DNA from: a virus
Taxonomy: Duplodnaviria; Heunggongvirae; Uroviricota; Caudoviricetes
DNA: 64,000 nucleotides
Strand: one strand, 5' to 3'
IMG/VR virus record: IMGVR_UViG_2706794671_000006
Shown here: in pieces, positions 1 through 64,000 of the stretch
Position numbering within the stretch: the first letter of the stretch is position 1
Layout: every line of letters begins with the position of its first letter
Made by a program: the position numbers and the translations under genes
The notes under the pieces: model-generated
Told to the model about the DNA's origin: nothing
Database searches by the model: none
The model's input: the letters and a program-made list of their open reading frames with translations, nothing else

Positions 1-56
1 AGGGACAGCTGATAGAAACAGAAGCCACTGGAGCACCTCAAAAACACCATCATACA

Positions 57-518
57 CTAAATCAGTAAGTTGGCAGCATCACCGCCACTTTCCAGTTCTT
101 CCACCCAGGCCTGCGGGACACTGAAATCGAGACGAAAAACCCCGATATCCCAGGTATAGCTCCCACCCTGAACAAGTTGCTCAAATGTTAAACATTGCTT
201 ACCGCTGGCGAAGTTATCGCTATTAATGCCTAACCGCTTGATAACTTCTCTTGATAAACATGTTTCTTGCGGGTTGTCTTTAACAATAATCTCATATTTC
301 CCGCGCCATTGCTTATTGACATAAATATCGATGTCATACTGCCCCGGTAAGGGTTGATTATCATCAAGACGAATATTTGCAACCTGCTGGTCTTTCATTC
401 CACCTATCATAAAATGGGTATCAAAGGTTTCTTCAGCTGCATAAGCTTCAATGCCGAGCAATAACGCTACGATTGCTGATGCAAGTGGGGTCATTCTCAA
501 CATAGGCAGCTCCTGCAA
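57..518 (-). CDS. yehB: fimbrial outer-membrane usher, N-terminal 153 aa only (premature TAG; probable pseudogene or frameshift)
   Basis: Starts immediately after the chaperone gene in a subunit-chaperone-usher operon next to yehE-mrp-metG; ushers are ~800 aa but this frame stops at 57-59. Symbol assigned by gene order only. Confidence 0.5.
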   Translation of the reverse strand: MQELPMLRMTPLASAIVALLLGIEAYAAEETFDTHFMIGGMKDQQVANIRLDDNQPLPGQYDIDIYVNKQWRGKYEIIVKDNPQETCLSREVIKRLGINSDNFASGKQCLTFEQLVQGGSYTWDIGVFRLDFSVPQAWVEELESGGDAANLLI

Positions 519-1193
519 TTAAATTTTGTCACTAATATAGTTGCCATGGTCATCGATAATGGTCAGATGCCAGTTATTTGCATTATTACTTTTGACATTA
601 ACACTCTGACTTTCTAAGGGGGCAATCATAATAGTTTCATAATTGACTTTGACATTATTAGCTTTGACATCCGAAATCGTCACCCAATTAGCTGAGTCAT
701 TTTTTATCACCAAACCATTGCCACTGCGATTTACCAGCAATTTTTTAAATGTCGCTTTATTTACCGGAGCAATACCCGCTGGTCGGTAAAACAACTTAAT
801 TCTGTTTTGCATCGCAAACTTCAGTGCATTCTTACCTTCTTGCTCTGGACTATTTGGTGGAATATCCAGAACATTCAGATAAAAAATGCTTTCTTTATTA
901 GTGGGCAGTTTATTCGGCATAATTTTGATTTTTACTTGCTGCCCGGAATTTGCCCCTATTTTTGCCACTGGTGGCGTTAACATGAAAGGAACCTGAATTT
1001 TTTCTGGTGGTAATGACGTATCGCCATCATCAATCCACGCCTGCAGCAGCGAAGAACGGTTTCCCTGGTTCATCAACTGCACCATCACTTCTTTATTTTC
1101 TGCCGGGTAAATAATGCGCGTCCCGTAGATAACAATTCCGGCATGTGCAGGAAGGACCATAGAAAAAATGAGTAAAGATAATAATCCTTTCAT
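519..1193 (-). CDS. yehC: fimbrial periplasmic chaperone (PapD-like)
   Basis: Signal peptide MKGLLSLLIFSMVLPAHA, chaperone-like sequence; start moved to internal ATG (1193) preceded by AAGAGG RBS. Confidence 0.8.
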   Translation of the reverse strand: MKGLLSLLIFSMVLPAHAGIVIYGTRIIYPAENKEVMVQLMNQGNRSSLLQAWIDDGDTSLPPEKIQVPFMLTPPVAKIGANSGQQVKIKIMPNKLPTNKESIFYLNVLDIPPNSPEQEGKNALKFAMQNRIKLFYRPAGIAPVNKATFKKLLVNRSGNGLVIKNDSANWVTISDVKANNVKVNYETIMIAPLESQSVNVKSNNANNWHLTIIDDHGNYISDKI

Positions 1194-1215
1194 TTTAATG
1201 CCTCTTAAATTAAAA

Positions 1216-1237
1216 GGCCGCCATGGGATAGCGGCCA
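1216..1237 (-). terminator. GC hairpin (GGCCGC...GCGGCC) between fimbrial subunit and chaperone genes, attenuator-like
   Basis: Inverted repeat followed by T-run on the minus strand, directly 3' of the major subunit gene. Confidence 0.35.
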
Positions 1238-1272
1238 TGTTTATTACCTGGAGAAACTTACAATTTTATTTA

Positions 1273-1815
1273 TTAATCCTGCGCCACACGCATAACCAGA
1301 GAAGATAACACATCACCTGATTGCACTGAGTTATCTGTCAGTTTCAGGTATTTTGCTTTAAACGGAATAGCATATTGACCTTCCGCTGTTTTATAACTCT
1401 CAATGTTAAAAGGTGCAGAAACATCCAGGACATCGCTGTTATCACCTAAATAGAGATAGTAACCCACGGTATCGTTGCTACTGGCTATCGCCTTATCGTT
1501 ACCGGTTATTTTATCGTTGGTAATCAACGAGAGTTTTACACCAGCAACTTCTTTCGGGCAGCTAATTTTTAACATGCTGCTGGTTACACCGACTGCATCA
1601 TCATAGGTAGAATATTTAGCTTTACCTTCAAAGACAGTGGTTGGTACAGTCGGCATATTAATACTTACTGAATCACCACCCGCTTCGAATTTACACGGAG
1701 ATTCTGCAATATTCCCCTTAATAGTTAATGTTCCGGTATCAACGTCTGCAGCAAATACTCCAGCGCTCATAAAAAAAGAAGAAAAGACAGCGGCAGCAAT
1801 AATTGAACGTTTCAT
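1273..1815 (-). CDS. yehD: fimbrial major subunit
   Basis: 180 aa, signal peptide, fimbrial subunit-like sequence, first gene of the operon. Confidence 0.8.
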   Translation of the reverse strand: MKRSIIAAAVFSSFFMSAGVFAADVDTGTLTIKGNIAESPCKFEAGGDSVSINMPTVPTTVFEGKAKYSTYDDAVGVTSSMLKISCPKEVAGVKLSLITNDKITGNDKAIASSNDTVGYYLYLGDNSDVLDVSAPFNIESYKTAEGQYAIPFKAKYLKLTDNSVQSGDVLSSLVMRVAQD

Positions 1816-2057
1816 AATATGTTCCTTAATAAAATTTTTTTTTGGTTGTTAAGAGTCTGTATCTCTTGGAAACAAATTTCTCACATCAAAAAAGTTACCG
1901 CAATGTAAACACATTGTTTTATTTATTTGAAACAAATTAACCATTGCAATATAAATACAACAAATATTTAAGAGTATTAACTATTTATCGCATCTATCAA
2001 TTAATGTAGATTTATGTAAATGGTATTGTTGATATCAATAAAAATCAGGTTGCCAAA

Positions 2058-2339
2058 TTAATCGTAGCGATTTAACACGATTCGACGTTTGCTATCGCTA
2101 CCTGCAACAACCACTTCTGTCGTTACACCTTTGACGGGCGAAGAAAACAGATGACGGGTGTCAACATTATACGTTAACTGACCACAATGCGGTTGAGGTT
2201 GACCATTAACCATAGCCATACTGCATGTTGGGGGACTGATCCTGCCATTAATCGCTAATGTGGCAGTCTCTGAAGAGAATGCGGGAGAAGCCAATCCATA
2301 GGCAAGAAAAATAATTCCTGACAGCCAATACTTATTCAT
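2058..2339 (-). CDS. yehE: small secreted protein, YehE-like
   Basis: 93 aa with signal peptide, located between fimbrial operon and mrp as in the yeh locus. Confidence 0.5.
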   Translation of the reverse strand: MNKYWLSGIIFLAYGLASPAFSSETATLAINGRISPPTCSMAMVNGQPQPHCGQLTYNVDTRHLFSSPVKGVTTEVVVAGSDSKRRIVLNRYD

Positions 2340-2583
2340 TGAAGGTTATGCCTGGATAGAATGAGTGCATAACAAACTATAGCTGTACATCCACTACACA
2401 GCCACGAAGGATGATAATGAAGCATTGCCTGTATGATCAATCGACTTTGTAGAGTTTCGGACGAAGGTCCGCAGAATATTCGCAGTATTAAATAAGTGTT
2501 CATTAATGCGGCAAAAACTAATACACCGCATCAATGTAACATCTCTGCGGTGTATGAAGAATAACCAGAATGGTTAATAGGCG

Positions 2584-3693
2584 TTAGACCGCGCGGAAGG
2601 AAATCTCGCCTGGAATGACTTCACCCTGCCAGTAGAGCTGAGCTGCAACGCGGTCAGCCAGCTGGCGGTAGATAGCGGTAAATTCGCTCTCCGGACGGCT
2701 GATAACCGTTGGCGTGCCTTTATCGAGATCCTCACGTAAGGAGATGTGTAACGGCATCTGCCCCAGCAGCTGTGTGTGGTATTTTTCAGCCAGTTTCTCT
2801 GCACCACCGGTACCGAAAATCGGTTCATGGTGACCACAGTTACTGCAAATATGCACACTCATGTTCTCGACAATACCAAGCACCGGAACCTCGACTTTCT
2901 CGAACATCACAATGCCTTTTTTCGCATCGATCAAAGCGATGTCCTGCGGGGTGGTGACCACGACTGCACCAGTTACTGGAATGTTTTGCGCCAGCGTCAA
3001 TTGAATGTCACCGGTGCCTGGCGGCATATCAAGCACCAGATAGTCGAGATCCGGCCACAAGGTTTCCTGCAACATCTGCATTAACGCCTTGCTCGCCATC
3101 GGTCCACGCCACACCATCGCATTGTCGTCAGTGACCAGATAACCAATTGAATTGGTTGCCAGGCCATGAGACATAATCGGTGCCATATGGGTACCGTCCG
3201 GCGAAGTTGGACGCTGATTTTCTGCGCCCAGCATGGTGGGAATTGATGGGCCGTAGATATCGGCGTCCAGAATGCCGACTTTCGCCCCTTCCGCCGCCAG
3301 TGCCAGCGCCAGGTTTACCGCCGTGGAGGATTTACCCACGCCGCCTTTACCGGAACTGACCGCAATGATGTTCTTCACACCATTAATACCCGGCTGATTC
3401 TTCACGCGTTTTAAGGTGGCGATATTGTGCGACAGTTTCCAGTCGATAGCTTTCGCCCCGGTGATACGCAGCAGTTCGGCGCTACATTGCTCTTTTAACT
3501 CTTCAAACGCGCTATGCCAGACGAATGGCATAACCAGTTCCACATGCAACGTGTCGTCCATCCAGGCGACATGGTGCAACGCGTTCAGCGTGGTGAGGTT
3601 ATGCTTCAGGGTTGGGTGCTGAAAATTGGCCAGTGTCCCGGCGACCATTGCGCGCAAGGCTTCTGGTGATTTGGCCTGGGATTGTTCGTTCAT
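2584..3693 (-). CDS. apbC: Fe-S cluster carrier ATPase Mrp/ApbC
   Basis: Walker A SSGKGGVGKSS, CxxC motif (CSNCGHH); start set at MNEQ with AAGGAG RBS. Confidence 0.9.
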   Translation of the reverse strand: MNEQSQAKSPEALRAMVAGTLANFQHPTLKHNLTTLNALHHVAWMDDTLHVELVMPFVWHSAFEELKEQCSAELLRITGAKAIDWKLSHNIATLKRVKNQPGINGVKNIIAVSSGKGGVGKSSTAVNLALALAAEGAKVGILDADIYGPSIPTMLGAENQRPTSPDGTHMAPIMSHGLATNSIGYLVTDDNAMVWRGPMASKALMQMLQETLWPDLDYLVLDMPPGTGDIQLTLAQNIPVTGAVVVTTPQDIALIDAKKGIVMFEKVEVPVLGIVENMSVHICSNCGHHEPIFGTGGAEKLAEKYHTQLLGQMPLHISLREDLDKGTPTVISRPESEFTAIYRQLADRVAAQLYWQGEVIPGEISFRAV

Positions 3694-3824
3694 CCCGACT
3701 CCTTTTTTGTATAGATAAACCATCAGCTGATAGTTTACCTGAAGAATATAGAGAAGTACTTACTTAACATTTTCCCATTTGGTACTATCTAACCCCTTTT
3801 CACTATTAAGAAGTAATGCCTACT

Positions 3825-6220
3825 ATGACTCAAGTCGCGAAGAAAATTCTGGTGACGTGCGCACTGCCGTACGCTAACGGCTCAATCCACCTCGGCCATA
3901 TGCTGGAGCACATCCAGGCTGATGTCTGGGTTCGTTACCAGCGAATGCGCGGCCACGAGGTTAATTTCATCTGTGCCGACGATGCCCACGGTACGCCAAT
4001 CATGCTGAAAGCACAGCAGCTTGGTATCACACCGGAACAGATGATTGGCGAAATGAGTCAGGAACATCAGACTGATTTCGCAGGCTTTAACATCAGCTAT
4101 GACAACTATCACTCGACGCACAGCGAAGAGAACCGTCAGTTGTCCGAGCTTATCTACTCTCGCCTGAAAGAAAACGGTTTTATTAAAAACCGCACCATCT
4201 CACAGCTGTACGATCCGGAAAAATGCATGTTCCTGCCGGACCGTTTTGTAAAAGGCACCTGCCCGAAATGTAAATCCCCGGATCAATACGGCGATAACTG
4301 CGAAGTCTGCGGCGCGACCTACAGCCCGACTGAACTGATCGAGCCGAAATCGGTGGTTTCTGGCGCTACGCCGGTAATGCGTGATTCTGAACNNNNNNNN
4401 NNNNNNNNNNNNNAATGAGTCAGGAGCATCAGACTGATTTCGCAGGCTTTAACATCAGCTATGACAACTATCACTCGACGCACAGCGAAGAGAACCGCCA
4501 GTTGTCAGAACTTATCTACTCTCGCCTGAAAGAGAACGGTTTTATTAAAAACCGCACCATCTCTCAGCTGTACGATCCGGAAAAAGGCATGTTCCTGCCG
4601 GACCGTTTTGTGAAAGGCACCTGCCCGAAATGTAAATCCCCGGATCAATACGGCGATAACTGCGAAGTCTGCGGCGCGACCTACAGCCCGACTGAATTGA
4701 TCGAGCCGAAATCGGTGGTTTCTGGCGCTACGCCGGTAATGCGTGATTCTGAACACTTCTTCTTTGATCTGCCCTCTTTCAGCGAAATGTTGCAGGCATG
4801 GACCCGCAGCGGTGCGTTGCAGGAGCAGGTGGCAAATAAAATGCAGGAGTGGTTTGAATCTGGCCTGCAACAGTGGGATATCTCCCGCGACGCCCCTTAC
4901 TTCGGTTTTGAAATTCCGAACGCGCCGGGCAAATATTTCTACGTCTGGCTGGACGCGCCGATTGGCTACATGGGTTCTTTCAAGAATCTGTGCGACAAGC
5001 GCGGCGACAGCGTAAGCTTCGACGAATACTGGAAGAAAGACTCCACCGCCGAGCTGTACCACTTCATCGGCAAAGATATCGTTTACTTCCACAGTCTGTT
5101 CTGGCCTGCCATGCTGGAAGGCAGCAACTTCCGCAAGCCGACCAACCTGTTTGTTCACGGCTATGTGACGGTGAACGGCGCGAAGATGTCCAAGTCTCGC
5201 GGCACCTTTATTAAAGCCAGCACCTGGCTGAATCATTTTGACGCTGACAGCCTGCGTTACTACTACACTGCGAAACTCTCTTCGCGCATTGATGATATCG
5301 ATCTCAACCTGGAAGATTTCGTTCAGCGCGTGAATGCCGATATCGTGAACAAAGTGGTTAACCTGGCCTCCCGTAATGCAGGCTTTATCAACAAGCGTTT
5401 TGACGGCGTGCTGACAAGCGAACTGGCTGACCCGCAACTGTACAAAACCTTTACTGATGCCGCTGAAGTGATTGGCGAAGCATGGGAAAGCCGCGAATTT
5501 GGTAAAGCTATCCGTGAAATCATGGCATTGGCTGACCTGGCTAATCGCTATGTCGATGAACAGGCTCCGTGGGTGGTGGCGAAGCAGGAAGGTCGCGATG
5601 CAGATCTGCAGGCGATTTGCTCTATGGGCATTAACCTGTTCCGCGTGCTGATGACGTACCTGAAACCGGTACTGCCGAAACTGACTGAACGTGCAGAAGC
5701 ATTCCTGAATACAGAACTGACCTGGGATGGTATCCAGCAACCGCTTCTGGGCCATAAAGTGAATCCGTTCAAGGCACTGTATAACCGTATCGATATGAAA
5801 CTGGTGGAAGCACTGGTGGAAGCATCCAAAGAAGAAGTGAAAGCCACAGCTGCACCGGTAACTGGCCCACTGGCTGACGAACCGATTCAGGAAACCATCA
5901 CCTTTGACGACTTCGCCAAAGTTGACCTGCGTGTGGCGCTGATTGAAAACGCGGAGTTTGTCGAAGGTTCTGACAAACTGCTTCGCCTGACGCTGGATCT
6001 CGGTGGTGAAAAGCGTAATGTCTTCTCAGGCATCCGTTCCGCTTATCCAGATCCACAGGCACTGATTGGTCGTCACACCATTATGGTGGCTAACCTGGCA
6101 CCACGTAAAATGCGCTTCGGTATCTCTGAAGGCATGGTGATGGCTGCCGGTCCTGGCGGGAAAGATATCTTCCTGTTAAGCCCGGATGCTGGTGCTAAAC
6201 CTGGCCACCAGGTTAAGTAA
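3825..6220 (+). CDS. metG: methionyl-tRNA synthetase, frame interrupted by scaffold gap and duplicated flank
   Basis: HLGH motif (SIHLGHM), KMSKS motif, zinc knuckle CPKC...CEVC, C-terminal tRNA-binding domain; ORF track splits it at the N run. Confidence 0.9.
4052..4754. repeat. ~340 bp of metG present on both sides of the gap (approx 4052-4392 and 4414-4754), ~97% identical
   Basis: Both flanks encode [18 protein letters not shown]...PVMRDSE; 9 nucleotide differences, 8 synonymous, 1 Cys/Gly (EKC vs EKG). Confidence 0.85.
4393..4413. other. run of 21 N (assembly/scaffold gap) inside metG
   Basis: Literal n characters in the sequence. Confidence 0.99.
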
Positions 6221-6240
6221 TTAAACAACCTCTCTTCGCA

Positions 6241-6267
6241 ATGCCCGGCAACACGCCGGGCATTTTC
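6241..6267 (+). terminator. rho-independent terminator of metG
   Basis: ATGCCCGGC-AACAC-GCCGGGCAT hairpin followed by TTTTC, 20 nt after the metG stop. Confidence 0.7.
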
Positions 6268-6353
6268 ATATAGACACAATCCCTCCTGATTTACACAATC
6301 CCTAAAACAATTTGTTTTCTACCTTTTGTTGATTGAGATAATAAGCCACATAA

Positions 6354-6369
6354 GAAAACAACTTGTTTT
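6354..6369 (+). promoter_or_regulatory. motif A palindrome GAAAACAAcTTGTTTT upstream of first element gene (second copy at ~6304-6319)
   Basis: Near-perfect inverted repeat AAACAA-N-TTGTTT, 13 nt before the ATG at 6382. Confidence 0.45.
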
Positions 6370-6381
6370 GGAGTAGTTGAA

Positions 6382-6681
6382 ATGTTGAACATTACCCAAG
6401 CCTACCAGGTGGCATTGATCAGTTCATCTCATACATCAGAGGAAGATGCTCGCCGATTCATGATCGCAAGCAATGAGCTGGATTGGGTTTCACAAATTGA
6501 GTACGGTTGCATTGTCCACGCCGGGTTACAGGACGATGACTGGAAAGATGAGTTGCGTCGATATGGTATATCCGAGGGTGCGATTGCGAACATTCAGAAA
6601 GTACTTGATGTAGGCTTTAACTCTGTACATTTTGATTGTGGCGCACCGGTCGTTGAAGGGCTTGAGTGCTGGCAATGGTAA
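6382..6681 (+). CDS. hypothetical protein (first gene of mobile element)
   Basis: 99 aa ORF with GGAG RBS; no recognisable domain. Confidence 0.55.
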   Translation: MLNITQAYQVALISSSHTSEEDARRFMIASNELDWVSQIEYGCIVHAGLQDDDWKDELRRYGISEGAIANIQKVLDVGFNSVHFDCGAPVVEGLECWQW

Positions 6682-6717
6682 TCCGGCAATCGCTTCATAC
6701 TAGATAACGGAGAATTT

Positions 6718-6903
6718 ATGCTTAAAGAAGACTCATATCTACTAAAGGCGCTTGAAATGAGTGGCGTTGAACCTACAGTGAAAAACGCTCACGATATCTA
6801 CCTTCAGTTTTCGACAGAGCTGAAACAGCTCATAAATAAATATGGAGTGAACGACTCCAGCGTCAAAGCCATGATAGATGATGAATTAGACCATCTCATC
6901 TAA
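6718..6903 (+). CDS. hypothetical small protein
   Basis: 61 aa ORF with ACGGAG RBS. Confidence 0.5.
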   Translation: MLKEDSYLLKALEMSGVEPTVKNAHDIYLQFSTELKQLINKYGVNDSSVKAMIDDELDHLI

Positions 6904-6959
6904 TCAAACCGTTGATAATGGCGGTCACAATTTGATTCTTTTCTATAAGAACCCGTTGA

Positions 6960-7800
6960 TCGCCACTACTACCCTCCCATACCAGCAATCACATCATTAA
7001 ATATCAATAGGTTATGGTTGTTTATACCAATAAGAAAACAACTAAATAACAGATCAACGAAACATCAACGCTTTCTCCCGATTTGGTCTAAAAAATTGAC
7101 GTTATCACACATCACTTCTTATACCCGTAATTCTACGCAGCAGATAGCGCCACAGCGTCCAAATTTCACCACAGACGACTCAACACACTACCAACAAAAA
7201 CACACGCTCAAAATCGCTCCCGTTGCGTTACACAACCATATAAACAACTTATTTTCAGGCATAACAAAACAACCAAATAACACATATGCCATTACCCAAA
7301 ACAACCAACCTCTTTATGGCAGGCTACCGAAAAGACCCACCTCTTCTCCCCAGGCTACCGGACAACCAACCTAACTTTCACAGGCAATCCGAAAACATTC
7401 ATACGCGCGATACCCACGACACGCCATTACCCAAACAGCGAAGAAACACCTGAACCGCTGAAACCCTAACGAAGCCTGTAACCGCAAGGTTTCTCTCAAT
7501 CCCAAAAGACACGAAACATAACAATCACGGGAAACGCCATTACCCAATACACGAATAACTACAAAAGCCTTCACACACTCCAGACAAACAACTCAAACAC
7601 AATAACGAAAGCAATCGCCCACCTGCCATTACTCCATACACGGAGAAGAACAATCACCAAAACGACGAGAACACCCCCATAGAAGAACCACCGCAAAACT
7701 AACGAAACCACATACACCGACAGAGAAAACAACACACCCAATTCACCAACAGAAATAGTCGCCGTATAGAACATTCTGGAAGGAGTGAGCATTAACGCCT
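6960..7800. other. AC-rich (G/T-poor on plus strand) non-coding tract with iterated CGCCATTACCCAA and CAGGCTACCG motifs
   Basis: Extreme strand composition skew read directly; ORFs called here have no RBS and low-complexity translations. Confidence 0.6.
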
Positions 7801-7871
7801 ATAGAGAGGTTGAGACAGATAAAACACAACATGTATAGCGAAGAAGCCAGGTATGTATAAGTGGAGAGGGA

Positions 7872-7896
7872 AGGAGGTGTGTCGCCTCCTTTTTCG
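7872..7896 (+). terminator. terminator-like hairpin after AC-rich tract
   Basis: AGGAGG-TGTGTCG-CCTCCT followed by TTTTCG. Confidence 0.45.
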
Positions 7897-8444
7897 TATT
7901 TATTCAACATCTTACCATCACCCCCCGTAACACCCCTACGGTCAGCCTTCGGTCCATACAGAGAAAAGGTTGCATACGCTACAGAAACGGCTGGGGATTT
8001 TCAGGGAAACGGTCGAGTTGCCTGTGTGGATTTCGGGAAAAGGCTCGATGCCGGTTCTGGAACGGCGGCGTACCGGTATAGCGAGAGAGTTGCAGCTACC
8101 CACCTGTAATGTGCGGGAAGAAGAGAGGCGCTCACGTGCAGGCTGACTTGCTTACCGCTGGATTCCCTCTGAATGCCAGATACAGCGTAATTGTGCCAGA
8201 CAGCCAGCGGGTCACAATCGATTTCAGTAGGTTTTCGGGGAGAGGATTATTCTACCCACCAGCCCCGCGGCGCGCGTAGAGCAGAATATCGTAAATACTG
8301 GCTCTCGTGTCGTTCCCGGATATTCACTGCCCAGCCTGGCTTTCCCGACATAAAATCCTTTTTCGCCTTTATCTTATTGCGATAATAACACCAACAAGTA
8401 AACAGCATATTTAGACGTTATAGAAACGAAGTGAGGATGAAGAG

Positions 8445-8663
8445 ATGATTAAGATGCCTGTGACGGTTGAGGTGTGGGGCGTGGATTCCCTGGCTGAGTG
8501 TCTGGATGCAGTGGGGCCGGAGTTGTACCGCAAGTTGTGGTCGTTCGTCCCGGCAGAAGGGGAATCGCCCAAAGGGAAGGATATCTGGCACCTGCTGAGT
8601 GAAGATGAAAAGCGGGAGCTGGTGGGCGCGGTACACAGCGAGTTCCCGGACGACCAAGATTAA
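8445..8663 (+). CDS. hypothetical acidic small protein
   Basis: 72 aa, GAGGA RBS 8 nt upstream, terminator follows. Confidence 0.6.
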   Translation: MIKMPVTVEVWGVDSLAECLDAVGPELYRKLWSFVPAEGESPKGKDIWHLLSEDEKRELVGAVHSEFPDDQD

Positions 8664-8669
8664 GAGTGA

Positions 8670-8693
8670 GGCCACCAGCACGGTGGCTTTTGT
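8670..8693 (+). terminator. rho-independent terminator
   Basis: GCCACC-AGCAC-GGTGGC + TTTTGT. Confidence 0.6.
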
Positions 8694-8726
8694 CGCTATT
8701 AACCTCGGGGCAGCGCAGCACCGTAA

Positions 8727-8790
8727 CGATATACTTTGTGGCCGTTTTCTTACTGGTATTGTTTACGTAATTCAGAAAACAACATGTTTA
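8727..8790 (+). promoter_or_regulatory. ~60 bp promoter-like segment, copy 1 (TTGTGGCCG...TATTGTTTACG + degenerate motif A)
   Basis: Near-identical to 9228-9285; contains -35/-10-like hexamers. Confidence 0.4.
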
Positions 8791-8801
8791 AGGATTGCTT
8801 T

Positions 8802-9131
8802 ATGTTTGCAAATATCGACATCAACCAAATTAAGAAATTGACTCAAAAAGAGTTTGACCAGTTTTATGAGCTGGAAGGTTGGTCTTCCACTCTGATTAAT
8901 TCAAGATGGGTGCTGGAGCTGATGACTCGTGATGACGCACCTGCTTTGATGATTTGCGACATGGGTGAAGATGCTGACTTTATGGATATGAGCGAATTTT
9001 GTGTGGACACATACAACCGCAGCCAGAAGTACTACTTCACATGCGATAGCGAAAATGACGTGATTTCTAAGGTCTATCTTCACCTCGTCCAGCATTGGGA
9101 CGTTCAGGACTTCCTTGCGATATTCGCGTAA
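8802..9131 (+). CDS. hypothetical protein
   Basis: Start moved to MFANIDIN with AAGGA RBS; 109 aa. Confidence 0.55.
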   Translation: MFANIDINQIKKLTQKEFDQFYELEGWSSTLINSRWVLELMTRDDAPALMICDMGEDADFMDMSEFCVDTYNRSQKYYFTCDSENDVISKVYLHLVQHWDVQDFLAIFA

Positions 9132-9227
9132 GCCCAACCAAAGCCAGCATTGCTGGCTTAACTTCATCTGTAGCCGCAGGGAAGAACCTGCATATCGCTC
9201 ATGCGCCTGATCAATATGCTTTGTAGC

Positions 9228-9285
9228 CGTTTTCTTACTGGTATTATTTACGCCATTGAGAAAACAAGTTGTTTACGGAGTTGTG
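9228..9285 (+). promoter_or_regulatory. ~60 bp promoter-like segment, copy 2, ending in motif A GAAAACAAGTTGTTTAC
   Basis: Direct repeat of 8727-8790; motif A abuts the ACGGAG RBS of the next gene. Confidence 0.4.
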
Positions 9286-9597
9286 ATGAAAAAATCATTG
9301 GTTCTTGGTCTGGACAAAGACCAGAAGAGAAAAGAGAAGCCTGCACTGGTTGCTCAATTAACTTTGCTGGACATCGTTGCCAATGGAACCTCTATTCGTC
9401 TGTTCCGTGAAACAGCGGTGTCTTTCGATAAAAACACCTTTACTCGTTATGTAATGAATGTTCGTCGCCAGCGTGGAAAAGGCTGGATGGCATTTCAAAG
9501 AATGTGGCCGGAACATCAGCTCGAACTGGCTTTGATGGAAGTTAACCGCGTGGCCCAGCAAGAGATTCAGAGAGCATCAGTGATGGCAATAGCCTGA
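9286..9597 (+). CDS. hypothetical basic protein
   Basis: Start at MKKSLVLG with ACGGAG RBS; terminator follows. Confidence 0.6.
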   Translation: MKKSLVLGLDKDQKRKEKPALVAQLTLLDIVANGTSIRLFRETAVSFDKNTFTRYVMNVRRQRGKGWMAFQRMWPEHQLELALMEVNRVAQQEIQRASVMAIA

Positions 9598-9633
9598 TAA
9601 TGTGCAAGTGGTAATTAGTCGACAGTACGACAG

Positions 9634-9659
9634 CCCCGCCATCCTTACGGGGTTTTTTT
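9634..9659 (+). terminator. rho-independent terminator
   Basis: CCCCG-CCATCCTTA-CGGGG followed by TTTTTTT. Confidence 0.7.
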
Positions 9660-9723
9660 GTATTGTAAGTACATACCTATGTCTATAAAATAGAAAAATA
9701 ACCAAGACACTATGGAGAGTGAT

Positions 9724-10119
9724 ATGAGCGTTAAACGAGAAAACCTGACAGTTGATGTCTACTATGCTTCAGAAAGCGCCGAAGGTAAGAATGTAGCTAA
9801 AATCACCGTCGTTACGTACAACACCGAAACTGGAACTGAAGTTCAGGCAAGTACTATTGTGCGTAAAGGAGATACATCAGGCGGGGAATATGAGGCGCAA
9901 TATCAGTCCATTTTTGATGCAACGGACCCGTTGTTGTTGAAAATTGAAAGTTACTTCCGTAAGGTGAATAAAGAGGTGTTTGAAACCATGATGAATATGG
10001 TTAACACCGTATTCGCTTCCAGTCTGAACACTAACACTACCTGGATTGGTCAGTATGGTCTGCGCATTACCTCCGGCATTCCTGCTGACACCTTAATCCC
10101 TGAAAGCGTATTCGCTTAA
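9724..10119 (+). CDS. hypothetical protein
   Basis: Start set at MSVKREN (GGAGAG RBS); 131 aa. Confidence 0.55.
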   Translation: MSVKRENLTVDVYYASESAEGKNVAKITVVTYNTETGTEVQASTIVRKGDTSGGEYEAQYQSIFDATDPLLLKIESYFRKVNKEVFETMMNMVNTVFASSLNTNTTWIGQYGLRITSGIPADTLIPESVFA

Positions 10120-10128
10120 TCCTCTTTG

Positions 10129-10156
10129 AATGGCGCGTAAACCGCGCCATTTTCTT
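10129..10156 (+). terminator. rho-independent terminator
   Basis: ATGGCGCG-TAAAC-CGCGCCAT followed by TTTCTT. Confidence 0.6.
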
Positions 10157-10165
10157 ATGCCCGAT

Positions 10166-10181
10166 AACAATTTGTTTTCTG
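10166..10181 (+). promoter_or_regulatory. motif A (TAACAATTTGTTTTCT)
   Basis: Palindrome family member ~58 nt upstream of the 10238 start. Confidence 0.4.
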
Positions 10182-10237
10182 CCTTATCTGATTTGTGAAA
10201 ATGCTTTCACTGAAAGCAACTTGATAAGGAAACCATC

Positions 10238-10612
10238 ATGGGACTTGATATCTACATTGAGACGCAACCAAAAAACGATCTGAATAACGATGCATCCAGA
10301 AAGAAGGTTGCTTACTTCCGTAAGTTCAATGCTCTCTTTGGGTGGATGGAACGCAACGTAGGTGAAGTCAAAAATTGTGAGCTTTTAGAATTAACGATGA
10401 ATGACATTTGTGCTCTGAAAGCTCATTTGATGCACATGAACGAAAGTAACTGCGAAGAGTACTTACCTACCTGTGAAGGTTTTTTCTTCGGCAGTCAGGA
10501 GTACGATGAAGGGTACTGGCATGACGTGGGGGAGTTGAAAAAACTTGTGGAAGAGCTGATTAAGAACCACGACTTTCACAATAACAGACTGACCTTCTGC
10601 GCCTGGTGGTAA
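10238..10612 (+). CDS. hypothetical Cys-containing protein
   Basis: 124 aa ORF. Confidence 0.55.
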   Translation: MGLDIYIETQPKNDLNNDASRKKVAYFRKFNALFGWMERNVGEVKNCELLELTMNDICALKAHLMHMNESNCEEYLPTCEGFFFGSQEYDEGYWHDVGELKKLVEELIKNHDFHNNRLTFCAWW

Positions 10613-10614
10613 AT

Positions 10615-10758
10615 ATGGGCGATTTCAAGAAACGCCTGAAGGAAAGAGCCGAGATAGTCAGAAAGCAAAACGCCTCTTCTGTCATCAGATACGCAAGGCA
10701 GTTTAGTCGCAACAACAAATCAGTTGAGGAAAAGATCCTTAGCGTAATCGGTCGATAA
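10615..10758 (+). CDS. hypothetical 47-aa basic peptide (below ORF-track cutoff)
   Basis: ATG 3 nt after upstream stop, in-frame to TAA; hairpin follows. No clear RBS. Confidence 0.3.
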   Translation: MGDFKKRLKERAEIVRKQNASSVIRYARQFSRNNKSVEEKILSVIGR

Positions 10759-10927
10759 TTATTAAGGCCACCACTGCTGGTGGCCTTAAATGACCATCCT
10801 GTTTCCCGCAGGCTAAAAACACCAACCTCTTACCTCCAGGCAACCGACAAACCCACCTGTTCCCGTCCGGCTACCGCAACTTTCCACTTTGACGCCTTAT
10901 TCGTACAACGATAATTAACGCCAACAA

Positions 10928-10943
10928 GAAAACAATTTGTTAT
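10928..10943 (+). promoter_or_regulatory. motif A (GAAAACAATTTGTTAT)
   Basis: 20 nt upstream of the 10963 start, just before AAGGAA RBS. Confidence 0.45.
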
Positions 10944-10962
10944 TTACGATAAGGAATTAATC

Positions 10963-11445
10963 ATGAATTTTATCGCTACTGTAAACGCACCCGCACATGG
11001 CAATATCGCTGTAACGTTCTCTGACATTGAAAAACGAGTACTTGGTGCATGGCGCGACAATGAGACGGTAGAACTGTCAGCACAAGAAAAATGCATTATT
11101 GCACGCGACATCATTGGCAATCGTCGTTACTCGCGGGTATTTGAGAAAGCGTATGTGGTAAATTCTGGATTCGGAACGTTCGTCTTTCCGGTGCGCTCCG
11201 GGCGATTCTGCCAGTCCAAGCTGATTGAGTTCGCTACGCAGATTTCTGTCTGGATTAAAACTCAATCGTCGTTCAAATTTTCCGACGATGAAGCAGTATC
11301 GCAGGGGATGCGGATCGCCAACAATGCAATTAAATGCAAAAACATTACGTATACCGCTGGCGTTGATACATGGAAACTGTTTTGCGCTAACTTTATGCTG
11401 AATGTATACGCAAGCAACCGCATCCACATCCTTGATGGCGTGTAA
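10963..11445 (+). CDS. hypothetical protein
   Basis: 160 aa ORF; last gene of the rightward early block. Confidence 0.55.
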   Translation: MNFIATVNAPAHGNIAVTFSDIEKRVLGAWRDNETVELSAQEKCIIARDIIGNRRYSRVFEKAYVVNSGFGTFVFPVRSGRFCQSKLIEFATQISVWIKTQSSFKFSDDEAVSQGMRIANNAIKCKNITYTAGVDTWKLFCANFMLNVYASNRIHILDGV

Positions 11446-12060
11446 CTGAGAAGAGGGCCAGTAACGGCCCTTTCTCTATAGCCACCAGATGCCGCAGGGA
11501 AATTTTCAGAAACGGCGAGGAACGTATTCATGAACCGACGGGGAACGGCCAGGATTTTTTCGGGAAACGGCTGCATTCGCCTTTATGTAGAAAAAACATC
11601 GGGAAGCTGGTGGAATCCAACCAGCGGTTGTCGGACAGGTGAGCGGGGAAAATTATGATGACTTTCGTCGCCTGAGACATCCAGATTTCTTTCGTAGCGT
11701 AATCGCATACGTGATTAAGTGGTGTGATTATGTGAAAAATCACGCGCACATAATACGCGAGCGGATACGGAACAAAACAAAATGCCGATCCGCGCCGACA
11801 AATAAACGCGGATCACATAGCAAGACTAAAAGCCAATGATTAACCATACTCTATAGCGCAATATAACGTGTTTTAAGCGCGTTAATGTGTTAAGTAATGG
11901 GTATGTACTGACAAGGATATAAAAGCGCGTCTATGGCGTTATTTTGGCGCTTATTTTTATGTTGTTGGAGTGAGTTAAAGACAATAAAAACGCGCCATCA
12001 TTGGCGCGTTATGGTAGGTGTATTGGAAACGAAAAAAGCGCCCATAGTGGGCGCTCGATT

Positions 12061-12291
12061 TTATTTGTGTAAACTGATTTTAAATCCCATTTCGACAAAC
12101 GCTTTTAACATTAAAAATATATCAGCGTCGTTCACGTCTGCTTTTTTTCGCTCCTGGTCGCTCAATAAGTCAATTTTGCGCGTCGTTTCATCTATAAGCT
12201 CGACTGCGCGCCCAGCGTAACCAGCGATCCCAGCGATGCGATTAACATAATATTCATTATGGACGTTAACGCCAGCGATAAGAACAAACAT
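12061..12291 (-). CDS. hypothetical protein
   Basis: 76 aa ORF in AT-rich minus-strand cluster; hairpin GCGCCCATAGTGGGCGC directly 3'. Confidence 0.45.
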   Translation of the reverse strand: MFVLIAGVNVHNEYYVNRIAGIAGYAGRAVELIDETTRKIDLLSDQERKKADVNDADIFLMLKAFVEMGFKISLHK

Positions 12292-12312
12292 GATTAAGCT
12301 CCTTAAAAAAAA

Positions 12313-12516
12313 TTAAATAGAATTTTGAAGTTTTCCGATTAATGCGCTTAAACGTAAGTATTCACGTTTGCGCTTGCAATCTCGCTTGCTGTTAAGCAAA
12401 TCAGAAAACGTAAAATTTAATTGGTCGCGTTGCGCGATCAAATCATCGATTAATTCTAGTTTATAAGCGCGATACTTTGCGCGATATTCCGCGCGGATCT
12501 TGTCATAGCTGACCAT
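12313..12516 (-). CDS. hypothetical basic small protein
   Basis: Start set at MVSYDK with AAGGAG RBS; 67 aa. Confidence 0.45.
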   Translation of the reverse strand: MVSYDKIRAEYRAKYRAYKLELIDDLIAQRDQLNFTFSDLLNSKRDCKRKREYLRLSALIGKLQNSI

Positions 12517-12564
12517 CTTTAAAGCTCCTTTAAAGCGCCCACTATGGGCGCTTAATTCCATTAA

Positions 12565-13215
12565 TTACGCTTTGAAAGCGTCAGCTAAATAATTGTAGAA
12601 ATCATTTTTAATGAAGCGATATTGCTGAGTACCAGCTTTTGCGATCCCAGCTCCTTTGACTTTTTCAACAAGTCCAAGACGTTCGCAAAGATTGATCAAC
12701 TGGTTGGCTTGAGTATAGCCAGCGTCCAATTTAATCTCACACGCTTTTTTAGCTTCATTCATTAAATCGAAAACAGCGCCATTGGTGAACGTGTCGATCT
12801 CGTCGTTAATCATATCGATTAAAGCAAATACACGAGATCCAGACATATCAGCGATGGAATAAACGCATTTACCAGATTTAATTGATTTAACCAGATAAAC
12901 CAGTTTTTCCAGTGAATAACTATTAGTCATTGCATCACGGAAAAATACTTCTGGCGCTTGTTTGCTTGCTTTAATCGCATAGTAGAAAACAGAGCATAAT
13001 TTTTCGTCTTCTACTGCGTTTACGACGTTGTTGATGAAGTAAGCAAGTTTAGTGGTCGCAGCTTGCATATTTGCTTTGTCTGCTTTAGTGTGCGTACCAT
13101 TTTTATAATGTTCGTTATATGTTTGAGTTGCCAGATCTGCTTTTTCGCGCAGTTCGTCGGATACAATAGATGCAGCTTCAATGATGGACTTTTTAGAAAT
13201 GATAATGTTAGCCAT
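12565..13215 (-). CDS. hypothetical protein
   Basis: 216 aa ORF, AT-rich codon usage distinct from neighbours. Confidence 0.55.
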   Translation of the reverse strand: MANIIISKKSIIEAASIVSDELREKADLATQTYNEHYKNGTHTKADKANMQAATTKLAYFINNVVNAVEDEKLCSVFYYAIKASKQAPEVFFRDAMTNSYSLEKLVYLVKSIKSGKCVYSIADMSGSRVFALIDMINDEIDTFTNGAVFDLMNEAKKACEIKLDAGYTQANQLINLCERLGLVEKVKGAGIAKAGTQQYRFIKNDFYNYLADAFKA

Positions 13216-13512
13216 GATTTTATTCCTTAGTATAAATATTAAAATTTAACTCAAGAAAGAAAGTGTTTTGCACTCGTTCCTGATGCGTTCAATTATCGAT
13301 ACGCGAAAAAAGATTGCAAGTGTTTTTTTAAGTTTTTTTGCAGGGATGAAAGTCCTAGAAATAAATGTTAGATCGTCGAGGGTGTTCCCTAAATAAATAA
13401 TCGATTCCGGCTTTAGACCTTATATATTTATACGGGGTAGAATTGAAAGAGTATAAAATGAATGGCATGTAAAATAATAACCGGACTTAGCCGGTTATTA
13501 CCCTTATAGAAA

Positions 13513-14034
13513 TTAAAACGGAAGGATTCGTTCAACCCAATCGAAGAAAATAAGTATTTTTCTACCGTCTTCCAACTTAAGTGTGACTAGACAGGCGTCA
13601 ACGCCATCTGACGTTCCCTCAATTTCGCGACCGTCTGCCATGTAGACCCTTATAGATTTGCCGTTTTGGTAAGCCTGACGACATATCTTAAAAAAGTCAC
13701 GACGTGATGGCTGATTAACCATCTGTTCATTGTTTAGCGTTAGTCGACCTGTGAATGAAGTGTCAACCTCTTCTATGCCCGACTCAATTGTGCTAATGCG
13801 CTCAAGAGGGAGCCTTATACGATTTGTGTTGCTAAGCGGATCTGGTGTGAGGTTCAGCTTATTTCTTGCGCTCAATAGCCCGTAGACATACATGCAAAAC
13901 ACTTGGCCGTCTTCGAGAGTGACTCTTACAGGAAATTTTGCACTCCGCCAGAAGAGCAAGGTACGTTCAGCATGTTCGTAGTCTCGCGGCCATACTTCAG
14001 CCGGTATGCCGTAGGTGATGTCCAATGTTCTCAT
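13513..14034 (-). CDS. hypothetical cytoplasmic protein, translationally coupled to upstream secreted-protein gene
   Basis: 173 aa; ATGA start/stop overlap with 14031-14624. Confidence 0.55.
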   Translation of the reverse strand: MRTLDITYGIPAEVWPRDYEHAERTLLFWRSAKFPVRVTLEDGQVFCMYVYGLLSARNKLNLTPDPLSNTNRIRLPLERISTIESGIEEVDTSFTGRLTLNNEQMVNQPSRRDFFKICRQAYQNGKSIRVYMADGREIEGTSDGVDACLVTLKLEDGRKILIFFDWVERILPF

Positions 14035-14624
14035 TCTGATACTCTTAGAGGTGTTTTCAGCAACCCAAATTTAAATTCTTTGTTACCAACGACAAAGAAG
14101 GGAACCTCAACATAGATTTTTTTATCGACGGATTTAGAGTTCGCTGTTTTCTGTATGTCACGAACGATACGTTTTGAGGTATTTTCATCGATAAACAATA
14201 CCTTTCCACTTGTATTCCCTTCAGCCTTGGCGTAAGTAACGATAGGCTCTTCATTGCCAACCCTAATGTTTACTTGGCAACCTGTTGTAGCCATTTCATC
14301 ACAGTAAAGTGTGCCGTCTTGAACTTCCAAAACAATTCCAGATGGCTTCATGGCTTCGTCAGAGCTTACATTAACGTTTTCTGGTACAGCGGTTCCGTTA
14401 ATTTGCAACCGTAATCTTTCTTTTCCTGCATTAAGTATTGTTTCTTCTGCGTTATCTGAGAATCTGAACCAGACTGGTTGAATCAGACCTCGTGATTCGT
14501 ATTTTAGTACGTCTTCAGAAGTATACATGCTGTACGTTTTTTGCATGTCGGAGACGATATCTGACAACGCATTGGCGGAAAATGACGAGAGGTATATACA
14601 AGCAAGAAGTAACGAACGTTTCAT
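14031..14624 (-). CDS. predicted secreted/periplasmic protein (Sec signal peptide, ANA cleavage motif)
   Basis: N-terminus MKRSLLLACIYLSSFSANA-LSD; 197 aa. Confidence 0.6.
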   Translation of the reverse strand: MKRSLLLACIYLSSFSANALSDIVSDMQKTYSMYTSEDVLKYESRGLIQPVWFRFSDNAEETILNAGKERLRLQINGTAVPENVNVSSDEAMKPSGIVLEVQDGTLYCDEMATTGCQVNIRVGNEEPIVTYAKAEGNTSGKVLFIDENTSKRIVRDIQKTANSKSVDKKIYVEVPFFVVGNKEFKFGLLKTPLRVSE

Positions 14625-14805
14625 TTTTATACAGCGATTATTGCAAAGTAGAATTATAAATATCCAATAGTCTCAAACGATAAGTTTTCAACTGTAAATA
14701 GCAGACGTGTTTTCTCTAAAAGCTGTGCGGCAAAGGCGTTGTTGCCGCACTCTGTCTATTAGCTCTTCAAGTCTGGCAATTCTGAAATTGACTAAGAATC
14801 CAATA

Positions 14806-15084
14806 TTACGGCAGTTTGCTTAGAATTTGCTCTAAATCTTCCTTTGTCATATTAGAGTTCTCATAGATGCGCATGATTTTCTCACGAGCCTTAGCAGAGA
14901 CTCCAACGGCAGATGAAACTTTGTCAAATTCAGCCATCGTCATCGTCTCCAGAATGGTATTGATAACTTCAGCCTTAGACATTTTGATGTTTTTTTCTTT
15001 TAGTTTCATTTGAAACTTTCCAAGTTTGTCATTGGCCTTATCGGACAATGCCACCTGACAATAAGTTGTTTTCTTTTCGCTCAT
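14806..15084 (-). CDS. hypothetical small protein downstream of helicase
   Basis: 92 aa ORF starting 3 nt after the helicase stop. Confidence 0.5.
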   Translation of the reverse strand: MSEKKTTYCQVALSDKANDKLGKFQMKLKEKNIKMSKAEVINTILETMTMAEFDKVSSAVGVSAKAREKIMRIYENSNMTKEDLEQILSKLP

Positions 15085-15086
15085 AA

Positions 15087-16646
15087 CTAATCTCGTTTCA
15101 GAACTCCAAAATCGAATGCGCCATCAATAGGCAATACACCTTCTGCAAAGCCAGGTGTGGTGTCGATGATGTGTTTTCGCTCATAAGAGTGAGACAACAG
15201 GTATTTGTTGCTAATGTCAATGAAATCAGTGATAAAACACACGTTTGCCTGATTCTTCTTGGCTCGTAAGCCACGACCGACACGCTGCCTCATTTCAACT
15301 TCTGCTTTCCCACCACCAGCAAGAATGACCGCACCAACGCTTGGCACATCAACACCGACATCCAGAATAGTCGAGCCTATTAAAACATCTATTTCTCCAG
15401 ACGCTAAACTGTTCAGCTTTGCTTGCCTTGTCGCCTGGTTAGATTCCCCATAGATGAAGTCAACTCTAAGGCCGGACTCTTTCATCATTTCCATCAGGAT
15501 TTGCCCGTGGCGTTTAAGGCGAACCAGAGTCATACAATTGAGAGAATGTTGCTTATAGAGCAATGCTTCGCGCACAATGGCCTCGTTACGTCCCAAATTA
15601 TACACGATCCCCAACTGATAAGCCTTTTGGTAGGCGGTGCTCATACCAACTCTAAAATTGAGGTGTTTGTTGGCAAGTTCGGCCTTGATTCTGGCCTCGT
15701 CTGGCTTGTAGGCAACTTTATGATAAAGGAAGTACGGCTTTGCCAGAATGCCTCGATCAATCAGATACTTTTCTGTGACTTTAATTTCAATTCGCCCGGC
15801 CACCGCCATCAGGCGCATGTTGGCTTCCGTCGAATCCTTCATGAACGGCGTGGCTGTAAGCGCCAGACGATAGTCTGCGTTCACACATAATCTGGCGATG
15901 TCATAGAAATTTGAGCCTGAAGACTCATGCGCCTCTTCCAGAATAAGAAGAGAGACACTTGAAAGGAAGCGTTTCACCAACTCCCGACGTTTGAGGTGGT
16001 AGCTTTTCTTATCTGGTGTTGCATCGCGTGGTGGTTCTTCGAGGAAACTTGCAAGAGTTTGAACTGTAGCGACGTTGATATGTCGTGATACCTGGAACTC
16101 ACCCGAGCCAATGACTCCAACCTTTTGGTCTTTTAACCACGGTTCGCCATTTTTGGCGCGGTAGTCGATGGATCTCTGGAAGTTTTCGGCCATTTGAAAC
16201 ATCAGAACAGAGCGGGTTGTTAAAAATAATGTCATTCGACCGATACGTGCAGCTGCTTTGCAGGCAACGTTAGATTTCCCGCCACCAGTAGCGATCTGCG
16301 CAATCATCATTCCCTCTCGAACCAGTGTTTCCACAGTCTGATCCTGATACGCATAATCAGGATTGTATGGGAATGGGTTAACCGCCGGATTTGGTTTACC
16401 AAGCGCCGGGGCTTTGTCTTTGCGGATATGAACACATTTGATGCCCGCCTTGTTCAAATTAGCCGCCACGGGCTTGGCAAAGCCAGCAGGGAACGAGTTT
16501 TTGCTCCAGTTGAACATTGTGCTTGTGCCCTTCCAGTCGCCAGCCTCGACTTCGTAGCTCAACATTTGCTGCACCAGTTGCTTTACCTTGTCATCTGCGC
16601 CAGAAATAAGCGCATTTACTGCGTTAGATACAATCCGAACAGTCAT
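15087..16646 (-). CDS. SF2 DExH-box helicase
   Basis: Motif I ATGGGKSNVA, motif II LEEAHE, motif III TATP, motif VI QRVGRGLRA. Confidence 0.8.
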   Translation of the reverse strand: MTVRIVSNAVNALISGADDKVKQLVQQMLSYEVEAGDWKGTSTMFNWSKNSFPAGFAKPVAANLNKAGIKCVHIRKDKAPALGKPNPAVNPFPYNPDYAYQDQTVETLVREGMMIAQIATGGGKSNVACKAAARIGRMTLFLTTRSVLMFQMAENFQRSIDYRAKNGEPWLKDQKVGVIGSGEFQVSRHINVATVQTLASFLEEPPRDATPDKKSYHLKRRELVKRFLSSVSLLILEEAHESSGSNFYDIARLCVNADYRLALTATPFMKDSTEANMRLMAVAGRIEIKVTEKYLIDRGILAKPYFLYHKVAYKPDEARIKAELANKHLNFRVGMSTAYQKAYQLGIVYNLGRNEAIVREALLYKQHSLNCMTLVRLKRHGQILMEMMKESGLRVDFIYGESNQATRQAKLNSLASGEIDVLIGSTILDVGVDVPSVGAVILAGGGKAEVEMRQRVGRGLRAKKNQANVCFITDFIDISNKYLLSHSYERKHIIDTTPGFAEGVLPIDGAFDFGVLKRD

Positions 16647-16692
16647 AAACCTCTTTCCTTAGTGCCTTTTGTATGTTATTTGGCTATTATAA

Positions 16693-16710
16693 TAAGTAAG
16701 TGATTACTTA
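16693..16710 (+). promoter_or_regulatory. motif B palindrome TAAGTAA-GTGA-TTACTTA in divergent promoter region
   Basis: Perfect 7-bp arms; sits between the divergently transcribed helicase and ParB-like genes. Confidence 0.45.
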
Positions 16711-17409
16711 GTGGATTGTAGCAATAAAATGGACGTAAAAATCACGATTTTGCAGGTTGATGTTGCCAACCTTCGCCCGAATACCTGGAACACCAATTCG
16801 GTTGGTGCGCAGAATTTCGAAAAACTGAAAGGTTCTATCGAAAAATTGGGCTTTTTTAAGCCAATTTTGGCTCGTGAACTTGAAGATGGATTTTTTGAAA
16901 TCCTCGGCGGCGAACATCGCTGGCGTGCCGCTATTGAGCAAGGAATTTCAACGGTTCCAGTGCTTTCTGTGGGCAAAATTAGCGATGTCGTAGCTAAACA
17001 GATGTCACTGGTGGACAACGAGCGATACGGTGAAGACGACCAAATCGCATTGCAACGCTTCATTGAAGAAATTCAGTCAGAACTTGACTATCAACTGTCT
17101 GAAATCGCCCCGTATGACGACGAAATCTCGATGGTTTTAGCAAAAGAGGCGGCAATCGACCTTGAAGCACTGGAGGCGTTGTCTCGTGGTAGTGATGAGC
17201 CTGTCGATACCGACAAACGAGAGAAAACCGAACGTGTCGGTGCGGAACATCAGACCATGCGCTTCAAAGTAACCTTCGATGCGTCAGATCGCGTTGCAGA
17301 AACCATAAAAAACATCATCAAAGACCAGGCAATTAATACTGGCAATGAAATGGAAAACGCTGGTGAGGCTCTAGTGTGGCTGGTCGACTACTACAAGGAG
17401 CGTATGTAA
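16711..17409 (+). CDS. ParB/Srx-like nuclease-domain protein
   Basis: ParB box-like LGGEHRWRAAIEQGISTVPV; acidic C-terminal half. Start (GTG 16711 or ATG 16729) uncertain. Confidence 0.7.
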   Translation: MDCSNKMDVKITILQVDVANLRPNTWNTNSVGAQNFEKLKGSIEKLGFFKPILARELEDGFFEILGGEHRWRAAIEQGISTVPVLSVGKISDVVAKQMSLVDNERYGEDDQIALQRFIEEIQSELDYQLSEIAPYDDEISMVLAKEAAIDLEALEALSRGSDEPVDTDKREKTERVGAEHQTMRFKVTFDASDRVAETIKNIIKDQAINTGNEMENAGEALVWLVDYYKERM

Positions 17410-18077
17410 TGACCAAAAAGTTTGAAATCGTATATCGCGACCCGGCAGATCTTATTCCCTATGAGATGAATGCCAAAAAGCATGATGAACAGCAGATCAG
17501 AGATCTGGCCGCAGCCATTAAAAAGCGCGGATTTGACCAGCCAATTACGGTCGATAAGAACGACGTAATTATTACTGGCCACGGCCGCCGTGAGGCTGCA
17601 ATTTTTGCTGGACTTGAGCGTGTACCGGTTATTGTTCGCGATGATCTCAGTGATGACGAGGTTCGTGCGAAGCGCCTTGAAGATAACCGACTTGCCAGCA
17701 TTGATTACGATGCAATTAAGCTACAGAAAGAGCTTGAGTCGCTTGTTCTGGACGATATCGAGGTTTTCGGCTTTGAAGAGCGTGAGTTGAATGTTCTCGT
17801 TGGCAGTATGACAGAAGAAATGGACACCGACTCGCTAGTTATCGATCTTAGCGAAGAAACTAAACGACAGAAGGATGAACACACCGAGATCAGTCGTGAA
17901 GTTGCAGCGGAAGAAGTACGTGTTGTCGACGTATTGGGCTTTAAAACTCTCCCTGCTGGCTCTGCCATTGTTGTTGGTGATTTGCTTGCCCATATGGAAG
18001 AAATGACGGGAGAAAGCGGGGTAGACGCATTTGTGGCATATGCGGAGAAGATCTCTTCCGGGGAGATGGCTGCATGA
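17409..18077 (+). CDS. second ParB/Srx-like domain protein
   Basis: ITGHGRREAAIFAGLERVPVIV motif; TAATG overlap with upstream gene. Confidence 0.65.
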   Translation: MTKKFEIVYRDPADLIPYEMNAKKHDEQQIRDLAAAIKKRGFDQPITVDKNDVIITGHGRREAAIFAGLERVPVIVRDDLSDDEVRAKRLEDNRLASIDYDAIKLQKELESLVLDDIEVFGFEERELNVLVGSMTEEMDTDSLVIDLSEETKRQKDEHTEISREVAAEEVRVVDVLGFKTLPAGSAIVVGDLLAHMEEMTGESGVDAFVAYAEKISSGEMAA

Positions 18078-18739
18078 GCAAATACAACATCAACGTATCG
18101 TTTCAGACACGCGTAAATAAAACCACGCGCACGTTGGAAATCGCTGAGTCGTTCGGGCTTGGCCTGGACGAAAAAGAGTGGACGCTTTACGACAATCTGG
18201 AGCTGGAAGTGAAGCAGGGCGATGTGGTGTACATCACCGGCCAATCCGGTTCCGGCAAATCCGTTGTGCTGCGCGAGTTGCAACGACAGATGAAGGATGA
18301 AGGGCTGTCTGTAGCCTCCATCGATGATTTTACCTTCGATAATGAGGTTAACGTCATCGATCAGTTGGGCAAAACGACCAGCGATGCGCTTGGGTTGTTA
18401 TCTATGGCTGGTCTGAACGATGCATATCTGTTTGTTCGCAAGCCTTCTGAAATGTCAGACGGCCAGAAATATCGTCTCAAGATTGCCAAACTGATTGAGT
18501 CAGGCGCTAAAGTGTGGGCTGCTGACGAGTTCGGTGCTGTTCTAGACCGTGTAACCGCTCAGGTTGTGGCATCTAACCTCCAGCGTGCCGCTCGAAAGGT
18601 TGGTGCGACGGTAATGGTGGCGACGACTCACGAAGACCTGAAGAACGCGCTGCGCCCGGATATGCAGATCACCAAGCACTACAAAGAACGCGTGAAGGTG
18701 GAATATCACAATGGTAGTCATGATGAGGTCCATTTATGA
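18074..18739 (+). CDS. small P-loop ATPase with ABC-like signature
   Basis: Walker A GQSGSGKS, signature-like SDGQKYRL, Walker B VWAADEF. Confidence 0.6.
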   Translation: MSKYNINVSFQTRVNKTTRTLEIAESFGLGLDEKEWTLYDNLELEVKQGDVVYITGQSGSGKSVVLRELQRQMKDEGLSVASIDDFTFDNEVNVIDQLGKTTSDALGLLSMAGLNDAYLFVRKPSEMSDGQKYRLKIAKLIESGAKVWAADEFGAVLDRVTAQVVASNLQRAARKVGATVMVATTHEDLKNALRPDMQITKHYKERVKVEYHNGSHDEVHL

Positions 18740-19626
18740 CGGACATCATCATTAAACGCTACCGCCCTGAAGAGTTTCCGCGTCATCTGGACTTTCTGGA
18801 GCGAATGACTGTTACAAAGGGAACTGTAGAGGACTGGCACGCTCTTAAGTCGCTTCACTACAAAACAGACGGCAAACCTTTCGCGCCAACTTACTATCGC
18901 TGCGAACTTGATGATCGTCTGGTGGGCGTCGTGGTTATGGCTTACCCGAAACTACTGTTGGCACCTCGCCACCGCATGTTTCCTAAGTTGAAACCAACCA
19001 CTAATACCACCGTGGCTAACCAGTACTGGGGTCGGTACGTGAATAACAACTTTGCGGTGATCAGTCGCTCAGTTGTGGATACTCAGTATCGTGGCGTAGG
19101 CGTCTCTTATCGAATGATTAACCTGGTTAGCAGGATGCATGACCGGCCAATCATTGAGATCCAGTCCTCGATGAGCAAATACAATCCCTTCGCCATGAAA
19201 GCAGGGTTTAAGTTCATCCGCCCTGAGCGACCGAAGAGCTATGAAAGTGCACTGCGTGTATTCCAGCGCCATTTCCGTTCCGACACGGGTGATAACGAGG
19301 CGATCGTCAAAGAGTTGTTCGCAATGAGCGAGTCTCGTCGTCGCCGTGCACTGCGTGATCTGGTGGCGGACTACCACAAGAACAGTTCCCTGGCAAAAGC
19401 TGGGCGGAATCGTGGCACGACGATTCAGGACATTGCCGACAGTCTGGTGGACGAGGCCAGCATTGTGAAGCTGCTCAAGGACATTCACAACCTGAGCTTT
19501 ACGTCTCCGTTGTATGGTGTGTATCGAAACCCTGACTTTGGTCGTCGACTGCCTGACACGCTGCCATTGCTGGCATTCGACAAACAACCTTTGGATAAAC
19601 CGTTAGAAATTGCTTTACCGGCATAA
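18736..19626 (+). CDS. GNAT-like acetyltransferase-domain protein
   Basis: Motif-A-like VVDTQYRGVGVSYRMINLV; fold not verifiable by eye. Confidence 0.4.
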   Translation: MTDIIIKRYRPEEFPRHLDFLERMTVTKGTVEDWHALKSLHYKTDGKPFAPTYYRCELDDRLVGVVVMAYPKLLLAPRHRMFPKLKPTTNTTVANQYWGRYVNNNFAVISRSVVDTQYRGVGVSYRMINLVSRMHDRPIIEIQSSMSKYNPFAMKAGFKFIRPERPKSYESALRVFQRHFRSDTGDNEAIVKELFAMSESRRRRALRDLVADYHKNSSLAKAGRNRGTTIQDIADSLVDEASIVKLLKDIHNLSFTSPLYGVYRNPDFGRRLPDTLPLLAFDKQPLDKPLEIALPA

Positions 19627-19635
19627 GGATTTGCC

Positions 19636-19902
19636 ATGACGTTAACCGATAAACAAAAGGACATCATCAAAACGCTCAATCTCGGTTATGAGCGAGGTCA
19701 TCTACTTGACCTGGACGAATTGCTTGAAGTTTTGCCGTACAAGACAACCAAGCAAAGTATCCAGTTCTCAATTCGCGCTCTGATAAAAAAGGGGCTGGTG
19801 GAGAAAGGGCATACGCGCCAACGCAGTGACAATCGCTATCACCGCCGAACTCTTGGGTTAACCACTTTAGGTCGAGCCAAAGCGAAGTTACTGGTGATGT
19901 AA
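19636..19902 (+). CDS. hypothetical small protein (possible winged-helix)
   Basis: 88 aa ORF; weak HTH-like segment. Confidence 0.4.
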   Translation: MTLTDKQKDIIKTLNLGYERGHLLDLDELLEVLPYKTTKQSIQFSIRALIKKGLVEKGHTRQRSDNRYHRRTLGLTTLGRAKAKLLVM

Positions 19903-19933
19903 TCGGTCTGGGAGCTTATTTAAAGACCTGCAT

Positions 19934-19981
19934 CTGTATATATAAATAATAAGTAACTTATTAAATATATACGGAAGCAGG
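19934..19981 (+). repeat. ~47 bp direct repeat, copy 1 (TGTATATATAAATAATAAGTAACTTATTAAATATATACGGAAGCAGG)
   Basis: Near-identical copy at ~50815-50862; contains palindrome AATAAGT-A-ACTTATT and TATAAATA. Confidence 0.75.
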
Positions 19982-20016
19982 CTTCGTAAGACATGCCAGA
20001 CCTAATTAAACACCCC

Positions 20017-20059
20017 AGAAAACAAGTTGGTTAGCAGATGCAGTAAACAAGTTGTTTTA
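20017..20059 (+). promoter_or_regulatory. two adjacent motif A copies (GAAAACAAGTTGGTT and TAAACAAGTTGTTTT) upstream of terminase operon
   Basis: Followed by hairpin AGAGCGC-ATGGAC-GCGCTCT and the AGAGGGA RBS of the 20098 gene. Confidence 0.45.
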
Positions 20060-20097
20060 GAGCGCATGGACGCGCTCTGTGTGTTTTAGAGGGATCT

Positions 20098-20730
20098 ATG
20101 ACGGTCGAAAAAGACGAGGTAAAAACTCGCCTGACACCAGCGGAGTGGGCCGAAGCTGAAGCCAAATGGACGTCAGGCGAATATACACTCTCAAAGCTGG
20201 AGGAAGAGTACGGCATTCGTCGTGAAACACTCTCCAGACATTTCAAAAAGCGAGGATTAGAGAAAGGCGCGGACTCTGTTGGGAAGATGGTTCGTGAGTC
20301 TCTTAAATCTGACGCAGAGCTTCGCGCTAAAGCCCGTGCGGAAAAGATAGAAGAACGTCGTACACGTTATGACGGCTGGGCGTATGCGTTGGGGCAGATG
20401 GTGATGGTCGAAGTCACTACGGCCAAACGTGAGGGTAAGCCTTTAGGGGCGATTGAGGATTCTCTCAAGAGCTTACAGAGAGCCAGTAATACCCTTGCAA
20501 AATGCTTTGAAGTTTCGTCCAAAGCATTGGGCATGGATCATGCGGAAAATGACGAGGAAGAAATTCCGAACCTGGTATTTGGTGAGCTTACGCCTTCCCA
20601 GGTGGCGAAATTACGTCAGGAAGACGACGAGCCTGAAATCATCGATGACGAATTGCTTGAGACGTTGGAAGAAGAAGCTCTAAGCGAATTTGATGCGACA
20701 GATGATGGAAGTGAAGGGGAGGACAAATAA
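20098..20730 (+). CDS. terminase small subunit (putative)
   Basis: 210 aa, N-terminal HTH-like segment, acidic C-terminus, immediately upstream of large terminase. Confidence 0.5.
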   Translation: MTVEKDEVKTRLTPAEWAEAEAKWTSGEYTLSKLEEEYGIRRETLSRHFKKRGLEKGADSVGKMVRESLKSDAELRAKARAEKIEERRTRYDGWAYALGQMVMVEVTTAKREGKPLGAIEDSLKSLQRASNTLAKCFEVSSKALGMDHAENDEEEIPNLVFGELTPSQVAKLRQEDDEPEIIDDELLETLEEEALSEFDATDDGSEGEDK

Positions 20731-21986
20731 TGGCAATCCCGTCCTCGCTCAGTCTTGTGCAACTGCATTCTGGACAGATGAAAGTCTTCCAGTCTCCGCA
20801 TCGATTTAAAGTTGTTTGTGCTGGTCGACGCTGGGGAAAATCCCGGTTGTCGATCTCCACTATTATTCGTGCGGCGGCAAAGGAAAAAAAGCAAAGGGTC
20901 TGGTATGTCGCTCCTACTTACCAGATGGCTCGCCAGATTTTGTGGGACGATCTACAGGAAGTTCTGCCTCGTAAGTGGGTTAGGAAAAAGAACGACACCA
21001 CGATGACAATCGTGTTGAAGAACGGTTCGGAGATCGCCCTCAAAGGTGCTGATAAGCCTGACACTCTGCGCGGCGTAGCGTTGCATTTTGTAGTGCTTGA
21101 TGAATTTCAGGATATGAAGGCTGACACCTGGTACAAGGTGTTACGACCTACTCTTTCATCGACACGCGGCGGTGCACTGATCATTGGTACGCCAAAAGGC
21201 TTCTCGGAATTTCACAAACTGTGGACTATAGGCCAGAACGTAGAGCTGCAAAGAAAGGGACAGTGGAAGAGCTGGCAGTTTGTAACTGCCGATTCTCCGT
21301 TTGTACCTACGGCGGAAATTGAAGCTGCTAAGAACGATATGGACCCCAAATCGTTCGCTCAGGAGTACCTGGCCAGCTTTGAGAACATGTCCGGGCGCGT
21401 TTACTACCCGTTCGATCGTAACGTGCATGTAAAACCGCTTCAGTTCAACCCTCGGTTGCCTATATGGGTAGGGCAGGACTTCAACATTGACCCGATGTCT
21501 TCAGTAATTTTGCAACCTCAGCCAAATGGTGAGCTATGGGCAATTGATGAATTGGTGCTCTTTTCCTCTAACACGGCAGAAGTTTGTGATGAGCTTGAGA
21601 GACGCTTCTGGCGCTGGAAATCACAGGTAACGGTATTTCCAGATCCGGCAGGTGCTTATCGCCAACATGCTCGTGGGGAGTCTGACGTAGACATATTCAA
21701 AGAGAAGGGATTCTTACGTGTCGATTATTCGAAAAAGCACCCGCCAATTGCGGATCGTGTTAATGCTGTTAACCGAATGCTGATGTCCGCATCTGGAGAT
21801 ATCCGGCTGTATATCGATCCGAAGTGCAAGCATTTGATTGATTCACTGGAAAAAGTCATCTACAAGCCTGGAACACGAGATATGGATAAGACAGGTGGCA
21901 TTGAGCATAGTGCAGACGCATTGGGCTATCCAGTACATCGTAGGTATCCAGTCAAAAACCGTGTTATTCTTGGTGGTTCTCGATAG
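20730..21986 (+). CDS. terminase large subunit
   Basis: Walker A-like CAGRRWGKS, Walker B VVLDEFQD, C-terminal nuclease-like region. Confidence 0.85.
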   Translation: MAIPSSLSLVQLHSGQMKVFQSPHRFKVVCAGRRWGKSRLSISTIIRAAAKEKKQRVWYVAPTYQMARQILWDDLQEVLPRKWVRKKNDTTMTIVLKNGSEIALKGADKPDTLRGVALHFVVLDEFQDMKADTWYKVLRPTLSSTRGGALIIGTPKGFSEFHKLWTIGQNVELQRKGQWKSWQFVTADSPFVPTAEIEAAKNDMDPKSFAQEYLASFENMSGRVYYPFDRNVHVKPLQFNPRLPIWVGQDFNIDPMSSVILQPQPNGELWAIDELVLFSSNTAEVCDELERRFWRWKSQVTVFPDPAGAYRQHARGESDVDIFKEKGFLRVDYSKKHPPIADRVNAVNRMLMSASGDIRLYIDPKCKHLIDSLEKVIYKPGTRDMDKTGGIEHSADALGYPVHRRYPVKNRVILGGSR

Positions 21987-22004
21987 GTAAGTAATTATCT
22001 AAGG
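21982..22004 (+). promoter_or_regulatory. motif B (GATAGGTAAGTAATTATCTAAGG) between terminase and portal genes
   Basis: Overlaps the terminase stop codon; 9 nt before the portal ATG. Confidence 0.4.
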
Positions 22005-22012
22005 TTATTCAA

Positions 22013-23587
22013 ATGGATTTGAACGACAAACAAATTAAGGATCTGGTGGCGCGACGCCACCCGGAATACGAAAAGAAAAAAGAACATTGGGACTTCCTCG
22101 CCAGCACTTACGCTGGCGGGCGTGGTTGGTTTACAGACAATATCTTTCGTTACTTTAAAGAGGGAGATCAGGAGTTTAAGGAGCGTGTTGAGCGTGCCTA
22201 TCGCTTCAACCACACTCGTGAGGTGGTAAACCTCATCAACAAATATCTCTTTAAAGAAGACATTCATAGAAATATCGAAGAGGCACCAGAGCAGATCCGC
22301 AATTTCTGGAAACGTGCGACTCGCCAGAATGCCTCTATTGACTCATTTATGGCCGCCATTGATTTGCAGTCGTCTATTTACGGTCGCATATGGGTTGTTG
22401 TCGATAGCACGATGAGTGGTGATGTTGAGTCAGTAGCTGACGAGAAAAAGAAAGATGCTCGCGCCTACGCCTACTGGATTTCACCTCAGCAAATGCTGGA
22501 TGTGGCATGGGACGACGACGGGAATATGTTGTGGGCGTTAATTGTGGAAGTCGCTCGTGATGACGCAGATCCTTTTACTTCTACAGGTCAGGAATACCAA
22601 CGTTATCGTCTGTGGACACAAAACGAGTGGTATCTGTTCCGTGAGGAAGTGAAGAAGGGCGCTGGTGGAGCAGGTCGCCGTCAGGCAAAAGTTATTTTAG
22701 AGGATAGCGGTGAGCATAATCTCGGCGTAGTTCCTGTGTTTCCTGTTGATTGTATTGGAGAAAGTGAATCACCGTATTTCAGCCCATCGTTGATCGATGA
22801 TATCGCTTATCTTGATCGTGCGGTTGCAAACTATCTGTCAAACCTTGATGCCATTATTCAGGATCAGACATTTAGCCAGTTGGCTATACCGGTACAGTCG
22901 CTTTTACCTGGTGATGAAAACCACACTAAAGTGCTTGAAATGGGCACAAAGCGAGTCTTCACCTACGATTCTGAAGGTGGAAACCAGCCGTTTTATCTGT
23001 CACCAGACCCGAAACAAGCTCAGATGATCATCACTACGATTAAGACGGTGATTAACGAAATCTACCATTCAGTTGGTGTAGCTGGTGAGCGAACGAAGCA
23101 GGACAACGCACAGGGAATCGATAATTCATCTGGTGCCGCAAAAATGTATGACTTCCAGCGTGTAAATAGCTTGCTTGTCACAAAAGCAGAGCGTCTGGAA
23201 AGGGCTGAACGCCAAATCATGCTACTGGTTGCGAAATGGATGGGGGTAGATCTGGACGAAGACCACTCTTTAATTGCGTATCCAGAAAGTTTCGATATTC
23301 GTGGCCTTACTGATGAATTTTCTGTTGCCGAGAAACTGTCATTACTTCAGGCACCGGACTCTGTACGTCGTCACCAGATGGAAATGCTTATTGAGAAGAT
23401 TTTCCCGAACATTACTGAGGCGATGAAAAAGGAATTTGATAAAGATCTCTTGAATTTTCCTCCAAAAAATGATCTAAATACCCTTGAAAATAAGTCAGTA
23501 CTTACTTATGATCGTGGTGCAGCCCAAGAAAGCGGGCAAGATCAACCCCGAGGGAATGGGGACTCATCTACTCAAGAGAACGAGTGA
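22013..23587 (+). CDS. portal protein (putative)
   Basis: 524 aa, directly after large terminase. Confidence 0.6.
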   Translation: MDLNDKQIKDLVARRHPEYEKKKEHWDFLASTYAGGRGWFTDNIFRYFKEGDQEFKERVERAYRFNHTREVVNLINKYLFKEDIHRNIEEAPEQIRNFWKRATRQNASIDSFMAAIDLQSSIYGRIWVVVDSTMSGDVESVADEKKKDARAYAYWISPQQMLDVAWDDDGNMLWALIVEVARDDADPFTSTGQEYQRYRLWTQNEWYLFREEVKKGAGGAGRRQAKVILEDSGEHNLGVVPVFPVDCIGESESPYFSPSLIDDIAYLDRAVANYLSNLDAIIQDQTFSQLAIPVQSLLPGDENHTKVLEMGTKRVFTYDSEGGNQPFYLSPDPKQAQMIITTIKTVINEIYHSVGVAGERTKQDNAQGIDNSSGAAKMYDFQRVNSLLVTKAERLERAERQIMLLVAKWMGVDLDEDHSLIAYPESFDIRGLTDEFSVAEKLSLLQAPDSVRRHQMEMLIEKIFPNITEAMKKEFDKDLLNFPPKNDLNTLENKSVLTYDRGAAQESGQDQPRGNGDSSTQENE

Positions 23588-23608
23588 TAAGTAACAAAAG
23601 GAATTTTT

Positions 23609-24496
23609 ATGAATCTGTGGCAAATGCTTTTGGCCCGTCGTGGTCTGATGGATGTCGCTGAAGCGCATGAGCGTGGAGGCGCTGGCGGTGTAGCTGCTGA
23701 TAATGAGCAGAGCACACAAGATCCTGACAAACAGGGTGAACAAAAAGAGCAGCCGAAGGGCGATGACGAATACGCTGGCATGACTCAGGAAGAGTTACTG
23801 GCCGAACTTCGTAAAACCAAGAAAGCTGGTGCTGAACTGCTGAAGGAGAACATGAAGCGCAAAGAGAAAGAGCGCACATTGGCCGATCAGCTTGCTCAGT
23901 ACGGTGATATCGACCCGGCGCGTGCTCGCCAGCTTTTAGAAGCTGAACAGGCCGCAGAAAATGCACGTCGTGAGGCGGAGCAAGCTGAACTGGAGCGTCG
24001 TGGTGAGTTCGATGCTGTTAAAAAACAGATGATCGAAGCACACCAGGCAGAGCTGGCACAGCGTGACGAACGTTATACAGCACTGGAAAGTGAAAACGCA
24101 TCACTGAAATCTCAATTAGTCGAGATGACCGTGGGCGCTTCCTTCAGTAACTCTCTCTTCCTACGTGACAAAGTTCTGATGACCCCGGCAAAAGCCCGCG
24201 TGATCTACGGTTCTCATTTTGAAGTGGGTGAAGACGGTAGCGTAGTGGGTTATGACAAACCGGCAGGTCATAAAGAACGAGCTGTTCTGGTTGACGGTGA
24301 AGGTAAGCCGTTGCCGTTTGAATCCGCGATTGAACGCATTGTGCGGGCAGATCCGGAAGCTGACGCATTGATGCGTAGCGAAGCCAAGCAGGGTGTAGGC
24401 TCACATTCCAAATCGACCTACACAATATCCCAACCGAAGAACAAGTCGACTATGGATAAGTTGACCTCTGGTCTTGGGAAAATTGGACTTAAGTAA
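23609..24496 (+). CDS. scaffolding protein (putative)
   Basis: Glu/Ala/Lys-rich coiled-coil protein between portal and capsid genes. Confidence 0.5.
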   Translation: MNLWQMLLARRGLMDVAEAHERGGAGGVAADNEQSTQDPDKQGEQKEQPKGDDEYAGMTQEELLAELRKTKKAGAELLKENMKRKEKERTLADQLAQYGDIDPARARQLLEAEQAAENARREAEQAELERRGEFDAVKKQMIEAHQAELAQRDERYTALESENASLKSQLVEMTVGASFSNSLFLRDKVLMTPAKARVIYGSHFEVGEDGSVVGYDKPAGHKERAVLVDGEGKPLPFESAIERIVRADPEADALMRSEAKQGVGSHSKSTYTISQPKNKSTMDKLTSGLGKIGLK

Positions 24497-24521
24497 CATC
24501 TAAATCAAAGGGAATTGATAG

Positions 24522-25442
24522 ATGCCATTACTGCGTGAAGAAGCTGAAAAGCTATCCAATAATGAACTTGAACAGGGTGTGATCGAAACTATCATCGATC
24601 GCGATGACCTGTTTGCGATTCTGCCTTTTATGAAGATTAACTCGAAGGCATATCTTTATAATCGCGAAGCAACGCTTAGTGAAGCGACCTTTATTGATGT
24701 AAACGATACTATTGCGGAAGGCGCAGCAACATTCAGCGAACATGTTGCAAAACTGCGTATTCTGGCTGGTGACGTTGACGTTGATAAATTCTTGGCAACA
24801 ACTATGTCCGATACTAACAATCAGTTGGCTGTTCAGGTTCGCCAGAAAGTGAAAGGTCTGGCTCGTGCATTCCGTCGAAATCTGATCTTGGGTAATTCTG
24901 AAACTAATACCAAAGCGTTTGATGGTATTCCGCGTCTGATGCACAAAGATCAGAAGATCGACATTGCTGGTGCATCTATGACTTTCTCTATGTTCGACGA
25001 GCTGGTCGATGCGGTGAAAGATTTGGGCGCTGACTGCATCATGATGCGTTCAGAGCACCTGCGTGCTTACCGTGCGCTGCTGCGTACAGTAAACGTAGGC
25101 CCGTCTGAAATCATGATGGAGAACTTCGGTCGTCCTATGCTGTGCCATAATGGTATTCCATTTATTGTTAACGACTTCATTCCTAAAAATGGGGTTAAAG
25201 TTACTGAAGGTTCAGAGCAGAAAACGGAAGGCCAGGAAGGTACTGCTAACATTTATTGTCTGCATTTGTCAGAAGAAAATGGTCTTACCGGTCTGTATGG
25301 CGGTGACAATGCTGGTATCGTTGTGGAGAACATTGGCACGGTACAGAATAAAGATGCAGTACGTACTCGTGTGAAATGGTACTGCTCTCTGGCGAATAAG
25401 CACGATAAGGCTATCGCTGCACTGAACAATGTAAAAATTTAA
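24522..25442 (+). CDS. major capsid protein (putative)
   Basis: 306 aa after scaffold gene, followed by strong terminator. Confidence 0.55.
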   Translation: MPLLREEAEKLSNNELEQGVIETIIDRDDLFAILPFMKINSKAYLYNREATLSEATFIDVNDTIAEGAATFSEHVAKLRILAGDVDVDKFLATTMSDTNNQLAVQVRQKVKGLARAFRRNLILGNSETNTKAFDGIPRLMHKDQKIDIAGASMTFSMFDELVDAVKDLGADCIMMRSEHLRAYRALLRTVNVGPSEIMMENFGRPMLCHNGIPFIVNDFIPKNGVKVTEGSEQKTEGQEGTANIYCLHLSEENGLTGLYGGDNAGIVVENIGTVQNKDAVRTRVKWYCSLANKHDKAIAALNNVKI

Positions 25443-25450
25443 CTAAAACA

Positions 25451-25470
25451 ATAGGTATGTAATTACCTAT
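25451..25470 (+). promoter_or_regulatory. motif B palindrome ATAGGTA-TGTAAT-TACCTAT
   Basis: Perfect 7-bp arms directly after capsid stop. Confidence 0.45.
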
Positions 25471-25476
25471 GCTTAA

Positions 25477-25502
25477 GGGTGGGCTATACGCCCACCCTTT
25501 TT
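25477..25502 (+). terminator. rho-independent terminator after capsid gene
   Basis: GGGTGGGC-TATAC-GCCCACCC followed by TTTTT. Confidence 0.75.
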
Positions 25503-25539
25503 GTAGGTTTTAAATATGCCTGTATAGCGAGAAAGCGTA

Positions 25540-25974
25540 ATGAAACCAGCAAAAATTCGTTTATTGGAACCGCAATTTTCTGATTATTCGGGAATGTTGT
25601 GTGGAGTTAAGTTTGAGAATGGGGTATCCGTTTCCGAGTTACCTTTTATCGACCAGCAGAGGATTTGTGCATCAATGCGCGCATCAACTGTTGAGGGTAA
25701 AAACGTTTCTCCATCTGCTGCATATGGCGAACGTAATGATCTGAACGTAGATCAGATTGTTGAGCCATCAGCACCTGACATTGTTCCAATGAAGCGCGGA
25801 ACGGCAGATGAACCAGCTAAACCAATTCAAACTTTCACACGGGAAGAACTGGAGTCAATTGCTGATAGTGAGGGTATTGCCGGTTTACGTTCAATTGGGA
25901 ATAAGATTGGTGTTAAGGCGAAAGGAATTGTCGAAATGATTGACGGCATCCTGAAAGCACAAGGCGGTGAGTAA
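25540..25974 (+). CDS. hypothetical head-associated protein
   Basis: 144 aa; position between capsid and connector genes. Confidence 0.45.
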   Translation: MKPAKIRLLEPQFSDYSGMLCGVKFENGVSVSELPFIDQQRICASMRASTVEGKNVSPSAAYGERNDLNVDQIVEPSAPDIVPMKRGTADEPAKPIQTFTREELESIADSEGIAGLRSIGNKIGVKAKGIVEMIDGILKAQGGE

Positions 25975-26807
25975 TGGCGCAGATCGACTCGTATCGTAGC
26001 GGTGAAGCTGTTTCTCTTTCATTTGCCTTCAACGTGCTGGATATCGAATCTGCCACCTACACAGTAAAGGACAGCACCGGGGCTATTCTCGTTGATGGCG
26101 AGCCGCTAGAAATTACCAGCGGTCAAATGTCGATTCCGGTTGTCGTGTCGGCTGAATATAACCAGCTCTCTGAGAAAGAGCGAGATCTGCGGTACGTCAT
26201 TGTGAAGGCTGTTGCATCGGGCCTGACGCATGAAGAGCGTCAAATGTATGTTCTGCTGAATACTTTTGAACTGTCGATACCAGAACAGTCGTTTGCAACT
26301 GTCGCTGATGCTCAAATGCAGGCGATCGATATGCTGAATGGGGACACTTTGCTGTCGGATGGTGAAGGCTTAATGCGCAAGCGTCTCATTGAGGCTACAA
26401 GACGTATTAAAACTTTACCGTTCTCAATCCGCAAAATTCTACGTATCGACTTTGACCGATACGATCGCCCTCAAAATATGCTGAATGTGTATGACATTCC
26501 GTGGGGAGCAGATGGAGCGTACCGGCATGATTTAGTCGATTGGGAAAAGATTACTCAGGAGAAGTTTGAAGAGTTCCCTGACTACTTCAAAGAAGCGTTA
26601 ATGCTAGCCGTTGTTAATGAAGCGTGTGAGATAGCAAATGGCAATGATATCGTCGCAGCACGAGAGGATGGCATTTTGTCAGAATCTATCGGTGAAACTA
26701 CCAACATGTATCGTACCGGTAAATCAGCAAACGTGCATGTTGCTCGCAGCACCTGGCGTTTACTGATCCGTTATATAGACAATCGTATGATTGTCCGACG
26801 TTCGTAA
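25974..26807 (+). CDS. hypothetical protein (head-tail connector region)
   Basis: 277 aa; synteny only. Confidence 0.45.
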   Translation: MAQIDSYRSGEAVSLSFAFNVLDIESATYTVKDSTGAILVDGEPLEITSGQMSIPVVVSAEYNQLSEKERDLRYVIVKAVASGLTHEERQMYVLLNTFELSIPEQSFATVADAQMQAIDMLNGDTLLSDGEGLMRKRLIEATRRIKTLPFSIRKILRIDFDRYDRPQNMLNVYDIPWGADGAYRHDLVDWEKITQEKFEEFPDYFKEALMLAVVNEACEIANGNDIVAAREDGILSESIGETTNMYRTGKSANVHVARSTWRLLIRYIDNRMIVRRS

Positions 26808-26878
26808 TGTCTTTCTCATTATTTGGTTTTGGAAGCAATAGTTTTGGCTGGCAATGAGATCGACAACAGGGAGAGAGC

Positions 26879-27223
26879 GTGAATATTTCATGGCAAACAG
26901 AAATTGCGATCTACCGCTTTGGCACAAAGAACGTCTACGGTGAAGCGCAATTGCAGTTCGTCAGGAAGACGAATGTAGGTGTAGTTAAATTCGAACAGAG
27001 TAATGAGAAATCGTCAGTTCGTGCTGATAGCTCTGGTAGTCGTGGCAAGGCGAGTCTGGAGCTGTTTGATGCTGTGTTAGTTGTTCCTTTGGAATCGGCT
27101 GTAGAACTTGATGATGTACTGATCCTTGAAGGTCAAAAATTAAAGGTGTCCAGTGTTCATCGCCGCTGGGGGCTACGAGGAAGACCTGGGCATCTTGAAG
27201 TAGGGGCGAATATATGGGTCTGA
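26879..27223 (+). CDS. hypothetical head-tail joining protein
   Basis: GTG start with GGGAGAGAG RBS; synteny only. Confidence 0.4.
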   Translation: MNISWQTEIAIYRFGTKNVYGEAQLQFVRKTNVGVVKFEQSNEKSSVRADSSGSRGKASLELFDAVLVVPLESAVELDDVLILEGQKLKVSSVHRRWGLRGRPGHLEVGANIWV

Positions 27224-27687
27224 AATACGATGCGCATCAGTTCAAACGTGCGGGGAATAGACTCAACAACAGCCAGAAAGCATTTAAGCGATATCTTATT
27301 CGGGACATGGAAAAGCTGGCGCGTTTGGTTGAGCGCCTCAGCCGTGCAATGGCCCCGCTGGAAACCGGATCTCTGGAGACAGCCATCTTTGCTAGGGTGA
27401 TTAAAGAAGGTTATTCAGGGCTGCGCATTGAGCTTTCTGTGTCTGGGGCAAAGCCACGTCAGGGGCATCCTGGCGTAGAAGTAGGTGACTATGCTAAGTA
27501 CATGGAGCTGGGCAAATACCGTCTCGGTTATCTTTCTCGAATGAAGAACGTGACAAACCCACCAATTGAAGGTGTAAAACCTCGTGTTGGTCCACACTTT
27601 CTGGAAAGAGCGGTGGAAATTAGCGAGAAGCAGTTCTCCGAAGCGATTCTTGAGGCTGCCAAAAAAGCCGGGTTTACGAGAGGTTAA
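27214..27687 (+). CDS. hypothetical neck/tail-completion protein
   Basis: Overlaps upstream gene by 10 nt; synteny only. Confidence 0.4.
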   Translation: MGLKYDAHQFKRAGNRLNNSQKAFKRYLIRDMEKLARLVERLSRAMAPLETGSLETAIFARVIKEGYSGLRIELSVSGAKPRQGHPGVEVGDYAKYMELGKYRLGYLSRMKNVTNPPIEGVKPRVGPHFLERAVEISEKQFSEAILEAAKKAGFTRG

Positions 27688-27688
27688 T

Positions 27689-28072
27689 GTGTTTATTGAA
27701 GCATTTGCAAATTTGATGCAGAAGGCAAAGATTGGCACGGTAGGGACAGACATTTTCTGTCATTACTTACCTGCCTATGTCAAATCCGGTGTCCTGCTTA
27801 TTAACCCAAATACCGGTATCAGTATCGATCATGAGTTACAGGGCTTTTATCATGAGTCGTTCACAATCATTGTGCGTGGCTCGTCAATTACAACGACTAT
27901 TGAGAAAGCGCGTAAGATCATTGATATGTTTCCCGTAGAGGAAACGGAATCTGGAGAGGTCTATTTTCGACTTGTACGGCCTATGGCTATGCCTGTCGTT
28001 TATCCGAAAAATGATGGATCGTTAATAGAAGCCGGTATTCCAGTTGAATTTGCTGGCTATTTATTGAATTAA
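27689..28072 (+). CDS. hypothetical tail-proximal protein
   Basis: Start set at GTG 27689 after GAGAGG RBS (track ORF begins earlier at 27584, overlapping upstream gene). Confidence 0.4.
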   Translation: MFIEAFANLMQKAKIGTVGTDIFCHYLPAYVKSGVLLINPNTGISIDHELQGFYHESFTIIVRGSSITTTIEKARKIIDMFPVEETESGEVYFRLVRPMAMPVVYPKNDGSLIEAGIPVEFAGYLLN

Positions 28073-28075
28073 ATA

Positions 28076-28100
28076 AATAGGTAAGTATATACTTAAATAT
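28076..28100 (+). promoter_or_regulatory. motif B (AATAGGTAAGTATATACTTAAATAT; palindrome TAAGTAT-ATACTTA)
   Basis: Intergenic, ~45 nt before the major tail protein ATG. Confidence 0.45.
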
Positions 28101-28145
28101 AGCGCAATGAATGCGTGAAATTAACGGAAAAAGGAGTTTCCATCA

Positions 28146-28883
28146 ATGTCTAATACCCATGTAAAAAACATCAAGCTTGGTGCCTGCAAGGTATCATTTG
28201 GTGGTGTGGATCTGGGTTACACCAAAGGTGGTGTTCAGGTTGAAGTAGCCACTGAAACGCTTAAAGTTACAGTCGATCAACAAGGTCAGACAGTAATCTC
28301 TGAATTGGTTCAGGGGCGTAACATTACCATTACCGCACCTCTGGCCGAGTCTGTGCTCAAAAACATGGTCGATCTTATGCCTGGTTCTACTTTGAGCGAA
28401 GATGACAACTCCGTCACCATCACATCTGCACAGGGCGTAAATCTGATCAACGTGGCGAAGGAACTCGTCCTGACACCGCAGGACACCACCGACTATGTGT
28501 TGACGCTCCCGAAAGCGGCAACCGCTGGCAACTTCACTATGTCCTACCAGTCTGATGATGTACGTGTGTTCTCTGTTCAGTTCAACGCGTACCCTGATGA
28601 TGAGGGGGTTCTTGGCAAAATGAGTGGCCCAAAACCGGTGAAAAACGTGACGATTACACCTGAATCTCCGAGTGTAAAGGTCGGGGCGACAGTTCAACTG
28701 ACTGCTAATTTCACCCCAGATGATGTAGTTGATAAAACAGGCGTATGGTCATCTGATAATAAAAAAGCCACTGTTGATCACACTGGTCTTGTGCGTGGTG
28801 TGGAACAAGGTTCTGCAAACATATCATTCACCAGCAATAGCGGTAGCAAGAAAGTAACCAAATTAGTGACGGTTAATCAATAA
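28146..28883 (+). CDS. major tail protein with C-terminal Ig-like (Big_2-type) domain
   Basis: C-terminal VTITPESPSVKVGATVQLTANFTPDDVVDKTGVWSSDNKKATVD...ANISFTS resembles Big_2; lies upstream of chaperone and tape measure genes. Confidence 0.75.
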   Translation: MSNTHVKNIKLGACKVSFGGVDLGYTKGGVQVEVATETLKVTVDQQGQTVISELVQGRNITITAPLAESVLKNMVDLMPGSTLSEDDNSVTITSAQGVNLINVAKELVLTPQDTTDYVLTLPKAATAGNFTMSYQSDDVRVFSVQFNAYPDDEGVLGKMSGPKPVKNVTITPESPSVKVGATVQLTANFTPDDVVDKTGVWSSDNKKATVDHTGLVRGVEQGSANISFTSNSGSKKVTKLVTVNQ

Positions 28884-28950
28884 TCAAGCAACTTATTAAT
28901 CTATAAATTGAGGCTCATGATGGGCCTCTCTTTTAAAAGGATTTTAACAA

Positions 28951-29268
28951 ATGACAAAATTACTCGATCTCGACTCCATCCTACCTCCTAAAAAAAGTGT
29001 CAAATTTGGCGGCCAGGAATATCCCATCGTTGAAATGACGGTAGGTCTGTTCGTTTCCATTAAGCAGATGGAAGGTAAAGATCTGACCAATATGTCTCCT
29101 GTTGAGCAAGTGACAGCTTATGCAGATCTGGTTCGCAAGGTTATCCCTTCAGTGCCCGACGAAGTTCTTGAAAAACTGACTGTTCCGCAACTTCAGCAGA
29201 TCTTCACCTTCGCTATGGAAGTGATTGATGAAGAAAACGAAAAAGCGGCTGGCGAAGGGGCAAAGTAA
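28951..29268 (+). CDS. tail assembly chaperone (lambda G-like)
   Basis: 105 aa acidic protein directly upstream of tape measure gene. Confidence 0.5.
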   Translation: MTKLLDLDSILPPKKSVKFGGQEYPIVEMTVGLFVSIKQMEGKDLTNMSPVEQVTAYADLVRKVIPSVPDEVLEKLTVPQLQQIFTFAMEVIDEENEKAAGEGAK

Positions 29269-29348
29269 TTTCCCGCGATGAATCCGGGACAAGGACCGTC
29301 TCAATAGATCTCGGATTCTATTTCAGTCGTATAGTTGCTCACTACGCC

Positions 29349-29618
29349 GTGTCGCCGTTAGAACTACTGAACATCCCTCTCACGATGTTCTGGATGCTCA
29401 GTCGCAACATCGACCGTCTACGTGCGGAAGAGGATGTCCGCAACCTGCAAGTCGCTCGCGCTGCTCAGGCAGATGGCGAGGGCGTGAAGGCGTTCATGGA
29501 GGGTTTGCAACTCAGGATTGGAAGACCAGTCGTAACAGATAAAGTCTACGATCCAAGCCAGGATAGGGCAGACCCTGACGCCAAAGAGCAACTGATGCAA
29601 ATATTTGGCAGAGGATGA
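29349..29618 (+). CDS. -1 frame ORF between chaperone and tape measure (possible GT-type frameshift extension)
   Basis: Frame is -1 relative to 28951-29268 and open from ~29232; overlaps start of tape measure gene. No canonical slippery heptamer found. Confidence 0.3.
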   Translation: MSPLELLNIPLTMFWMLSRNIDRLRAEEDVRNLQVARAAQADGEGVKAFMEGLQLRIGRPVVTDKVYDPSQDRADPDAKEQLMQIFGRG

Positions 29619-32600
29619 CAAGGGAATGTCACAAAACGTAGAGTTTATCCTGTCGCTGGAAGACAAACAGTTTACAGCGTCAATCGATCGTGCGGGAAAA
29701 CTGCTTACTCGATTTGGTGAGCAGGTAACAAAGCCTGCTCAAAAAATCCAAACCTTTGAACGCTCTTTGGGTTCGGTCGCCCGTATCATTGGCGTTCTGG
29801 AAAGCAAGCTCGATTCTACGGCAGATAAACTACAGGATGTAGCTGTCGGTTTTGAGCTTGCTTCAGATGCTACGCGTAAAATGCGTGGCAACATCACCAG
29901 CCTCAATTCTGGTCTTAAAGCTCTGATTGAGCGCGTCGATACGACAACTTCTTCAGTAGATAAACTCACCGCGTCATTACGTAAAGTGCAATCAGAGCTA
30001 AATGATTTCTCTGACTGGGCGACCTATGCAAGCAAAAGCGCAAGCCGTTTTGGTACGGAGGTCAAAGAAGCCTCTGCGTCCGTGAGTGGCATGAATACGC
30101 GCCTTAACACCACGACGAAGCGACTCAGTAATTGGGGTGTGACAACAAGCCAGGCTGCCGAGGGACTAAAAAAAGTTCGTGAGCAGATGGACGAAGTTAT
30201 CGGACGTCAGCAACTCATTAACAAGCCTGTACGCGTTCGCACATCAGGAAGCGGAAATGGTGGGGGTAGCGGTGGACGTGGTGGTTACTCTTGGCATATC
30301 GGTAAAAATAACGAAGGCAGTATGTTCTCTGGCCTTCGTGGCAACATTTTCCTGCTTGGTGAGATCGGAGATGCTGCAAGAACCGTCACCAGTATCATGT
30401 TTGGTTGGCAGAAGCCTATTATTGAAGCTGCGGCCGAAATGGAACGTATGCGGGTGATGCTTCGAGGGTTGAATAAGGAGAAGTCCAACCCGGGCCAGGC
30501 TGCCGCTGATGATATGAAGTACATCGTAGACATGGCTCAAAATGCGCCGTTCGCGATGCAGGCGTTAACAGACTCCTTCGTGAAGTTTCGTTCTGCTGGC
30601 TTAGATCCAACCGATGGTTCTCTGAAGGCGCTGGTGGACTCCGTTGCTCGTTTTGGTGGTAATAGTGAGCTGTTGAAACGTGCGGCTGTGGCCGTTCAGC
30701 AGATGTCCGGTAAGGGCGTCGTGTCAATGGAAGAGCTACGTCAGCAATTAGGTGAAGCCGTTCCTAACGCGATGCAGGCAATGGCGGACGCAGCAGGCAT
30801 CACTATGGGGGAACTGACTAAAGCCGTTGCCAGCGGTACGGTTGAGGCAAAACAGGCGTTGTCTCTGATGTTTGTTGGTCTGCGTGCGGAGAATGAGAAC
30901 GCAGCGAAAGACATGATGCAAACCTACACAGGTGCGCTGGCGCAACTTCAGACGTCATTCACGTTATTTGCTGATCGGGTTGGTCAGGCCGGATATCTGG
31001 ATTCTCTATCGAAGGGGATGAAAGAACTGGCTTCAATCATGAATAGCGCCGAAGGGATTTCGTTTGCCAATTCTTTAGGTTCGGGGTTAACGACGGCAAT
31101 CGATGGGTTGCGTCAGCTTGCTCAATGGTTAGCAAAGAACCAAGAGCTGGTAATTAATCTCGGTAAGGTCGTGGCCGCGATGGTTGCGTTCAAACTGATG
31201 CGAGCAGGGATCATGGGAGTAGTTGGCGCAGGCAGCAAGATGGTTAGCACCTTTGCCACGATGGCGACCGCCATACAGACTCCATTTAACCTCGGCGCTA
31301 CAGCAGTAACTCGATTCAATCGTGCGGCACGTATGGGGCTGGCTCCGATCCCCTCTCTTATTTTCGCCATCCGTGGGGCGATTACGGGGCTTAAAGGCGC
31401 TTTTGCTGGATTAACGGCGTTCATTGCAGCAAATCCTATAGGGGCAGCATTTACAGTTGCCACTGTAGCTGTTGCTGGCCTAATCACGTACATGACCATG
31501 CTCCGCAGCGAAACTTCAAAGGTCGTTGACGAGATTAGGAAAATACCAGAGGCGATGACGGCGGCCAAACGTGCACAAATGGCCGACCGCGCAGAAAAGC
31601 TCGAAAAGCAGATTCTTGCTGATCAACGAGCATTAAAAACTGGTGAGGGTGTTAATTACGTATCTAACTCTGCCGGTGTTATTACTCACAAAGAGTCGAA
31701 GGCTGACATCGAAGCACGCCTGAAAAAAAATCAGGAAGAGTATCAAAAGATAACCGGCACGATAGCTCTTGGTGACGGCGCTGTAGCAAAGCGTTTGGCT
31801 AAAGAGGCTGCCGAATCTCAGATTGAGAAAATTCGAGCGGAAAACCAGATTTTCGCGGCAACATTCGTGAAAGCCCGGCAGGAGGCTCTGGATAAGATCC
31901 AGAAAATCAATGATGACGGTTCACTTTCAGATGACGAAAAGAACAAGCTATTGGCACCGTTACGTGAAACGGTAAACAAAAGCTATCTGGAGCCTGCGCA
32001 AAAACTGGTTGATTCATTTTCTTCTCGTAAGAATGCTACCGAGAAGCAAATAGCGACTCTTAATGATCAGCTTGAAAAAGCCAAAAAGGATGGAAATACC
32101 GAGCAAATCCAGAAACTGCAAGGCAGTATCCGTGGTTATCAGGAGCATTTGGAAGCCGTTGCTCAGGAACTGACACAGGCAGAGTTCGAGAGAGATAACG
32201 CGGCCAAAACTGGTAAGGGCGTAATGTCAAACCAGGGGACTGTTCTTGGGTTAGGTACAACTGATAAAGCTGCTCAGAAGGCGCTGGCGCAATATATGCG
32301 AAACCAGATGGATTCTGCGACTTATCAACGTACTTTGCCTGACGGCACTCCGATGATGGACTTCGAAGGTAAGCCGATTATTGGGCCTAAACAACTCAAG
32401 ACGCAGCTTAATTTGCAGAAAGCATCCAGTGCCAGCTCTCTGGAGAAAATGAGCGATGAAGAGCGTGCCGCAGCCATTGCCGCACTGACTAAAGCTCGTG
32501 AACAGGATGCCGCAGCCGCCGAGAAAGCAGCCCAACGATCAGCTAATGCCTCGCAGCGTGCGGCCAAGAAAGAACAGACAGCGCAACAGAAACTGGCAGC

Positions 32601-34182
32601 CGGATACCAGAAGGCTCTGGATAAAGCCGATCAGCTTATGGGGCAAATGGGTGAAAGCTCTAAGGCTACGGTATCGTTTGATCAGTCTCTTCGCGATACA
32701 ACGAAATCGCTGACAGATTTGGCTAATGCGGTTCCTAACGAGTTCATCACTCAAGAGATGATCGACAAGGCGAAAAAACGTCTTGAAGACCTCAAAAATG
32801 CGACACCTGAATATCGCGAGATGTTTAATCGCCGCAATGTTGAGCAGATGATCTCCACCTGGGCACCGGAGTCGGATTCCATTATTAGTGCTGGCTATAC
32901 GCCGTCTCGTGAAGAGAAAGTTGCTGATTTCGAAGACACCTACAACCGCAATCTCAAAGCGTTGATAGAACTTCGTGATAAGGCGTCTGATCCTAAAGTT
33001 GTGGCGCTTTATACAAAGAAAATCAATCAACTGATTGCTGCTGGCAATACCGCGCTTATTAAAGAGACGGGGACTGCGACGCAGAAGTTGGCACTGGAAT
33101 ACGAAAACCTGGCAGAGCAGATCGAAAGCACCTGGACTGATTTGTTTAGTGGCTTAACTGATGTCCTGACTGATTTCGTTATTAACGGGAAGATGAGTTT
33201 CTCCAGCCTATCTCAGTCCATTTTGAAAGATATCACCAATATGGTCGTGAAGTCGCAAATCACGCTGCCTCTAATGAACATGTTGGGGATGGGAACCACC
33301 GCAGCTGGTAGTTCACAGAGTGGTAATTTGCTGACCGGGGTTGCTTCCGCCGTTGCCAATCAAGGGGTACGAATGGGCAACACTGTTAACGGCGACAAGT
33401 CGGTAGGAGAAGCCACGAAGGAGACGTCCAGTTCGGTAACTGGATTAGGGCAAACAACACAGCAGACCACCAGCGCAATTGGCACTGCAACAAATGCGAT
33501 TGGTAGCTGGGTATCAGGGCTATTTGATAGCACTGAAGCCAAAGATGCCGAGACAAAAGCCGTGAAGGACTCCATCTTCTCGATGCAGAACCTCAGCTCT
33601 GTTACCGGCGCGCTGTCTGCCGCGTTTGCAATGCTTGGAGCTAATGCTTCCGGCTCTGGTAATAAGTGGTTGAGTTTTGGAGCAACGGTTGCATCTGGTC
33701 TTGTTTCAGCTTGGGCTGGCGGTGGTTTCGACAGCTTGACATCAAGCTCTGCTAAAACCGCAACCAGCAGTGTGGCTGACGGAACTAAAGGCATTCCTGC
33801 AATCCCGAAGTTTGCAAATGGAGGAATATTCGGAAAAGACGGCGTGATCCCGCTCCGGGCATACCAGAAAGGCGGTATTGCTAACTCGCCTCAATTAGCG
33901 TTGTTTGGGGAAGGTTCTATGAATGAGGCGTATGTTCCATTGCCTGATGGCCGAACAATCCCTGTAACGCTCAGTACCGATGGTATGAGTGGAGGCGGAA
34001 ATGTTCTTTCTCCTGTATCAATTGAGATCAACGTCCATAGTGACGGTAGCACAACTGAATCCGGCGATACAGAAAGCATATGGAACAATGCCGCTCAACG
34101 GATGAAAGCAATCGCGCTTGAGACTATCGCTCAAGAGAAACGCCCTGGCGGATCACTCAACCCAAACACTCAACGTAACTAA
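29605..34182 (+). CDS. tail tape measure protein
   Basis: 1525 aa, coiled-coil rich with central hydrophobic segments, downstream of chaperone genes. Confidence 0.8.
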   Translation: MAEDDKGMSQNVEFILSLEDKQFTASIDRAGKLLTRFGEQVTKPAQKIQTFERSLGSVARIIGVLESKLDSTADKLQDVAVGFELASDATRKMRGNITSLNSGLKALIERVDTTTSSVDKLTASLRKVQSELNDFSDWATYASKSASRFGTEVKEASASVSGMNTRLNTTTKRLSNWGVTTSQAAEGLKKVREQMDEVIGRQQLINKPVRVRTSGSGNGGGSGGRGGYSWHIGKNNEGSMFSGLRGNIFLLGEIGDAARTVTSIMFGWQKPIIEAAAEMERMRVMLRGLNKEKSNPGQAAADDMKYIVDMAQNAPFAMQALTDSFVKFRSAGLDPTDGSLKALVDSVARFGGNSELLKRAAVAVQQMSGKGVVSMEELRQQLGEAVPNAMQAMADAAGITMGELTKAVASGTVEAKQALSLMFVGLRAENENAAKDMMQTYTGALAQLQTSFTLFADRVGQAGYLDSLSKGMKELASIMNSAEGISFANSLGSGLTTAIDGLRQLAQWLAKNQELVINLGKVVAAMVAFKLMRAGIMGVVGAGSKMVSTFATMATAIQTPFNLGATAVTRFNRAARMGLAPIPSLIFAIRGAITGLKGAFAGLTAFIAANPIGAAFTVATVAVAGLITYMTMLRSETSKVVDEIRKIPEAMTAAKRAQMADRAEKLEKQILADQRALKTGEGVNYVSNSAGVITHKESKADIEARLKKNQEEYQKITGTIALGDGAVAKRLAKEAAESQIEKIRAENQIFAATFVKARQEALDKIQKINDDGSLSDDEKNKLLAPLRETVNKSYLEPAQKLVDSFSSRKNATEKQIATLNDQLEKAKKDGNTEQIQKLQGSIRGYQEHLEAVAQELTQAEFERDNAAKTGKGVMSNQGTVLGLGTTDKAAQKALAQYMRNQMDSATYQRTLPDGTPMMDFEGKPIIGPKQLKTQLNLQKASSASSLEKMSDEERAAAIAALTKAREQDAAAAEKAAQRSANASQRAAKKEQTAQQKLAAGYQKALDKADQLMGQMGESSKATVSFDQSLRDTTKSLTDLANAVPNEFITQEMIDKAKKRLEDLKNATPEYREMFNRRNVEQMISTWAPESDSIISAGYTPSREEKVADFEDTYNRNLKALIELRDKASDPKVVALYTKKINQLIAAGNTALIKETGTATQKLALEYENLAEQIESTWTDLFSGLTDVLTDFVINGKMSFSSLSQSILKDITNMVVKSQITLPLMNMLGMGTTAAGSSQSGNLLTGVASAVANQGVRMGNTVNGDKSVGEATKETSSSVTGLGQTTQQTTSAIGTATNAIGSWVSGLFDSTEAKDAETKAVKDSIFSMQNLSSVTGALSAAFAMLGANASGSGNKWLSFGATVASGLVSAWAGGGFDSLTSSSAKTATSSVADGTKGIPAIPKFANGGIFGKDGVIPLRAYQKGGIANSPQLALFGEGSMNEAYVPLPDGRTIPVTLSTDGMSGGGNVLSPVSIEINVHSDGSTTESGDTESIWNNAAQRMKAIALETIAQEKRPGGSLNPNTQRN

Positions 34183-34224
34183 CTATCGACTGCCCCGGTC
34201 GGGGCAGTCTCACAAGGATGTGAG

Positions 34225-34560
34225 ATGGAAAGACAAACGTTTAATTGGTATCCAGATTACGAATCTGAAAAGAGCGTAAAACCGAATGTAACGGTACTTA
34301 ATTTTGGTGATGACTACGAGCAGCGACAGGCTCAAGGTCTTAATCGTATTAAAGAAGAATGGTCGTTAACCTTTACCAGATCATACAACGAAATTAATGC
34401 AATCGATGACTTCCTTACTGAGCGATCAGGTGTTGAATCGTTCTATTGGGTTAATCCAAGAGGCAAGCAGATTGTAGTTGTATGTGACAGTCATACGGTC
34501 AAGAGATATCAGGGGTACTGTGTCTTAACTGCTACATTCAGACAAGTATTTGAGGCTTAA
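34225..34560 (+). CDS. minor tail protein (lambda M-like)
   Basis: 111 aa, first gene after tape measure. Confidence 0.6.
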   Translation: MERQTFNWYPDYESEKSVKPNVTVLNFGDDYEQRQAQGLNRIKEEWSLTFTRSYNEINAIDDFLTERSGVESFYWVNPRGKQIVVVCDSHTVKRYQGYCVLTATFRQVFEA

Positions 34561-34597
34561 GTATCTGGATAAGTAAGTACTAATTTACTATCATTGT

Positions 34598-34620
34598 GGC
34601 GCTGACAGGATGTCAGCGCC
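34598..34620 (+). other. perfect 10-bp-stem hairpin GGCGCTGACA-GGA-TGTCAGCGCC enclosing the track ATG at 34610
   Basis: Read directly; preceded by motif B-like GGATAAGTAAGTAC at ~34567-34590. Confidence 0.6.
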
Positions 34621-34642
34621 TACTTATTTCAAGGATGAAACA

Positions 34643-35341
34643 ATGGGAATTAAAGCTGATATTCAGAGCTTATCTCCCTCTGCACTCATTGAGTTGTTCG
34701 TACTGGATATGTCGAACACAACTTCAGGGGGGAAGCTATTCTTCCACGCCGGAACAAACGAACTGATGCAACCGGTCGTCTGGCAAGGAGTGACATACGA
34801 GCCGTGGCCAATCAAAGCATCAGGCTTTGACAAAACTGGCCAGGGAACGTTGCCACGTCCAAAAATTCAGGTATCGAACTTTGCCGGAACCGTCTCTGCG
34901 GAAGTTCAGGCGAACGACGATCTTGTTGGCTGCCGCATTATTCGCAAGATGACGCTGGCTCGCTTCCTCGATGCCGTTAATTTTAAAGACGGCAACCCAA
35001 CAGCAGATCCAAACCAACATTTCCCGGATGAAATGTGGTTTATCGAACAGAAAACTCTCGAAACTCATCAGGTTGTCGAGTTTGAATTGTCCAGTGTGTT
35101 CGATTTGATGGGGGTACAACTGCCGTATCGTCAGATCATTAAAAACACCTGCCCGTGGAAATACCGAGGGCCAGAATGCGGCTATACCGGTCCATATTTC
35201 GACAAAAATAACCAGCAGACGTCTATGTCTGGTGCGGATTACTGCACAAAACGTTATGACGCCTGTAATGCGCGTCGGAATTATTTTGCCGACGGTGTGA
35301 TCCATTTTGGTGGATTTATTGGAGCTACGCGGTATGGGTAA
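34643..35341 (+). CDS. minor tail protein (lambda L-like)
   Basis: Cys-rich C-terminal half (CPWKYRGPECGYTG...); start moved to MGIKADIQ (AAGGA RBS) because the upstream ATG lies inside a hairpin. Confidence 0.65.
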   Translation: MGIKADIQSLSPSALIELFVLDMSNTTSGGKLFFHAGTNELMQPVVWQGVTYEPWPIKASGFDKTGQGTLPRPKIQVSNFAGTVSAEVQANDDLVGCRIIRKMTLARFLDAVNFKDGNPTADPNQHFPDEMWFIEQKTLETHQVVEFELSSVFDLMGVQLPYRQIIKNTCPWKYRGPECGYTGPYFDKNNQQTSMSGADYCTKRYDACNARRNYFADGVIHFGGFIGATRYG

Positions 35342-36131
35342 TAAAGCAATCCCTGAGCTTGGCTCTGACGTTATGCAGCAAATCTATCTCTGCGCCATAA
35401 ATCGCTACCCTAATGAAGCGTGTGGCTTTCTGGTTAGAACTAATGGCGACAAATATCGCTTTATGGAAGCGCGGAATGTTTCGGAGAACCCGCAGAACAC
35501 TTTTGTAATGCACGTTGACGACATTATGGCGGCTGAGGATGCGGGTGATGTTATCGCAATCTGGCATTCACATACTGATGAATCAGCAGAAGCATCTGAT
35601 GCCGATCGTGCAGGCTGCGAAGCGACGGAAGTTCCGTGGATGATTCTGGCTATTCGCAAGAATGTTGAGGGAGATGCCCCTTTCCATTTTAGCGAGATGA
35701 ATGTGATCACACCTGATGGTTTCGAAATGCCATACCTGTGCAGACCGTATGTATTTGGCGTATTCGATTGCTGGATGTTGTGTCGGGACTATTTGAAGCG
35801 TGAGTTTAACGTCGAACTAAACCCGAACGCACACCTGCATATTCCATCGTGGTACACCGGCGATAACGACATTCTCGACCAGAACTACCGAAACGAAGGA
35901 TTGGTACGGCTTGCGCCCGGAACAGAACCTCAACGTGGGGACGTCTTCTTTATCCAATACGGAAAAATGCCTGACCACTGTGCGGTTTATATCGGCGATG
36001 GAATGATTCTTCATCACCAGATCGACCGCCTTAGTTGTCGTGCTTATTACGGCGGGATGTATCAGAAACATACGACGCATCACTTGCGTCACAGAGACTT
36101 GCTCAAGGGAGATGAGACGTGTCTGAGTTAG
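35307..36131 (+). CDS. tail assembly protein (lambda K-like; JAMM/MPN + NlpC/P60 domains)
   Basis: JAMM motif IWHSHTDESAEASDAD; NlpC/P60-like Cys in FDCWMLCRDY. Start uncertain. Confidence 0.8.
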   Translation: MVDLLELRGMGNKAIPELGSDVMQQIYLCAINRYPNEACGFLVRTNGDKYRFMEARNVSENPQNTFVMHVDDIMAAEDAGDVIAIWHSHTDESAEASDADRAGCEATEVPWMILAIRKNVEGDAPFHFSEMNVITPDGFEMPYLCRPYVFGVFDCWMLCRDYLKREFNVELNPNAHLHIPSWYTGDNDILDQNYRNEGLVRLAPGTEPQRGDVFFIQYGKMPDHCAVYIGDGMILHHQIDRLSCRAYYGGMYQKHTTHHLRHRDLLKGDETCLS

Positions 36132-36712
36132 TTCATGTGCAGCTTGGCGGCCCTATGGCCAAACATTTTGGCCGCCACTGGCATCTAAAGGTGCGCAATA
36201 CAAAACAGGCTCTGGATTTAATTGAGGCCAATAAGCCTGGTTTTAAAGCATGGATGAAGCGCAATATCAAAACCTATGACAGATACCACATCCAGATCAC
36301 CAATAAACAGGGCCACAAGTGGTCTGTGGACGAGAGTGAATATCAGATGATGGGGCAGTCTGACAACATTGCCAAAATCCGCATTACCCCTGTTCCGCGA
36401 GGAAGCGGCGGATCTGCTTTTGGGTGGTTTCAGACGGTAGTAGGGGCCGCTTTGTTGGTTGTATCGGCGGTAATGATGCCCGCTCTTGCCCCTCTCGGTT
36501 TGTCACTGATGATGGGCGGTATAGCGCAAATCATATCTCCGCAAGCCACTAACGAAAGTGTGAGGCAGGCGGATAACTCGAACTCTTATTACTTTGATGG
36601 ACCTCAAAACACAACAAACCAGGGGAACCCTGTACAGCTTATCTATGGCGAGGAAATTTTAGTTGGCTCACAGGTCGTGAGTTCTTCTATCACCATCGAC
36701 CAGCTTATGTAA
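36119..36712 (+). CDS. tail assembly protein (lambda I-like)
   Basis: 197 aa with hydrophobic C-terminal half, between K-like and J-like genes. Confidence 0.65.
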   Translation: MSELVHVQLGGPMAKHFGRHWHLKVRNTKQALDLIEANKPGFKAWMKRNIKTYDRYHIQITNKQGHKWSVDESEYQMMGQSDNIAKIRITPVPRGSGGSAFGWFQTVVGAALLVVSAVMMPALAPLGLSLMMGGIAQIISPQATNESVRQADNSNSYYFDGPQNTTNQGNPVQLIYGEEILVGSQVVSSSITIDQLM

Positions 36713-36722
36713 TCAAGGATTT

Positions 36723-39700
36723 TTGGACATGGAACAGTTCAAGAAGAAAAAGTTACCTCTATTAATTGCAGGTTCTGGTGGCAAAAAAAGTAGCAAAAGC
36801 TCTAGTCGCACACCAGTTGAAGCAGACGATACCGTAAATTCTCGTGCTATGGCCTCTATTCTCGATCTTCTTGGAGAAGGCGTAATTGGCGGCTTGGTAA
36901 ATGGCGCAAGATCTATTTTTGTCGACGATTTGCCCATAGTAAATGAAGACGGCTCTTCAAACTTTAGCGGAATTTCATGGGATTTTCGAGACGGCTCGCA
37001 AGACCAGACACCAATGTCTGGCTTTGATTTCGTCGAAACACCTAAATCGATCAATATCCAACTAAAGAAATCGCATTATGTGACGGTTTCAATAGATAAC
37101 GATGAGGCCGATCGTGTTCGAGTCATCATGAAGTTCCCTTCTCTGCGAAGAATAGACCAAAAAACGGGTGATACAAACGGCACTACCGTTGAGTATAAGT
37201 TCCAGATCTCAAATGGAGATTCAACATTTGTAGATGTGGTCGCAGAAGGTGAAAAAAACGTTGGTATTAAGTTAACAGCGAAGAAAACCGGTGCTTATTA
37301 TCGTAGTTATGAGCTGAAGTTACCCAAGCCAGGTCGGGCATACAGTGTTCGAGTAGTTCGTATTACTGATGATAACAGCGGTCAGTATCTTTATAACGAT
37401 ACATGGGTGGACTCAATCGGTGAGATCGTTGATACACCGATGAACTACCCAAACTCTGCGTTGGTGGGACTGAAGGTTAATTCTGAGCAGTTTGGCGGCT
37501 CTATGCCTTCTCGTTCCTATCTGGTGCGGGGATTAAAAATTCGCGTACCATCAAACTACAACGAGGCTAGCAACACTTATGATGGCGTATGGGATGGCTC
37601 TTTTAAGCTGTTGTCATCTTCAAACCCTGCGTGGATTCTCTTCGACTTGCTTACCAATTCTCGATATGGGCTTGGTCAGTATGTGTCGGAATCTATGATT
37701 GATCTCGGCCAACTGTACCAGATCGGTCGATATTGTGACGAAGAGGTTGATGATGGCTTTGGTGGTAAAGAGAAACGCTTTGCAATCAATACGCAGATCA
37801 CCAGTAGACAGGATGCATACCGACTAATTCAGGATATTGCCGGTGCATTCCGCGGCATGGTGTTTTGGGCTGGTGGCATGGTTAACATCATGCAGGATAG
37901 CCCATCAGATCCAGTAATGATGTTTACCAACTCGAACGTCAAAGATGGATTGTTTACCTATAAAGGTTCTGCGCGTAAAGATCGCCCATCCGTTGCGCTC
38001 GTAACCTACAACAACAAGGAGGACGGTTATAAGCAAAACATTGAGTACGTTGAAGATCAGGACGCAATGCGCCGTTATGGTGAGCGTAAAACAGAAGTCG
38101 TAGCATTTGGATGTACAAGCCGAGGCCAGGCTCACCGAGTTGGTTTGTGGCTTTTGTATACCGCCAGAATGGAGTCGGATGTAATTACATTTACTGCCGG
38201 TTTAGACGCCTCATTTCTGATGCCCGGTGAAACCGTTCTGATTCAGAACAAATATCGTGCAGGTAAACGTAACTCCGGTCGAATTGTGGAGTTTACCAAA
38301 AACAGCATCACTCTCGATGCGCCTGTGTCGTTAGCTAAAAGCGGCAGCTTTATTCGGATATTGAATCAGGAAGGCAAAATCGTTGAACGCGATGTTCTTG
38401 AAACTGGCGAAAACATAACAAAGGTTACGTTTTCAAAAGCTCTGTCGTCAGCGGAAACGCCTGTTTTGAACGGTGTATGGACAATCACAGAACCAGATCT
38501 CGAACCTATGCGCGTTCGCATCGTTAACATCGCTCAGGGGGAAACGTCGGGTAGCTTTGACATCACCGCTGTTGAGAACAATCCGTCTAAATATGAGGCA
38601 ATCGACAATGGTGCAACGCTTATCCCGCAGAATACGACGGTATTGGACCCGACTTACTCCAAGCCGTCTAATTTGCAAATCACCGAAGGGACTTATCTCT
38701 CAAGCCCAGGCAACCTGTCAGTAAAACTGACTGCAACATGGGAAGGGAAATCTCCAGAGTATTGGATCAGTTGGCGACGTTCTGATGAAAACAATGTATC
38801 GAACTGGCAATCGGCACGTGTAACCGAAGAGCAATACGAAATCGTTAATGTCGCGGAGAATGGACGCTACGACTTCCAACTGTATGCGGTTTCATTCAAC
38901 GGTAAAAAAACAGAGATTATCAGTACCGTTTATCAGGTGCTGGGCACAATGACACCGCCGGATGCACCAACGTCATTAACGGCCGTTGGAGACTATCGTA
39001 ATGTGATACTGAATTGGGTTAATCCAGATTCGGTAGACCTTGATCACATTAATGTTTACGCATCCCAGACCAACAATCTGGATACGGCGAAACTGATCGC
39101 AGAGTCTGCAAGCACCACCTTTACACATTCTGGTCTTGGGGATAGTGAAACTTGGTATTACTGGGTTAGATCAGCAAATAAGCGTGGCATGTTGAGTCGC
39201 CCAAACTCAAATCTTGGTACAGAGGCCACAACGCGAGATGTTCTTTCATTTTTAGCCAATAAAATTACCTCGTCAGAACTTGGCCAGGCTTTAAATGAGG
39301 AAATTGACAGTAAGGCTTCTCAACAAGCTGTTGATGAAATCAATAATCATATCGATCAGAGCGTCGAATCTCTGGAAGGTGAAATTTCCGCATTAAATAA
39401 GGAGCTAACGAGTAGTATCGATGAGTTCAAAACATCGTTTACTGAACGCAGCGAGACACTGGAGAATGCGCAAAGCGAGCTTAGAACGGAAGTTTCTAGC
39501 ACTCGGGAAAAAGTAGATGATGCATTACGACAAGTTGAAAATTCAAATGCAGCACTTATTGAACTACGTAATACAGTATCAAAACAAGGTGATTCTGTTG
39601 CTGGTGTCGTAGAAGCAGCAAATGCGGCACTTGAAAATGCATCATCTTTAATTGCCGAAGAGCGTAAAGTTCGTGCACAAGCAGATCTAGCGAATGCTAA

Positions 39701-41435
39701 AAAGATAGAAACGATGAGATCATCGGTTGATGAAAGTGTTGCGGCTGTAGAAGAAATGCGGAGAACGGTTGCTGAGGTAGGAAGAGTAAGTTCAGAAATC
39801 ACAACTAATCTTGAAGCCATTTCTAAGACAAATATCGATCTTGCGTTGCGGCAGGACGAAGATCAGCACAGACAGCTGGTAAATAACGCGAAAATTGCCA
39901 CGACTCAAAAGATTCTTGTCGATGATGTGTCAGCAATGGCGTCTAAGGTTGAAGAGATACGAGCCGAGATTGGTGACAACATTCGAGCATCTATTCTCGA
40001 AGAAGCGACAGCCAGAACTGATGGTGATAATGCGTTAGCCAATCGTGTGACACAATTACAGAGTAAATTTGAAGGTGATATCAGTGCCGCAATAAGGACC
40101 GAACAATCTGCAAGAGCATCGGCCAATGAGACTCTTTCAAAGCAGATCACACAACTGGAGTCTAAAGTAAATACTGATATTTCAACCGCTATTAGAGAAG
40201 AGCAACAAACAAGAGCAACGCAAGATGAAGCATTATCAAGGCAAATAACTCAACTTCAAACAAAAGTTAATAACGATATATCTGCTGCTATTAAAAGTGA
40301 GCAACAAGCGCGAGTTAGCGGCGATTCAGCGTTATCCACACAAATTAATCAATTGCAGGCAAAAGTAGATGATGACATATCAGCTGCTATTAATGAGGAA
40401 AGAGAAGCCAGAGCATCAGGCGATAGTGCACTATCAAGAGAAGTTAGTAGTTTAAAAACAAAAACAGGTAAAGACATTGCAGCGGCGGTAGCAGTTGAAA
40501 CCAAAGCAAGAACTGACGCTAACGATGCATTATCCAGACAAATTTCTTCTCTTACTACGAGGGCTAATAATCTTCAGTCCTCGATAGAGCGAGAATCGAC
40601 ATCTCGTACAAGTCAGGATTCTGCCATTGCAAAAGACTTGGCAAGTTTTAAAACAAAAACTGCTAAGGATATAAGTGCAGCTGTTGCGGTTGAAACTCAA
40701 GCAAGAGCTGCCGCTGATACCGCATTGACGTCGCAGATTAACTCACTAAAGACACAAACAGGTAAAGATATAAAGGCTGCTGTAGCAGAAGAGACGAAAG
40801 CCAGAACTGATGCTGATGCAGCGCTTTCGACAAGGGTAACTAATCTCCAGTCGCAAACAACAAATTATATCAATGCAGCGATTACGTCAGAGTCAAAGGC
40901 CAGAACAAGTGCAGACAACGCTCTAGGAAAACGAATTGATACACTGAAAGCGTCTGTAGATGGAAATGTTGCCGTTATTCAGCAGCAGGCTTCTGCTATA
41001 GCTGACGCTAATAGAAAAGTATCAACCTCGTACACATTGAAGATGGAAACTTCAACGAGTGGTGGGCAGAAGTATGTAGCGGGCATTGCGCTGGGTATTG
41101 ATACAACGGGGCTTTCTCAGTTTTTGGTGCGGGCAGATCGATTTGGTTTGGTCAACAATGTTAATGGGAAGATCACAACGCCATTTGTTATCGAAAACAG
41201 CGTTGCGTATATGAACGGTGCTTATATCAAAGATGGCACTATCACAAACGCAAAGGTAGGTGACTTACAATCAACAAACTTCGTAAGAGGACGAGCCGGA
41301 TGGAGATTTGGCAAAAACGGAACGCTTGAGATTAACGGTAACAGTGGAGGAAATGGGAGATTAGTTATCAATGGGCAGAGAATCGACGTTTACGACGACA
41401 ATAATGTACTCAGGGTAAGAATTGGTCGACTTTGA
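36723..41435 (+). CDS. tail tip / host-specificity protein (lambda J-like) with long C-terminal coiled-coil repeat region
   Basis: 1570 aa; position after I-like gene; TTG start per track. Confidence 0.75.
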   Translation: MDMEQFKKKKLPLLIAGSGGKKSSKSSSRTPVEADDTVNSRAMASILDLLGEGVIGGLVNGARSIFVDDLPIVNEDGSSNFSGISWDFRDGSQDQTPMSGFDFVETPKSINIQLKKSHYVTVSIDNDEADRVRVIMKFPSLRRIDQKTGDTNGTTVEYKFQISNGDSTFVDVVAEGEKNVGIKLTAKKTGAYYRSYELKLPKPGRAYSVRVVRITDDNSGQYLYNDTWVDSIGEIVDTPMNYPNSALVGLKVNSEQFGGSMPSRSYLVRGLKIRVPSNYNEASNTYDGVWDGSFKLLSSSNPAWILFDLLTNSRYGLGQYVSESMIDLGQLYQIGRYCDEEVDDGFGGKEKRFAINTQITSRQDAYRLIQDIAGAFRGMVFWAGGMVNIMQDSPSDPVMMFTNSNVKDGLFTYKGSARKDRPSVALVTYNNKEDGYKQNIEYVEDQDAMRRYGERKTEVVAFGCTSRGQAHRVGLWLLYTARMESDVITFTAGLDASFLMPGETVLIQNKYRAGKRNSGRIVEFTKNSITLDAPVSLAKSGSFIRILNQEGKIVERDVLETGENITKVTFSKALSSAETPVLNGVWTITEPDLEPMRVRIVNIAQGETSGSFDITAVENNPSKYEAIDNGATLIPQNTTVLDPTYSKPSNLQITEGTYLSSPGNLSVKLTATWEGKSPEYWISWRRSDENNVSNWQSARVTEEQYEIVNVAENGRYDFQLYAVSFNGKKTEIISTVYQVLGTMTPPDAPTSLTAVGDYRNVILNWVNPDSVDLDHINVYASQTNNLDTAKLIAESASTTFTHSGLGDSETWYYWVRSANKRGMLSRPNSNLGTEATTRDVLSFLANKITSSELGQALNEEIDSKASQQAVDEINNHIDQSVESLEGEISALNKELTSSIDEFKTSFTERSETLENAQSELRTEVSSTREKVDDALRQVENSNAALIELRNTVSKQGDSVAGVVEAANAALENASSLIAEERKVRAQADLANAKKIETMRSSVDESVAAVEEMRRTVAEVGRVSSEITTNLEAISKTNIDLALRQDEDQHRQLVNNAKIATTQKILVDDVSAMASKVEEIRAEIGDNIRASILEEATARTDGDNALANRVTQLQSKFEGDISAAIRTEQSARASANETLSKQITQLESKVNTDISTAIREEQQTRATQDEALSRQITQLQTKVNNDISAAIKSEQQARVSGDSALSTQINQLQAKVDDDISAAINEEREARASGDSALSREVSSLKTKTGKDIAAAVAVETKARTDANDALSRQISSLTTRANNLQSSIERESTSRTSQDSAIAKDLASFKTKTAKDISAAVAVETQARAAADTALTSQINSLKTQTGKDIKAAVAEETKARTDADAALSTRVTNLQSQTTNYINAAITSESKARTSADNALGKRIDTLKASVDGNVAVIQQQASAIADANRKVSTSYTLKMETSTSGGQKYVAGIALGIDTTGLSQFLVRADRFGLVNNVNGKITTPFVIENSVAYMNGAYIKDGTITNAKVGDLQSTNFVRGRAGWRFGKNGTLEINGNSGGNGRLVINGQRIDVYDDNNVLRVRIGRL
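39900..40950 (+). repeat. tandem ~99-nt (33-codon) repeats inside the J-like gene
   Basis: Protein repeats of the form DISAAI..EQ.ARA..D.ALS.QI..L..KV recur ~9 times. Confidence 0.6.
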
Positions 41436-41464
41436 TTATGGAAAAAAATATTTTTATCGATAAT

Positions 41465-41507
41465 AATAGGTAGTTACATACTTAATGGTGGGCAAGGATA
41501 GCCCACC
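41465..41507 (+). promoter_or_regulatory. motif B (AATAGGTAGTTACATACTTA) followed by GC hairpin GGTGGGC-AAGGATA-GCCCACC upstream of tail fibre gene
   Basis: Same composite arrangement as after the capsid gene; AAGGAG RBS follows. Confidence 0.45.
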
Positions 41508-41529
41508 TGATTAAAGGAGCAGATTCAAC

Positions 41530-44500
41530 ATGTGGTACAGGGAAGGTACTATCACATTTACACAAGGCAGCAATACTCTGGTTGGTGCTGGGACAGCATG
41601 GAACGTTACGGCCAATGGTGTGTTGCCTGGCATGATTGTCGTCGCACCTGATAATAAATTGTATGAAATTAAAAGCGTAACAAATGACACAACCTTAACG
41701 TTGGTTGAAAACTATACTGGTGAAACGCAAAGTGATATACCATGTAGGATCATCACTACCTACGAAGGAGATTTGACACAGTTTAGTGCGAGATTTACGG
41801 CTCTTTTATCACGAATGTCTGGTGATGCAAAAACAGTTCGAAATTGGTTAACTGCCGTAGATGAAGTTACTCTTGAGCGAGAAGATGGCACTAATGTTAA
41901 TGTAAAACCTCTTTCTAAGATTATCGCGGAGCATAATAAGCACGTAGAATGGTATGAAAATAATACTAACGCAATTAATTCCGCAGGAGATAAAGCAAAA
42001 CAGGCTGCGGCCAGTGCGTCGGCTGCGGCGAAGAGTGCGAATCTAGCAAGCAGTAAGGCTACTCAGGCATCTAATAGTGCGTTGGATGCTACAGCGTCTA
42101 AAAATGCAGCAAATAAAAGTGCATCAAGTGCTAAAGCATCAGAAACAAGTGCTTTAGAGGCGAAGAACGCAGCTGCAATTTCTGCATCAACAGCTTCCAC
42201 TAAGGCAACAGAAGCCACAAGTTCGGCTAATGCTGCGTTGGTCTCTAAAGAGGCTGCAAAATTATCTGAAATGAATGCTGCTTCTGGTGCTGGCAGTGCA
42301 TCAACTTCTGCAAATCAGGCTAGAGAGTCGGCAAGGTCTGCGAAGACATCCGCTAATCAGGCTTCAACTTATGCGTCTGCTGCTAGAGCTTCGAAGGATG
42401 AAGCTAGCCGAAAGTCTGCTGAAGCCTCAACTAGTGCTAGTAACGCATCATCGAAATCAGCTGAATCTGCGGCTAAAGCAGAAGAAGCAAAGCAAAGCCA
42501 AACATCAGCACTTGCATCGGCAGAGCGTGCAGAGATAGCTGCTACTAGAGCAGAAAGAGCTTTGTCAGCGATATCATTACATGATGCCAGTTTGACTATG
42601 AAGGGTATTGTCAAATTAAGCAGTGAGACGAGCAGTTCGTCAGAAGAATTTGCAGCAACACCAAAAGCAGTAAAGGCTGCGTTTGATCTTGCTAAATCAA
42701 AATATACTGCAAATGACGCGACAACTTCACAAAAAGGGCTGGTTCAATTAAGTAGCGATACAAATAACGCCTCTGAATCATTGGCCGCAACAACAAAAGC
42801 GGTTAAAAGTGTAAAGGATCTTGCTGATAGAAAAGCAGCAATCAACAGCCCAGCATTTACTGGCACACCAACGGCACCAACGGCGACTCAAGGCACTAAT
42901 AATACGCAAATTGCCACAACTGCTTATGTAAGAGAAGCGATCTCAGGTCTTGTAGGATCATCACCTGAAGCGCTTGATACTCTTAATGAGTTGGCAAGGG
43001 CTTTGGGTGATGATCCCGATTTTGCCACAACAATGACGAACAAGTTGGCCACAAAACAACCTCTTGATGCTACGCTGACTGCACTGGCTGGACTAACAAC
43101 AGCCGCTAATAAACTTCCTTATTTTACAGGGAATGATACAGCTGGATTAGCAACAATAACTTCTGTTGGTCGAGATATTCTTTCTAAAGCAAGTGTACAG
43201 GCGATTATTCAGTATCTTGGATTGAAGGAAAATGGAACAAGTGGCGATAAAATACCTTTATTGAGTACAGCCAATACATGGAGTGCAAAGCAAACATTTA
43301 GTAATGGTCTTGCAGGCTCACTTAACGGAAATTCCGATACCGCAACAAAATTAAAAGCAGCACGAAAAATTGGCGGAGTACCGTTTGATGGTTCATCAGA
43401 TATAAATCTACCAGGTGTAAACTCAACAGGAACTCAGAGTACTAGTGGAAACGCTGCCTCTGCCACTAAGTTAGCAACACCTCGTTCAATTGGTGGAATG
43501 TTATTTGACGGCACTGCAAATATTGACTTACCAGGCGTTAACAAGGTTGGAAATCAGAGTACAACAGGTAATGCAGGGAGCGCAACGAGACTGCAAACGG
43601 CAAGAACAATAGGTGGGGTATCGTTTAATGGCACTGCAAATATTGACTTACCTGGTGTCAATAAAGCTGGAAATCAGAACACGTCAGGTAATGCTGCAAC
43701 GGCGACAAAACTTGCAACGGCACGAAAAATAAATGGGGTCAGTTTTGATGGCTCAAAGAATATAAGCATCACGCCAAAACAACTAGGTGCAGCAAAATAT
43801 GTTGCTAATCTTGCTACGGGGAATACTCAAGAGTGGACAACTGCACAATTTGTCGCATGGTTAAATTCACAAGGGGCATTTGATGCAACTCAGTGGAGCA
43901 CACGTTGTAGCTGGTCTTATGGTAGTAACTGTTATATAGGAAATGCATCAACGGGATGTGGAGTTATACCTCTTGCTGGTTCTGTTATTGAGGTGTTTTC
44001 AACCGGTACAAGTAATTACACTATACGCATTACAACACCTTCAACATCTGGAGGTGCATCTGGTGCTGTTCTTAATAGTGAGTTTATTTATACATACAAC
44101 GGCGATAACTATAGCCCAACATGGCGTCGTAATTACAGTTCTCAAAATAAACCAACGGCTTCAGAGATAGGCGCCCTTGCCTCAAATGGAAATGCAGTTT
44201 CGGCTACGAAACTGAAAACAGCGAGAAATATAGGGGGGGTATCGTTTGATGGTACAGCGAATATAGATTTACCAGGCGTTAACAAAGCTGGAAATCAGAA
44301 CACATCAGGTAATGCTGCAACAGCTACTAAATTAAAAACATCAAGAACAATAGGTGGAGTATCATTTGATGGTAGCGCAAACATTAATCTTCCAGGTGTG
44401 AATACGTCAGGAAATCAGAATACATCTGGTAACGCAGCATCAGCAACTAAGCTACAAACAGCACGTACTATAAATGGAGTAAGTTTCGACGGAACAAAAA

Positions 44501-44901
44501 ATATTAGTATAAGTGCCGCTCAAATTGGTGCTTTGCCTATCGGTGGGGGTACGATAACAGGTAATTTGACTGTAAATGGAAATGGCTCATTTAATGATGT
44601 TCAGATCCGCTCAGATAAGCGTAACAAGCGTAATCTGGTAAAGCTAGATAATGCGTTAGATCGTTTGGAGGCACTTACTGGTTATCTTTATGAAATCCAA
44701 CTCTCTGATGATAGTTGGAAAACGTCAGTTGGTTTAATTGCTCAGGATGCACAAAAAGCATTGTCTGAACTGGTAACTGAAGACACAGACGTTATATCTG
44801 GTGAAAAACGTCTGTGTCTTAACTACAACGGCATAATTGCATTGTTAGTCGAGGGCTTTAAAACACTTCGTCATGAGATTAAAGAACTTCGGGAGAAGTA
44901 A
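41530..44901 (+). CDS. tail fibre protein with C-terminal intramolecular chaperone (peptidase S74-like) domain
   Basis: Ala/Ser-rich region, six to seven ~38-aa repeats (ATKL.TAR.IGGVSFDG..NI.LPGVN..GNQ.TSGNAA), C-terminal RSDKRNKRNLVKLDNALDRLEALTGYLYEIQ. Confidence 0.75.
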   Translation: MWYREGTITFTQGSNTLVGAGTAWNVTANGVLPGMIVVAPDNKLYEIKSVTNDTTLTLVENYTGETQSDIPCRIITTYEGDLTQFSARFTALLSRMSGDAKTVRNWLTAVDEVTLEREDGTNVNVKPLSKIIAEHNKHVEWYENNTNAINSAGDKAKQAAASASAAAKSANLASSKATQASNSALDATASKNAANKSASSAKASETSALEAKNAAAISASTASTKATEATSSANAALVSKEAAKLSEMNAASGAGSASTSANQARESARSAKTSANQASTYASAARASKDEASRKSAEASTSASNASSKSAESAAKAEEAKQSQTSALASAERAEIAATRAERALSAISLHDASLTMKGIVKLSSETSSSSEEFAATPKAVKAAFDLAKSKYTANDATTSQKGLVQLSSDTNNASESLAATTKAVKSVKDLADRKAAINSPAFTGTPTAPTATQGTNNTQIATTAYVREAISGLVGSSPEALDTLNELARALGDDPDFATTMTNKLATKQPLDATLTALAGLTTAANKLPYFTGNDTAGLATITSVGRDILSKASVQAIIQYLGLKENGTSGDKIPLLSTANTWSAKQTFSNGLAGSLNGNSDTATKLKAARKIGGVPFDGSSDINLPGVNSTGTQSTSGNAASATKLATPRSIGGMLFDGTANIDLPGVNKVGNQSTTGNAGSATRLQTARTIGGVSFNGTANIDLPGVNKAGNQNTSGNAATATKLATARKINGVSFDGSKNISITPKQLGAAKYVANLATGNTQEWTTAQFVAWLNSQGAFDATQWSTRCSWSYGSNCYIGNASTGCGVIPLAGSVIEVFSTGTSNYTIRITTPSTSGGASGAVLNSEFIYTYNGDNYSPTWRRNYSSQNKPTASEIGALASNGNAVSATKLKTARNIGGVSFDGTANIDLPGVNKAGNQNTSGNAATATKLKTSRTIGGVSFDGSANINLPGVNTSGNQNTSGNAASATKLQTARTINGVSFDGTKNISISAAQIGALPIGGGTITGNLTVNGNGSFNDVQIRSDKRNKRNLVKLDNALDRLEALTGYLYEIQLSDDSWKTSVGLIAQDAQKALSELVTEDTDVISGEKRLCLNYNGIIALLVEGFKTLRHEIKELREK

Positions 44902-44986
44902 ACGACAGCTGTTGGAGTTTCTGGTTTCTACTGAATTTAAATTGTGGGGGTGATACTCACCCCACGCATTCAAAAGGAGGGGTAAA

Positions 44987-45499
44987 ATGGGGGTAGCGTC
45001 GGGATGGGTCGGTTCTTCGGCTAAGAGCGAAACGGGCGAACAATGGATGAGCGCTGCGGGTACTAAGTTAGGATTGGGTAAACCTTTTATGATGAGTCAA
45101 ATGGTGGGACGATCTATGGGCTGTAAAATTGCAACCGCTTACTATAAAGGGAATCCTCCTGATAAAGTCGAAAACTGGGGGGCTGTAGGTTCAGATTGGC
45201 CATTGGCTGAAAAGAACCAAGGTACAATTGCTGGTGCTTCGAGCTGTGGTTTAGGTCGTTTAGTGGGGATCGTGCTTACGCAAGCTCACTACGTTCCAGG
45301 TTTACCGCCCACTGGGGGTTTATACATCGCAGGGGGAAGGGCAAGCAATATTACAGTAACAGTTGGTGGAGTCTCACAAGTTTTTACTTACAATAGTGTT
45401 ATTAACGGTTTTCACTATTACTGGCAAGGAACACCTAGTTCGGCCTTTATAACGGCAATGAAAAGGACGGGGGTTACACAAGATTTGAAAATTAGTTAA
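44987..45499 (+). CDS. hypothetical Gly-rich protein downstream of tail fibre
   Basis: 170 aa ORF; no recognisable motif. Confidence 0.5.
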   Translation: MGVASGWVGSSAKSETGEQWMSAAGTKLGLGKPFMMSQMVGRSMGCKIATAYYKGNPPDKVENWGAVGSDWPLAEKNQGTIAGASSCGLGRLVGIVLTQAHYVPGLPPTGGLYIAGGRASNITVTVGGVSQVFTYNSVINGFHYYWQGTPSSAFITAMKRTGVTQDLKIS

Positions 45500-45596
45500 A
45501 ATATAAAAGGTTATATATTATTTAAATTTCAGTTGATATTTAAATTACATAAAATTATGTAAGGGGATATTAAAATAGATTGCTCATGGAGGAAGC

Positions 45597-45920
45597 ATGG
45601 CTAATGACGTAGGAGGCGTCACTCATGATCAGGTTGAGAGAATAGCTAAAATTGTCGCCAGAGAAGTTGTTGGTAAATTAGGAAAAGAAATCAGAGAGGA
45701 GATAGTTCATGAGGTTCATGAGCAGTTGAAAAACTATTTTGGTGACATGACTCCGGCTCAACACAGTATTCAACATTCCAATCTGGATAAACTACTTAAT
45801 AGGTTAGATTCGATCTCAAGCGGCTTCTTTGGAGGCATTATTTCTAAAGTGACGTCGTTTATTATAACCGCACTAATTTTAGGATTAGCCGCATATGGCG
45901 TAAAAAATGGACTGCAATAA
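45597..45920 (+). CDS. hypothetical membrane protein (holin candidate)
   Basis: 107 aa with single C-terminal TM segment; sits before lysis genes after an AT-rich spacer. Confidence 0.4.
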   Translation: MANDVGGVTHDQVERIAKIVAREVVGKLGKEIREEIVHEVHEQLKNYFGDMTPAQHSIQHSNLDKLLNRLDSISSGFFGGIISKVTSFIITALILGLAAYGVKNGLQ

Positions 45921-45933
45921 CAGGAGAACAAGG

Positions 45934-46626
45934 ATGAAGACTCCGAGAGGCATTCGTAATAATAACCCCGGTAATCTTGATAAAGGATCACCGTGGCAAG
46001 GTCTGGTTGCGAATCCAGACGAACCTCGCTTTTGCACGTTTAAAGACCCTGTTTGGGGTATTCGTGCTCTGGCAGTGACTCTAATTACCTACCACGATAA
46101 ACGTCGCGCCAAAGACGGCTCAAGTATTGATACCATTCGCGAAGTTATTGAACGTTGGGCACCGCCGAATGAAAACAACACTGACACCTACATTAATGAG
46201 GTGTCTAAAGCTGTTGGTGTAACCGCAGACATGATCATCGATCTGCATGATTACGACATCCTTCGACCTTTGGTTGAGGCAATCATTCGCCATGAGAATG
46301 GGCGAGGTCCGCTAAAAACGCTGAACACCTGGTATGCGGCAGAAGTTATTGAGGAAGGTCTGCGTCGAGCTGGAGTCGTTAAGCCGGTGAAAACCGTGAA
46401 GGCTGTTCCTGTAACTAAAGAAACAGCAGGCGCAACTGTTACAGCAGGTATTGGTCTGGCGCAGCTGGCCGATGTTATGCCGCAGGTTTCCGCTGCTATG
46501 GATAAAGCACAAGGTCATATCTCTAGTGGGGATACAGTACGCATCATCTTCGGTATTGCCACTATTGTTGTGGCAGGATTCATTGCCTGGTCGCAGGTAA
46601 GAAAACACCAGAAAGGGATGGCCTAA
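45934..46626 (+). CDS. putative lysis protein / endolysin-like with C-terminal membrane anchor
   Basis: Start set at MKTPRG (AGGAG RBS); C-terminal TM IIFGIATIVVAGFIAW; directly upstream of spanins. Catalytic class not identified. Confidence 0.4.
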   Translation: MKTPRGIRNNNPGNLDKGSPWQGLVANPDEPRFCTFKDPVWGIRALAVTLITYHDKRRAKDGSSIDTIREVIERWAPPNENNTDTYINEVSKAVGVTADMIIDLHDYDILRPLVEAIIRHENGRGPLKTLNTWYAAEVIEEGLRRAGVVKPVKTVKAVPVTKETAGATVTAGIGLAQLADVMPQVSAAMDKAQGHISSGDTVRIIFGIATIVVAGFIAWSQVRKHQKGMA

Positions 46627-46627
46627 T

Positions 46628-46879
46628 ATGCTAGGTAGCCTGATGATAAAGCTAAAAGTTGCTTTGATTACTCTGGCTGCCGTTCTTTTCGTTCTGGTCG
46701 GCGCTTACACGATGGGCGGAAATGCGGCGCGACGAGCAATGGAAGAGAAGGCAAAACAGGAAGACAGGAAACGACTTCAAAGCACAGTGGATGTCAAAAA
46801 TGAAACACTTGATGAGTTACGGCGCAAAGATGCTTCTACTGTTCATCATGAGTTGCACAATAAGTGGTTGCGTGATTAA
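46628..46879 (+). CDS. i-spanin (Rz-like)
   Basis: 83 aa, N-terminal TM then charged coiled-coil. Confidence 0.55.
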   Translation: MLGSLMIKLKVALITLAAVLFVLVGAYTMGGNAARRAMEEKAKQEDRKRLQSTVDVKNETLDELRRKDASTVHHELHNKWLRD

Positions 46880-47030
46880 GCCTCAATCCTCTGGTGTGCT
46901 TTTCTGCGATGCGGCTACACCGCTATACATCAGCCGTGATGATCTCATGACCGAAGAGACTGAAAGGGAAGTACTTTTTCACAATATGATAGGGGAGCGA
47001 TTGTGTGGATGGGGCAGAAAAGTGCCATAA
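46800..47030 (+). CDS. o-spanin lipoprotein (Rz1-like), overlapping the i-spanin gene in another frame
   Basis: MKHLMSYGAKMLLLFIMSCTISGC with lipobox-like ISGC; start within track ORF 46722-47030 uncertain. Confidence 0.5.
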   Translation: MKHLMSYGAKMLLLFIMSCTISGCVIKPQSSGVLFCDAATPLYISRDDLMTEETEREVLFHNMIGERLCGWGRKVP

Positions 47031-47204
47031 TAAAAGCGGAATTTTCTAACATAAAATTTGCATATTATTAGAGCACAAGGTAGATTTGAAGCATGGATGT
47101 CAAGTAAATCATACCTTGTTTTAATAAATCGACGCATACTCGTAGCCTCTAAACCGACAAGGTCGCCGCTATGACATAAAGTTATTACCGGCTAAGGTGG
47201 AAAC

Positions 47205-47603
47205 ATGCATACTGCGCTTAACGCATCTCGTTCTATTCAGACGATAAGAGACTGTACCAAGATGATCGCATCGGTTCCGTTGCGGCATTGGAATGACTCG
47301 CTCCAAATTCGTGAAATGAACAAACCGGGTATGCTTAAGGATCAGCGTTTCATCGTTAACCTTAAAAGTGACGTTGAAGAAGGCAAGTTTACCATCAAAT
47401 TGTTTGCAGAAATGATGGTGCTCAACAATCGGTTACGTTTTCTTGTTAAGCCAGAAAAACAGTTTCCCGATGTTGTGCGTTGTGAACAGGATGCTTTCTA
47501 TGAGATTGAAAGCAAAATAGCTAAATTTATCAAAGATAAATACCGCGTAGATGTTAAAATAGCGAAACTGGATTCATCTACGGATATGCGGCTTGCTAAC
47601 TAA
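47205..47603 (+). CDS. hypothetical protein (first gene of two-gene operon)
   Basis: 132 aa; stop TAA immediately followed by next ATG. Confidence 0.55.
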   Translation: MHTALNASRSIQTIRDCTKMIASVPLRHWNDSLQIREMNKPGMLKDQRFIVNLKSDVEEGKFTIKLFAEMMVLNNRLRFLVKPEKQFPDVVRCEQDAFYEIESKIAKFIKDKYRVDVKIAKLDSSTDMRLAN

Positions 47604-48380
47604 ATGTCACCATCATTCATAGCAGAGTATTCAAAAGTACTGTCTGATTTCCCTGAATGTGAAGCAAGAGAGAAAATCAGAGTTGGCTACATGGTTAACT
47701 CTGATTTTTCTGTTTTACGGCTCACAGAGTGGTCCTTGATCGGGTCTAATTATGATTACTGTTTGACAGTGTCATTTGTAGGCGACCCTGATGCAGATTG
47801 GCTTCAAGAACATGCAATGGATCTTGACGAGCAGGGGCATTCAGAAGAAGAGATAGTTCATAGTGTTCGTGAATTAGTTGGTGATGAGCAAGAAGATGAT
47901 GACGGCATTCAGATCGCCAGGTTCGTCTACAAACGATTCCAGTTTCGCTCACAAAAAGGCTCTCACCTTGGGGTCCAGATTAAAGGGGCATTTGTAACCC
48001 CTTCAAAGGAACAAAAGGGACTTGCTAGAAGAGTTTACAATTTTCTTCTCAATTGGCATGACCATGTAGTATGTGATGACCATCAGACGGTTTACGGTGC
48101 CAGAATTTGGGCTGTAGGTATGCTTTTGGTCGGTCGTGTCCAAATCTATGACAATTTAAATAAAGAATTTATAGATGTCCTTGTTGAAGGTGGTATTGGG
48201 CAGAATGGCGTCAAACCGTGGGATGCGCTGCTATTGAACAGCGAGGCTCAGTTACGTCACTGGAACCCTATGGCTGTCAGCATAGACCCATCTAGTCAGA
48301 TTCTCACCATCATCTCCAAAGAAGACCGCCACATTGAAGTGGGCGTTACAACATTTGATGCCAGGTCTACCAACCACTAA
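47604..48380 (+). CDS. hypothetical protein
   Basis: 258 aa; acidic central region; terminator follows. Confidence 0.55.
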   Translation: MSPSFIAEYSKVLSDFPECEAREKIRVGYMVNSDFSVLRLTEWSLIGSNYDYCLTVSFVGDPDADWLQEHAMDLDEQGHSEEEIVHSVRELVGDEQEDDDGIQIARFVYKRFQFRSQKGSHLGVQIKGAFVTPSKEQKGLARRVYNFLLNWHDHVVCDDHQTVYGARIWAVGMLLVGRVQIYDNLNKEFIDVLVEGGIGQNGVKPWDALLLNSEAQLRHWNPMAVSIDPSSQILTIISKEDRHIEVGVTTFDARSTNH

Positions 48381-48388
48381 TTCCTAAA

Positions 48389-48410
48389 CCCGCTACGGCG
48401 GGTTTTTTGT
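48389..48410 (+). terminator. rho-independent terminator
   Basis: CCCGC-TACG-GCGGG followed by TTTTTTG. Confidence 0.75.
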
Positions 48411-48491
48411 TATTAAGTCCTTACCAAATCTATGTACCTATCATTAAACCTTTACACAGCAGCCGTAGGCATTTAGGCTATATCACATATA

Positions 48492-48509
48492 AGAAAACAA
48501 GTTGTTTCA
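48492..48509 (+). promoter_or_regulatory. motif A (AGAAAACAAGTTGTTTCA, perfect AAACAA-G-TTGTTT) upstream of parA
   Basis: ~34 nt before parA ATG. Confidence 0.5.
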
Positions 48510-48542
48510 GACAATAATAATAGACGCAAAGGAAACTCTCCA

Positions 48543-49211
48543 ATGACCAAGATCTTTGTGGTTGGCGGCACAAAGGGCGGGCCTGGCAAATCCACCGTTG
48601 CCCAGCAAATTGCCGTTTGCCTGAAAGTCAAAAAGAAGAAGAAGGTTTATATTACCGATATAGATATTCAGCGCACGACAACGAGCTGGTGTGAAGACCG
48701 TCGACAGAACGAAGACCTTGAGCTGATTCCTTTTGCATACGTTCAGGATGACATCATTAAGCACCTAAAATCGCTTCAGGGTAGAGCTGAGTTTGTAGTG
48801 GTAGATGCTGGTGGCTTCGACTCCGAAATTCAGCGACAAGCGATGCTGATGGCTGACGTTATCATTATCCCGCTGCGTCCTAAGCGTCGTGATTTGAAAT
48901 CTTTACGTGACATCGATCCTATTATCGACAATGTTCGCAATGTAAACGATAAAGTGAAGGTCCGCGCGGTAATGAACCAGTGCCCGGCTTTGCCATCACA
49001 AGTGTCTCGCATTCTGGCGGCTAAAGAGATTGTTGAGACGTTTGGCATCGAGTCTGCGCCAGTCAATCTATATAACCGCAACGTCTATGATGATGCGGAA
49101 GAGTCTGGTCGTTCTATCTTTGAAATGACCGGTAGCGAGCGCGACAAAAAGGCGGAAGCCGAGTTTGAAGAATTTGTAGATTATCTGTTGAGTCTGGAGG
49201 AAGAAGAATAA
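48543..49211 (+). CDS. parA: ParA-family partition ATPase
   Basis: Deviant Walker A GGTKGGPGKST, ParA/MinD-like layout, 222 aa. Confidence 0.85.
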   Translation: MTKIFVVGGTKGGPGKSTVAQQIAVCLKVKKKKKVYITDIDIQRTTTSWCEDRRQNEDLELIPFAYVQDDIIKHLKSLQGRAEFVVVDAGGFDSEIQRQAMLMADVIIIPLRPKRRDLKSLRDIDPIIDNVRNVNDKVKVRAVMNQCPALPSQVSRILAAKEIVETFGIESAPVNLYNRNVYDDAEESGRSIFEMTGSERDKKAEAEFEEFVDYLLSLEEEE

Positions 49212-49570
49212 TGTCCATGAAAATGGGTGACCTAGCAAAGCGCAAAGAGTCTGATGCACCGGCTAAGAACACAACTCCTTTGCGCCAACCAGTCAGACCA
49301 CAGGGACGCCCGACTCGTGGCAAAGAGAAAATTAAAAGCCGCACAATGTCACTGGAGGACGAATACTTCGAACTGCTGGAGATGATGAAGTTCATCCCTC
49401 GCTTCGAGAAATTCACCCGCTCTGATGTGATTCGTGCTGCTATTTTCCATCTGGCAGAGAAGTCACCGCAGGAAATCGAGGACATCGTGAAGCTTAACGA
49501 GGCGATCACTGCTGCCGATGTCACGATGCGTACCGATGAAATTAAACGCGAGTTAATGAAGAAAGGTTGA
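49211..49570 (+). CDS. small partition adaptor protein (ParG/ParB-like, putative)
   Basis: 119 aa basic N-terminus, TAATG overlap with parA. Confidence 0.45.
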   Translation: MSMKMGDLAKRKESDAPAKNTTPLRQPVRPQGRPTRGKEKIKSRTMSLEDEYFELLEMMKFIPRFEKFTRSDVIRAAIFHLAEKSPQEIEDIVKLNEAITAADVTMRTDEIKRELMKKG

Positions 49571-49630
49571 TATAAATCTCTAAGGCTGGTCTGCATTGGA
49601 CAGCCTTAGAAATATTTCGTTCTATGAAAG

Positions 49631-50704
49631 CTATTCGTAGTTAAGCTCACCGAACAGACTGAACATCAAGTCACCATCCAAAATTTCAAAGGGCAACTCA
49701 ACATACTCATCCTTATGTCTCGGAATTGCATTGCCGTCGTTAGGGGCATTCTTGGTATAACCTTTTACATGTTTACCGTTTTCTTTTGTATACGGCAGCA
49801 CGACAATTCGACCGTGATTTTTTGAAATGATAGTTCCTTCTTTCCAGAGCGTATTGCCTCTTGAGGTGGTTTCGCTTTCGCTAGCAACTTTAACACTCCA
49901 ACCTACCTGATTTTTGTCCTCAAACCAGAAAACAAAGTTGCCAACAACCAGTACCTTTTGCCCATTCCTGAGAGCTTCATCCAGCATTCTTTTTACGCTG
50001 GCGAGTTGCAGTAACCGGTTAGCACGCGGCAGAAGCATTGAGCGAATAGTCGCTTTTGTTTTTCCCCAATGTGCAGCACCTGATAAACCAAAACCTCTGG
50101 CTATGCGTTCTTGGTAGCAGATCTTCGCTGTCTTAGCTTTGTTGTTATATGAACATTCCCAAGTGTTAGGAGCAACGAGTTGAAGTGAAACTTGGAATTT
50201 GGGAAGAAAAACAAAATGTAAGTAAGGCATCTCGCTTAGCACGTCAAAAAGGGGTTGACGCAAAGTTTCGTAATCTGGGTTAATTATTAACTCATTTAAT
50301 GTCACTCGCGGATCGTTGGCGTGTGCCTTAATTGCTTCGTTGAGCATTATATACTCTTCATCCATGAGACGTGATTTGGCTTTGAGTGCTTTGTCAACTT
50401 TCAAACGCAATGACTTCTTTTGAAACATAGATAGAGGAAGTTTTTCAATGTCAAAGCTCACGTTTTTATTCAGCTCTAATGCCGCTTTTCTTGCTTCAGG
50501 ATAGTTATCGTAGTCGTCATCAACAGCGTGGTTTGGCATACCACGATCAACATATCGCCGATACCAAGCAAGGGTTCCATCATTACGGAGTTTCAGACAG
50601 AACATCGACCATTTATTCCGTTCATATTTAGGCTGAGGCCAAAAAGCCAGTTCGGGAAGGCCATATCCTGGAAGTCTATTCATGCGCATGGTGACAATAT
50701 CCAC
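49631..50704 (-). CDS. hypothetical 357-aa protein (orphan minus-strand gene)
   Basis: Long ORF, no recognisable motif; only minus-strand gene in the late/replication half. Confidence 0.55.
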   Translation of the reverse strand: MDIVTMRMNRLPGYGLPELAFWPQPKYERNKWSMFCLKLRNDGTLAWYRRYVDRGMPNHAVDDDYDNYPEARKAALELNKNVSFDIEKLPLSMFQKKSLRLKVDKALKAKSRLMDEEYIMLNEAIKAHANDPRVTLNELIINPDYETLRQPLFDVLSEMPYLHFVFLPKFQVSLQLVAPNTWECSYNNKAKTAKICYQERIARGFGLSGAAHWGKTKATIRSMLLPRANRLLQLASVKRMLDEALRNGQKVLVVGNFVFWFEDKNQVGWSVKVASESETTSRGNTLWKEGTIISKNHGRIVVLPYTKENGKHVKGYTKNAPNDGNAIPRHKDEYVELPFEILDGDLMFSLFGELNYE

Positions 50705-50814
50705 GAGGCTAAAACACTAATTCTAACATGATCTCCCTTGATAAATCTGTCAATGACATAGCATCTGGAGTTGGAGTCAAATTATGTTGTTCTTGGTATC
50801 CATTAGGAGCCTGT

Positions 50815-50862
50815 TTCTGTATATAAATAATAAGTAACTTATTAAATATATACGGAAGCAGG
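50815..50862 (+). repeat. ~47 bp direct repeat, copy 2
   Basis: Matches 19934-19981 except a 2-nt TA difference; followed by palindrome GTCTTTT-AAAAGAC. Confidence 0.75.
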
Positions 50863-50945
50863 TCTTTTAAAAGACACCACCAGAACAACTCCCTTCCGTT
50901 TTCACTTCCAAAAACTGACACCAGTCGCTATCATCCGTCCATTGT

Positions 50946-50959
50946 GATAAGTAAGTAAC
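50946..50959 (+). promoter_or_regulatory. motif B (GATAAGTAAGTAAC) upstream of 50970 gene
   Basis: Family B half-site ~10 nt before GTG start. Confidence 0.35.
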
Positions 50960-50969
50960 TACCTACCAG

Positions 50970-51719
50970 GTGAGCCACATGAGCCAAATCTTTTTCGATA
51001 CCATCGACAACGACCAGTACGACTTCATGACAGAGTGGAATACCGCTGTTATGGACAAGTGGGTCGCTGAAAACATTGGTTTGTCGCGCTGTAAAGACGA
51101 GGCTGAACTCTTCGAGACGAAGTGGTTTGATTACCGAGACATGCATCCTCTTATGGCCACCTGTCTGTTTACGGAGGCATACAAACGTCAGTACTCAAAT
51201 ATCATGCTGACGCACGGTCGCGAACACTTTGAAACAGCTCCGTTCACCACCGGGTTAAAACGCCTGCCTTATCAGGAGTTGTCGACTGCCAATAAAACGT
51301 CTCTATGGAAAGCACGCCAGTTTGCTGACCGCTATTGCTGCTCATACGACTACTTTATCTCCACCGTTCTTTCCGCAGCTGCACGACGGCTGTGGGACAA
51401 GCTGCCGCGCCCACAGCATTTGTGGCAGCCAGAGCTGGTTGAGATATTCGAAGAGAAATTAGCCAGACGCGCAACAACCCGTCTGGATGACTCTCTTGTT
51501 AGCTTTAAGCATATGGGAGACATGCAGTTCAACCCGATTCAGGAAAGCTATTTTGAGTGGATTCTGGAGTGTTTGCGCACCATCCCTCGCAGCAAGCGCA
51601 TACGCGCAATTTTCTCCGCTATCTGGCTAATGGAAATCGTTCCAGAGCGCCTTATTTCCGCCCACTTTCCAGAAGAACTGGAAGAAGCACGGCGGTTTAT
51701 TGATCCCCTATCTAATTAA
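50970..51719 (+). CDS. hypothetical protein upstream of helicase (possible loader/initiator)
   Basis: 249 aa, GTG start per track; context only. Confidence 0.45.
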   Translation: MSHMSQIFFDTIDNDQYDFMTEWNTAVMDKWVAENIGLSRCKDEAELFETKWFDYRDMHPLMATCLFTEAYKRQYSNIMLTHGREHFETAPFTTGLKRLPYQELSTANKTSLWKARQFADRYCCSYDYFISTVLSAAARRLWDKLPRPQHLWQPELVEIFEEKLARRATTRLDDSLVSFKHMGDMQFNPIQESYFEWILECLRTIPRSKRIRAIFSAIWLMEIVPERLISAHFPEELEEARRFIDPLSN

Positions 51720-51728
51720 CTAATACTA

Positions 51729-51746
51729 GAAAACAATTTGTTTAAA
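51729..51746 (+). promoter_or_regulatory. motif A (AGAAAACAATTTGTTTAA) upstream of helicase gene
   Basis: 18 nt before ATG, directly before AAGGAAAG RBS. Confidence 0.5.
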
Positions 51747-51762
51747 AAACAAAGGAAAGCAC

Positions 51763-53103
51763 ATGACAGAACTTTGCCATACAGGACGCGGGCTGTCCGA
51801 AGAGTTTGATGAAGATTTCCAGAACAGACTGACGGCATATTTTTGTCGTGATCACGAGTTTCTTACTCGTGCGGGAGATCTGGTTGTGCCTAGCCAATTT
51901 GCCAATGCGGCCAATGCCATATTGGTTAATATGGTTTCGGGCTATTACCGTATGTACAAGAGCGCGCCCTCTTCATCTGCAATTCTGGATATGCTTAAGC
52001 GTGCGAAACGCGATAAGACTATCCGTGAGGAACTATTCGCCGATGTTGTTGCTGCGTTTAAGCGCATTCTTGCAGAAAAATTGTCCGATACCTCGTACAT
52101 GGTTGACCAGGTATCAACCTTCGCAAAAAGTGTAGCGTTTGATGATGCTCTGATTAAGGCTGCTGAACTGAAAGAGAAAGGCGACTTTCAGGGAGCGATG
52201 GCAATCATGGCTAAGGTTCAGCAGATTGGATCGAACGAAGCGACCGGAATCTATGACTACTACACCTCCGCAAGTGAGCGATTGAAAGCGCGTGAATATG
52301 AGGCTTCAGAGGAGTATGTGCCAAACAGCATTACAACTGGACTCCCTCTGCTCGATAGGTTGCTGTACCAAAAAGGCTGGGCGAAGCGTGAAATGGTGCT
52401 CTTCATGGGGTTCGCTAAATCCGGTAAATCGACCGCAATGGGTGAGTTTTCCATAAACGCAACGCTTGCTGGCTACAATGTTCTGTATCTCTCGCTGGAG
52501 GTTCACACCACCATTTTATCCGACCGTTTTGATGCAAGATTGTCGGAGACAGAAATGTCCAAGCTGGTGGAACGGCGCGATGAGGTTCATCGTAAGTTGG
52601 CAGAGTTGGGAGCCACGAAGGGGATTGGTAGTTTGTGGGTGGTTGAGCGTCCGTCAGGAAGTATGTCACCGGCAGATCTGGACCGTATGCTTAACAGCAT
52701 GAAAGCCAACGGCATGGTGCCTGACATGGTTGTTGTCGACTACGCAGATTTGATGCGTGCCAGTTATGACCTTCGTGATGATCGCGCCAACATTCGTAGT
52801 ATCTACACCGATTTACGTGCTCTTTATGACAAGCATAACGTTGCTGGGATCACGGCATCGCAGACAAACCGTGAAGGTGGCGCGTCAGAAGTTGCCACAA
52901 TGATGCACGCTGCCGACAACATCGAAAAAGTACGTATTGCTGACCTGGTAATAACGATCAACAAAACCGAAGAAGAAGAAGCGAAAGGAGAGGCTCGTCT
53001 CTACTTTGCTGGTTCACGTAACCAGCAGGGAGGGATCAGCATTCGCGTTAAACAAAACCTCGAACAAATGCGCTTCATTGAGCGAATCTTAGACGTTACC
53101 TAA
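51763..53103 (+). CDS. DnaB-family replicative helicase
   Basis: C-terminal RecA-like domain with Walker A GFAKSGKST and Walker B VVVDYADLM; 446 aa. Confidence 0.8.
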   Translation: MTELCHTGRGLSEEFDEDFQNRLTAYFCRDHEFLTRAGDLVVPSQFANAANAILVNMVSGYYRMYKSAPSSSAILDMLKRAKRDKTIREELFADVVAAFKRILAEKLSDTSYMVDQVSTFAKSVAFDDALIKAAELKEKGDFQGAMAIMAKVQQIGSNEATGIYDYYTSASERLKAREYEASEEYVPNSITTGLPLLDRLLYQKGWAKREMVLFMGFAKSGKSTAMGEFSINATLAGYNVLYLSLEVHTTILSDRFDARLSETEMSKLVERRDEVHRKLAELGATKGIGSLWVVERPSGSMSPADLDRMLNSMKANGMVPDMVVVDYADLMRASYDLRDDRANIRSIYTDLRALYDKHNVAGITASQTNREGGASEVATMMHAADNIEKVRIADLVITINKTEEEEAKGEARLYFAGSRNQQGGISIRVKQNLEQMRFIERILDVT

Positions 53104-53107
53104 AAAA

Positions 53108-53132
53108 TAAGCGTGGAGAACACCTCCACGCT
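53108..53132 (+). other. hairpin GCGTGGAG-AACAC-CTCCACGC directly after helicase stop, overlapping the track start of primase ORF
   Basis: Perfect 8-bp stem read directly; suggests the primase start is further downstream. Confidence 0.5.
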
Positions 53133-53184
53133 TGATTCATTGGTGAAACAACTTTTCTTTTGCCAAACCACAAAAGAAAAACAC

Positions 53185-54366
53185 ATGAGCCTTTATGTTA
53201 TATCAACATTTAGATTGGTCACAATATTGCCTGTTAAAAGTGGAATTATCGTGAGCGAGCTGAAAGAGCTAATTGCCGAATTAGATTTTGAACAATGGTT
53301 GGATACTGAAGGTATCGTTTATCGACGTGGAGGCGTGAGTACTCGCGGTCGTGAAGTGAATATCAAGGAGTGTCCGGTATGCGGCAGCTCCAACTGGAAG
53401 GTATATTTCAATCTGACCAGTGGCGTCGGCAAATGCTTCGCTGGTGATCATCCCGAAGAGATTCAGTTCAATAAGCTGGTCTTCCTCAAGCACTACAGCG
53501 GTAAATCACGACGACAGTTCGAGGAATATGTGCAGAACGCTCTTCTTTCCCAGGGGTGGGCACCAAAGAAAGAAGAGCTAGTGCTTGCAAGCACAGTCGA
53601 GTTAGAGGGGCCAGTTGCACTCCCTCGTCATTACGAGCTTCCTATAGATGGCCGTCTTCCAGATTATCTGGTTGAACGAAACATATCACCTGAAATGGCA
53701 AAGTATTTTGACCTACGATACTGCGTCGAAGGCAAGCACGCTTATGTAGATCCGTATACAGATCAGGTAAAAGGGCAGATATTCGATATGCGAATACTGA
53801 TACCGGTTTACGATCTGGATGGGGTAATGAAGACATTTCAGGGACGAGACATTACCGGTACAGCAGAACGCCGCTACCTCTTTCCTATGCAGCTTCCAGC
53901 TTCAGGTAAATTTCTCTACAACGGCCATAATGCAGTCGGCAAACAGACTGTAGTTGTCTGTGAGGGTGCGTTCGATGTTATGGGGGTCAAACGAGCTATT
54001 TTCGACGAAGAAACATTACGTGATTACGTGGAGCCAATAGGAACGTTCGGGATGCATCTATCTGGCAACACCACTCAGGATGCAGAAGATCAGTTGGGCG
54101 CGTTCCTGACGCTCAAGGCGCGTGGATTACGTAATGTGATCATGATGTGGGATAGTGAAAAGCAAGCTATACGCAACACGATGGCCGCAGCCAGGCGACT
54201 GACCAGTATCGGTCTTAATGTCAAAGTTGCGTGTTTGGGTGAGGAAGGACTCGACCCGGGCGGTGCAACGCCAGAACAAATTATCAAAGCCTATTATCGG
54301 GCAAAACCGTATACCAAACAGTTGGAGTTGCAAAGCAAGGTTTTGGGCATTAAGGCTCTATCATAA
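53185..54366 (+). CDS. DNA primase (zinc-ribbon + TOPRIM)
   Basis: CPVCGSSNWKVYFNLTSGVGKCFAGDH zinc-binding motif; TOPRIM-like VVVCEGAFDVMG. Start uncertain (ATG 53185 or GTG ~53251). Confidence 0.7.
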   Translation: MSLYVISTFRLVTILPVKSGIIVSELKELIAELDFEQWLDTEGIVYRRGGVSTRGREVNIKECPVCGSSNWKVYFNLTSGVGKCFAGDHPEEIQFNKLVFLKHYSGKSRRQFEEYVQNALLSQGWAPKKEELVLASTVELEGPVALPRHYELPIDGRLPDYLVERNISPEMAKYFDLRYCVEGKHAYVDPYTDQVKGQIFDMRILIPVYDLDGVMKTFQGRDITGTAERRYLFPMQLPASGKFLYNGHNAVGKQTVVVCEGAFDVMGVKRAIFDEETLRDYVEPIGTFGMHLSGNTTQDAEDQLGAFLTLKARGLRNVIMMWDSEKQAIRNTMAAARRLTSIGLNVKVACLGEEGLDPGGATPEQIIKAYYRAKPYTKQLELQSKVLGIKALS

Positions 54367-54380
54367 CAATCACCTTTAAA

Positions 54381-54400
54381 ATAAGTAGATGATTACTTAT
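54381..54400 (+). promoter_or_regulatory. motif B palindrome ATAAGTA-GATGAT-TACTTAT
   Basis: Perfect 7-bp arms ~40 nt before the 54442 ATG. Confidence 0.45.
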
Positions 54401-54441
54401 CTTTCTGTGAGAATACTTTCATCTGTTAGCTAGGAGTTGGT

Positions 54442-55218
54442 ATGAAAGACGAAATTCAGAAATTAGCCTGCGACATCATTGATAAAACTGGTTTAGAAAT
54501 CAGCGAGAGCAATCGACTAGACATCATTGAAAAAGCGGTAAAAACAGCAATGGATCATATCGCCACTCGTTTGGTCGAGATCCCGCTACCGGGGCTACCT
54601 TATCTGAAGGTTAAGTTACACGTATGGGGTGAACCTTCTTGTGCACGACGTTCTGCATTAGTTGTTTTTATTAGCAAAGAAAACCCGCTCAGTCTTAAAG
54701 TGCAGGTTGGAGCATGGCTTGATGGCAGAGTGATCTACACAAATACCGTTTTTTGTCTTTCAAACGACGAAACTATTGAAGCGGCCATTCAAGAAGCAGT
54801 TCTAGCAATGCGCAGCAGCGGTTTGATGAAGAATAACTACGAAGAGTACTTGCGTTCGATAAGTGGTGAAAAGACATTATCTCTGAAAGCAGATTTCGTT
54901 ACCCCGAAAAATCTGTTGGAAGTCTTGCTTAATAAAGGGGCTAATGATGCCGTAAATGTAATCAGAGAGAGTGAGTATGCGTCTCTTTGCGACATGTGCA
55001 AAAGCCAGTTGGATCTGGTGCATATCGTTATTGATGCTGGGAAGGCATGTGATGGCGTAATGGCGGAATTTGCTTGGAAGGTGGTCAGGATTGCTAACGA
55101 ATTACCGATGATAGAGCAAGAGGCTAAATCATACGCCACCAATCATGTCACAGAGCTTCTTGCCCCCTATCGCTTAGAAAGCAATCAGCGCAAGATGATT
55201 AGCTGGGGAAGTTGGTAA
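54442..55218 (+). CDS. hypothetical protein
   Basis: 258 aa ORF with GGAG RBS. Confidence 0.55.
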   Translation: MKDEIQKLACDIIDKTGLEISESNRLDIIEKAVKTAMDHIATRLVEIPLPGLPYLKVKLHVWGEPSCARRSALVVFISKENPLSLKVQVGAWLDGRVIYTNTVFCLSNDETIEAAIQEAVLAMRSSGLMKNNYEEYLRSISGEKTLSLKADFVTPKNLLEVLLNKGANDAVNVIRESEYASLCDMCKSQLDLVHIVIDAGKACDGVMAEFAWKVVRIANELPMIEQEAKSYATNHVTELLAPYRLESNQRKMISWGSW

Positions 55219-55250
55219 TCTCTCCGCGCGTCGTTTTTTACGCAAATAAC

Positions 55251-55273
55251 GATAGGTAAGTACAAGATTATTT
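55251..55273 (+). promoter_or_regulatory. motif B (GATAGGTAAGTACAAGATTATTT)
   Basis: Immediately upstream of the 55274 ATG. Confidence 0.4.
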
Positions 55274-55756
55274 ATGGCGGTAGTTGTGAAAGCTGATTTG
55301 TCAAAAATCCCCTCTATTTCAGGAAATAATGGTTATTCACTTCGTTGTGAGGAAGTAAAGATAAACGGTGAGTCGGCATATTGCAGCTACTCCGTTTGCC
55401 AGCACACCATTCTTGCCTTCAAAGAAAACCGTCTTCCTCGAACTTCATTCCAGTCGTGCGCAACCGCTATCAAAGCAGGCAAATGCAAGGCGTTAAAAAT
55501 GATGGTTGAAGAGATTCGTAAAGGAGAATCTCTGTATTTCGAAGATATGACCGCGCTCATTAAGGAGGTTGAAGAACGGAATAAACAAGCCAGAACTTTA
55601 AAACGAAAACGTGACAGTGTAACGATTAATAGCATGGTTAAGAAGAGCACCACATCACAAACAGCGATCACTGACGTGTATGCGGCGTTGCTTGAAGAAA
55701 CAACAAAAGAAACACATGAGCAAATCGATCAACATATGGAGGTAAAACAACAATGA
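55274..55756 (+). CDS. hypothetical Cys-rich protein
   Basis: 160 aa, five Cys in N-terminal 70 residues. Confidence 0.5.
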   Translation: MAVVVKADLSKIPSISGNNGYSLRCEEVKINGESAYCSYSVCQHTILAFKENRLPRTSFQSCATAIKAGKCKALKMMVEEIRKGESLYFEDMTALIKEVEERNKQARTLKRKRDSVTINSMVKKSTTSQTAITDVYAALLEETTKETHEQIDQHMEVKQQ

Positions 55757-57075
55757 AAAAGTTGATCGCACTTAAGCATAAGCTGGACGAAATGAAAGCT
55801 ATGGGAACCAATGCAAAAAAAGAGGCATTGGCCAACATGGATGACTTCGAGCAAAGCATGGTTTCATTGATGCTCAACCCTTTCATCCGTTTTGGGGTAA
55901 AGAAATACAAAGTGGCAGAGCCGCTTAGTGAGTCCATCCCAAGTGACGAAAAAGCCATTGATGTACTGAATAAGCTGGCCTCTCGCGAGCTAACGGGGAA
56001 CGCAGCAATAGCAGCTGTTGAGTCTATCGTGGCGTCAATGTGCGCCGATGGGCAGGACGTGTTCCGTCGTTTCCTCTTAAAAGACCCGAAAGCAGGTGTT
56101 GGGATTAGCCTATGCAACAAGGTTTTTGAAAATCCCATTCCGAAATTCGAGGTGCAGCTGGCGTCACCGTATAAAGAAAAAGGCGACAAATACCCCTTCA
56201 AGCCAAATCCTAAAGCAAAATGGCCGATGATTGGCAGTCTTAAGCTCGATGGTTTGCGAGTAATTTGCGAGGTTATTGTTGACGAGGAAGAGGTTAACTT
56301 CCTTTCTCGTACTGGTAATCCAATCACGTCTCTCGATCACCTAAAGCCAGCAATGCTAGAATTAGGCAAACTTTCAGGCCACAAACACATCTTCTTCGAT
56401 GGTGAAGGAACTGCCGGTTCATTTAACCAGTCCGTATCTGCATTGCGCAAAAAGAACGTGCAGGCAATTGGCGCTATTTATCATGTTTTCGACTTCTTCC
56501 TACCGGAATGGCGAGCACAGGCTAAATCCAAAGAGTATGCAAAGACAGGTATGAAGCTGAAAGAGCGCCTGGCTATGCTGGTGGCGTTGTTTAAAAACGA
56601 TCGCAGTGAAGGCTACACACAAGACATTCACCTGCATCCGTTCTATATCATCCATAGCCACGAAGACTTCATCGAACGCTTCATGAAACGCCTGGACGAT
56701 AACGAAGAAGGGGAGATGGGCAAAGATCCGAACTCTGTTTACGAGTTTAAACGTACCCGCAGCTGGTGGAAGTTAAAAGACGAAGATTCAGAAGATGGTG
56801 AAATTATCGATTTTGAGCCGGGCGACCCGGACTCTGGTTTTGCCAACACGCTTGGAAAAATAGTTATTCGTCTTGAAAACGGCGTCATCGTTCGTGCGAG
56901 CGGCATTAAGCATAAATATCTGGACGAGATCTGGAACAACAAAGAGAAGTACCGTGGTCGTATTGTCGAGGTTCATTGTCACGAGAAAACACCTGATGGC
57001 AGCTTACGCCACCCACGACTGAAATGGCCGCGTTGCTTACGCGATACCGAAGATCGAATCGGAGATAAAGAATGA
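55753..57075 (+). CDS. ATP-dependent DNA ligase
   Basis: Adenylation motif I SLKLDGLRV (KxDG), FDGE motif; 440 aa. Confidence 0.8.
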   Translation: MKKLIALKHKLDEMKAMGTNAKKEALANMDDFEQSMVSLMLNPFIRFGVKKYKVAEPLSESIPSDEKAIDVLNKLASRELTGNAAIAAVESIVASMCADGQDVFRRFLLKDPKAGVGISLCNKVFENPIPKFEVQLASPYKEKGDKYPFKPNPKAKWPMIGSLKLDGLRVICEVIVDEEEVNFLSRTGNPITSLDHLKPAMLELGKLSGHKHIFFDGEGTAGSFNQSVSALRKKNVQAIGAIYHVFDFFLPEWRAQAKSKEYAKTGMKLKERLAMLVALFKNDRSEGYTQDIHLHPFYIIHSHEDFIERFMKRLDDNEEGEMGKDPNSVYEFKRTRSWWKLKDEDSEDGEIIDFEPGDPDSGFANTLGKIVIRLENGVIVRASGIKHKYLDEIWNNKEKYRGRIVEVHCHEKTPDGSLRHPRLKWPRCLRDTEDRIGDKE

Positions 57076-57287
57076 TCGTATTAAGTAAACGGGAGAAAGA
57101 AACGCTTCATGAAATAAGTAAGTGGCCGGAGTTCCCTCAGTACTGGAAGCCTAAAACGCGAGCTAATTTAGAGCGTTTAGGGTTGGTTGCAAACATTTCG
57201 GAAACGTGGTGCTCAGCCAACTACCAGTTAACTGATAAAGGGAAAGTATTGCTACAGCAATTAGTAGAATCAGGAGTGTTAAAATGA
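57072..57287 (+). CDS. hypothetical small protein
   Basis: 71 aa, ATGA overlap with ligase stop. Confidence 0.45.
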   Translation: MIVLSKREKETLHEISKWPEFPQYWKPKTRANLERLGLVANISETWCSANYQLTDKGKVLLQQLVESGVLK

Positions 57288-57436
57288 TTCCATACATCTC
57301 ATTAGCTTTTATTGGTGGCTTCCTTATCGGCTTCGGCATCTGTCGTGATTTAATTAAGCAGGAACTTAAAACCAAAACACTGTGCATCGGAAAGCGTGTG
57401 TATCGGGTAGTTCATGAAACAAAGGTTAGAAAATGA
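57284..57436 (+). CDS. 50-aa membrane peptide (below ORF-track cutoff)
   Basis: MIPYISLAFIGGFLIGFGIC...; ATGA overlaps at both ends link it to flanking genes. Confidence 0.35.
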   Translation: MIPYISLAFIGGFLIGFGICRDLIKQELKTKTLCIGKRVYRVVHETKVRK

Positions 57437-57723
57437 GCAATTTAACTTCTTGGGACTGGTGGTTGGCCACCTATTTCTTAGCGGTCGGAGTCGCATTCGC
57501 CTTTTACGTAGGTCAGTTAGTCGTAAAACTGTTGCTGATTAAATTTGCTAGTCATAAACGTATCGATGATGGTCTGTGGCGTCTTGGCACCCTGGTGGAA
57601 ACTCGCTACGGGCAACTTAAGGAGAACGAAACCATTACTATCCAAGCGAAACGATTCACTGCCACCATCACAAGAACACCTAGTCGTAGAGTGGCCTTGA
57701 TCAAAAAAGTCACAACCGAATAA
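57433..57723 (+). CDS. small membrane protein
   Basis: 96 aa with N-terminal TM segment WWLATYFLAVGVAFAFYVG. Confidence 0.45.
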   Translation: MSNLTSWDWWLATYFLAVGVAFAFYVGQLVVKLLLIKFASHKRIDDGLWRLGTLVETRYGQLKENETITIQAKRFTATITRTPSRRVALIKKVTTE

Positions 57724-57732
57724 AAACATATC

Positions 57733-57754
57733 GATAAGTATTTACTTACTTATC
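57733..57754 (+). promoter_or_regulatory. motif B palindrome GATAAGTA-TTTACT-TACTTATC
   Basis: Perfect 8-bp arms directly after the last CDS before the tRNA region. Confidence 0.45.
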
Positions 57755-57759
57755 CTTTG

Positions 57760-58480
57760 TGTATAAGATGACTTTGTTTTCGTTGAGATGCGACTGTTTG
57801 AACTTAAATACAAGTGCAAACGAAGAAGTCTATCTGGCAGTAGCCTAATAAGCCAAACACCAGCGAGGTCAGTTTCCAGCCTCGTTACCGAAATGGGACA
57901 CACTGAGCGAGTGTGATTGCAGAACGCAGGAGGGAACACTCATGTTCCCTCCGATGAAGTAACAGAATGGGCGGTCGGTATATTTTCAACTCCATATGAC
58001 TCCCGGATTCTTAGCCACTGACCGCCCATTCTGTTACGTCATTTTGTTCAATTATGTCGTTTATACTGGGTTAAAAAGCGGCGACGTAGCCCGGCTGGTA
58101 TGGTTAGCCAGCACACAACGTTGAGGCCATTACATTTTTATCAATTCTAAGGTTCTATTCACAGAGATACCGGCGAGCGTTGATATGTAACATGTTGGGC
58201 AAACATTCAATCGGAGTAGTGGCCTCAACGTTGTGAAGACAGGATTGTTGTGTAGGTTTAACCACTTTTCCACAACAAATGATTCCATACATCACATTGT
58301 ATAAATTACAAAGTAGGTGCTGTCCTCAGAAACATCATCTACTTAAAGATTTTGCCTTCTATTGAGAGAAGTCGAAAGCGTCTGACACTAACGAAAAGTG
58401 CAAGTAGCGGTGCGTTTCCTGGCAGAAACTAACACCGCCGCGATTGGCACTGTTGAGTAATAAATACTGGCAGTGCCGAA
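57760..58480 (+). other. non-coding region with multiple long-range inverted repeats upstream of tRNA cluster
   Basis: Stems GGAGGGAACA/TGTTCCCTCC, CAGAATGGGCGGTC...GACCGCCCATTCTG (~44-nt loop), AACGTTGAGGCCA...TGGCCTCAACGTT (~80-nt loop), GGCACTG...CAGTGCC. Confidence 0.5.
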
Positions 58481-58482
58481 TT

Positions 58483-58557
58483 GATGGTGTAGCTCAGCGG
58501 TAGAGCAGTTGGCTGTTAACCAATTGGTCGGTGGTTCGAATCCACCCACCATCGCCA
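58483..58557 (+). tRNA. tRNA-Asn (anticodon GTT)
   Basis: Manual fold: acceptor GATGGTG/CACCATC, anticodon loop CTGTTAA, T-arm GGTGG-TTCGAAT-CCACC, 3' GCCA. Confidence 0.8.
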
Positions 58558-58562
58558 ATTTA

Positions 58563-58649
58563 GGGGAGTTAGTCCGTAGAGGTAGCGGGGTAGACTGTAA
58601 ATCTACTGTCATTGCGACTCGGGTGGTTCGACTCTATCACTCCCCACCA
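58563..58649 (+). tRNA. tRNA-Tyr (anticodon GTA), type II with long variable arm
   Basis: Acceptor GGGGAGT/ACTCCCC, anticodon stem GTAGA/TCTAC with loop CTGTAAA, T-loop TTCGACT, 3' ACCA. Confidence 0.75.
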
Positions 58650-58653
58650 AATT

Positions 58654-58729
58654 GCCGATTTAGCTCAGTTGGTAGAGCAGTCGCTTTGTAAGCGAATGGT
58701 CATCGGTTCGATCCCGTTAATCGGCACCA
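58654..58729 (+). tRNA. tRNA-Thr (anticodon TGT)
   Basis: Acceptor GCCGATT/AATCGGC, D-arm GCTCAGTTGGTAGAGC, anticodon loop TTTGTAA, T-loop TTCGATC, 3' ACCA. Confidence 0.75.
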
Positions 58730-58734
58730 ACATA

Positions 58735-59215
58735 ATATTGAGAACATTGGCGTAACGGGGTCATATCCCAATCTATGAATAAATGTTGCGTTGCCGCGTG
58801 ACAACCAGTGTTCTCAACATTGTGGTGAATGCACAGGCTGATGTGCCGCAACTACAGTAGTGCGCGCTTTGCGGGGCTTGCTACAACCCTGTGTCGGAGA
58901 TCAGCGCCGACCATCACAATTTGGCTCTCTTGCAACAGCATAACGCTGAAATATGTCCAACCTGGTGCGGCCTGTTCACCCGCCGTTAGCTCCACGAAAC
59001 GGAGCGCACAACAGGTAAGAACATTTTCAGAGTTCGACTCTCTGAGTTGCCATTCGTGGTGGCACGCGAGACGTGAATGCTCTTTCCGTTGTGGTTGATG
59101 CGCAGACTGATGCGCGGAAAGAAATGCCCCAGCGACACACGAGGCGAGTTCACACACTGCAATGCAGTCAGTAGCCGGGGTCGCTAAGCCGGAGATCAGT
59201 ACCGGTAACCACAAC
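58735..59215 (+). other. ~480 nt highly structured non-coding spacer between tRNA-Thr and tRNA-Ser
   Basis: Multiple hairpins (GCACAGGCTGATGTGCC, GCGCAGACTGATGCGCG, GCTCC-ACGAAAC-GGAGC) and a T-loop-like CAGAG-TTCGACT-CTCTG without acceptor stem. Confidence 0.4.
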
Positions 59216-59219
59216 GACT

Positions 59220-59306
59220 GGAGAGTAGGGAGCATGGTGCTCAAGCGGTCTTGAAAACCGTCCCATTGCGCAAGCGATGATGGTTCGATTCCATTACTCT
59301 CCGCCA
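59220..59306 (+). tRNA. tRNA-Ser (anticodon TGA), type II; unusual D-arm
   Basis: Acceptor GGAGAGT/ACTCTCC, anticodon loop CTTGAAA, T-loop TTCGATT, 3' GCCA; D-arm GAGC-ATGGT-GCTC is non-canonical. Confidence 0.6.
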
Positions 59307-59308
59307 GA

Positions 59309-59386
59309 CACAGCGTTGAGCGGTTTGGCCTTTTAATCAACTCGATTAAGACTCCGCTAACATAAACCAGACCGCTCAACGCTGTG
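59309..59386 (+). repeat. perfect 16-17 bp inverted repeat (CACAGCGTTGAGCGGT / ACCGCTCAACGCTGTG) with ~46-nt spacer immediately 3' of tRNA-Ser
   Basis: Read directly; spacer contains GGCCTTTT. Confidence 0.7.
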
Positions 59387-59531
59387 TGTGAAATTCCACA
59401 TATTTTACACATATCCATTTACGCAATTTTTATTGTTCTTTCATACATTACTCTTATATTTTATTGTCGTTTTTTAACTGCTAAAATCGATACGATTTTA
59501 GCTAAAGTTTATCGTTAAAGGAGTAACGATT

Positions 59532-61445
59532 ATGTCATTCATTGACTATGATATTTTGTCAGCATCATCAAGCAAAGAGCTTAGAGAAAAACTTGCGGAG
59601 AAAATCGCAGAGGGTTGGCAACCTTTCGAGTCACCAAACATTGTTGAACCAAGTAAGGGCGGACCAAATGCGTACAATCAAGCAATTGTGCGATCTGGTG
59701 ATTTATCACAATTGCCCACACCGGTATCAAATGAAGATGAAGAGCCTGACTATTATTATGTAGTTACTATCGCAGGTCAATCCAACTCAATGTCATACGG
59801 CGAAGGACTGCCTATGCCAAAAACTTTTGATCGGCCACATCCTCGCGTAAAACAGTTAGCTCGACGCAGCAATATTAAACCAGGTGGTTTTGCCTGTAAG
59901 TACAATGAAATAATTCCCGCTGATCACTGTCTTCATGATGTACAAGACATGACTAAATTCAAGCATCCAAAAGCAAACGACTCTGAATATGGATGTGTTG
60001 GTCAGGGACTACACATTGGCAAAAAACTATTACCATTCATTCCAGCAAACGCAGGTATTTTGCTCGTTCCTTGCGGAAGAGGTGGTTCTGGTTTCACTGT
60101 TACAGGCTCTGAAGGCCAATATTATGAAGAGTCAGGTGCAATCGAATCATCTTTAAAATGGGGATTAAATACTCCTTTGTATAAGGATATTGTAGCCAGA
60201 ACAAAAGCGGCCTTAAGTAAAAACAAAAAGAATGTATTTCTTGGTGTTGTCTGGATGCAAGGCGAAGCTGATTTGGCAACTGGCAAGTACTCGCAGCATA
60301 ACGAACTGTTCCTCAAGATGGTCGAAGGTTTCAGAAAAGAGCTATCTCAATACGACGCACAATGTGTTTTCGGAAGTGCTGCAAATGTACCCTGGATTTG
60401 TGGCGATACGACCCACTGGTGGAAAAACAAATATCCAAAACAGTACGAAATTGTTTATGGTGGTTATAAGGGAAAAACCTCACAAGCAATTTATTTCGTT
60501 CCATTCATGAAAGATGAGAATGATAATAACGTATTAACCAATAGCCCTACAGATGATCCAGACATCACATCTATTGGCTATTATGGTTCCGGTCATCGCA
60601 AGGATAATAAAACATGGACTTCCGAGAGTAGAGAGAGTCATTTTGGTTCATGGCAGCGACGCGGAATAATATCTGATCGTCTCGCAACTGCGCTGCTTGC
60701 ACATTCAGCGAAATCATCTGCTTTTGTGAATGGCGTTACAGGTGAGATTATTAAACAAGAACAACCTACTCAACCTAAAAATGACAACATTGTCACAACT
60801 CCAACCCCGCGAACGGTTATTTCCTTAACTGGAGCTGGTGGTGATGTCGCTACTGAACAAGGATGGACTGTAACTGGTGCAAATATTCAGTCAGTTGAAA
60901 ACGGAAAAGCAATTGCTTTAACTAAAGCGGTTTCCAACGAAACTTGGACGATCAGTAAAGCTACTGACATAGCACAGGCTCTTCTTGAGAATGGAGGTAA
61001 ATTACTTTGTAAGTTTAAATTATCTGGAAACCCTGATCCAAAAAAAGCTAAGTTTGGCTTTGGTATATATTACAAAACCAGTAAACCTGTTGCTGACGAT
61101 ATATCATTCGACGGTACTGGGAGCCTGTTTCTGGCTAACTTCTTCCTTCAAACAATTGGAGGCAAGTTGAACATTATGATGCACAGGACAGGCAATAATC
61201 GAAATGTTCAGATAGACTCATATGGTGACTACGACAACAATTGGCACACTCTTGAGTTGCAATATGAGAAAGGCACAGGAACTGTAATTCCCGTTCTCGA
61301 TGGCAAGGCGGGGAGTAAATTCAAGCTGGTTAAAGACAATATTGCTCTTGGTGATGAGGCTTTTGTTTTAACAGATATAACAAACAACCAAACTCATGAT
61401 CTTGCTATCGAAACACTTACCATTAGCATCAACAACCCAACCTAA
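59532..61445 (+). CDS. SGNH/GDSL-type carbohydrate esterase with C-terminal lectin-like domain (putative)
   Basis: Block I VVTIAGQSNSMSYG; VVWMQGEAD block; beta-rich C-terminal ~230 aa. Confidence 0.5.
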   Translation: MSFIDYDILSASSSKELREKLAEKIAEGWQPFESPNIVEPSKGGPNAYNQAIVRSGDLSQLPTPVSNEDEEPDYYYVVTIAGQSNSMSYGEGLPMPKTFDRPHPRVKQLARRSNIKPGGFACKYNEIIPADHCLHDVQDMTKFKHPKANDSEYGCVGQGLHIGKKLLPFIPANAGILLVPCGRGGSGFTVTGSEGQYYEESGAIESSLKWGLNTPLYKDIVARTKAALSKNKKNVFLGVVWMQGEADLATGKYSQHNELFLKMVEGFRKELSQYDAQCVFGSAANVPWICGDTTHWWKNKYPKQYEIVYGGYKGKTSQAIYFVPFMKDENDNNVLTNSPTDDPDITSIGYYGSGHRKDNKTWTSESRESHFGSWQRRGIISDRLATALLAHSAKSSAFVNGVTGEIIKQEQPTQPKNDNIVTTPTPRTVISLTGAGGDVATEQGWTVTGANIQSVENGKAIALTKAVSNETWTISKATDIAQALLENGGKLLCKFKLSGNPDPKKAKFGFGIYYKTSKPVADDISFDGTGSLFLANFFLQTIGGKLNIMMHRTGNNRNVQIDSYGDYDNNWHTLELQYEKGTGTVIPVLDGKAGSKFKLVKDNIALGDEAFVLTDITNNQTHDLAIETLTISINNPT

Positions 61446-61522
61446 CACAAAGTAACAGCCAGGCATGAAATTGCCTGGCTTCATATCGAATCAAATATTT
61501 AAAACTAGCTCTACAGAAAAAA

Positions 61523-61553
61523 ATGATTCCATACTCTTTAGGTATGGAATCAT
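61523..61553 (+). other. 12-bp perfect inverted repeat ATGATTCCATAC / GTATGGAATCAT upstream of recombinase gene
   Basis: Read directly; followed by TTTCC. Confidence 0.5.
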
Positions 61554-61652
61554 TTTCCGCATGAAAGATTTTAGCTTGATTCCAAAAGAATCAATGCCTA
61601 ATATACTGGTTACTTATACAGGTGATCAGCGTAACTAGGTGAATGCCAATAA

Positions 61653-62756
61653 ATGAAAAATAGCTTTGACAGAGCACGCGCAGCAGAAAACACCTCAAAA
61701 GAGGCAATTGAGTATCTCGAAAGAGCATCTCAAATGCAGGCCATTATGATCTCACAGATCAACAATAACATGATATTCTCGGACGCATTCATGTTATTCA
61801 CTCGCTTATCTCTGCTGATAACCAGACGTCGGCCAGAGATCGCTGTTCATTGTATTTTGATACATGTTTTGCCGCACATTGCTGATGTAAAAGTAAGTGA
61901 CATTAATAGGTTCATGGTTAACCAACTGGTCAACCCTCTAATATTGGATGGCAAAATTGTTATGGGCCGCCGCGTTTTCTCTCTGATGAAGCAGTTCCTT
62001 AGCTGGTGCGCCTTCCAGGGGATGATAGACGTGTCACCGTTAAACGATATGTCACTAAACAAAGTTGCCGGTGGCGCAAAGCCCACACCTCGCGAGCGGA
62101 AGCTGACCGACGCAGAGGTATGGGTGTTCTGGAATATATGGGACTACTTCAATGTGTGCGCTGGTACAAAATGGGCGGCCAGGCTATGTCTTGTATCAGC
62201 AAGACGACCTGACGAAGTACTGAGGGCTAAAAAAAGTGAGTTCAATCTTAAGCGTGGAGTTTGGAATCAAGGCAAGAGAAACAAGTCAGCACGTGAGCAT
62301 TCGCTACCTTTAAGCACATTAATGCGCACATGCATTGAAGAGTTGTTCGAATACGGTAAAGACAGCCAGTGGCTCGTGCCTTCGAATAAAAAAATCGGGA
62401 AAGACCTTCCTATGTCTAAAGTGGCAATAGCCCAGGCATTACGTCGTATTCTGGAACGACCAGAACTGATGGAGCTTGCGCCATTTACACCCCGAGATTT
62501 GCGCCGTACTGCGCGTAGTTACTTCCCAGCATTAGGCATAAGCCAGGAGGTATCACGCAAAATAATGAACCACAGTCTTGAGGGGATAGATCGGGTCTAC
62601 GACCGGCACGATTATATGGACGAGATGCGAGACGCCTTAGAAAGTTTCTCAACGTACATCGCATCAATCGTAGAGCAACCGGATTTAGACGAAATTGACC
62701 ACAAATTCAAGGGAGATCGTCTATCAACAGAGCTTATTCGTCTAAATTTTTCATAG
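61653..62756 (+). CDS. int: tyrosine recombinase / integrase
   Basis: C-terminal catalytic signature PRDLRRTARSYF...MNHSLEGIDRVYDRHDY; start uncertain. Confidence 0.75.
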   Translation: MKNSFDRARAAENTSKEAIEYLERASQMQAIMISQINNNMIFSDAFMLFTRLSLLITRRRPEIAVHCILIHVLPHIADVKVSDINRFMVNQLVNPLILDGKIVMGRRVFSLMKQFLSWCAFQGMIDVSPLNDMSLNKVAGGAKPTPRERKLTDAEVWVFWNIWDYFNVCAGTKWAARLCLVSARRPDEVLRAKKSEFNLKRGVWNQGKRNKSAREHSLPLSTLMRTCIEELFEYGKDSQWLVPSNKKIGKDLPMSKVAIAQALRRILERPELMELAPFTPRDLRRTARSYFPALGISQEVSRKIMNHSLEGIDRVYDRHDYMDEMRDALESFSTYIASIVEQPDLDEIDHKFKGDRLSTELIRLNFS

Positions 62757-63137
62757 AGACTTTATGGCCTCAACAACCTTTTGTGATGCGCCTTTCTCTT
62801 TACCGAATCGCTCGTTATATGCAGCAAGAACCTGTTTTTCGTCCTCGTTAAGAGGAGCGGTACCTTCTTTGTATAAAAATGCTGCGAGTTCAGGTTGGCG
62901 TTCTTCCAGCACCATCATCATAAGACGACTTGGCTCAATACCCAGCGCCAACGCCAGCGGACGAACCTTATCGATAGGCAAAGGAATTTTACCACTTTTA
63001 ATTAAAGAAAGGTTGTTGGCATTTTTATAACCAATAAGTCTGGCTATTTGGGCCTGACTCATAGGTGAGGATTCAATCAGCCCTGCGATAAAAGCAGCAT
63101 AGCGACTTTCTATAAATTCAATGTTTTTGTCAGACAT
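62751..63137 (-). CDS. XRE-family helix-turn-helix regulator (repressor candidate)
   Basis: HTH-like segment SQAQIARLIGYKNANNLSLIKSG; convergent with int, divergent from downstream AT-rich region. Confidence 0.6.
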   Translation of the reverse strand: MSDKNIEFIESRYAAFIAGLIESSPMSQAQIARLIGYKNANNLSLIKSGKIPLPIDKVRPLALALGIEPSRLMMMVLEERQPELAAFLYKEGTAPLNEDEKQVLAAYNERFGKEKGASQKVVEAIKSL

Positions 63138-63384
63138 TATTGCGACCTTTGCGCGTTAAACTCTCTGGTAAGTGCTTACCGATATTACATCAAAGGTTAG
63201 GGTTGTAAAGATATAATCATTTTTTCTACAGGCACAAATATTAACCAATCAGCATTCATTAATGGAGAAAAACGACTAATAACATGTAACAAAACTAACT
63301 CAGATATGATATAGATAAGTTCAATTATGATATAAGATTTAATAGTACTCCCTACCATATTTTAAGTTAGAATGGATTGATTGA

Positions 63385-63597
63385 ATGAAAACAACTATTT
63401 CCAGCCTAATCACTCTTGAGATCGGACACGTTGAAAAATTAGCTGATGAATGTGTAGCTGACATTCTCACCGAATTACCAAATGAGCAGATTCAGGTTGG
63501 TATGCATGACGCAACAGCCTTTATATTCCTACTTAATAACAAACGCTTCACGCTTATCAATACCGGCTCTGGCTCTTTAGCCGTCAGAACCTGTTAA
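63385..63597 (+). CDS. hypothetical small protein
   Basis: 70 aa ORF after AT-rich divergent region. Confidence 0.4.
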   Translation: MKTTISSLITLEIGHVEKLADECVADILTELPNEQIQVGMHDATAFIFLLNNKRFTLINTGSGSLAVRTC

Positions 63598-63664
63598 CCC
63601 CTCTGCTACCTGCGCGAATGGCTTAGTTCCCTGTTCGCGCAGTGCTACATTAAACACACTAGTA

Positions 63665-63680
63665 AATAATTTGTTTTCAT
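63665..63680 (+). promoter_or_regulatory. motif A (AATAATTTGTTTTCAT)
   Basis: 16 nt before the 63696 ATG, followed by AAAGGA RBS. Confidence 0.4.
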
Positions 63681-63695
63681 AACAAAGGATTAGCC

Positions 63696-64000
63696 ATGTC
63701 TAAAAAACGTTCCATCAAAGAGGTTCAGGACTTCCGTGACAGTGTAAAACGAGTAGTCGCTCTCCTTTCAGGTAAAAACATCCCTGTTGCAGAACGAGGA
63801 GACGACGCTTATGTACGCTATAACGATGATGGAGAGCCAATTCTCGTAAACATCCCATCAATTCCGGATAACGCAACACCGGCATTGATGAATGCTGTGC
63901 GCGGATTTCTCGATCATGAGGTTGCTCTCATTTTGTTTACCGATATTCGTGTCTCCAACAAAATGAGAGAAAAAGGACGCGTTCCTTCCCGGTCACTATG
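63696..64000 (+). CDS. hypothetical protein, 3' end beyond window
   Basis: ATG with AAAGGA RBS; frame open to window end. Confidence 0.5.
   Translation, partial: MSKKRSIKEVQDFRDSVKRVVALLSGKNIPVAERGDDAYVRYNDDGEPILVNIPSIPDNATPALMNAVRGFLDHEVALILFTDIRVSNKMREKGRVPSRSL

Follow-up and report, generated by a model that had tools for sequence, protein, structure and literature searches.

Why does the same internal stretch of the essential gene metG stand on both sides of a run of N, in two slightly different versions, in a Shigella sonnei draft scaffold that passes from chromosomal genes to the genes of a phage-plasmid? The window, by which we mean the whole stretch of DNA analysed here (64,000 bp), is the first 64 kb of the draft scaffold CWTI01000001.1, which is 112,136 bp long and belongs to assembly GCA_001255855.1. 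The 601-amino-acid open reading frame at 4415–6220 is on record in CWTI01000001.1 alone.

Results

The gap and its flanking copies

The sole N run within the 64-kb window lies at 4393–4413, where 21 N were counted. The segments on its left (4052–4392) and on its right (4414–4754) are 341-bp copies that align without gaps at an offset of 362 bp and mismatch at nine positions, namely 4064/4426, 4136/4498, 4145/4507, 4148/4510, 4172/4534, 4202/4564, 4224/4586, 4250/4612 and 4335/4697. When the coding effect was read with the metG ATG at 3825, eight of the nine mismatches were synonymous, seven at third codon positions and one a CTG/TTG difference at the first position of a Leu codon. The sole amino-acid change is at codon 134 (window 4224), which is TGC (Cys) in the left copy and GGC (Gly) in the right copy. 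A preliminary description of this locus had reported a 21-N run between two divergent metG copies with eight synonymous differences and one Cys/Gly change, and its figures were exact on recount. Differences of this kind are well beyond chance or sequencing error. The repeated segment corresponds to nt 228–568 of the 2034 nt of metG (codons 77–190) and is internal to the gene. A true duplication would cause a frameshift in the essential metG, the offset of 362 bp not being divisible by 3, although this is a weak point because the length of the N run is an estimate.

Chromosomal and phage-plasmid parts of the scaffold

Positions 1–4392 match the E. coli chromosomal region yehB-yehC-yehD-yehE-apbC-metG, and 1–3931 are 100% identical to S. 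sonnei chromosomes. Gene calls, Pfam families and the annotation of the matches place a block of chromosomal genes on the minus strand at 57–3693, comprising truncated yehB' (57–503), yehC (519–1193), yehD (1273–1815), yehE (2058–2339) and the chromosomal apbC (2584–3693). A terminal fragment of IS1 occupies 1–87 and also matches at 100% a second IS1 copy in each of the S. sonnei chromosomal loci, in which IS1 genes sit at this position in yehB. A scaffold start at the boundary of an IS1 repeat is a typical short-read contig break.

On the other side of metG, 6221–64000 is an SSU5-type phage-plasmid backbone with 98.5–100% identity to NZ_CP045933.1, LR213459.1 and NZ_CP053753.1, which are complete S. 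sonnei phage-plasmids in PLSDB. The match to these three records is 100% and without indels over 39001–64000. The best matches of 4414–9000 are metG-bearing plasmids of about 110 kb, such as p09EL50 of E. coli O104:H4, which come ahead of chromosomes, and 4414–29000 is 98.7% identical to an S. sonnei plasmid of about 108 kb (PLSDB). In a separate comparison with pAUSMDU00010534_01, 4414–18706 gave 98.5% identity with 34 gap openings, and the tail and replication half gave 100%. The stretch of backbone adjoining metG is accordingly a variable region. The genes of the backbone include hypothetical genes, a DEAD helicase, ParB-like genes and the terminase, portal, capsid and tail genes, followed by a DnaB-like helicase, ligase, primase and a tRNA cluster. 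The maintenance and replication genes were named by annotation transfer from near-identical records: ParB-domain proteins, DnaB-like helicase, primase and ligase are annotated in complete records whose regions are collinear with the window. The cluster at 58483–59306 holds four tRNA genes, Asn-GTT, Tyr-GTA, Thr-TGT and Ser-TGA.

The region containing terminase, portal and major capsid genes (20700–25500) matches Salmonella phage SSU5 (JQ965645.1) along its whole length at 82.2% identity and shows 95.6–100% identity to the Escherichia phage-plasmid phages CMS-2020a (two records), Cyrano and PhiR41_1. On sequence grounds the element is predicted to be a phage-plasmid of the SSU5 supergroup. Its relatives are extrachromosomal. 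When the backbone at 6300–14000 was sought in complete E. coli genomes, it was present in 247 of 5,426 and stood at 266 places on plasmids and at none on a chromosome. About 205 PLSDB plasmids carry the phage-plasmid type of metG. With relatives that are always plasmids and a length that fits one circle, the element may likewise exist as a free circular replicon of about 100–110 kb in this isolate.

The complete S. sonnei phage-plasmids bear a full apbC and a complete metG, divergently arranged as on the chromosome. In a comparison of the chromosomal and phage-plasmid versions of this region (window 2584–6220 against 6516–9807 of the phage-plasmid locus L002), identity was about 83% in apbC and about 61% in the intergenic region; in metG it was 95–98.5% over the 5' 1.2 kb and 89–92% over the 3' 0.85 kb. 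The homology stops exactly at the two stop codons. The pair looks as if it had been captured from another enterobacterium and then partly homogenised with the gene of the Escherichia host. The encoded phage-plasmid methionyl-tRNA synthetase (MetRS; L002 7774–9807) differs from the chromosomal enzyme at six residues only, G134C, S273G, A410T, V442I, A554T and D565E. The first of these is presumably 12 residues ahead of the first zinc-knuckle cysteine of E. coli MetRS.

Allele phase of the two contigs

The chromosomal (C) and S. sonnei phage-plasmid (P) alleles of metG differ at 115 of 2034 positions, and with these diagnostic sites an allele and a phase could be given to every segment on both sides of the gap. 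On the left, metG begins on the plus strand with nt 1–107 (3825–3931), which has no mismatch to the chromosome and two to the phage-plasmid; the sites at 3776–3807 upstream of metG are likewise chromosomal. The next tract, nt 108–568 (3932–4392), has 18 mismatches to the chromosome and none to pAUSMDU00010534_01, and it includes Cys134. Of the 20 diagnostic sites on the left contig, the first two are therefore C and the remaining 18 all P, including the nine in the repeat. On the right, the repeat copy (4414–4754, nt 228–568, plus strand) is the chromosomal allele with Gly134, and 4414–4860 has no mismatch to the chromosome and nine to the phage-plasmid. From 4861 to the stop codon at 6220 (nt 675–2034, plus strand) there are 96 mismatches to the chromosome and one to the phage-plasmid. 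The right contig is thus C at the first nine sites (9/9), which are those of the repeat, and then P at each later site through the stop. Both contigs are chimeric, each with one phase switch.

Both switches fall in blocks of exact identity between the metG copies. The left contig changes from chromosomal to plasmid sequence in a 68-bp block (3864–3931, plus strand), and the right contig makes the same change in a 163-bp block (4698–4860, plus strand), which is 4336–4498 in chromosome-equivalent coordinates. The left contig stops 57 bp into this 163-bp block. In the repeat, the plasmid allele thus stands on the left and the chromosomal allele on the right, the inverse of what the flanks suggest. 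The opposite assignment was rejected on the SNP tables. That two genuine metG alleles meet at the gap, as had been proposed from the synonymous bias, was borne out, since the left copy has the S. sonnei phage-plasmid base at nine of nine sites and the right copy the chromosomal base at nine of nine.

The apbC protein of the window was used to reach eight complete S. sonnei chromosomal loci and two draft contigs. One of the eight (L005) was left out of the scoring, and six of the seven scored chromosomes are without either chimeric configuration. The metG of chromosome CP104423.1 is a pure C allele. Phage-plasmid CP104415.1 is 98.7% identical over the right-junction query, like other S. sonnei phage-plasmids, and the adjacent accession series suggests that these two records are one genome. 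The right-junction query of 687 bp had a best PLSDB plasmid match of 99.0%, and the three complete S. sonnei phage-plasmids listed each matched it at 98.7%, which corresponds to nine mismatches. The left-junction query had a best match of 98.4% among complete E. coli records. Neither chimeric configuration was found in finished sequence, that is, among PLSDB plasmids for the right junction and among complete E. coli records for the left.

Mixed alleles of other kinds were observed elsewhere. The metG of CP102115.1, an S. sonnei chromosome recorded as complete, shows more than 15 alternations between C and P over the 115 diagnostic sites (3836–5869 of the locus L009). Repeated gene conversion could have produced this pattern, as could polishing with short reads drawn from both copies. 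The mosaic in CP102115.1 is likewise without the chimeric configurations of the scaffold. The metG of the O104:H4 plasmid p09EL50 (5774–7807 of the locus L001) has a largely contiguous chromosome-like tract at about nt 174–720 and is otherwise of plasmid type, which suggests natural recombination between host and phage-plasmid in metG. Several PLSDB "plasmids" of 4.8–4.9 Mb (hits H105, H115 and H116) matched through a chromosomal metG and are evidently mislabelled chromosomes.

Scaffold length and contig ends

The bases through the end of the gap amount to 4,413, and subtraction from 112,136 leaves 107,723 bp; the closest complete phage-plasmids are 108,101–108,107 bp long. An indel difference of 258 bp from these relatives lies within 4414–29000, and the remaining shortfall is about 126 bp. 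Judged from the lengths, the plasmid part is probably about one full circle and ends near the metG-equivalent position 3926, inside the 68-bp block. The agreement between 107,723 bp and the length of the phage-plasmids indicates that the scaffold consists of one small chromosomal contig and approximately one plasmid circle.

S. sonnei draft assemblies seem to break often in or beside metG. The draft contig L012 (1–373) ends at about nt 242 of metG. The apbC protein of the window is present in 4,149 blocks of the collection, and in most of them the longest contig that carries it is just 2–10 kb. The contig ends do not point to a particular assembler. If the left contig ended with the last k-mer to contain the SNP at 4335, k would have to be 58, an even number, and the right contig begins 12 nt before its first SNP, which is no k-mer boundary; k-mer arithmetic explains neither the ends nor the 21 N.

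Discussion

Our data indicate, with a probability of roughly 80%, that two real metG genes, one on the chromosome and one on the phage-plasmid, were tangled in a short-read assembly, and that both their arrangement in series and the joining of the two replicons are artefacts. The two copies beside the gap are very probably two alleles of one segment, which belong in parallel on separate replicons. This reading is supported by the phasing at 115 sites, the purely chromosomal sequence of 1–3931 and the exclusive occurrence of the backbone on plasmids (266 against 0). It is further supported by the length of one circle, the absence of the chimeras from finished sequence and the fact that other drafts break in metG. 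A genuine tandem duplication in metG was rejected, as the copies are a plasmid and a chromosomal allele and their flanks come from different replicons.

The assembly step responsible for the arrangement is one that we infer as follows. The isolate would hold a chromosomal metG and a second one on an extrachromosomal SSU5-type phage-plasmid of about 108 kb, similar to pWPMR2, which would earlier have captured apbC and metG. The two metG copies, being 95–98.5% identical over the first 1.2 kb, would form parallel paths in the assembly that are joined by identical blocks. The chromosomal contig would cross to the plasmid allele in the 68-bp block, and the plasmid contig would have acquired the chromosomal allele ahead of the 163-bp block. 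The contigs may then have been set in series over a nominal gap of 21 N during scaffolding or gap filling. With plasmid sequence in its last 461 bp, the "chromosomal" contig would be linked to the plasmid contig by read pairs. Because the two ends span the same 341 bp yet differ at nine sites, they could not be merged and would be left in series around the nominal gap. On this reading the earlier suggestion that the assembler broke at the metG repeat was right.

The reciprocal switches are, as a caveat to this reading, also what a real exchange by integration and excision would leave. If the phage-plasmid had entered the chromosome by homologous recombination in the 68-bp block and left it by way of the 163-bp block, or if an equivalent gene conversion had occurred, the contigs would be correctly phased and only the scaffold join would be wrong. 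The chromosome would then contain a plasmid tract at metG nt 108–511 (about 400 bp), and the plasmid would contain a chromosomal tract. The observed pattern is exactly reciprocal, and about 2 kb of metG homology at 89–98.5% identity is enough for RecA-dependent recombination. The contiguous chromosome-like tract in the O104:H4 phage-plasmid and the plasmid-type patches in CP102115.1 also point in this direction. However, a phase error between co-resident copies yields the identical reciprocal pattern at no cost, and both switch points are blocks of exact identity, where short-read graphs are ambiguous. The configurations are moreover absent from the complete S. sonnei phage-plasmids, from complete E. 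coli records and from six of the seven scored S. sonnei chromosomes. We therefore consider a real exchange improbable, although it is the alternative that survives best. If it were true, the G134C allele of the plasmid would now sit in the essential chromosomal MetRS and the chromosomal allele on the plasmid. This would be direct evidence that a phage-plasmid rewrites the metG of its host, and of recombination between a mobile and an essential aminoacyl-tRNA synthetase gene.

A true cointegrate, in which one homologous crossover had inserted the phage-plasmid into the chromosomal metG, whether throughout the culture or in a fraction of it, would make the scaffold link real and only the overlapping 341 bp artefactual. 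The scaffolder did link the two contigs, and the homology in metG is extensive. The link arises more simply, however, from plasmid-derived read pairs, since the left contig ends in 461 bp of plasmid sequence. From one crossover a single hybrid metG would be expected, in contrast to the two overlapping alleles and two phase switches seen here. The scaffold length leaves no space for a second junction or for chromosomal DNA at the far end, and all 266 places at which complete E. coli genomes carry the backbone are on plasmids. Integration is quite unlikely on this evidence.

The preliminary description had further proposed that the contigs came from different genomes or strains, and a mixture of two strains or a contaminated culture, with contigs of different chromosomal metG alleles, would account for the synonymous bias as a sign of two genuine alleles. 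The non-chromosomal allele, including Cys134, is however base for base that of the S. sonnei phage-plasmid, and the right contig continues directly into this element, so that no second chromosome is needed. The two alleles instead come from the chromosome and an SSU5-type phage-plasmid within a single isolate, and a mixture of strains is very unlikely. Least likely of all is an integrated element that supplies a replacement 3' end of its target gene, as phages that integrate at tRNA genes or gene ends do: a mobile element does lie directly downstream of metG in the scaffold, but the repeat (codons 77–190) is away from the 3' end of metG, the element bears the whole of metG and apbC, and its relatives are plasmids. 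In the 10 kb after metG, the Pfam families on record are only DUF5983, Flag1_repress and DEAD-helicase families; no integrase family is among the recorded hits there, and most genes in that stretch are without a Pfam hit. The idea that a second metG is tied to the adjacent element thus holds, as it is the phage-plasmid allele, and the idea that it is a replacement 3' end falls with the complete gene and the internal position of the repeat.

The biology that underlies this locus, metG borne by a phage-plasmid in S. sonnei, is already published, and the window is one further example of it. pWPMR2 is an SSU5-group phage-plasmid of S. sonnei that carries metG, and a link between phage-plasmid MetRS and the survival of antimicrobials has been reported for epidemic S. 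sonnei (Tam et al. 2024, medRxiv, as cited in PMC12452169). According to a preprint (bioRxiv 10.1101/2025.09.12.675607), SSU5-group phage-plasmids like pWPMR2 occur in 18% of 3,428 S. sonnei genomes from the UK. The element in the window appears to be pWPMR2-like from its host, size, SSU5 type and carriage of metG, a basis that does not include sequence comparison with pWPMR2 itself. The main worth of our observation is practical. Where a common phage-plasmid of S. sonnei brings in another metG, short-read assemblies can break, cross phase and be mis-scaffolded at this gene. Possible false calls include a truncated or frameshifted essential metG, an apparent prophage at metG and spurious metG SNPs in mapping-based studies. 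Caution is called for with annotation and SNP calls at metG in strains of Shigella and E. coli that carry SSU5-type phage-plasmids.

Comparison with known systems

Phage-plasmids of the pWPMR2 type are the closest known system. Like the element in the window, they come from S. sonnei, measure about 108 kb, have structural genes resembling those of SSU5 and bring a second metG that diverges slightly from the chromosomal one. The fusion to a chromosomal contig sets the present scaffold apart from them, and as this fusion is most probably a product of assembly it marks no biological difference. Integrative elements that duplicate the 3' end of a gene resemble the scaffold in that a mobile element lies beside a housekeeping gene of which a part is repeated. 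Unlike in those elements, the repeat here is internal, a complete gene is carried, the element is a plasmid in finished genomes, and an adjacent integrase and att sites are absent (for the integrase, in the Pfam record of the 10 kb after metG). Campbell-type cointegrates, for example Hfr strains formed through IS copies, are similar in that plasmid and chromosome share homology able to mediate integration, but the present backbone has no chromosomal occurrence among 266, and the scaffold length fits a free circle. Duplication artefacts at scaffold gaps show the same features as this locus, with the same sequence on both sides of an N run, contig ends in near-identical repeats and replicons joined. 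They differ from it in that the two copies of metG are two real alleles, and each contig has also switched phase.

Follow-up and report, generated by a model that had tools for sequence, protein, structure and literature searches.

The phage-plasmids of the SSU5 supergroup are known both as virions and as plasmids. Salmonella phage SSU5 was isolated as a phage (PMC7969092), and a pWPMR2-like clade (clade K) of phage-plasmids has been described (bioRxiv 10.1101/2025.09.12.675607). Copies of metG and apbC on the phage-plasmid backbone have also been published already (PMC12452169, citing Tam et al.). In PFGE, E. coli O104:H4 2009EL-2050 showed its plasmid p09EL50 as a physical band of ~110 kb (PMC3486847), and Escherichia phage Cyrano is present at 5.5 copies per cell and forms siphovirus virions inducible by ciprofloxacin (PMC9928086).

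The window, i.e., the whole stretch of 64,000 nucleotides analysed here, had been likened in a preliminary description to SSU5/pHCM2-type elements. The likeness is borne out by closed circular plasmids of S. sonnei and E. coli, which match it at 99–100% nucleotide identity, and by collinearity with SSU5. Gene-content searches showed that positions 4414–64000 combine a temperate siphovirus with a plasmid partition and replication module. Over this range, the closed circular Shigella sonnei plasmids pMHMC-002 and pAUSMDU00010534_01, of ~108–109 kb, are 99.6–100% identical to the window and, as closed circular records, show the extrachromosomal form of ~100–110 kb for these relatives; their length confirms that the element runs on beyond position 64000. 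Judged by sequence comparison, the element is an already described S. sonnei phage-plasmid of the SSU5/pWPMR2 type (SSU5 supergroup), of which the window holds about 55%. The element is known, and its junction with chromosomal DNA is, on the reading given below, artefactual.

Relation to described phage-plasmids

The closest matches, pMHMC-002 (NZ_CP053753.1), pAUSMDU00010534_01 (NZ_CP045933.1) and LR213459.1, are 100% identical over window positions 40000–64000 and 99.6% over 20000–44000. They are collinear with the window from 4414 on, with the same gene order, the same metG and apbC cargo and the same host species, and they are equated with clade K, or the pWPMR2-like group, through its description in bioRxiv 10.1101/2025.09.12.675607. 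The differences between the S. sonnei plasmids and the window cluster at about 7–8 kb, 12–13 kb, 17–19 kb and 24–25 kb. A segment of ~230 bp with a 255-bp gene (pMHMC-002 14064–14318) is missing from the window between 18706 and 18736, and the plasmid metG piece of the window has chromosome alleles over its first 284 nt.

Searches of phage and plasmid collections also matched elements from E. coli. Escherichia phage CMS-2020a (CP054387.1) shows 99.1% identity over window 6280–30000 and 99.5% over metG, and p09EL50 (NC_018651.1) shows 98.4% identity over 89% of window 40000–64000. Both differ from the window in their E. coli host and in some accessory genes, e.g., a P-loop NTPase there, and about 11% of 40000–64000 is uncovered. 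Cyrano, or pLF82 (OV696614.1), is an SSU5-like phage-plasmid with metG at 96.4% identity and a tape measure likewise of 1525 aa. However, it matches only half of window 6280–30000, at about 95% identity, and has toxin–antitoxin genes of its own that are not seen in the window.

The module order of the window is that of SSU5 (JQ965645) and of pHCM2 of S. Typhi. SSU5-type packaging, head and tail genes are present, with 81% nucleotide identity for the head genes over window 19964–29971 (~10 kb), and the proteins are collinear with those of SSU5 from holin to ligase, at 84–94% amino acid identity for holin, endolysin, ParA, its partner, helicase, primase and ligase. In the lysis cassette, the values are 84% for the holin, 94% for the endolysin and 80% for SSU5_028, which is hypothetical in the SSU5 annotation and an Rz-like spanin according to PHROGs. 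ParA is 91% identical to SSU5_033, and its partner is 92% identical to the adjacent SSU5 ORF 31163–31519, of which SSU5_034 is the annotated part. The replication block keeps the SSU5 gene order at 86–93% identity (DnaB-like helicase 93%, primase 86%, ligase 91%). In contrast, nucleotide matches start only at window 19964, and the lesser part of the SSU5 record that was inspected gave none for either the metG region or the block of early small genes. The tail fibre (58% over the C-terminus only) and the adhesin (31%) have diverged, the compared region of SSU5 holds one tRNA versus four in the window, and no counterpart of the SASA esterase, the recombinase or the HTH regulator was found in SSU5 24–60 kb. 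The backbone metG paralogue, a trait of the pWPMR2-like, E. coli–Shigella SSU5-like subgroup, is present in the window (nt 228–2034, with plasmid alleles and plasmid DNA downstream).

Genome collections place such elements on plasmids. Of 5,426 complete E. coli genomes, 237 contain the terminase–portal segment; its 245 places in them are all on plasmids, and none is on a chromosome. Plasmid-borne metG occupies 219 places in complete E. coli genomes, and the 99-aa protein adjoining metG never occurred on a contig longer than 200 kb among 2,418 collection blocks.

Gene content of the phage-plasmid part

Domain, PHROGs and tRNA searches confirmed the virion module, lysis genes, ParA, helicase, primase, ligase, four tRNAs and tyrosine recombinase named in the preliminary description, and the regulator was recovered as well. 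The features downstream of the metG region are as follows.

6382–12220, plus strand: small genes of unknown function (DUF5983 and others), with an A/C-rich geneless stretch of ~1 kb (about 6900–7895)
12565–16646, minus strand: leftward block of a phrog_1513 protein, a phrog_1444 protein, two small genes and a DEAD/DEAH helicase (15087–16646)
13513–14034, minus strand: the phrog_1444 protein, whose phrog is named 'transcriptional repressor' (PHROGs)
16711–19902, plus strand: two ParB-N-domain proteins, an ABC-type ATPase and two small genes, preceding the packaging genes
20098–45499, plus strand: virion module, with large terminase, portal, scaffold, major capsid, 1525-aa tape measure, J-like protein and tail fibre (PHROGs)
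within 20098–45499, plus strand: head–tail proteins, Ig-domain major tail protein, tail-tip proteins (minor tail protein L, C40 peptidase and tail assembly protein in a relative's annotation) and Gp38-like adhesin
45597–47030, plus strand: lysis cassette of holin homologue, endolysin, and Rz and Rz1 spanins (PHROGs; the SSU5 holin homologue precedes the endolysin)
48543–49570, plus strand: partition pair of ParA ATPase (48543–49211; Pfam, NCBIfam and PHROGs matches) and a 119-aa putative partner
49631–50704, minus strand: 357-aa accessory gene of unknown function (orf357), outside the SSU5 backbone
50970–57075, plus strand: replication block of a 249-aa protein, DnaB-like helicase, primase, two unknown proteins and ligase
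51763–53103, plus strand: DnaB_C helicase
53113–54366, plus strand: DnaG/Toprim primase
55753–57075, plus strand: ATP-dependent DNA ligase
58483–59306, plus strand: tRNA-Asn, tRNA-Tyr, tRNA-Thr and tRNA-Ser (three also by Rfam)
59532–61445, plus strand: DUF1737 protein, SASA (sialate O-acetylesterase-like) protein and DUF6645 protein
61653–62756, plus strand: tyrosine recombinase
62751–63137, minus strand: HTH regulator, divergent from the recombinase (phrog_8, E=7e-12; Pfam match below cut-off)

The virion and lysis genes in the window are intact ORFs, and a DNA-binding protein at the start of the virion module is possibly the small terminase. The position of the 119-aa protein suggests that it is the partner of ParA. 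No RepA replication initiator was recognised within 4414–64000, and the RepA gene of SSU5 lies outside the region syntenic with the window. The gene orf357 was considered as a RepA candidate and rejected, being an accessory gene with no SSU5 counterpart.

The element most likely lives as a low-copy circular plasmid, for which the ParA pair would provide segregation, and the DnaB-like helicase, primase and ligase would serve its replication from a RepA initiator that probably lies beyond the window. The tyrosine recombinase would probably resolve plasmid multimers rather than insert the element into the chromosome. On induction, the DNA would be packaged into long-tailed siphovirus virions, and lysis would proceed via holin, endolysin and spanins; metG, apbC and the tRNAs may be regarded as cargo.

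The junction within metG

The preliminary description placed the start of the element at 6280, contiguous with chromosomal metG as its neighbour and edge. However, phage-plasmid DNA starts further left, at 4414, within the metG copy of the plasmid, and metG is interrupted by a run of 21 N that had been missed. The left end of the window is made up as follows.

1–87, no strand: end of an IS1 copy (IS1A match) interrupting chromosomal yehB, an arrangement shared with closed S. sonnei chromosomes; both IS1 copies at the S. sonnei chromosome loci L006 and L013 match at 100%
57–3693, minus strand: S. sonnei chromosomal yehB' (N-terminal fragment), yehC, yehD, yehE and apbC(mrp), named via E. coli S10
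3825–4392, plus strand: metG nt 1–568 on the chromosome-flanked contig, with the chromosome allele at nt 6 and 39 and the plasmid allele at 18 sites in nt 108–511
4393–4413, no strand: run of 21 N, a scaffold gap or masked stretch joining two contigs, the sole N run in the window
4414–6220, plus strand: phage-plasmid-borne metG nt 228–2034, with the chromosome allele at 9 diagnostic sites in nt 240–511 and the plasmid allele at 95 sites in nt 675–2031
6243–6303, plus strand: metG terminator hairpin (GCCCGGC-AACAC-GCCGGGC, then a T run) and two copies of ACACAATCCCT, in intergenic DNA of the backbone

Positions 1–4392 are collinear with seven closed S. sonnei chromosomes, and all 18 differences lie in metG (nt 108–511, plasmid allele). 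Between the chromosomal apbC and that of the plasmid, identity is only 83%. By these comparisons, the origin of 1–4392 is the S. sonnei chromosome. To the right of the gap, the metG product matches the NCBIfam methionine--tRNA ligase with 866 bits. The plasmid apbC and metG nt 1–227 fall outside this contig, and its relatives carry both genes.

The left contig ends at metG nt 568 and the right one starts at nt 228, so that the flanks of the gap, 4052–4392 and 4414–4754, repeat one 341-bp metG segment at 97.4% identity (9 mismatches) and the reading frame of metG is broken. Because these ends overlap out of register and with mismatches, the two metG pieces are not adjacent in one molecule as written. 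The start of the right contig at nt 228 lies inside a shared stretch of only 26 nt, with no obvious branch point of an assembly graph, and a scaffold gap of 21 N is unusual and not assignable to any particular assembler's standard length.

The alleles are reciprocally swapped across the gap. Chromosomal and plasmid metG are about 94% identical, with common identical stretches of 68 to 163 nt. Each contig switches allele once, within a long identical stretch (nt 40–107 on the left, nt 512–674 on the right), and the right piece has the chromosome allele at 9/9 sites in nt 240–511, followed by the plasmid allele at 95/95 sites. In a closed genome with both replicons (L006 and CP104415.1), the alleles are unswapped. 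Phage-plasmid contigs of other draft assemblies stop within metG at nt 448, 598, 1007 and 1129, chromosome alleles occur on the plasmid-flanked contig of draft L017, and mixed alleles were seen in assemblies L016, L017 and L012, although L012, with roughly 20 switches, resembles noise from consensus calling or polishing more than a series of crossovers. None of 207 metG-carrying plasmid records and no complete E. coli genome contains the exact swapped mosaic; this absence fits an artefact and equally fits a unique real event.

Accounts of the chromosome–plasmid join

Of the two readings offered in the preliminary description, an integrated form or a chimeric contig, the latter is the better supported. 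Very probably, two contigs of an S. sonnei draft assembly were scaffolded to give the window, with the chromosome and a pWPMR2/pMHMC-002-type phage-plasmid artefactually joined at metG. Contig A (1–4392) would be chromosome, running from the IS1 in yehB via yehC, yehD, yehE and apbC to nt 568 of metG, and contig B (4414–64000 and beyond) would be the phage-plasmid, beginning within its own metG paralogue, at nt 228. The assembly may have broken in the two-copy metG repeat, with each contig following the wrong allele for a few hundred bases, and the scaffolder would then have linked both contig ends across the 21 N. That the N run is instead a masked stretch (e.g., adaptor sequence masked in contamination screening) within one chimeric contig has only a slim chance. 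The odd length of the run and its place exactly between two out-of-register copies of one metG segment would suit masking, but the window does not separate it from a scaffold gap, and with the join artefactual either way this is a variant of the two-contig explanation.

A conventional prophage, inserted by the tyrosine recombinase immediately after chromosomal metG, where ACACAATCCCT would form the core of the att site, has next to no probability; within the limits of sequence evidence, this reading is refuted. The recombinase gene is present, and a motif search found the 11-mer ACACAATCCCT twice as a direct repeat, at 6274–6284 and 6293–6303, so the preliminary description was right about two occurrences. 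However, its suggested att role fails, because circular plasmids carry the repeat at the same intergenic spot, with the second copy degenerate, as part of their backbone. The whole of 4414 through 6905, including metG, its terminator and the 11-mer region, is unbroken backbone in these plasmids, and since the phage-plasmids own copies of metG and apbC, 6280 is not the end of the element. Moreover, the metG copy adjoining the repeat is the plasmid allele, with a 3' half only about 90% identical to the chromosome, and the window lacks the DNA that follows metG on the chromosome, namely a DUF4132 gene in E. coli S10, or a WGR-domain ORF and IS1 in S. sonnei. Within the window, which stops short of the far end of the element, no uninterrupted chromosome junction at an att core was found, the sole junction being the N gap inside metG, and chromosomal copies are lacking in complete E. 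coli genomes. The lambdoid prophage with attL and attR that would have spoken against a phage-plasmid is thus not what is found.

That the metG copies of chromosome and phage-plasmid really underwent homologous recombination, with the gap reflecting poor assembly of the repeat, is unlikely, though less so than masking or prophage insertion. Such recombination might have produced a RecA-made cointegrate, with the phage-plasmid inserted at metG via a crossover in nt 40–107, or integration followed by excision at a second point (nt 512–674), leaving nt 108–511 reciprocally exchanged. Up to metG nt 39–107, the left contig matches the chromosome at 100%, and from there on it has the plasmid allele at 100%; the right contig mirrors this pattern, and the longest identical stretches, in which both switches fall, are also the likeliest sites of recombination. 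The mixed alleles of the three other assemblies and the multi-copy state of a relative (PMC9928086), which would give ample chances for exchange, point the same way, and a scaffolder normally needs read-pair links, so the join would agree with a real cointegrate and a badly assembled junction as well. However, the 341-bp overlap of the contig ends is out of register and has 9 mismatches, and no single in-register hybrid metG links chromosomal and plasmid flanks. Fixing a reciprocal swap in the chromosome and all plasmid copies takes several steps, whereas a mis-threaded assembly graph takes one. The noise-like switches of L012, the virion module's lack of any chromosomal copy in the complete E. 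coli genomes, and the confinement of the neighbouring phage-plasmid protein to contigs of at most 200 kb also argue against it.

The metG gene is essential and has been linked to antimicrobial survival in S. sonnei. If the metG exchange were real, or a cointegrate still persisted, the plasmid metG would act as a portable region of homology, giving the phage-plasmid a way into and out of the chromosome and a means of reshuffling the alleles of this gene.

The discontinuity within metG

The window contains a single run of undetermined bases, 21 N at 4393-4413, and self-comparison showed that its flanks (4052-4392 and 4414-4754) hold one and the same 341-bp segment of metG, with 97.4% identity between the two copies, an overlap which Tandem Repeats Finder reports as a 362-nt 'duplication'. 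metG begins at 3825; counted from there, the left piece covers nt 1-568 of the gene and the right piece nt 228-2034. As written, metG is out of register with a broken frame, and therefore two ORFs of 200 and 601 aa were called in place of one of 677 aa. Since both pieces cover nt 228-568 with different alleles, they are not neighbours in one molecule.

The ORF list, tRNA scan and composition profile place leftward genes of fimbrial type, apbC and the beginning of metG in the first ~4.4 kb, followed by a long, mostly rightward gene array. The apbC protein has an exact match in closed ~4.8 Mb chromosomes with IS1 in yehB, one of which is the partner of the S. sonnei plasmid CP104415.1, and only 83% identity to the plasmid apbC. 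Positions 1-4392 are collinear with these chromosomes, including the IS1 end, with 18 differences, all in metG nt 108-511. The right piece is 99.4% identical to S. sonnei plasmid DNA through metG into the downstream plasmid sequence, whereas against the chromosome the identity is 94.7% and the match ends at the metG stop codon. The preliminary description has the element contiguous with chromosomal metG, but 21 N and a repeated 341 bp lie between.

The element was also thought to start at 6280, which is not the case: metG, apbC and 6221-6381 are all backbone in circular plasmids. In searches including 1-12000, metG and apbC matched plasmid records of about 110 kb annotated with both genes, and metG is present in phage records of the family (CMS-2020a, Cyrano and PhiR41_1). 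In the circular pAUSMDU00010534_01 and other relatives, the gene order is S24 peptidase, apbC, metG, the DUF5983 gene and onward; the pMHMC-002 record starts within metG. The segment 6221-6381, which holds the metG terminator hairpin and both copies of the 11-mer ACACAATCCCT (6274-6284 and 6293-6303), is identically placed in circular plasmids, although their second 11-mer is degenerate. Therefore, the proposal of the 11-mer as an att core does not hold. In a search for a far att site, ACACAATCCCT with up to one mismatch gave four matches in the window against about one expected, none at a plausible far junction.

Identity of the phage-plasmid

The assignment to SSU5/pHCM2-type phage-plasmids proved correct by BLAST against phage and plasmid records. 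Among phage records, 6280-30000 matched 'Escherichia phage CMS-2020a' at 99.1% identity over 99% of the query and Klebsiella phage-plasmids at ~79%, with the head genes of Salmonella phage SSU5 at 81%. Among plasmid records, 40000-64000 (100% identity) and 20000-44000 (99.6%) matched over the full query closed circular Shigella sonnei plasmids of 108-109 kb, i.e., LR213459.1, pMHMC-002 (NZ_CP053753.1) and pAUSMDU00010534_01 (NZ_CP045933.1); E. coli p09EL50 showed 98.4% identity across 89% of 40000-64000. Differences from pMHMC-002 cluster at about 7-8, 12-13, 17-19 and 24-25 kb, including the major capsid gene region, while the remainder is nearly identical, suggesting patchwise recombination among related phage-plasmids. 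In addition, pMHMC-002 has a ~230 bp segment with a small 255-bp gene that the window lacks at 18706-18736.

In a 2025 survey, 18% of S. sonnei isolates had SSU5-group phage-plasmids, mostly highly conserved ones of a clade that matched the 'recently described pWPMR2' (bioRxiv 10.1101/2025.09.12.675607). Going by its published description, this clade includes the window as a near-identical member, which is therefore nothing new as biology.

Gene content and proposed lifestyle

Profile and tRNA searches agreed with the gene inventory given in the preliminary description, as listed here.

Gene content of the element and its support
Virion module: large terminase, portal, scaffold, major capsid, Ig-domain major tail protein, 1525-aa tape measure, minor tail proteins, J-like protein, tail fibre, Gp38-like adhesin (profile searches)
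Lysis: endolysin and Rz/Rz1 spanins (profile searches), with an SSU5-holin homologue upstream (84% aa identity)
Plasmid functions: ParA, DnaB_C helicase, DnaG/Toprim primase, ATP-dependent ligase (profile searches)
Other genes: tyrosine recombinase, HTH regulator (profile searches)
Four tRNAs (tRNA scan; three of the four also by Rfam)

Across the whole window, Rfam returned tRNAs and no other RNA family. The annotated SSU5 genome has the same order as the window for tail fibre, adhesin, holin, endolysin, Rz, two unknown proteins, ParA, ParA partner, helicase, primase, ligase and tRNA.

Amino acid identity of window proteins to SSU5
Holin: 84%
Endolysin: 94%
ParA: 91%
ParA partner: 92%
249-aa protein: 89%
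Helicase: 93%
Primase: 86%
Ligase: 91%

Because the SSU5 RepA gene sits further along the SSU5 genome than the segment compared, the replication initiator of this element is probably located past position 64000. A repeat search of 47000-52000 for iterons or an origin near parA gave only short two-copy matches. The minus-strand gene orf357 (49631-50704, 357 aa), which lies between the parA pair and the replication block, was considered as a Rep initiator and ruled out by its absence from SSU5 and the E. coli phage relatives. Its homologues are found only in three Klebsiella phage-plasmids (78% aa) and in Vibrio phages (Vibrio cyclitrophicus, 44% aa). Pfam, NCBIfam and PADLOC gave no match, and orf357 is probably accessory, with no function assigned by sequence. 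A PADLOC search of ten accessory proteins for defence systems gave generic helicase and ATPase matches only.

Several further regions were observed. At 16711-19626, directly upstream of the packaging genes and away from the ParA pair at 48.5 kb, two neighbouring ParB-N-domain proteins are encoded together with an ABC-type ATPase and a 296-aa protein; they are candidates for a second partition system or for a role in gene silencing or packaging. After the tRNA cluster, and at a distance from the tail genes, 59532-61445 encodes a 637-aa protein with DUF1737, SASA (sialate O-acetylesterase-like) and DUF6645 domains, which may be a surface-glycan-modifying or receptor-destroying enzyme. A stretch of ~1 kb at about 6900-7895, very A/C-rich and G-poor on the plus strand, has no annotated gene in any relative. 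It contains three exact copies of GCCATTACCCAA (at 7288, 7423 and 7536), three tandem 31-nt units (7296-7387) and a terminator-like hairpin at its end (7868-7894), and the version in E. coli plasmid p3385 is ~94% conserved; possible readings are a long non-coding RNA and a cis-acting site, for instance a centromere or iterons.

On the model of related phage-plasmid families, the lysogenic element would be a low-copy circular plasmid, segregated by ParA and its small partner and replicated by the helicase/primase/ligase block plus a RepA outside the window. Resolution of multimers, a role discussed for phage-plasmids in general (PMC7969092), is more probable for the tyrosine recombinase than integration of the element. 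DNA damage would trigger the lytic cycle, and relatives carry an S24-peptidase repressor-like gene just beyond the window limit. After induction, siphovirus particles would take up the DNA, with metG, apbC and the tRNAs as cargo, and holin, endolysin and spanins would release the particles.

Mixed metG alleles and the origin of the junction

Relatives of the element are plasmids. Of 5,426 complete E. coli genomes, 237 carry the terminase-portal-scaffold segment (20700-24500), and none of its 245 places is on a chromosome. The 99-aa protein adjoining metG is listed in 2,418 collection blocks, in none of them on a contig >200 kb; for chromosomal apbC, contigs >1 Mb are recorded in 95 blocks. p09EL50 was reported as a ~110 kb PFGE band (PMC3486847), and Cyrano/pLF82, whose tape measure has the same 1525 aa as that of the window, was reported at 5.5 copies per cell with ciprofloxacin-inducible siphovirus virions (PMC9928086).

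The two metG pieces were typed at 115 sites separating S. sonnei chromosomal from plasmid metG. The left piece shows two chromosome alleles and then 18 plasmid alleles, switching within a 68-nt identical stretch (nt 40-107), and the right piece nine chromosome alleles and then 95 plasmid alleles, switching within a 163-nt identical stretch (nt 512-674). Thus, nt 108-511 appears to be reciprocally swapped between the two copies. Neither mosaic was found elsewhere: the best identity to 3685-4392 among complete E. coli genomes is ≤98.4%, and that to 4414-5300 among plasmid records is ≤99.0%. In a closed S. sonnei genome with both replicons, the alleles are unswapped.

The simplest account is the collapse of a short-read assembly at the two-copy metG repeat, in which each contig goes astray once, within a long identical stretch, and the scaffolder then links the ends. 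Genuine plasmid read pairs would tie the plasmid-allele tail of the left contig to the right one. The contig-end positions and the 21-N gap length point to no particular assembler. A real homologous exchange or a metG cointegrate in the source isolate would also account for the reciprocal swap and for the places where the alleles switch. However, an artefact is favoured by the overlap being out of register, by the N gap and by the total lack of chromosomal copies in other genomes, and we regard a real exchange or cointegrate as quite improbable.

In other drafts, the phage-plasmid contig stops inside metG at nt 448, 598, 1007 and 1129, the first three within long identical stretches (427-510, 512-674 and 997-1127) and the fourth just past the last one. 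Most assemblies have chromosomal apbC on contigs of just 2-10 kb, consistent with breaks at IS1 and metG, a link to both break points that we infer. A 101.9 kb phage-plasmid contig (ABQVNR010000014.1 of GCA_037465585.1) ends in a metG piece (locus L017, 1-1587) that has chromosome alleles at nt 448-~1962 (about 1.5 kb), with just the final four sites of plasmid type, and another locus (L016, 5806-7839) has a five-site patch of chromosome alleles inside plasmid metG; therefore, mixing of the two copies recurs across assemblies. In the closed S. sonnei chromosome CP102115.1 (locus L012, 3836-5869), metG flips about 20 times between the two allele types, which looks like consensus noise or read mis-mapping during polishing; repeated gene conversion with the phage-plasmid copy is possible.

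The epidemiological relevance of the metG cargo of this clade is already reported: as cited in PMC12452169, Tam et al. tied S. sonnei phage-plasmid metG to antimicrobial survival. The practical value of the present case is a warning about assembly at metG. Since the copy on these phage-plasmids is ~94% identical to the chromosomal one, the gene is a place where short-read assemblies break or mis-join; such mis-joins can mimic chromosomal integration and yield mixed metG alleles, with the risk of misleading prophage calls, SNP typing and metG association studies.

Follow-up and report, generated by a model that had tools for sequence, protein, structure and literature searches.

Dispersed copies of a 17-bp dyad as a probable operator in an SSU5/pHCM2-type phage-plasmid, with the small partner of ParA as its candidate binder

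Introduction

Omega of pSM19035/inc18 and ParG of TP228, the small adaptor proteins of type Ib ParA partition systems, double as transcription repressors. Omega controls a multi-operon regulon through short repeats at several promoters, and these same repeats function as its centromeres. In the IncP plasmid RK2, which encodes KorB/KorA, a partition-related protein binds a palindrome at many promoters and coordinates the backbone genes. In P1, likewise a phage-plasmid, many scattered operons are under the control of one repressor, C1, and its 17-bp operator; the DnaB-like helicase gene ban is among those controlled.

Here, we analysed a palindrome, hereafter motif A, that recurs at gene starts of a phage-plasmid. 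As with omega and ParG, the gene of a small Walker-type ParA directly precedes that of a small protein (p119) whose N-terminal tail is basic and flexible, and a candidate site is found at the par operon promoter, an arrangement that allows autoregulation. The layout differs, however: instead of arrays of 7-bp heptads or 4-bp boxes, some 20 single 17-bp dyads are scattered over the early, replication and late promoters of the phage. A further difference is that KorB belongs to the ParB family (HTH/CTPase) and has a 13-bp site, and the P1 operator is asymmetric (ATTGCTCTAATAAATTT) and read by a repressor of 283 aa, whereas motif A is a symmetric dyad. The operators of lambda-type CI/Cro proteins (XRE family) share with motif A a length of 17 bp, dyad symmetry, an odd centre and the overlap with promoters, but they cluster at the repressor gene, a place taken here by a second palindrome, motif B, while motif A is dispersed. 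By analogy, the system resembles global regulation by a partition protein of the omega/ParG/KorB type. The papers searched contained no description of how SSU5-type phage-plasmids are silenced in the plasmid state, nor of an operator/partition-protein system like the present one.

Results

The window and its element

The window, i.e. the entire 64,000-nucleotide stretch analysed, is part of an SSU5/pHCM2-type phage-plasmid and is 98% identical to CP054387.1; the element that hosts motif A is a 108-kb siphovirus phage-plasmid. A framing as chromosome plus prophage was rejected, as the window is phage-plasmid in all its identifiable parts. These include the region ~2590–6300, which carries MinD/Mrp-like and MetRS-like genes common to Cyrano and CP054387.1, so that the earlier note's remark that motif A is absent from a chromosomal part of the window started from a wrong premise. 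Positions 1–90 correspond to an IS1 end. The terminase is found in about 1000 PLSDB records of SSU5-type phage-plasmids, which are common in Escherichia, Klebsiella, Salmonella (pHCM2) and Yersinia pestis (pMT1) and in some cases carry resistance genes.

Form and frequency of motif A

Motif A is a palindrome of 15–17 bp (GAAAACAA-N-TTGTTT; full dyad, GAAAACAANTTGTTTTC), the copies of which are collected in Table 1. Comparison with shuffled controls, which the earlier note had suggested as a check on motif frequency, confirmed the excess: AAACAA-N-TTGTTT yielded six exact matches in the window against 0.15 expected, a count reached by none of 100 shuffles, and the shorter AACAA-N-TTGTT was present at eight sites against about 0.1 expected. 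The spacer comprises one base, since a two-base reading of the earlier pattern was not significant (three matches vs 1.47 expected). The motif was the top palindrome both in the window and in the three complete relatives scanned, which contain 9–11 exact copies each (0.01 expected). The number of sites per complete genome was about 17–21 (Cyrano, SSU5 and Klebsiella pJN2-26), nearly all of them between annotated genes. Each position previously listed in the window did hold the motif, the one at ~7028 being reduced to the half-site GAAAACAA at 7034.

At orthologous sites, identity was 86.7% within motif A compared with 77.1% in the flanks (p = 0.002), with both halves conserved symmetrically and a central base that varies freely. 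The degenerate half may be the left or the right one, which fits recognition of a DNA dyad. For a palindromic core, the former statement that the motif always lies on the plus strand carries no meaning. The copies at 6303, 10163 and 63662 are better in the right half.

Table 1. Positions of motif A copies and of the genes discussed in the text, in window coordinates.
Feature	Coordinates	Strand	Remarks
Motif A, GAAAACAAATTGTTTTA	6303–6319	-	Upstream partner of the 6354 copy (centres 51 bp apart), lying on the -35 region of the 6354 promoter
Motif A, GAAAACAACTTGTTTTG	6354–6370	+	Directly adjoins the Shine-Dalgarno sequence of early gene 6382–6681 (99 aa); -10-like GATAAT upstream
Isolated half-site, GAAAACAA	7034–7041	+	At the start of some 850 nt that are rich in A/C and poor in ORFs
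Decayed copy, GTAAACAGCATATTTAG	8398–8414	+	Behind a typical promoter cassette, GCGATAATAACACCAACAA
Motif A, GAAAACAACATGTTTAA	8775–8791	+	One mismatch; upstream of early gene 8802–9131
Motif A, GAAAACAAGTTGTTTAC	9260–9276	+	Upstream of early gene 9286–9597
Motif A, GATAACAATTTGTTTTC	10163–10179	-	Right half better; directly after a terminator
Decayed motif A	10212–10228		Partner of the 10163 copy; before gene 10238–10612
Motif A, GAAAACAATTTGTTATT	10928–10944	+	Behind TTGACG-N16/17-ATAATT; upstream of gene 10963–11445
Motif A, GAAAACAAGTTGGTTAG	20018–20034	+	Copy 1, late (terminase) operon promoter
Motif A, GTAAACAAGTTGTTTTA	20043–20059	+	Copy 2, late-operon leader
Motif A, GAAAACAAGTTGTTTCA	48493–48509	+	Perfect; upstream of parA; same in SSU5 and Klebsiella pJN2-26
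ParA ATPase	48543–49211	+	Small Walker-type, 222 aa, type Ib-like; matches to MipZ, AAA_31, CbiA and ParA families
p119	49211–49570	+	119 aa; candidate motif A binder; start overlaps the parA stop at 49211
Motif A, GAAAACAATTTGTTTAA	51729–51745	+	Upstream of the DnaB-type helicase gene 51763–53103
XRE-family repressor	62751–63137	-	Promoter region with motif B (63167–63180), not motif A
Motif A, GTAAATAATTTGTTTTC	63662–63678	+	Left half degenerate; upstream of a CobT-like gene starting about 63697

Promoter context

Upstream of motif A, a -10-like hexamer (gaTAAT) was found whose modal end is at -12 relative to the motif, with T at -12 in 56 of 59 sites. With this spacing, motif A would span positions of about +5 to +20 in the predicted transcript. 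The predicted promoters are sigma-70-like with a conserved -10 and a weak -35 element, and promoter-likeness upstream of the motif averaged 7.08 of 12 versus 6.05 at random positions (p = 4e-14); a generic promoter scanner made no call at these promoters, none of which reaches 9/12 consensus matches. In the window, Cyrano, SSU5 and the Klebsiella element, the motif is at some promoters paired with another copy in inverted orientation, which lies 51 bp further upstream and covers the -35 region. In the late operon, a terminator-like hairpin (20058–20079) follows directly 3' of the 20043 copy, with the terS ATG at 20098.

About 45 bp of upstream promoter sequence are alike among many of these cassettes (e.g. 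GCGATAATAACACCAACAA), as would be expected if motif A had no dedicated binder and were just a portion of a copied promoter cassette, e.g. an initial-transcribed or translation-enhancing sequence. We consider this very improbable given the symmetrically conserved halves and the free central base. Moreover, motif A persists at the helicase and parA promoters of lineages with DnaB identities of 66–80%, in which the upstream sequence has diverged, and the inverted copies at -40 likewise speak against it.

A position in the predicted 5'-UTR, in many cases directly at the Shine-Dalgarno sequence, is also what would be seen if motif A acted in RNA, either as a hairpin or as a single-stranded site for a translational repressor such as the FljA-like product of 13513–14034. 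FljA proteins repress translation of fliC mRNA (PMC2652032); a full-length protein of the Pfam family Flag1_repress (FljA) is encoded in the window (E = 1e-68), and FljA-like genes were found exclusively in lineages with motif A. A hairpin would be unstable, however, with a mean MFE of -0.57 kcal/mol for the 17-mer and the outer two pairs unpaired in 41/57 and 49/57 sites (69% of cells paired), and covariation did not exceed that of shuffles, a single pair showing changes on both sides. The motif A RNA found no match in an Rfam search, and the inverted copies at -40, upstream of the promoters, would be outside the transcript. The best position-weight-matrix scores within the fliC 5'-UTR were -5.0 in Salmonella and -8.7 in E. 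coli, compared with at least 20 at true sites, and were matched by 11% and 26% of background windows, respectively. In addition, E. coli elements that are otherwise nearly identical differ widely in the FljA-like protein (hypervariable, 66–100% identity), whereas motif A is invariant. An RNA-level role is thus highly unlikely. The earlier note had offered an operator and a conserved 5'-UTR stem-loop side by side. Its view of motif A as a non-random cis-element with dyad symmetry at the start of genes holds, and an operator for an oligomeric DNA-binding regulator is the best interpretation, whereas the stem-loop was discarded for its instability and lack of covariation above shuffles. We consider it likely that motif A is a DNA operator of a regulator encoded by the element itself.

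The XRE repressor and motif B

One candidate for this regulator is the XRE lysogeny repressor, which would silence all early promoters through motif A, as CI or P1 C1 do. Nearly all SSU5-type plasmids carry the gene (961 records), which adjoins that of the integrase, and a dyad of 17 bp would be an apt target for a helix-turn-helix dimer. SSU5, which was obtained as a lytic phage, lacks XRE, integrase and p70, and could therefore be a repressor-deletion mutant that has retained its operators. In the Cyrano lysogen, XRE is expressed (96 against a background median of 9.8), while genes preceded by motif A read 5–13, with two at 21–25, the parA operon (50–89) being the exception among these nearly all-silent genes (PMC9928086 supplement). 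Such silence fits motif A as an operator in general and would also suit XRE as the silencer.

Against this, the conserved XRE promoter (TTTACA-16-TAATAT) carries at its operator position not motif A but motif B (GGTAAG-NN-CTTACC; GGTAAGCACTTACC at 63167–63180), both in E. coli and in Klebsiella elements, with the nearest motif A about 500 bp away. The region 63138–63384 accordingly holds GGTAAGTGCTTACC, i.e. motif B, and no motif A, and the same is true of Klebsiella pJN2-26. XRE orthologues (38–39% identical) are encoded by Acinetobacter and Providencia relatives without motif A, and elements from E. coli and Klebsiella share an identical motif A but have different recognition helices in XRE (ANNLSLIKSG vs PNILSLIKKG). 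On these grounds, XRE, which the earlier note had put forward, is an unlikely regulator of motif A.

ParA and its partner p119

As binder of motif A, the small ParA partner is a likelier candidate than the XRE repressor. ParA is a small deviant-Walker protein without an N-terminal DNA-binding domain, and the small adaptor-like gene lies immediately 3', the arrangement of type Ib systems. The par operon promoter features a perfect motif A 34 nt upstream of the parA ATG. A single motif A site is present at parA, not a classical repeat array.

p119 has a basic disordered N-terminal tail, followed by the putative DNA-reading segments SRTMS and FTRSDVIRAAI; I.SRTMS.EDE and FTRSDVIRAAI are invariant in 12 homologues down to 49% identity. 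The strand/helix/helix order, as we read it from the sequence, would represent a putative ribbon-helix-helix pattern, and a ParG/omega-like centromere-binding role is likewise putative. Searches of Pfam and PDB sequences with p119 returned no match, and alignment with ParG by hhalign gave a probability of 0.1. The AF2 monomer, a low-confidence model (pLDDT 64), has residues 1–47 unstructured and helices at 48–60 and 70–84, and yielded no fold matches in Foldseek. The Cyrano orthologue, CYRAN_29, is expressed in the lysogen (PMC9928086 supplement).

Across Cyrano, SSU5 and Klebsiella, p119 is 91–99% and ParA 83–99% identical. Motif A before parA is kept in lineages whose p119 is 36–64% identical, and four lineages examined with p119 homologues of 48–64% identity carry it at both the parA and the helicase promoters. 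Among lineages about equally distant from the window (DnaB, 66–69%), L191–L193 (SRTMS) and L197 (SRTIS) keep motif A, whereas in L195, where the strand is changed to SRSLS, the sites at the parA and helicase promoters are changed as well. This covariation between strand and site concerns that single lineage, with few events that are partly confounded with phylogeny. Canonical sites are missing from L196 (SRTFS) and from Providencia (SRTVS); the latter has nearly the same strand, yet its plasmid is devoid of dispersed motif A and contains only TTGTTTA-N2-TAAACAA near parA. No p119 homologue was detectable in the Acinetobacter and Aeromonas relatives, both without motif A, and in the Acinetobacter relative repeats of another kind (ATCTATATAGAT) precede parA. 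As the motif A lineages may be one clade, the co-occurrence of p119 and motif A may amount to few independent events.

The same distribution could reflect a host transcription factor of Enterobacteriaceae and Yersiniaceae that is missing from Morganellaceae, Acinetobacter and Aeromonas, as elements from Escherichia, Salmonella, Klebsiella, Yersinia and Kluyvera all share an unchanged motif A, which is absent in relatives from Providencia, Morganella, Xenorhabdus, Acinetobacter and Aeromonas. We know of no E. coli factor with the motif A consensus, the nearest being KdgR/IclR-type boxes, which differ in spacing. Furthermore, all multi-site loci in IMG/VR were SSU5-family contigs, except for one chance-like two-site locus, so that a host factor would be a most improbable binder. 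That p119 itself is the regulator binding motif A is a tentative assignment, to which we give slightly less than an even chance.

Discussion

Taken as a composite, motif A as operator in ~20 promoters and p119 as its likeliest binder form a reading that we regard as evenly balanced. A plasmid-encoded oligomeric protein would bind motif A just downstream of the promoters, at ~20 places per element, and would block binding or escape of RNA polymerase; as long as the element persists as a plasmid-prophage, its early, replication and late-operon promoters would thereby stay silent. p119 would combine the part of a ParG/omega-type partition adaptor with global repression, and the scattered operators could serve as centromeres as well, so that one protein would both segregate the plasmid-prophage and hold the virus quiet. 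Infection of a naive cell would entail a self-limiting burst of early expression. In its general form, the proposal that the small partner of ParA silences the phage programme of enterobacterial SSU5/pHCM2/pMT1-type elements, its dyad having been copied to ~20 promoters, is possible but rather doubtful.

With an operator of about 20 mapped sites and a short list of candidate regulators, the question of quiescence can be put to a direct test. Should the partition adaptor prove to be the silencer, a single protein would link plasmid segregation, copy number and the lysis-lysogeny state, and the omega/KorB principle would extend from plasmids to a tailed phage. XRE would run a separate and more ancient set of sites, those of motif B. 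Two ParB_N proteins encoded at 16711–18077 track motif B, not motif A, across lineages.

Distribution and conservation of motif A

Motif A has the consensus GAAAACAA-N-TTGTTT, extended to the full dyad GAAAACAANTTGTTTTC on one side or the other, and it was present at every coordinate reported in the earlier note. A form of the pattern with two central Ns was not significant, the true spacer being one base. The window contains six copies of AAACAA-N-TTGTTT against 0.15 expected. Motif A was top-ranked in a blind palindrome enumeration of the window and of the complete relatives Cyrano, SSU5 and Klebsiella pJN2-26 (9–11 exact copies versus 0.01 expected). When one or two mismatches were allowed, Cyrano had approximately 18 sites, SSU5 21 and pJN2-26 17, and comparison with the annotation placed essentially all motif-A sites in intergenic regions.

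The motif was found in elements of Escherichia, Salmonella, Klebsiella, Yersinia and Kluyvera. It was not found in relatives with more distant terminases, namely those of Providencia (complete plasmid), Morganella and Xenorhabdus (21-kb loci), Acinetobacter and Aeromonas. An Aeromonas palindrome, ATAACA-N3-TGTTAT, was dropped because it was located inside IS copies. Scanning IMG/VR with a 15-mer returned mostly single chance matches; the multi-site loci were SSU5-family contigs, the sole exception, a locus with two sites, appears to be due to chance. Orthologous sites in SSU5 and Klebsiella showed 86.7% identity over the motif, compared with 77.1% for the 60-nt flanks (p = 0.002), and at the helicase promoter the motif persists while the upstream sequence has diverged. 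We found no description of motif A in the searchable literature.

Identity of the DNA

Positions 6000–64000 match SSU5-type phage-plasmids nearly end to end. This span shares 98% identity with 'Escherichia phage CMS-2020a' (CP054387.1), 95–97% with Cyrano (OV696614) and approximately 80% with both Salmonella phage SSU5 and the Klebsiella relatives. The segment at ~2590–6300, which carries MinD/Mrp-like and MetRS-like genes, is also part of the phage-plasmid, and positions 1–90 are an IS1 end at the left edge, followed by ~2.5 kb without a match to related phages. A chromosomal part can therefore not be demonstrated, and the earlier statement that motif A is absent from such a part loses its premise. 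A run of 21 masked bases (N) occupies 4393–4413, inside the MetRS-like gene region.

Predicted promoter geometry

The anatomy of motif A was derived from 59 distinct sites aligned on the motif. The 6 + 6 core hardly varies, whereas any base may occupy the centre; G/A extends the left arm, and the right arm usually continues into AAGG, the Shine-Dalgarno sequence. A T at −12 was found in 56 of the 59 sites, in the context 'gaTAAT', with the modal end of the −10 hexamer at −12 and a weak, T-rich −35 region further upstream. The best sigma-70 match scored 7.08 of 12, versus 6.05 at random positions (p = 4e-14); no motif-A site reached 9/12, and a generic promoter scanner did not call these promoters. 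A transcription start ~7 nt after the −10 hexamer would place motif A at approximately +5 to +20.

Several promoters have, exactly 51 bp further upstream, a second copy in inverted orientation that overlies the −35 region. Elsewhere, only the upstream member of the pair has stayed intact, its downstream partner being decayed (window 10163 and 10212), and the degenerate half of the motif can be either one. Such an arrangement is what would be expected of a symmetric oligomer that recognizes duplex DNA, possibly with looping. An RNA signal, such as the conserved 5'-UTR stem-loop also raised in the earlier note, does not fit it. The motif-A 17-mers fold with a mean of −0.57 kcal/mol, and the hairpin model leaves the two outer pairs unpaired in 41/57 and 49/57 sites. 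Covariation in the hairpin was not above that of shuffles, and an RNA hairpin at motif A was rejected on its weak folding together with this lack of covariation.

Coordinates of example motif-A pairs and of motif B
Feature	Record	Coordinates	Remark
51-bp motif-A pair	window	6311/6362	
51-bp motif-A pair	SSU5	88325/88376	
51-bp motif-A pair	SSU5	93668/93719	
51-bp motif-A pair	Klebsiella	28545/28596	
Motif B	window	16693-16710	
Motif B	window	23491-23508	
Motif B	window	28082-28095	
Motif B	window	54382-54399	
Motif B	window	57735-57752	
Motif B	window	63167-63180	XRE promoter

Expression in a lysogen

In the published RNA-seq table of a Cyrano lysogen (PMC9928086, supplement 2), genes immediately downstream of a motif-A copy show values of 5–13, against a background median of 9.8. 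This group includes terS, cobT, CYRAN_58, nrdB, a tciA-like gene and CYRAN_87, 101, 105, 106, 108 and 110. The helicase reaches 21, CYRAN_111 25 and the parA operon 50–89 (PMC9928086). In the plasmid state, these promoters are thus off and the par operon is partly on.

The XRE-family repressor and motif B

The XRE-family protein (62751-63137, minus strand), which the earlier note had put forward as a candidate binder of motif A, is conserved across the whole family. Its promoter (TTTACA-16-TAATAT, minus strand) bears GGTAAGCACTTACC at ~+2, a member of the second palindrome family, motif B, and the arrangement is the same in Klebsiella. Orthologues are present in relatives without motif A, and the recognition helix differs between elements whose motif A is identical. 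These three observations argue against this protein as the motif-A binder. It has been lost in SSU5 together with the integrase: the module of integrase, XRE and p70 at window 61653-63597 is missing at ~42.6 kb of NC_018843 and present in nearly all related plasmids, a loss that fits the isolation of SSU5 as a lytic phage.

Motif B takes the forms TAAGTA-N2..6-TACTTA or GGTAAG-NN-CTTACC, with GGTAAGTACTTACC in Klebsiella, AGTAAGCGCTTACT in Acinetobacter (11 copies) and TAAGTCA-N4-TGACTTA in Halomonas, Methylocystis and other distant relatives; variants also occur in Aeromonas. It is kept throughout the wider family and tracks the winged-helix protein p88 and the two ParB_N proteins. Copies are found within the late operon, ahead of ParB1 and at the XRE promoter. 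Motif B could be a middle/late promoter signal or an XRE operator.

p119 and other candidate binders

The best candidate for the motif-A binder is p119, a putative adaptor encoded at 49211-49570, whose gene begins in overlap with the stop codon of the gene for a Walker ParA of 222 aa. The parA–p119 operon carries a perfect motif A, identical in SSU5 and Klebsiella, and the Cyrano orthologue, CYRAN_29, is expressed in the lysogen, with a value of 89 (PMC9928086). CYRAN_29 is annotated as 'RelE/ParE putative toxin', for which we found no support; a Pfam search of p119 gave no family match up to E = 10, and its position and sequence pattern suggest a partition adaptor. The protein is 91–99% identical in Cyrano, SSU5 and Klebsiella and belongs to a small family (25 homologues; 18 clusters among 1.8 billion representatives). 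When 12 homologues with identities as low as 49% were aligned, four blocks proved invariant: MGDLAK, the basic tail PQGRPTRGK, I.SRTMS.EDE and FTRSDVIRAAI. We take I.SRTMS.EDE to be the strand, and FTRSDVIRAAI the second helix, of a putative ribbon-helix-helix; a fold search and profile comparison returned no match confirming that fold.

In lineages whose p119 is 48–64% identical, motif A is retained at the parA promoter as well as at the helicase promoter. Among four lineages equally distant from the window (DnaB 66–69% identical), those with SRTMS or SRTIS in the putative DNA-reading strand keep motif A, and the SRSLS lineage (L195) has altered sites at both promoters. The canonical dyad is missing in the SRTFS (L196) and SRTVS (Providencia) lineages, the latter with TTGTTTA-N2-TAAACAA and GTAAACA upstream of parA. 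In the Acinetobacter relative, ParA is paired with a different partner, and the region upstream of parA holds repeats of its own (ATCTATATAGAT).

Other proteins were considered and rejected. The RHH-looking, lysogen-expressed p92 (14806-15084) varies in its putative DNA-facing strand residues among lineages sharing motif A. The winged-helix-like p88 (19636-19902) and p71 (57072-57287) are at background in the lysogen, and p88 and the two ParB_N proteins (16711-18077) extend to distant relatives with motif B but without motif A. A screen for genes exclusive to motif-A genomes was too noisy for use. The FljA-like protein (Pfam Flag1_repress) has the same distribution as motif A; its family comprises mRNA-binding repressors (PMC2652032). 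The fliC 5'-UTRs of E. coli K-12 and Salmonella were fetched and scored with the motif-A PWM, which found no site in either, and this hypervariable protein was discarded on these grounds. It is a full-length member of the family of phase-1 flagellin repressors (13513-14034, minus strand; Pfam E = 1e-68) and is 66–100% identical among E. coli elements that are otherwise 95–98% identical. This variability points to diversifying selection or cassette exchange, and the function is probably host-directed.

Proposed mechanism

Starting from motif A at promoters silent in lysogens, we infer every further step as follows. Oligomers of p119 would bind the dyad at ~+12, and sometimes also at −40, and would block RNA polymerase at ~20 promoters, including that of the par operon, which would create negative feedback. 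In a newly infected cell without p119, early promoters would fire and then shut as p119 accumulates. Like the omega sites of pSM19035, the scattered copies may in addition have a part in segregation driven by ParA. The logic resembles that of omega/ParG, KorB and the P1 C1 regulon. The present system differs from each of these in sequence, in copy number and in being set in a 108-kb siphovirus phage-plasmid.

Other features of the element and its relatives

A stretch of ~850 nt at 7030-7895 (plus strand) is ORF-poor, strongly A/C-rich and G-poor, with internal direct repeats of 30 and 89 nt. It begins after a promoter-like site with a motif-A half-site, ends with a strong terminator (7868-7894) and corresponds to CYRAN_103, a hypothetical CDS in the Cyrano annotation. 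The stretch may encode a long non-coding RNA; an Rfam search of the stretch gave no match, the only Rfam matches in the window being three clustered tRNA genes (58483-58726).

A long AT-rich palindrome, ctgtatatataaataaTAAGTAACTTAttaaatatatacgg, occurs upstream of the terminase promoter (19934-19975) and between the par and helicase regions (50815-50856), and also in SSU5 and Klebsiella; it is a candidate cos/pac site, origin or recombination site. In Acinetobacter plasmid NZ_CP016299 (L010), an annotated sigma-70-family sigma factor (30780-31445) separates the cobS-like gene from that for DNA polymerase III alpha; in the enterobacterial elements this place is no more than a short gap.

The leader of the late (terminase) operon holds a terminator-like hairpin with a U-tract (20058-20087), which follows the second copy of motif A and precedes the terS ATG. 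SSU5, Klebsiella and Yersinia share this hairpin, and its stem changes are compensatory in locus L024, which suggests that late genes are controlled by attenuation or antitermination. Morganellaceae relatives (Providencia CP096299, L037-L039; Morganella L021, ~9300) carry a different repeated element, TATGGGAGCACGGC, with five copies in the Providencia plasmid; one copy is in the terS leader, where E. coli-type elements carry motif A and the hairpin.

Follow-up and report, generated by a model that had tools for sequence, protein, structure and literature searches.

SSU5-type phage-plasmids of enteric bacteria carry, within a gap of 1.5 kb that holds no genes, a tract in which one DNA strand consists largely of A and C. 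What such a tract does is the question raised by this locus. The window that we analysed, the whole stretch of 64,000 nucleotides, is an SSU5-like phage-plasmid, and a preliminary description of it had drawn attention to an AC-rich tract with iterated motifs closed by a terminator-like hairpin. All these elements are present at or near the positions given there, the hairpin lying at 7868-7894, where 10-12 pairs are followed by TTTTTCG. We found that the A/C-rich tract is conserved, does not code for protein and belongs to the core of SSU5-type phage-plasmids of enteric bacteria. Our reading of its function, which we put forward as a tentative possibility still short of being probable, is that it forms an untranslated, structure-free transcript zone that would load the termination factor Rho and insulate the early genes.

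Layout, composition and repeated words of the gap

The gap and its surroundings contain the following features.

6905-6967, no strand: conserved left boundary of the gene-free gap, with CCGTTGAY twice, flanking the invariant TTTCTATAAGA (TATAAG at 6944-6949)
6960-7010, plus strand: C-rich, G-poor block directly past the left boundary, inside the C>G bubble
7026-7073, no strand: A/T-rich control segment with the box AATAAGAAAACAACTAAATAACA (7032-7041 reading AAGAAAACAA) and two TCAACG words
7077-7125, plus strand: promoter-like element composed of an A-tract, TTGACG (7096-7101), an 18-nt variable spacer and TATACC (7120-7125)
7130-7800, plus strand: A/C-rich core, non-coding, 72-80% (about three-quarters) A and C, with 322 of 736 alignment columns invariant in four lineages
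7242-7272, no strand: operator-like palindrome, AAACA-N3-TGTTT in other lineages and degenerate here (AAACAACTTATTT), with the box AACAAAACAA at 7263-7272
7288-7299, plus strand: first copy of GCCATTACCCAA, from an exact-match search
7305-7394, plus strand: three units of about 30 nt, CC.ACCT-N8-CAGGC.A(CCG), spaced by 31 and 30 nt, the first two nearly invariant across lineages
7423-7434, plus strand: second copy of GCCATTACCCAA, from the same search
7536-7547, plus strand: third copy of GCCATTACCCAA, likewise
7604-7675, plus strand: most conserved block, with the fourth copy, GCCATTACTCCA (7625-7636), then ATACACGGAGAAGAAC and CCAAAACGACGAGAAC
7856-7898, plus strand: terminal element, the conserved GTATAAGTGG followed by the hairpin GGGAAGGAGGTG-TGT-CGCCTCCTTTTT with a T-run
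10794-10880, plus strand: second cluster of three units of about 30 nt, directly upstream of the promoter of a 160-aa gene (TTTGAC-N16-GATAAT)

The compositional anomaly sets in at about 6960, with the C-rich block, and ends at about 7800; 7800-7896 is not A/C-rich. Over 7130-7760 the plus strand contains 40.4% A, 33.3% C, 12.0% G and 14.3% T, and its longest runs of A and C alone measure 15-17 nt, although the tract holds four of the window's six longest such runs. Hence, the bias over some 0.8 kb reported in the preliminary description is real, but "almost devoid of G and T" overstates it. When A+C is followed in 200-nt windows across the 64 kb (mean 0.503, sd 0.046), only 7141-7803 exceeds 0.72, peaking at 0.805. 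A 97%-identical relative extends the element by 41 kb beyond the window, and these hold no comparable A/C tract; in the approximately 105 kb checked, no other stretch comes near this A+C level, and no G/T-rich partner tract occurs in the window or in the 41 kb of the relative.

Four spaced repeats had been placed at about 7290, 7420, 7535 and 7625, and they correspond to exact copies of GCCATTACYCMA at 7288, 7423, 7536 and 7625, all on the plus strand. With one mismatch allowed, the window contains 6 matches where 0.97 would be expected. The CAGGCTACCG-like words, which had been said to recur at about 10800-10880, proved to be parts of the units of about 30 nt (CC.ACCT-N8-CAGGC.A), three of which lie in the tract and three in the second cluster. 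All six are on the plus strand, and the remainder of the element (about 105 kb) has no further unit. These units are mutually only 64-75% alike. We know of no binding site that matches GCCAUUAC or CC.ACCU-N8-CAGGCUACCG. The second cluster coincides with the third-largest plus-strand C>G bubble. It is kept in SSU5 and one more lineage, where it lies between divergent genes and directly upstream of the -35 element, and no plus-strand promoter was identified by eye upstream of it in these two.

Several simple readings of the tract and its repeats were considered and rejected. The tract does not contain a paralogue of the promoter module of the 160-aa gene, the alignment score being equal to that of shuffled sequences (z = 0.2). 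Nor is it a decayed 30-nt tandem array: autocorrelation gives only weak peaks, which do not agree from one lineage to another, and the tract has no global periodicity. The reverse complement of CAGGCTACCG could be read as an RfaH ops-like element, but this match is not specific, because the window contains many ops matches with two mismatches (37).

Distribution and conservation

Comparison with related elements, which had been proposed as a check on the tract, was informative. The tract and its gap occur in four lineages, in E. coli, Salmonella, Klebsiella, Enterobacter, Citrobacter and Cronobacter. We found the tract in 243-246 of 5426 complete E. coli genomes (about 4.5%), where its carrier is in every case a plasmid, of roughly 100-140 kb and most often near 110 kb. 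In PLSDB, 839 plasmids contain it; E. coli chromosomes show no similarity to it, even at E=10. In all genera but Yersinia it co-occurs almost one-to-one with the neighbouring 160-aa gene. The tract is absent from all 55 Yersinia records that carry this gene, a set of pMT1-type plasmids in which CO92 pMT1 and one 100.9 kb Y. pestis plasmid were seen directly. In pMT1, the tract and the lytic DNA-metabolism block have been lost together. The search for more distant lineages, in which species genomes were scanned with a protein anchor and viral contigs with two DNA patterns, returned mostly the same four. A few contigs are only 67-75% identical to these lineages, and partial matches also occur in large Klebsiella plasmids, two of which, when examined, proved to hold fragments with IS elements nearby.

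In all lineages, variable cargo meets conserved genes at the tract. According to the flanking annotation, the genes to the left of the boundary at 6905-6967 differ in every lineage. The very highly expressed Cyrano gene CYRAN_43 is unrelated cargo that is absent from the window.

Between lineages, the tract retains 61-71% identity, as compared with 33-49% at the third codon positions of adjacent genes, and these alignments indicate that it is under purifying selection. Columns that differ between lineages still have an A+C content of 0.60-0.68 versus 0.46-0.49 in adjacent non-coding DNA. The spacing of the GCCATTAC copies shifts between lineages by indels of 1-23 nt.

Transcript properties and proposed Rho loading in cis

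The two strands of the tract differ in the RNA that they would encode. Computed fold energies are -0.13 to -0.18 kcal/mol per nt for the plus strand versus -0.25 to -0.31 for the minus strand; in the window itself, the minimum free energy of the tract is -0.128 kcal/mol per nt, against -0.25 on the opposite strand. A plus-strand transcript is thus predicted to be nearly structure-free. Selection against RNA structure beyond what composition gives was not seen (z -1.9 versus dinucleotide shuffles). Fifteen distinct sequences retain the terminal hairpin, whose pairing is preserved mostly by G-U and G-C pairs, with one compensatory GC<->AU swap. Since many G-U pairs and one compensatory pair are conserved, the hairpin would be functional only as plus-strand RNA. 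In this lineage, 7868-7894 has the G+C-rich stem and U-run of an intrinsic terminator, whereas in three of the four lineages the T-run is weak, though the hairpin is kept.

Upstream, A+T reaches 69% over 6985-7100, and the box of the control segment recurs after the early promoters at 8773, 9258 and 10926. The TTGACG and TATACC hexamers of the promoter-like element are invariant in the four lineages; a strict consensus promoter scan did not list this element. It presumably faces right, although the bases of its -10 hexamer also give TATAAG on the minus strand (7123-7118).

Altogether, these features suggest a unit in which an A/T-rich control region (6905-7125), with a sigma-70-like promoter facing right, would lead into about 670 nt composed nearly entirely of A and C on the plus strand, with the hairpin at 7868-7894 closing the unit. 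A plus-strand transcript that enters or starts in the tract would have hardly any start codons or folding ability and hence would be naked, a very large entry (rut) zone for Rho. In combination with the terminal hairpin, such a zone would end transcription at the border between the variable cargo genes, on the left, and the conserved early genes, on the right, each with a promoter and operator of its own. The tract would then serve to insulate or attenuate transcription. A signal of composition only would not account for the degree to which GCCAUUAC and the 30-nt units are conserved, and we take them as putative docking sites for some phage or host factor that would modulate the termination step.

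The C>G skew agrees well with this reading. The first 78-nt window of the C>G bubble starts at 6845 and the last at 7734, which gives an uninterrupted length of 890 positions, spanning roughly 970 nt, where rut regions call for about 78 nt or more. Its area, 16,100 %.bp, is the largest in the window. Every template tested with a bubble longer than 78 bp or larger than 700 %.bp underwent Rho-dependent termination in vitro (Nadiras et al. 2018, PMC6144790). The transcript would also be untranslated and poorly structured, as rut regions are. On the other hand, spaced YC dimers of the type [(YC)N9-13]n are lacking: 6950-7800 contains no six-dimer chain, where about 3 would be expected by our own rough estimate from YC density, and YC dimers are no commoner in the tract than its composition predicts.

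The tract resembles known rut regions and Rho-dependent attenuators or terminators, among them lambda tR1 and the C>G-bubble terminators described in E. coli and Salmonella, in being untranslated, unstructured and richer in C than in G throughout, in lying before early phage genes, and in having a pause or termination hairpin downstream. It departs from them in that A is its commonest base, YC-dimer chains are not enriched, and both its primary sequence and its repeated words are conserved. Moreover, its bubble of 890 positions compares with 20-355 bp in the set tested in PMC6144790.

Some observations sit uneasily with an insulator. A terminator needs neither 670 nt nor 46% invariant columns, and a promoter firing into its own terminator zone would be odd unless the zone is regulated. 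The second unit cluster, between divergent genes and upstream of a -35 element, looks like a set of DNA-level regulator sites. In addition, the direction of the promoter is ambiguous (TATAAG on the minus strand), and the one RNA-seq data set consulted is shallow. In that experiment, on Cyrano grown in LB, the upstream gene nevertheless reached about 57 FPKM and an ORF over 7018-7374, the only part of the tract that was counted, received zero reads at this low depth (PMC9928086 table S1), a pattern in line with the insulator.

Alternative readings and biological meaning

The whole 1.5 kb gap may instead be a protein-binding array on double-stranded DNA, either a lytic origin, perhaps transcription-activated or RNA-primed, or a platform for regulators, which we consider possible but on balance doubtful. 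The gap is gene-free, carries three direct-repeat families and is, in our judgement, unusually long for a phage-derived element. The units of about 30 nt lie 28-31 bp apart and the GGGAAA[AC]GG words of the second half lie 22, 31 and 44 bp apart, near whole helical turns; against such an array speak the lack of global periodicity in the tract and the indels that alter the spacing of GCCATTAC copies between lineages. The 69% A+T segment with inverted TATAAG words adjoins the tract, the second cluster abuts a promoter -35 element and lies between divergent genes in two lineages, and the element encodes its own replication proteins, RNase HI included, yet no initiator gene is adjacent and the neighbouring genes have no known function. 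The joint loss of the tract and the lytic DNA-metabolism block in pMT1 would also suit a lytic origin. By contrast, a strand-specific A+C bias at non-conserved positions is not required of double-stranded sites, and the terminal hairpin is an RNA-level feature.

If the gap is a transcript-dependent origin, its closest counterparts would be ColE1 RNA II with RNase H, the T4 oriF/oriG R-loop origins and the ori transcript of lactococcal phage c2, in which a promoter also leads into a long untranslated region; the large gene-free gap with direct repeats and the encoded RNase HI and replication proteins fit this comparison. The primer RNAs of ColE1, T4 oriF/oriG and phage c2 are structured or G-rich where they hybridise. 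The RNA of the tract, unlike them, would be C/A-rich and structure-free, and the origin here is a putative one.

A second alternative, unlikely in our view, is a discrete RNA reaching from about 7133 to 7896 (about 0.76 kb). It would be made early after induction and act in trans as a multivalent platform, free of structure, that sequesters or scaffolds a host or phage ssRNA-binding factor, Rho being one candidate. The promoter-like element would give such an RNA its own start and the conserved 3' hairpin would protect a defined 3' end; several conserved same-strand words embedded in unstructured RNA, and conservation far above a composition-only level, also fit. Sponge RNAs such as CrcZ or CsrB are generally built in this way, with repeated words in unstructured RNA. 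In CrcZ and CrcY, A-rich "CA" motifs bind Hfq, and in CsrB and RsmZ, GGA motifs bind CsrA. Like these RNAs, the tract would be a long non-coding RNA with short conserved words between linkers and a 3' terminator hairpin. Unlike them, it has no Rfam match, its GGA and ARN motifs are not enriched, and its RNA was not abundant in the one Cyrano transcriptome available (low depth; only 7018-7374 counted), including a condition in which late genes rise. Furthermore, Rho should terminate a naked C-rich RNA before its completion.

Searches for a known partner or family gave mostly negative results. No lineage has more GGA (CsrA) or ACA (MazF) motifs than its composition predicts, and the (ARN)4 motif of Hfq is enriched in this sense in only one of the four. 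A GcvB sponge and an antisense to rRNA were rejected: the longest complements to 16S, 23S, 5S and GcvB measure 9-11 nt (no more than 9 nt for GcvB) and are not above shuffles, so that a resemblance of GCCATTACCC to antisense 16S rRNA was not borne out. An antitoxin RNA of a type III toxin-antitoxin system was rejected too. The units are not near-identical repeats of about 34-45 nt, as found just before a ToxN-like gene, the 160-aa gene after the second cluster has no Pfam match and is separated from the repeats by a promoter, and Rfam gives nothing in the main tract. Rfam 15 yields no gathering-score match in the window, none up to E=10 for 6800-8500, and noise alone for SSU5; the tract is described neither in Rfam nor in the literature that we found.

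In its boldest form, the trans-acting reading would make the tract a new kind of phage RNA, structure-free, C/A-rich and about 0.76 kb long, made at lytic onset as a decoy for Rho or another ssRNA-binding host factor, and this we regard as quite unlikely. Such a decoy would soak up its factor by length and repeated words and thereby relieve termination or silencing across the phage-plasmid. The words "decoy" and "sponge" are absent from a 2025 review of Rho regulation (PMC12360218), so no RNA antagonist of Rho of the decoy kind is described there. The preliminary description had offered three candidates, an iteron-type origin, a centromere-like site and an unusual C/A-rich non-coding RNA. The last is the best supported, by the promoter-like element, the structure-free strand, the hairpin and repeats of the plus strand and the persistent A+C bias.

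The other two candidates are not supported. That the tract is a plasmid-maintenance element, be it an iteron origin, an incompatibility locus or a partition centromere, is very improbable, even though direct repeats in a non-coding region of a plasmid that encodes ParB-like proteins invite the idea. A RepB-family initiator with 15 unrelated GTATGCTGTCAGCGGT iterons, a DnaA-box-like ATATCCACA and a GATC-rich stretch sits 34 kb away, RepA iterons occur in the tract at chance level only, and no DnaA box was seen in it by eye. The tract shares with the plasmid's own iteron origin same-orientation direct repeats in non-coding DNA; it differs in repeat sequence, in the lack of an adjacent initiator gene and in its extreme strand composition. 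The region upstream of the ParA-like ATPase has no motif in common with the tract, whose words are absent there and elsewhere in the element. pMT1 is a stably maintained plasmid. The tract is dispensable for its maintenance, and the 55 Yersinia records (pMT1-type where checked) are kept as plasmids in spite of lacking the tract.

Hardly credible, finally, is a protein-coding or recently decayed gene for a low-complexity protein rich in Thr, Pro, Asn, Gln and His, or for a hydrophobic minus-strand protein: long open frames exist because stop codons require T and G, and although ORFs are annotated in some records (CYRAN_103, SSU5_108, PhiR41_1), most carry no RefSeq annotation here, the frames vary in position and extent even among close relatives, within-lineage substitutions show no 3-nt periodicity (p = 0.29-0.89) and indels measure 1, 2, 4, 10 and 11 nt. 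Stop triplets are somewhat depleted relative to shuffles (z -1.1 to -3.9), probably because T is locked into the repeated words ATTAC and CTAC. The earlier remark that the ORFs called over the tract lack ribosome-binding sites and have low-complexity translations agrees with frames that are conserved on neither strand.

SSU5-type phage-plasmids are common: about 4.5% of the complete genomes of E. coli contain one, and hundreds of Klebsiella, Enterobacter and Salmonella plasmids are of this type. They include pHCM2 of S. Typhi, and some members carry resistance genes, yet their biology has hardly been studied. Among their conserved non-coding regions the 1.5 kb gap stands out most, yet most records leave it blank and others fill it with spurious ORFs. 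As a Rho-loading insulator, the tract would show how lytic genes stay silent beside expressed cargo; as a lytic origin, it would mark the start of induction-driven replication; and as the source of a structure-free RNA acting in trans, it would represent a new type of phage regulator. Under any of these readings, the tract is a precise target for deletion in the tractable phages Cyrano, PhiR41_1 and SSU5.

Distribution of the gene-free gap

Positions 6900-8000 of the window match Escherichia phage CMS-2020a (CP054387.1) at 100% identity, phages PhiR41_1 and Cyrano at 94-97%, and Salmonella phage SSU5 at ~70%. Matches were also found in 243 of 5426 complete E. coli genomes, all on plasmids, which measure about 100-140 kb (mostly ~110 kb), and none on chromosomes. 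The exclusively plasmid-borne E. coli copies and the identity to phages indicate that the window belongs to an SSU5-type phage-plasmid. The element also carries three consecutive tRNA genes (58483-58726), whose Cyrano equivalents are annotated as Asn, Thr and Ser.

In RefSeq, 1543 nt without annotated gene separate the end of a 61-aa gene (6903) from the start of a 72-aa gene (8445), and the same gap is present in other lineages. The entire 6900-8450 stretch matches 839 PLSDB plasmids from Klebsiella, Escherichia, Enterobacter, Salmonella (including S. Typhi pHCM2), Citrobacter, Cronobacter and Shigella. The A/C-rich core of the gap, hereafter the tract, occurs near one-to-one with a neighbouring 160-aa gene (224 against 219 in Escherichia, 90/91 in Enterobacter, 49/49 in Salmonella and 25/25 in Citrobacter). 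Yersinia is the sole genus breaking this pairing, with 55 of 55 records lacking the tract (pMT1-type plasmids where checked). In Yersinia pestis CO92 pMT1 (36,000-39,000), an IS1541 copy comes after the 160-aa gene, and beyond it are genes located ~30 kb further along in the E. coli element. This direct succession can be read as a deletion that removed the block containing the tract together with the nucleotide-metabolism block. The two large non-phage Klebsiella IncFIB/IncHI1B plasmids examined (173 and 246 kb) retain ~930 bp of the gap's left part as a fragment that shares 94-96% identity with the Klebsiella phage-plasmid and has IS elements nearby; other Klebsiella plasmids of 170-260 kb show similar partial matches.

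Anatomy and composition of the gap

Elements of the gap (plus-strand window coordinates)
6905-6967: conserved left boundary, CCGTTGAY twice around TTTCTATAAGA
6960-7010: C-rich block
6985-7100: 69% A+T segment with a AAGAAAACAA box and two TCAACG words
7077-7125: promoter-like element (A-tract, TTGACG, 18-nt variable spacer, TATACC), hexamers invariant in all lineages
7130-7800: A/C-rich body with four GCCATTAC, three 30-nt units and an operator-like palindrome
7604-7675: nearly invariant 72-nt block
7856-7898: GTATAAGTGG and hairpin

Genes to the left of the boundary differ by lineage: metG and apbC here, and GIY-YIG, DUF262, DUF4145 or DUF1380 elsewhere. The plasmid-borne metG (4052-4754) is split by 21 N's at 4393-4413, with a 341-nt segment, 97% identical, on both sides. 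As metG is intact (2034 nt) in related plasmids, this interruption is either a scaffolding artefact or a local duplication.

We read 7077-7125 as a putative sigma-70 promoter. Its rightward direction is presumptive, since the TATACC bases read TATAAG on the minus strand. The gap has three conserved TATAAG copies, at 6944 (+), 7856 (+) and 7123 (-), and two of these copies form an inverted pair flanking the A/T-rich segment. Another TATAAG, at 48488, abuts an operator box and resembles a -10 element. The palindrome in the body is AAACA-N3-TGTTT in other lineages. The AAGAAAACAA box is also found after the promoters of small early genes, and with up to one mismatch allowed the window has 28 copies, where 10.6 are expected. 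These early promoters precede each small gene and the ParA-like gene (8734-8794, 9219-9279, 10887-10941, 8365-8405 and 48488), and consist of TTTGAC/TTTGTA-N16-GATAAT/TATTAT followed by ACGCCAWY and an operator-like palindrome, AGAAAACAA-N-TGTTT.

Base content at 7130-7760 is 40.4% A, 33.3% C, 12.0% G and 14.3% T. Mean A+C in 200-nt windows is 0.503 (sd 0.046) over the 64 kb, and 7141-7803 is the sole region above 0.72, peaking at 0.805. Neither a second A/C-rich tract nor a G/T-rich counterpart was present in the further 41 kb that a 97%-identical relative provides beyond the window. GCCATTACYCMA occurs exactly at 7288, 7423, 7536 and 7625, on the plus strand in all four cases, and six times at up to one mismatch (0.97 expected). 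The CAGGCTACCG words are parts of ~30-nt units, CC.ACCT-N8-CAGGC.A, with three copies at 7305-7394, three more at 10794-10880 (the second cluster) and none elsewhere in ~105 kb. The four GCCATTAC copies rise to as many as six in the SSU5 lineage, and every copy of all repeated words is on the plus strand. Hence, the compositional anomaly, the spaced repeats, their recurrence near 10800-10880 and the terminator-like hairpin (12 pairs followed by TTTTT, 7868-7894) noted in the preliminary description all hold. Its only overstatement was a plus strand almost devoid of G and T, as the longest pure A/C runs measure 15-17 nt.

A copy of the Chi octamer GCTGGTGG at 10776 lies within a hairpin (10762-10789) at the end of an operon, and equivalent Chi-containing hairpins occur in SSU5 and another lineage. 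Over the 64 kb, the plus strand has 12 copies of the octamer and the minus strand 4, against an expectation of ~1 each.

The second half of the gap (7897-8444) has balanced composition, and neither a consensus RNA fold nor an Rfam hit was found there. It contains a direct-repeat array of G[GA]GAAA[AC]GG, especially at 7960-8045. This element has 3 copies and the other sequences checked have between 1 and 5, where ~0 are expected; the Klebsiella lineage has the fewest. The 22-, 31- and 44-nt spacings approximate whole helical turns, and the array may represent iteron-like sites.

Selection on a non-coding tract

We compared 23 non-redundant copies of the gap from four lineages, 63-78% identical between lineages. 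The tract lies at the same place in all 23. Its between-lineage identity is 0.61-0.71, against 0.33-0.49 (near saturation) at third codon positions of adjacent genes, and 322 of 736 aligned columns are invariant across the four lineages. Moreover, variable tract columns are 60-68% A+C in every lineage, against 46-49% in adjacent non-coding DNA. Taken together, these alignments indicate that sequence and strand-specific composition are both maintained.

With T and G, which stop codons require, so scarce, long open stretches occur in all three plus-strand frames. The identity and length of the open frame shift even among 94-97% identical relatives, within-lineage substitutions are even across codon positions in all four lineages (chi-square p = 0.29-0.89), and indel lengths are mostly 1, 2, 4, 10 and 11 nt. 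These data bring a protein-coding gene close to exclusion and bear out earlier doubts about the ORFs called here. Stop triplets are modestly depleted relative to shuffles, probably from the scarce T's being locked in the repeated words ATTAC and CTAC.

Candidate roles of the tract

The reading that we rank first, tentatively, is a cis-acting zone in which a structure-free transcript would load Rho and insulate early genes. The plus-strand RNA folds at -85.6 kcal/mol over 671 nt (-0.13 per nt) and the complementary strand at -170.7 kcal/mol, a difference alike in all lineages. There is no structure avoidance beyond composition (z = -1.9 against shuffles), and the weak folding follows from composition alone. 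In the terminal hairpin, all 10 predicted pairs are kept in nearly all of 15 distinct sequences (each pair is broken in 0-2 of them); G-U and G-C pairs predominate, and one pair alternates between G-C and A-U. As G-U pairs become A-C mismatches on the opposite strand, the hairpin is apparently read as plus-strand RNA. Weak folding, conserved pairs and same-strand repeats support the C/A-rich non-coding RNA proposed initially. Scanning in 78-nt steps of sequence, the window size used by Nadiras et al., revealed an uninterrupted plus-strand C>G bubble from first window 6845 to last window 7734 (length 890, area 16,100 %.bp). No other bubble in the 64 kb is as large, and its area is 23x the 700 %.bp threshold beyond which all templates that Nadiras et al. 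tested showed Rho-dependent termination in vitro. The third-largest plus-strand bubble spans the second cluster. Against Rho loading, the tract contains no chain of six suitably spaced YC dimers, and YC dimers are not enriched beyond composition.

The only usable expression data come from an LF82 study of Cyrano (PMC9928086). CYRAN_103, an ORF over 7018-7374, had zero reads in LB and at most ~14 FPKM elsewhere; the upstream gene had ~57 FPKM, and in macrophages the downstream genes rose to 130-220 FPKM. Read depth is low, so all these values indicate is that the tract RNA is not abundant in lysogens.

A DNA-level site array, either a regulator platform or a lytic origin, is possible and ranks second. 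The second cluster in SSU5 and one further lineage is flanked by a small leftward gene and the rightward 160-aa gene and directly adjoins the -35 of TTGGAC-N16-GATAAT, as upstream regulator sites between divergent genes might; in one contig, two units are identical 30-nt duplicates. This placement and the G[GA]GAAA[AC]GG array, with its 22-, 31- and 44-nt spacings, make such sites a serious rival. However, strand-specific composition persists at non-conserved positions, the spacing between GCCATTAC copies is variable, and the tract has no global period.

A trans-acting sponge or scaffold RNA ranks third and is doubtful. A sponge of known type was rejected, as GGA and ACA are enriched in no lineage and (ARN)4 in only one of four, and so was an antisense RNA of known type, with complementarity to 16S, 23S, 5S and GcvB no greater than in shuffles. 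The resemblance to an RfaH ops site is not specific. The tract matches no Rfam family, no neighbouring protein has a known function and no paper retrieved in our searches describes the tract; it belongs to no described RNA family.

The iteron-type origin and centromere-like site suggested initially are highly improbable: the RepB-family initiator lies 34 kb off, flanked by 15 GTATGCTGTCAGCGGT iterons (at chance level in the tract), a DnaA-box-like ATATCCACA and a GATC-rich stretch, and all of the tract's words are absent upstream of the ParA-like ATPase. The tract is real, non-coding, strand-asymmetric and under selection, and it is a core component of a widespread phage-plasmid family.
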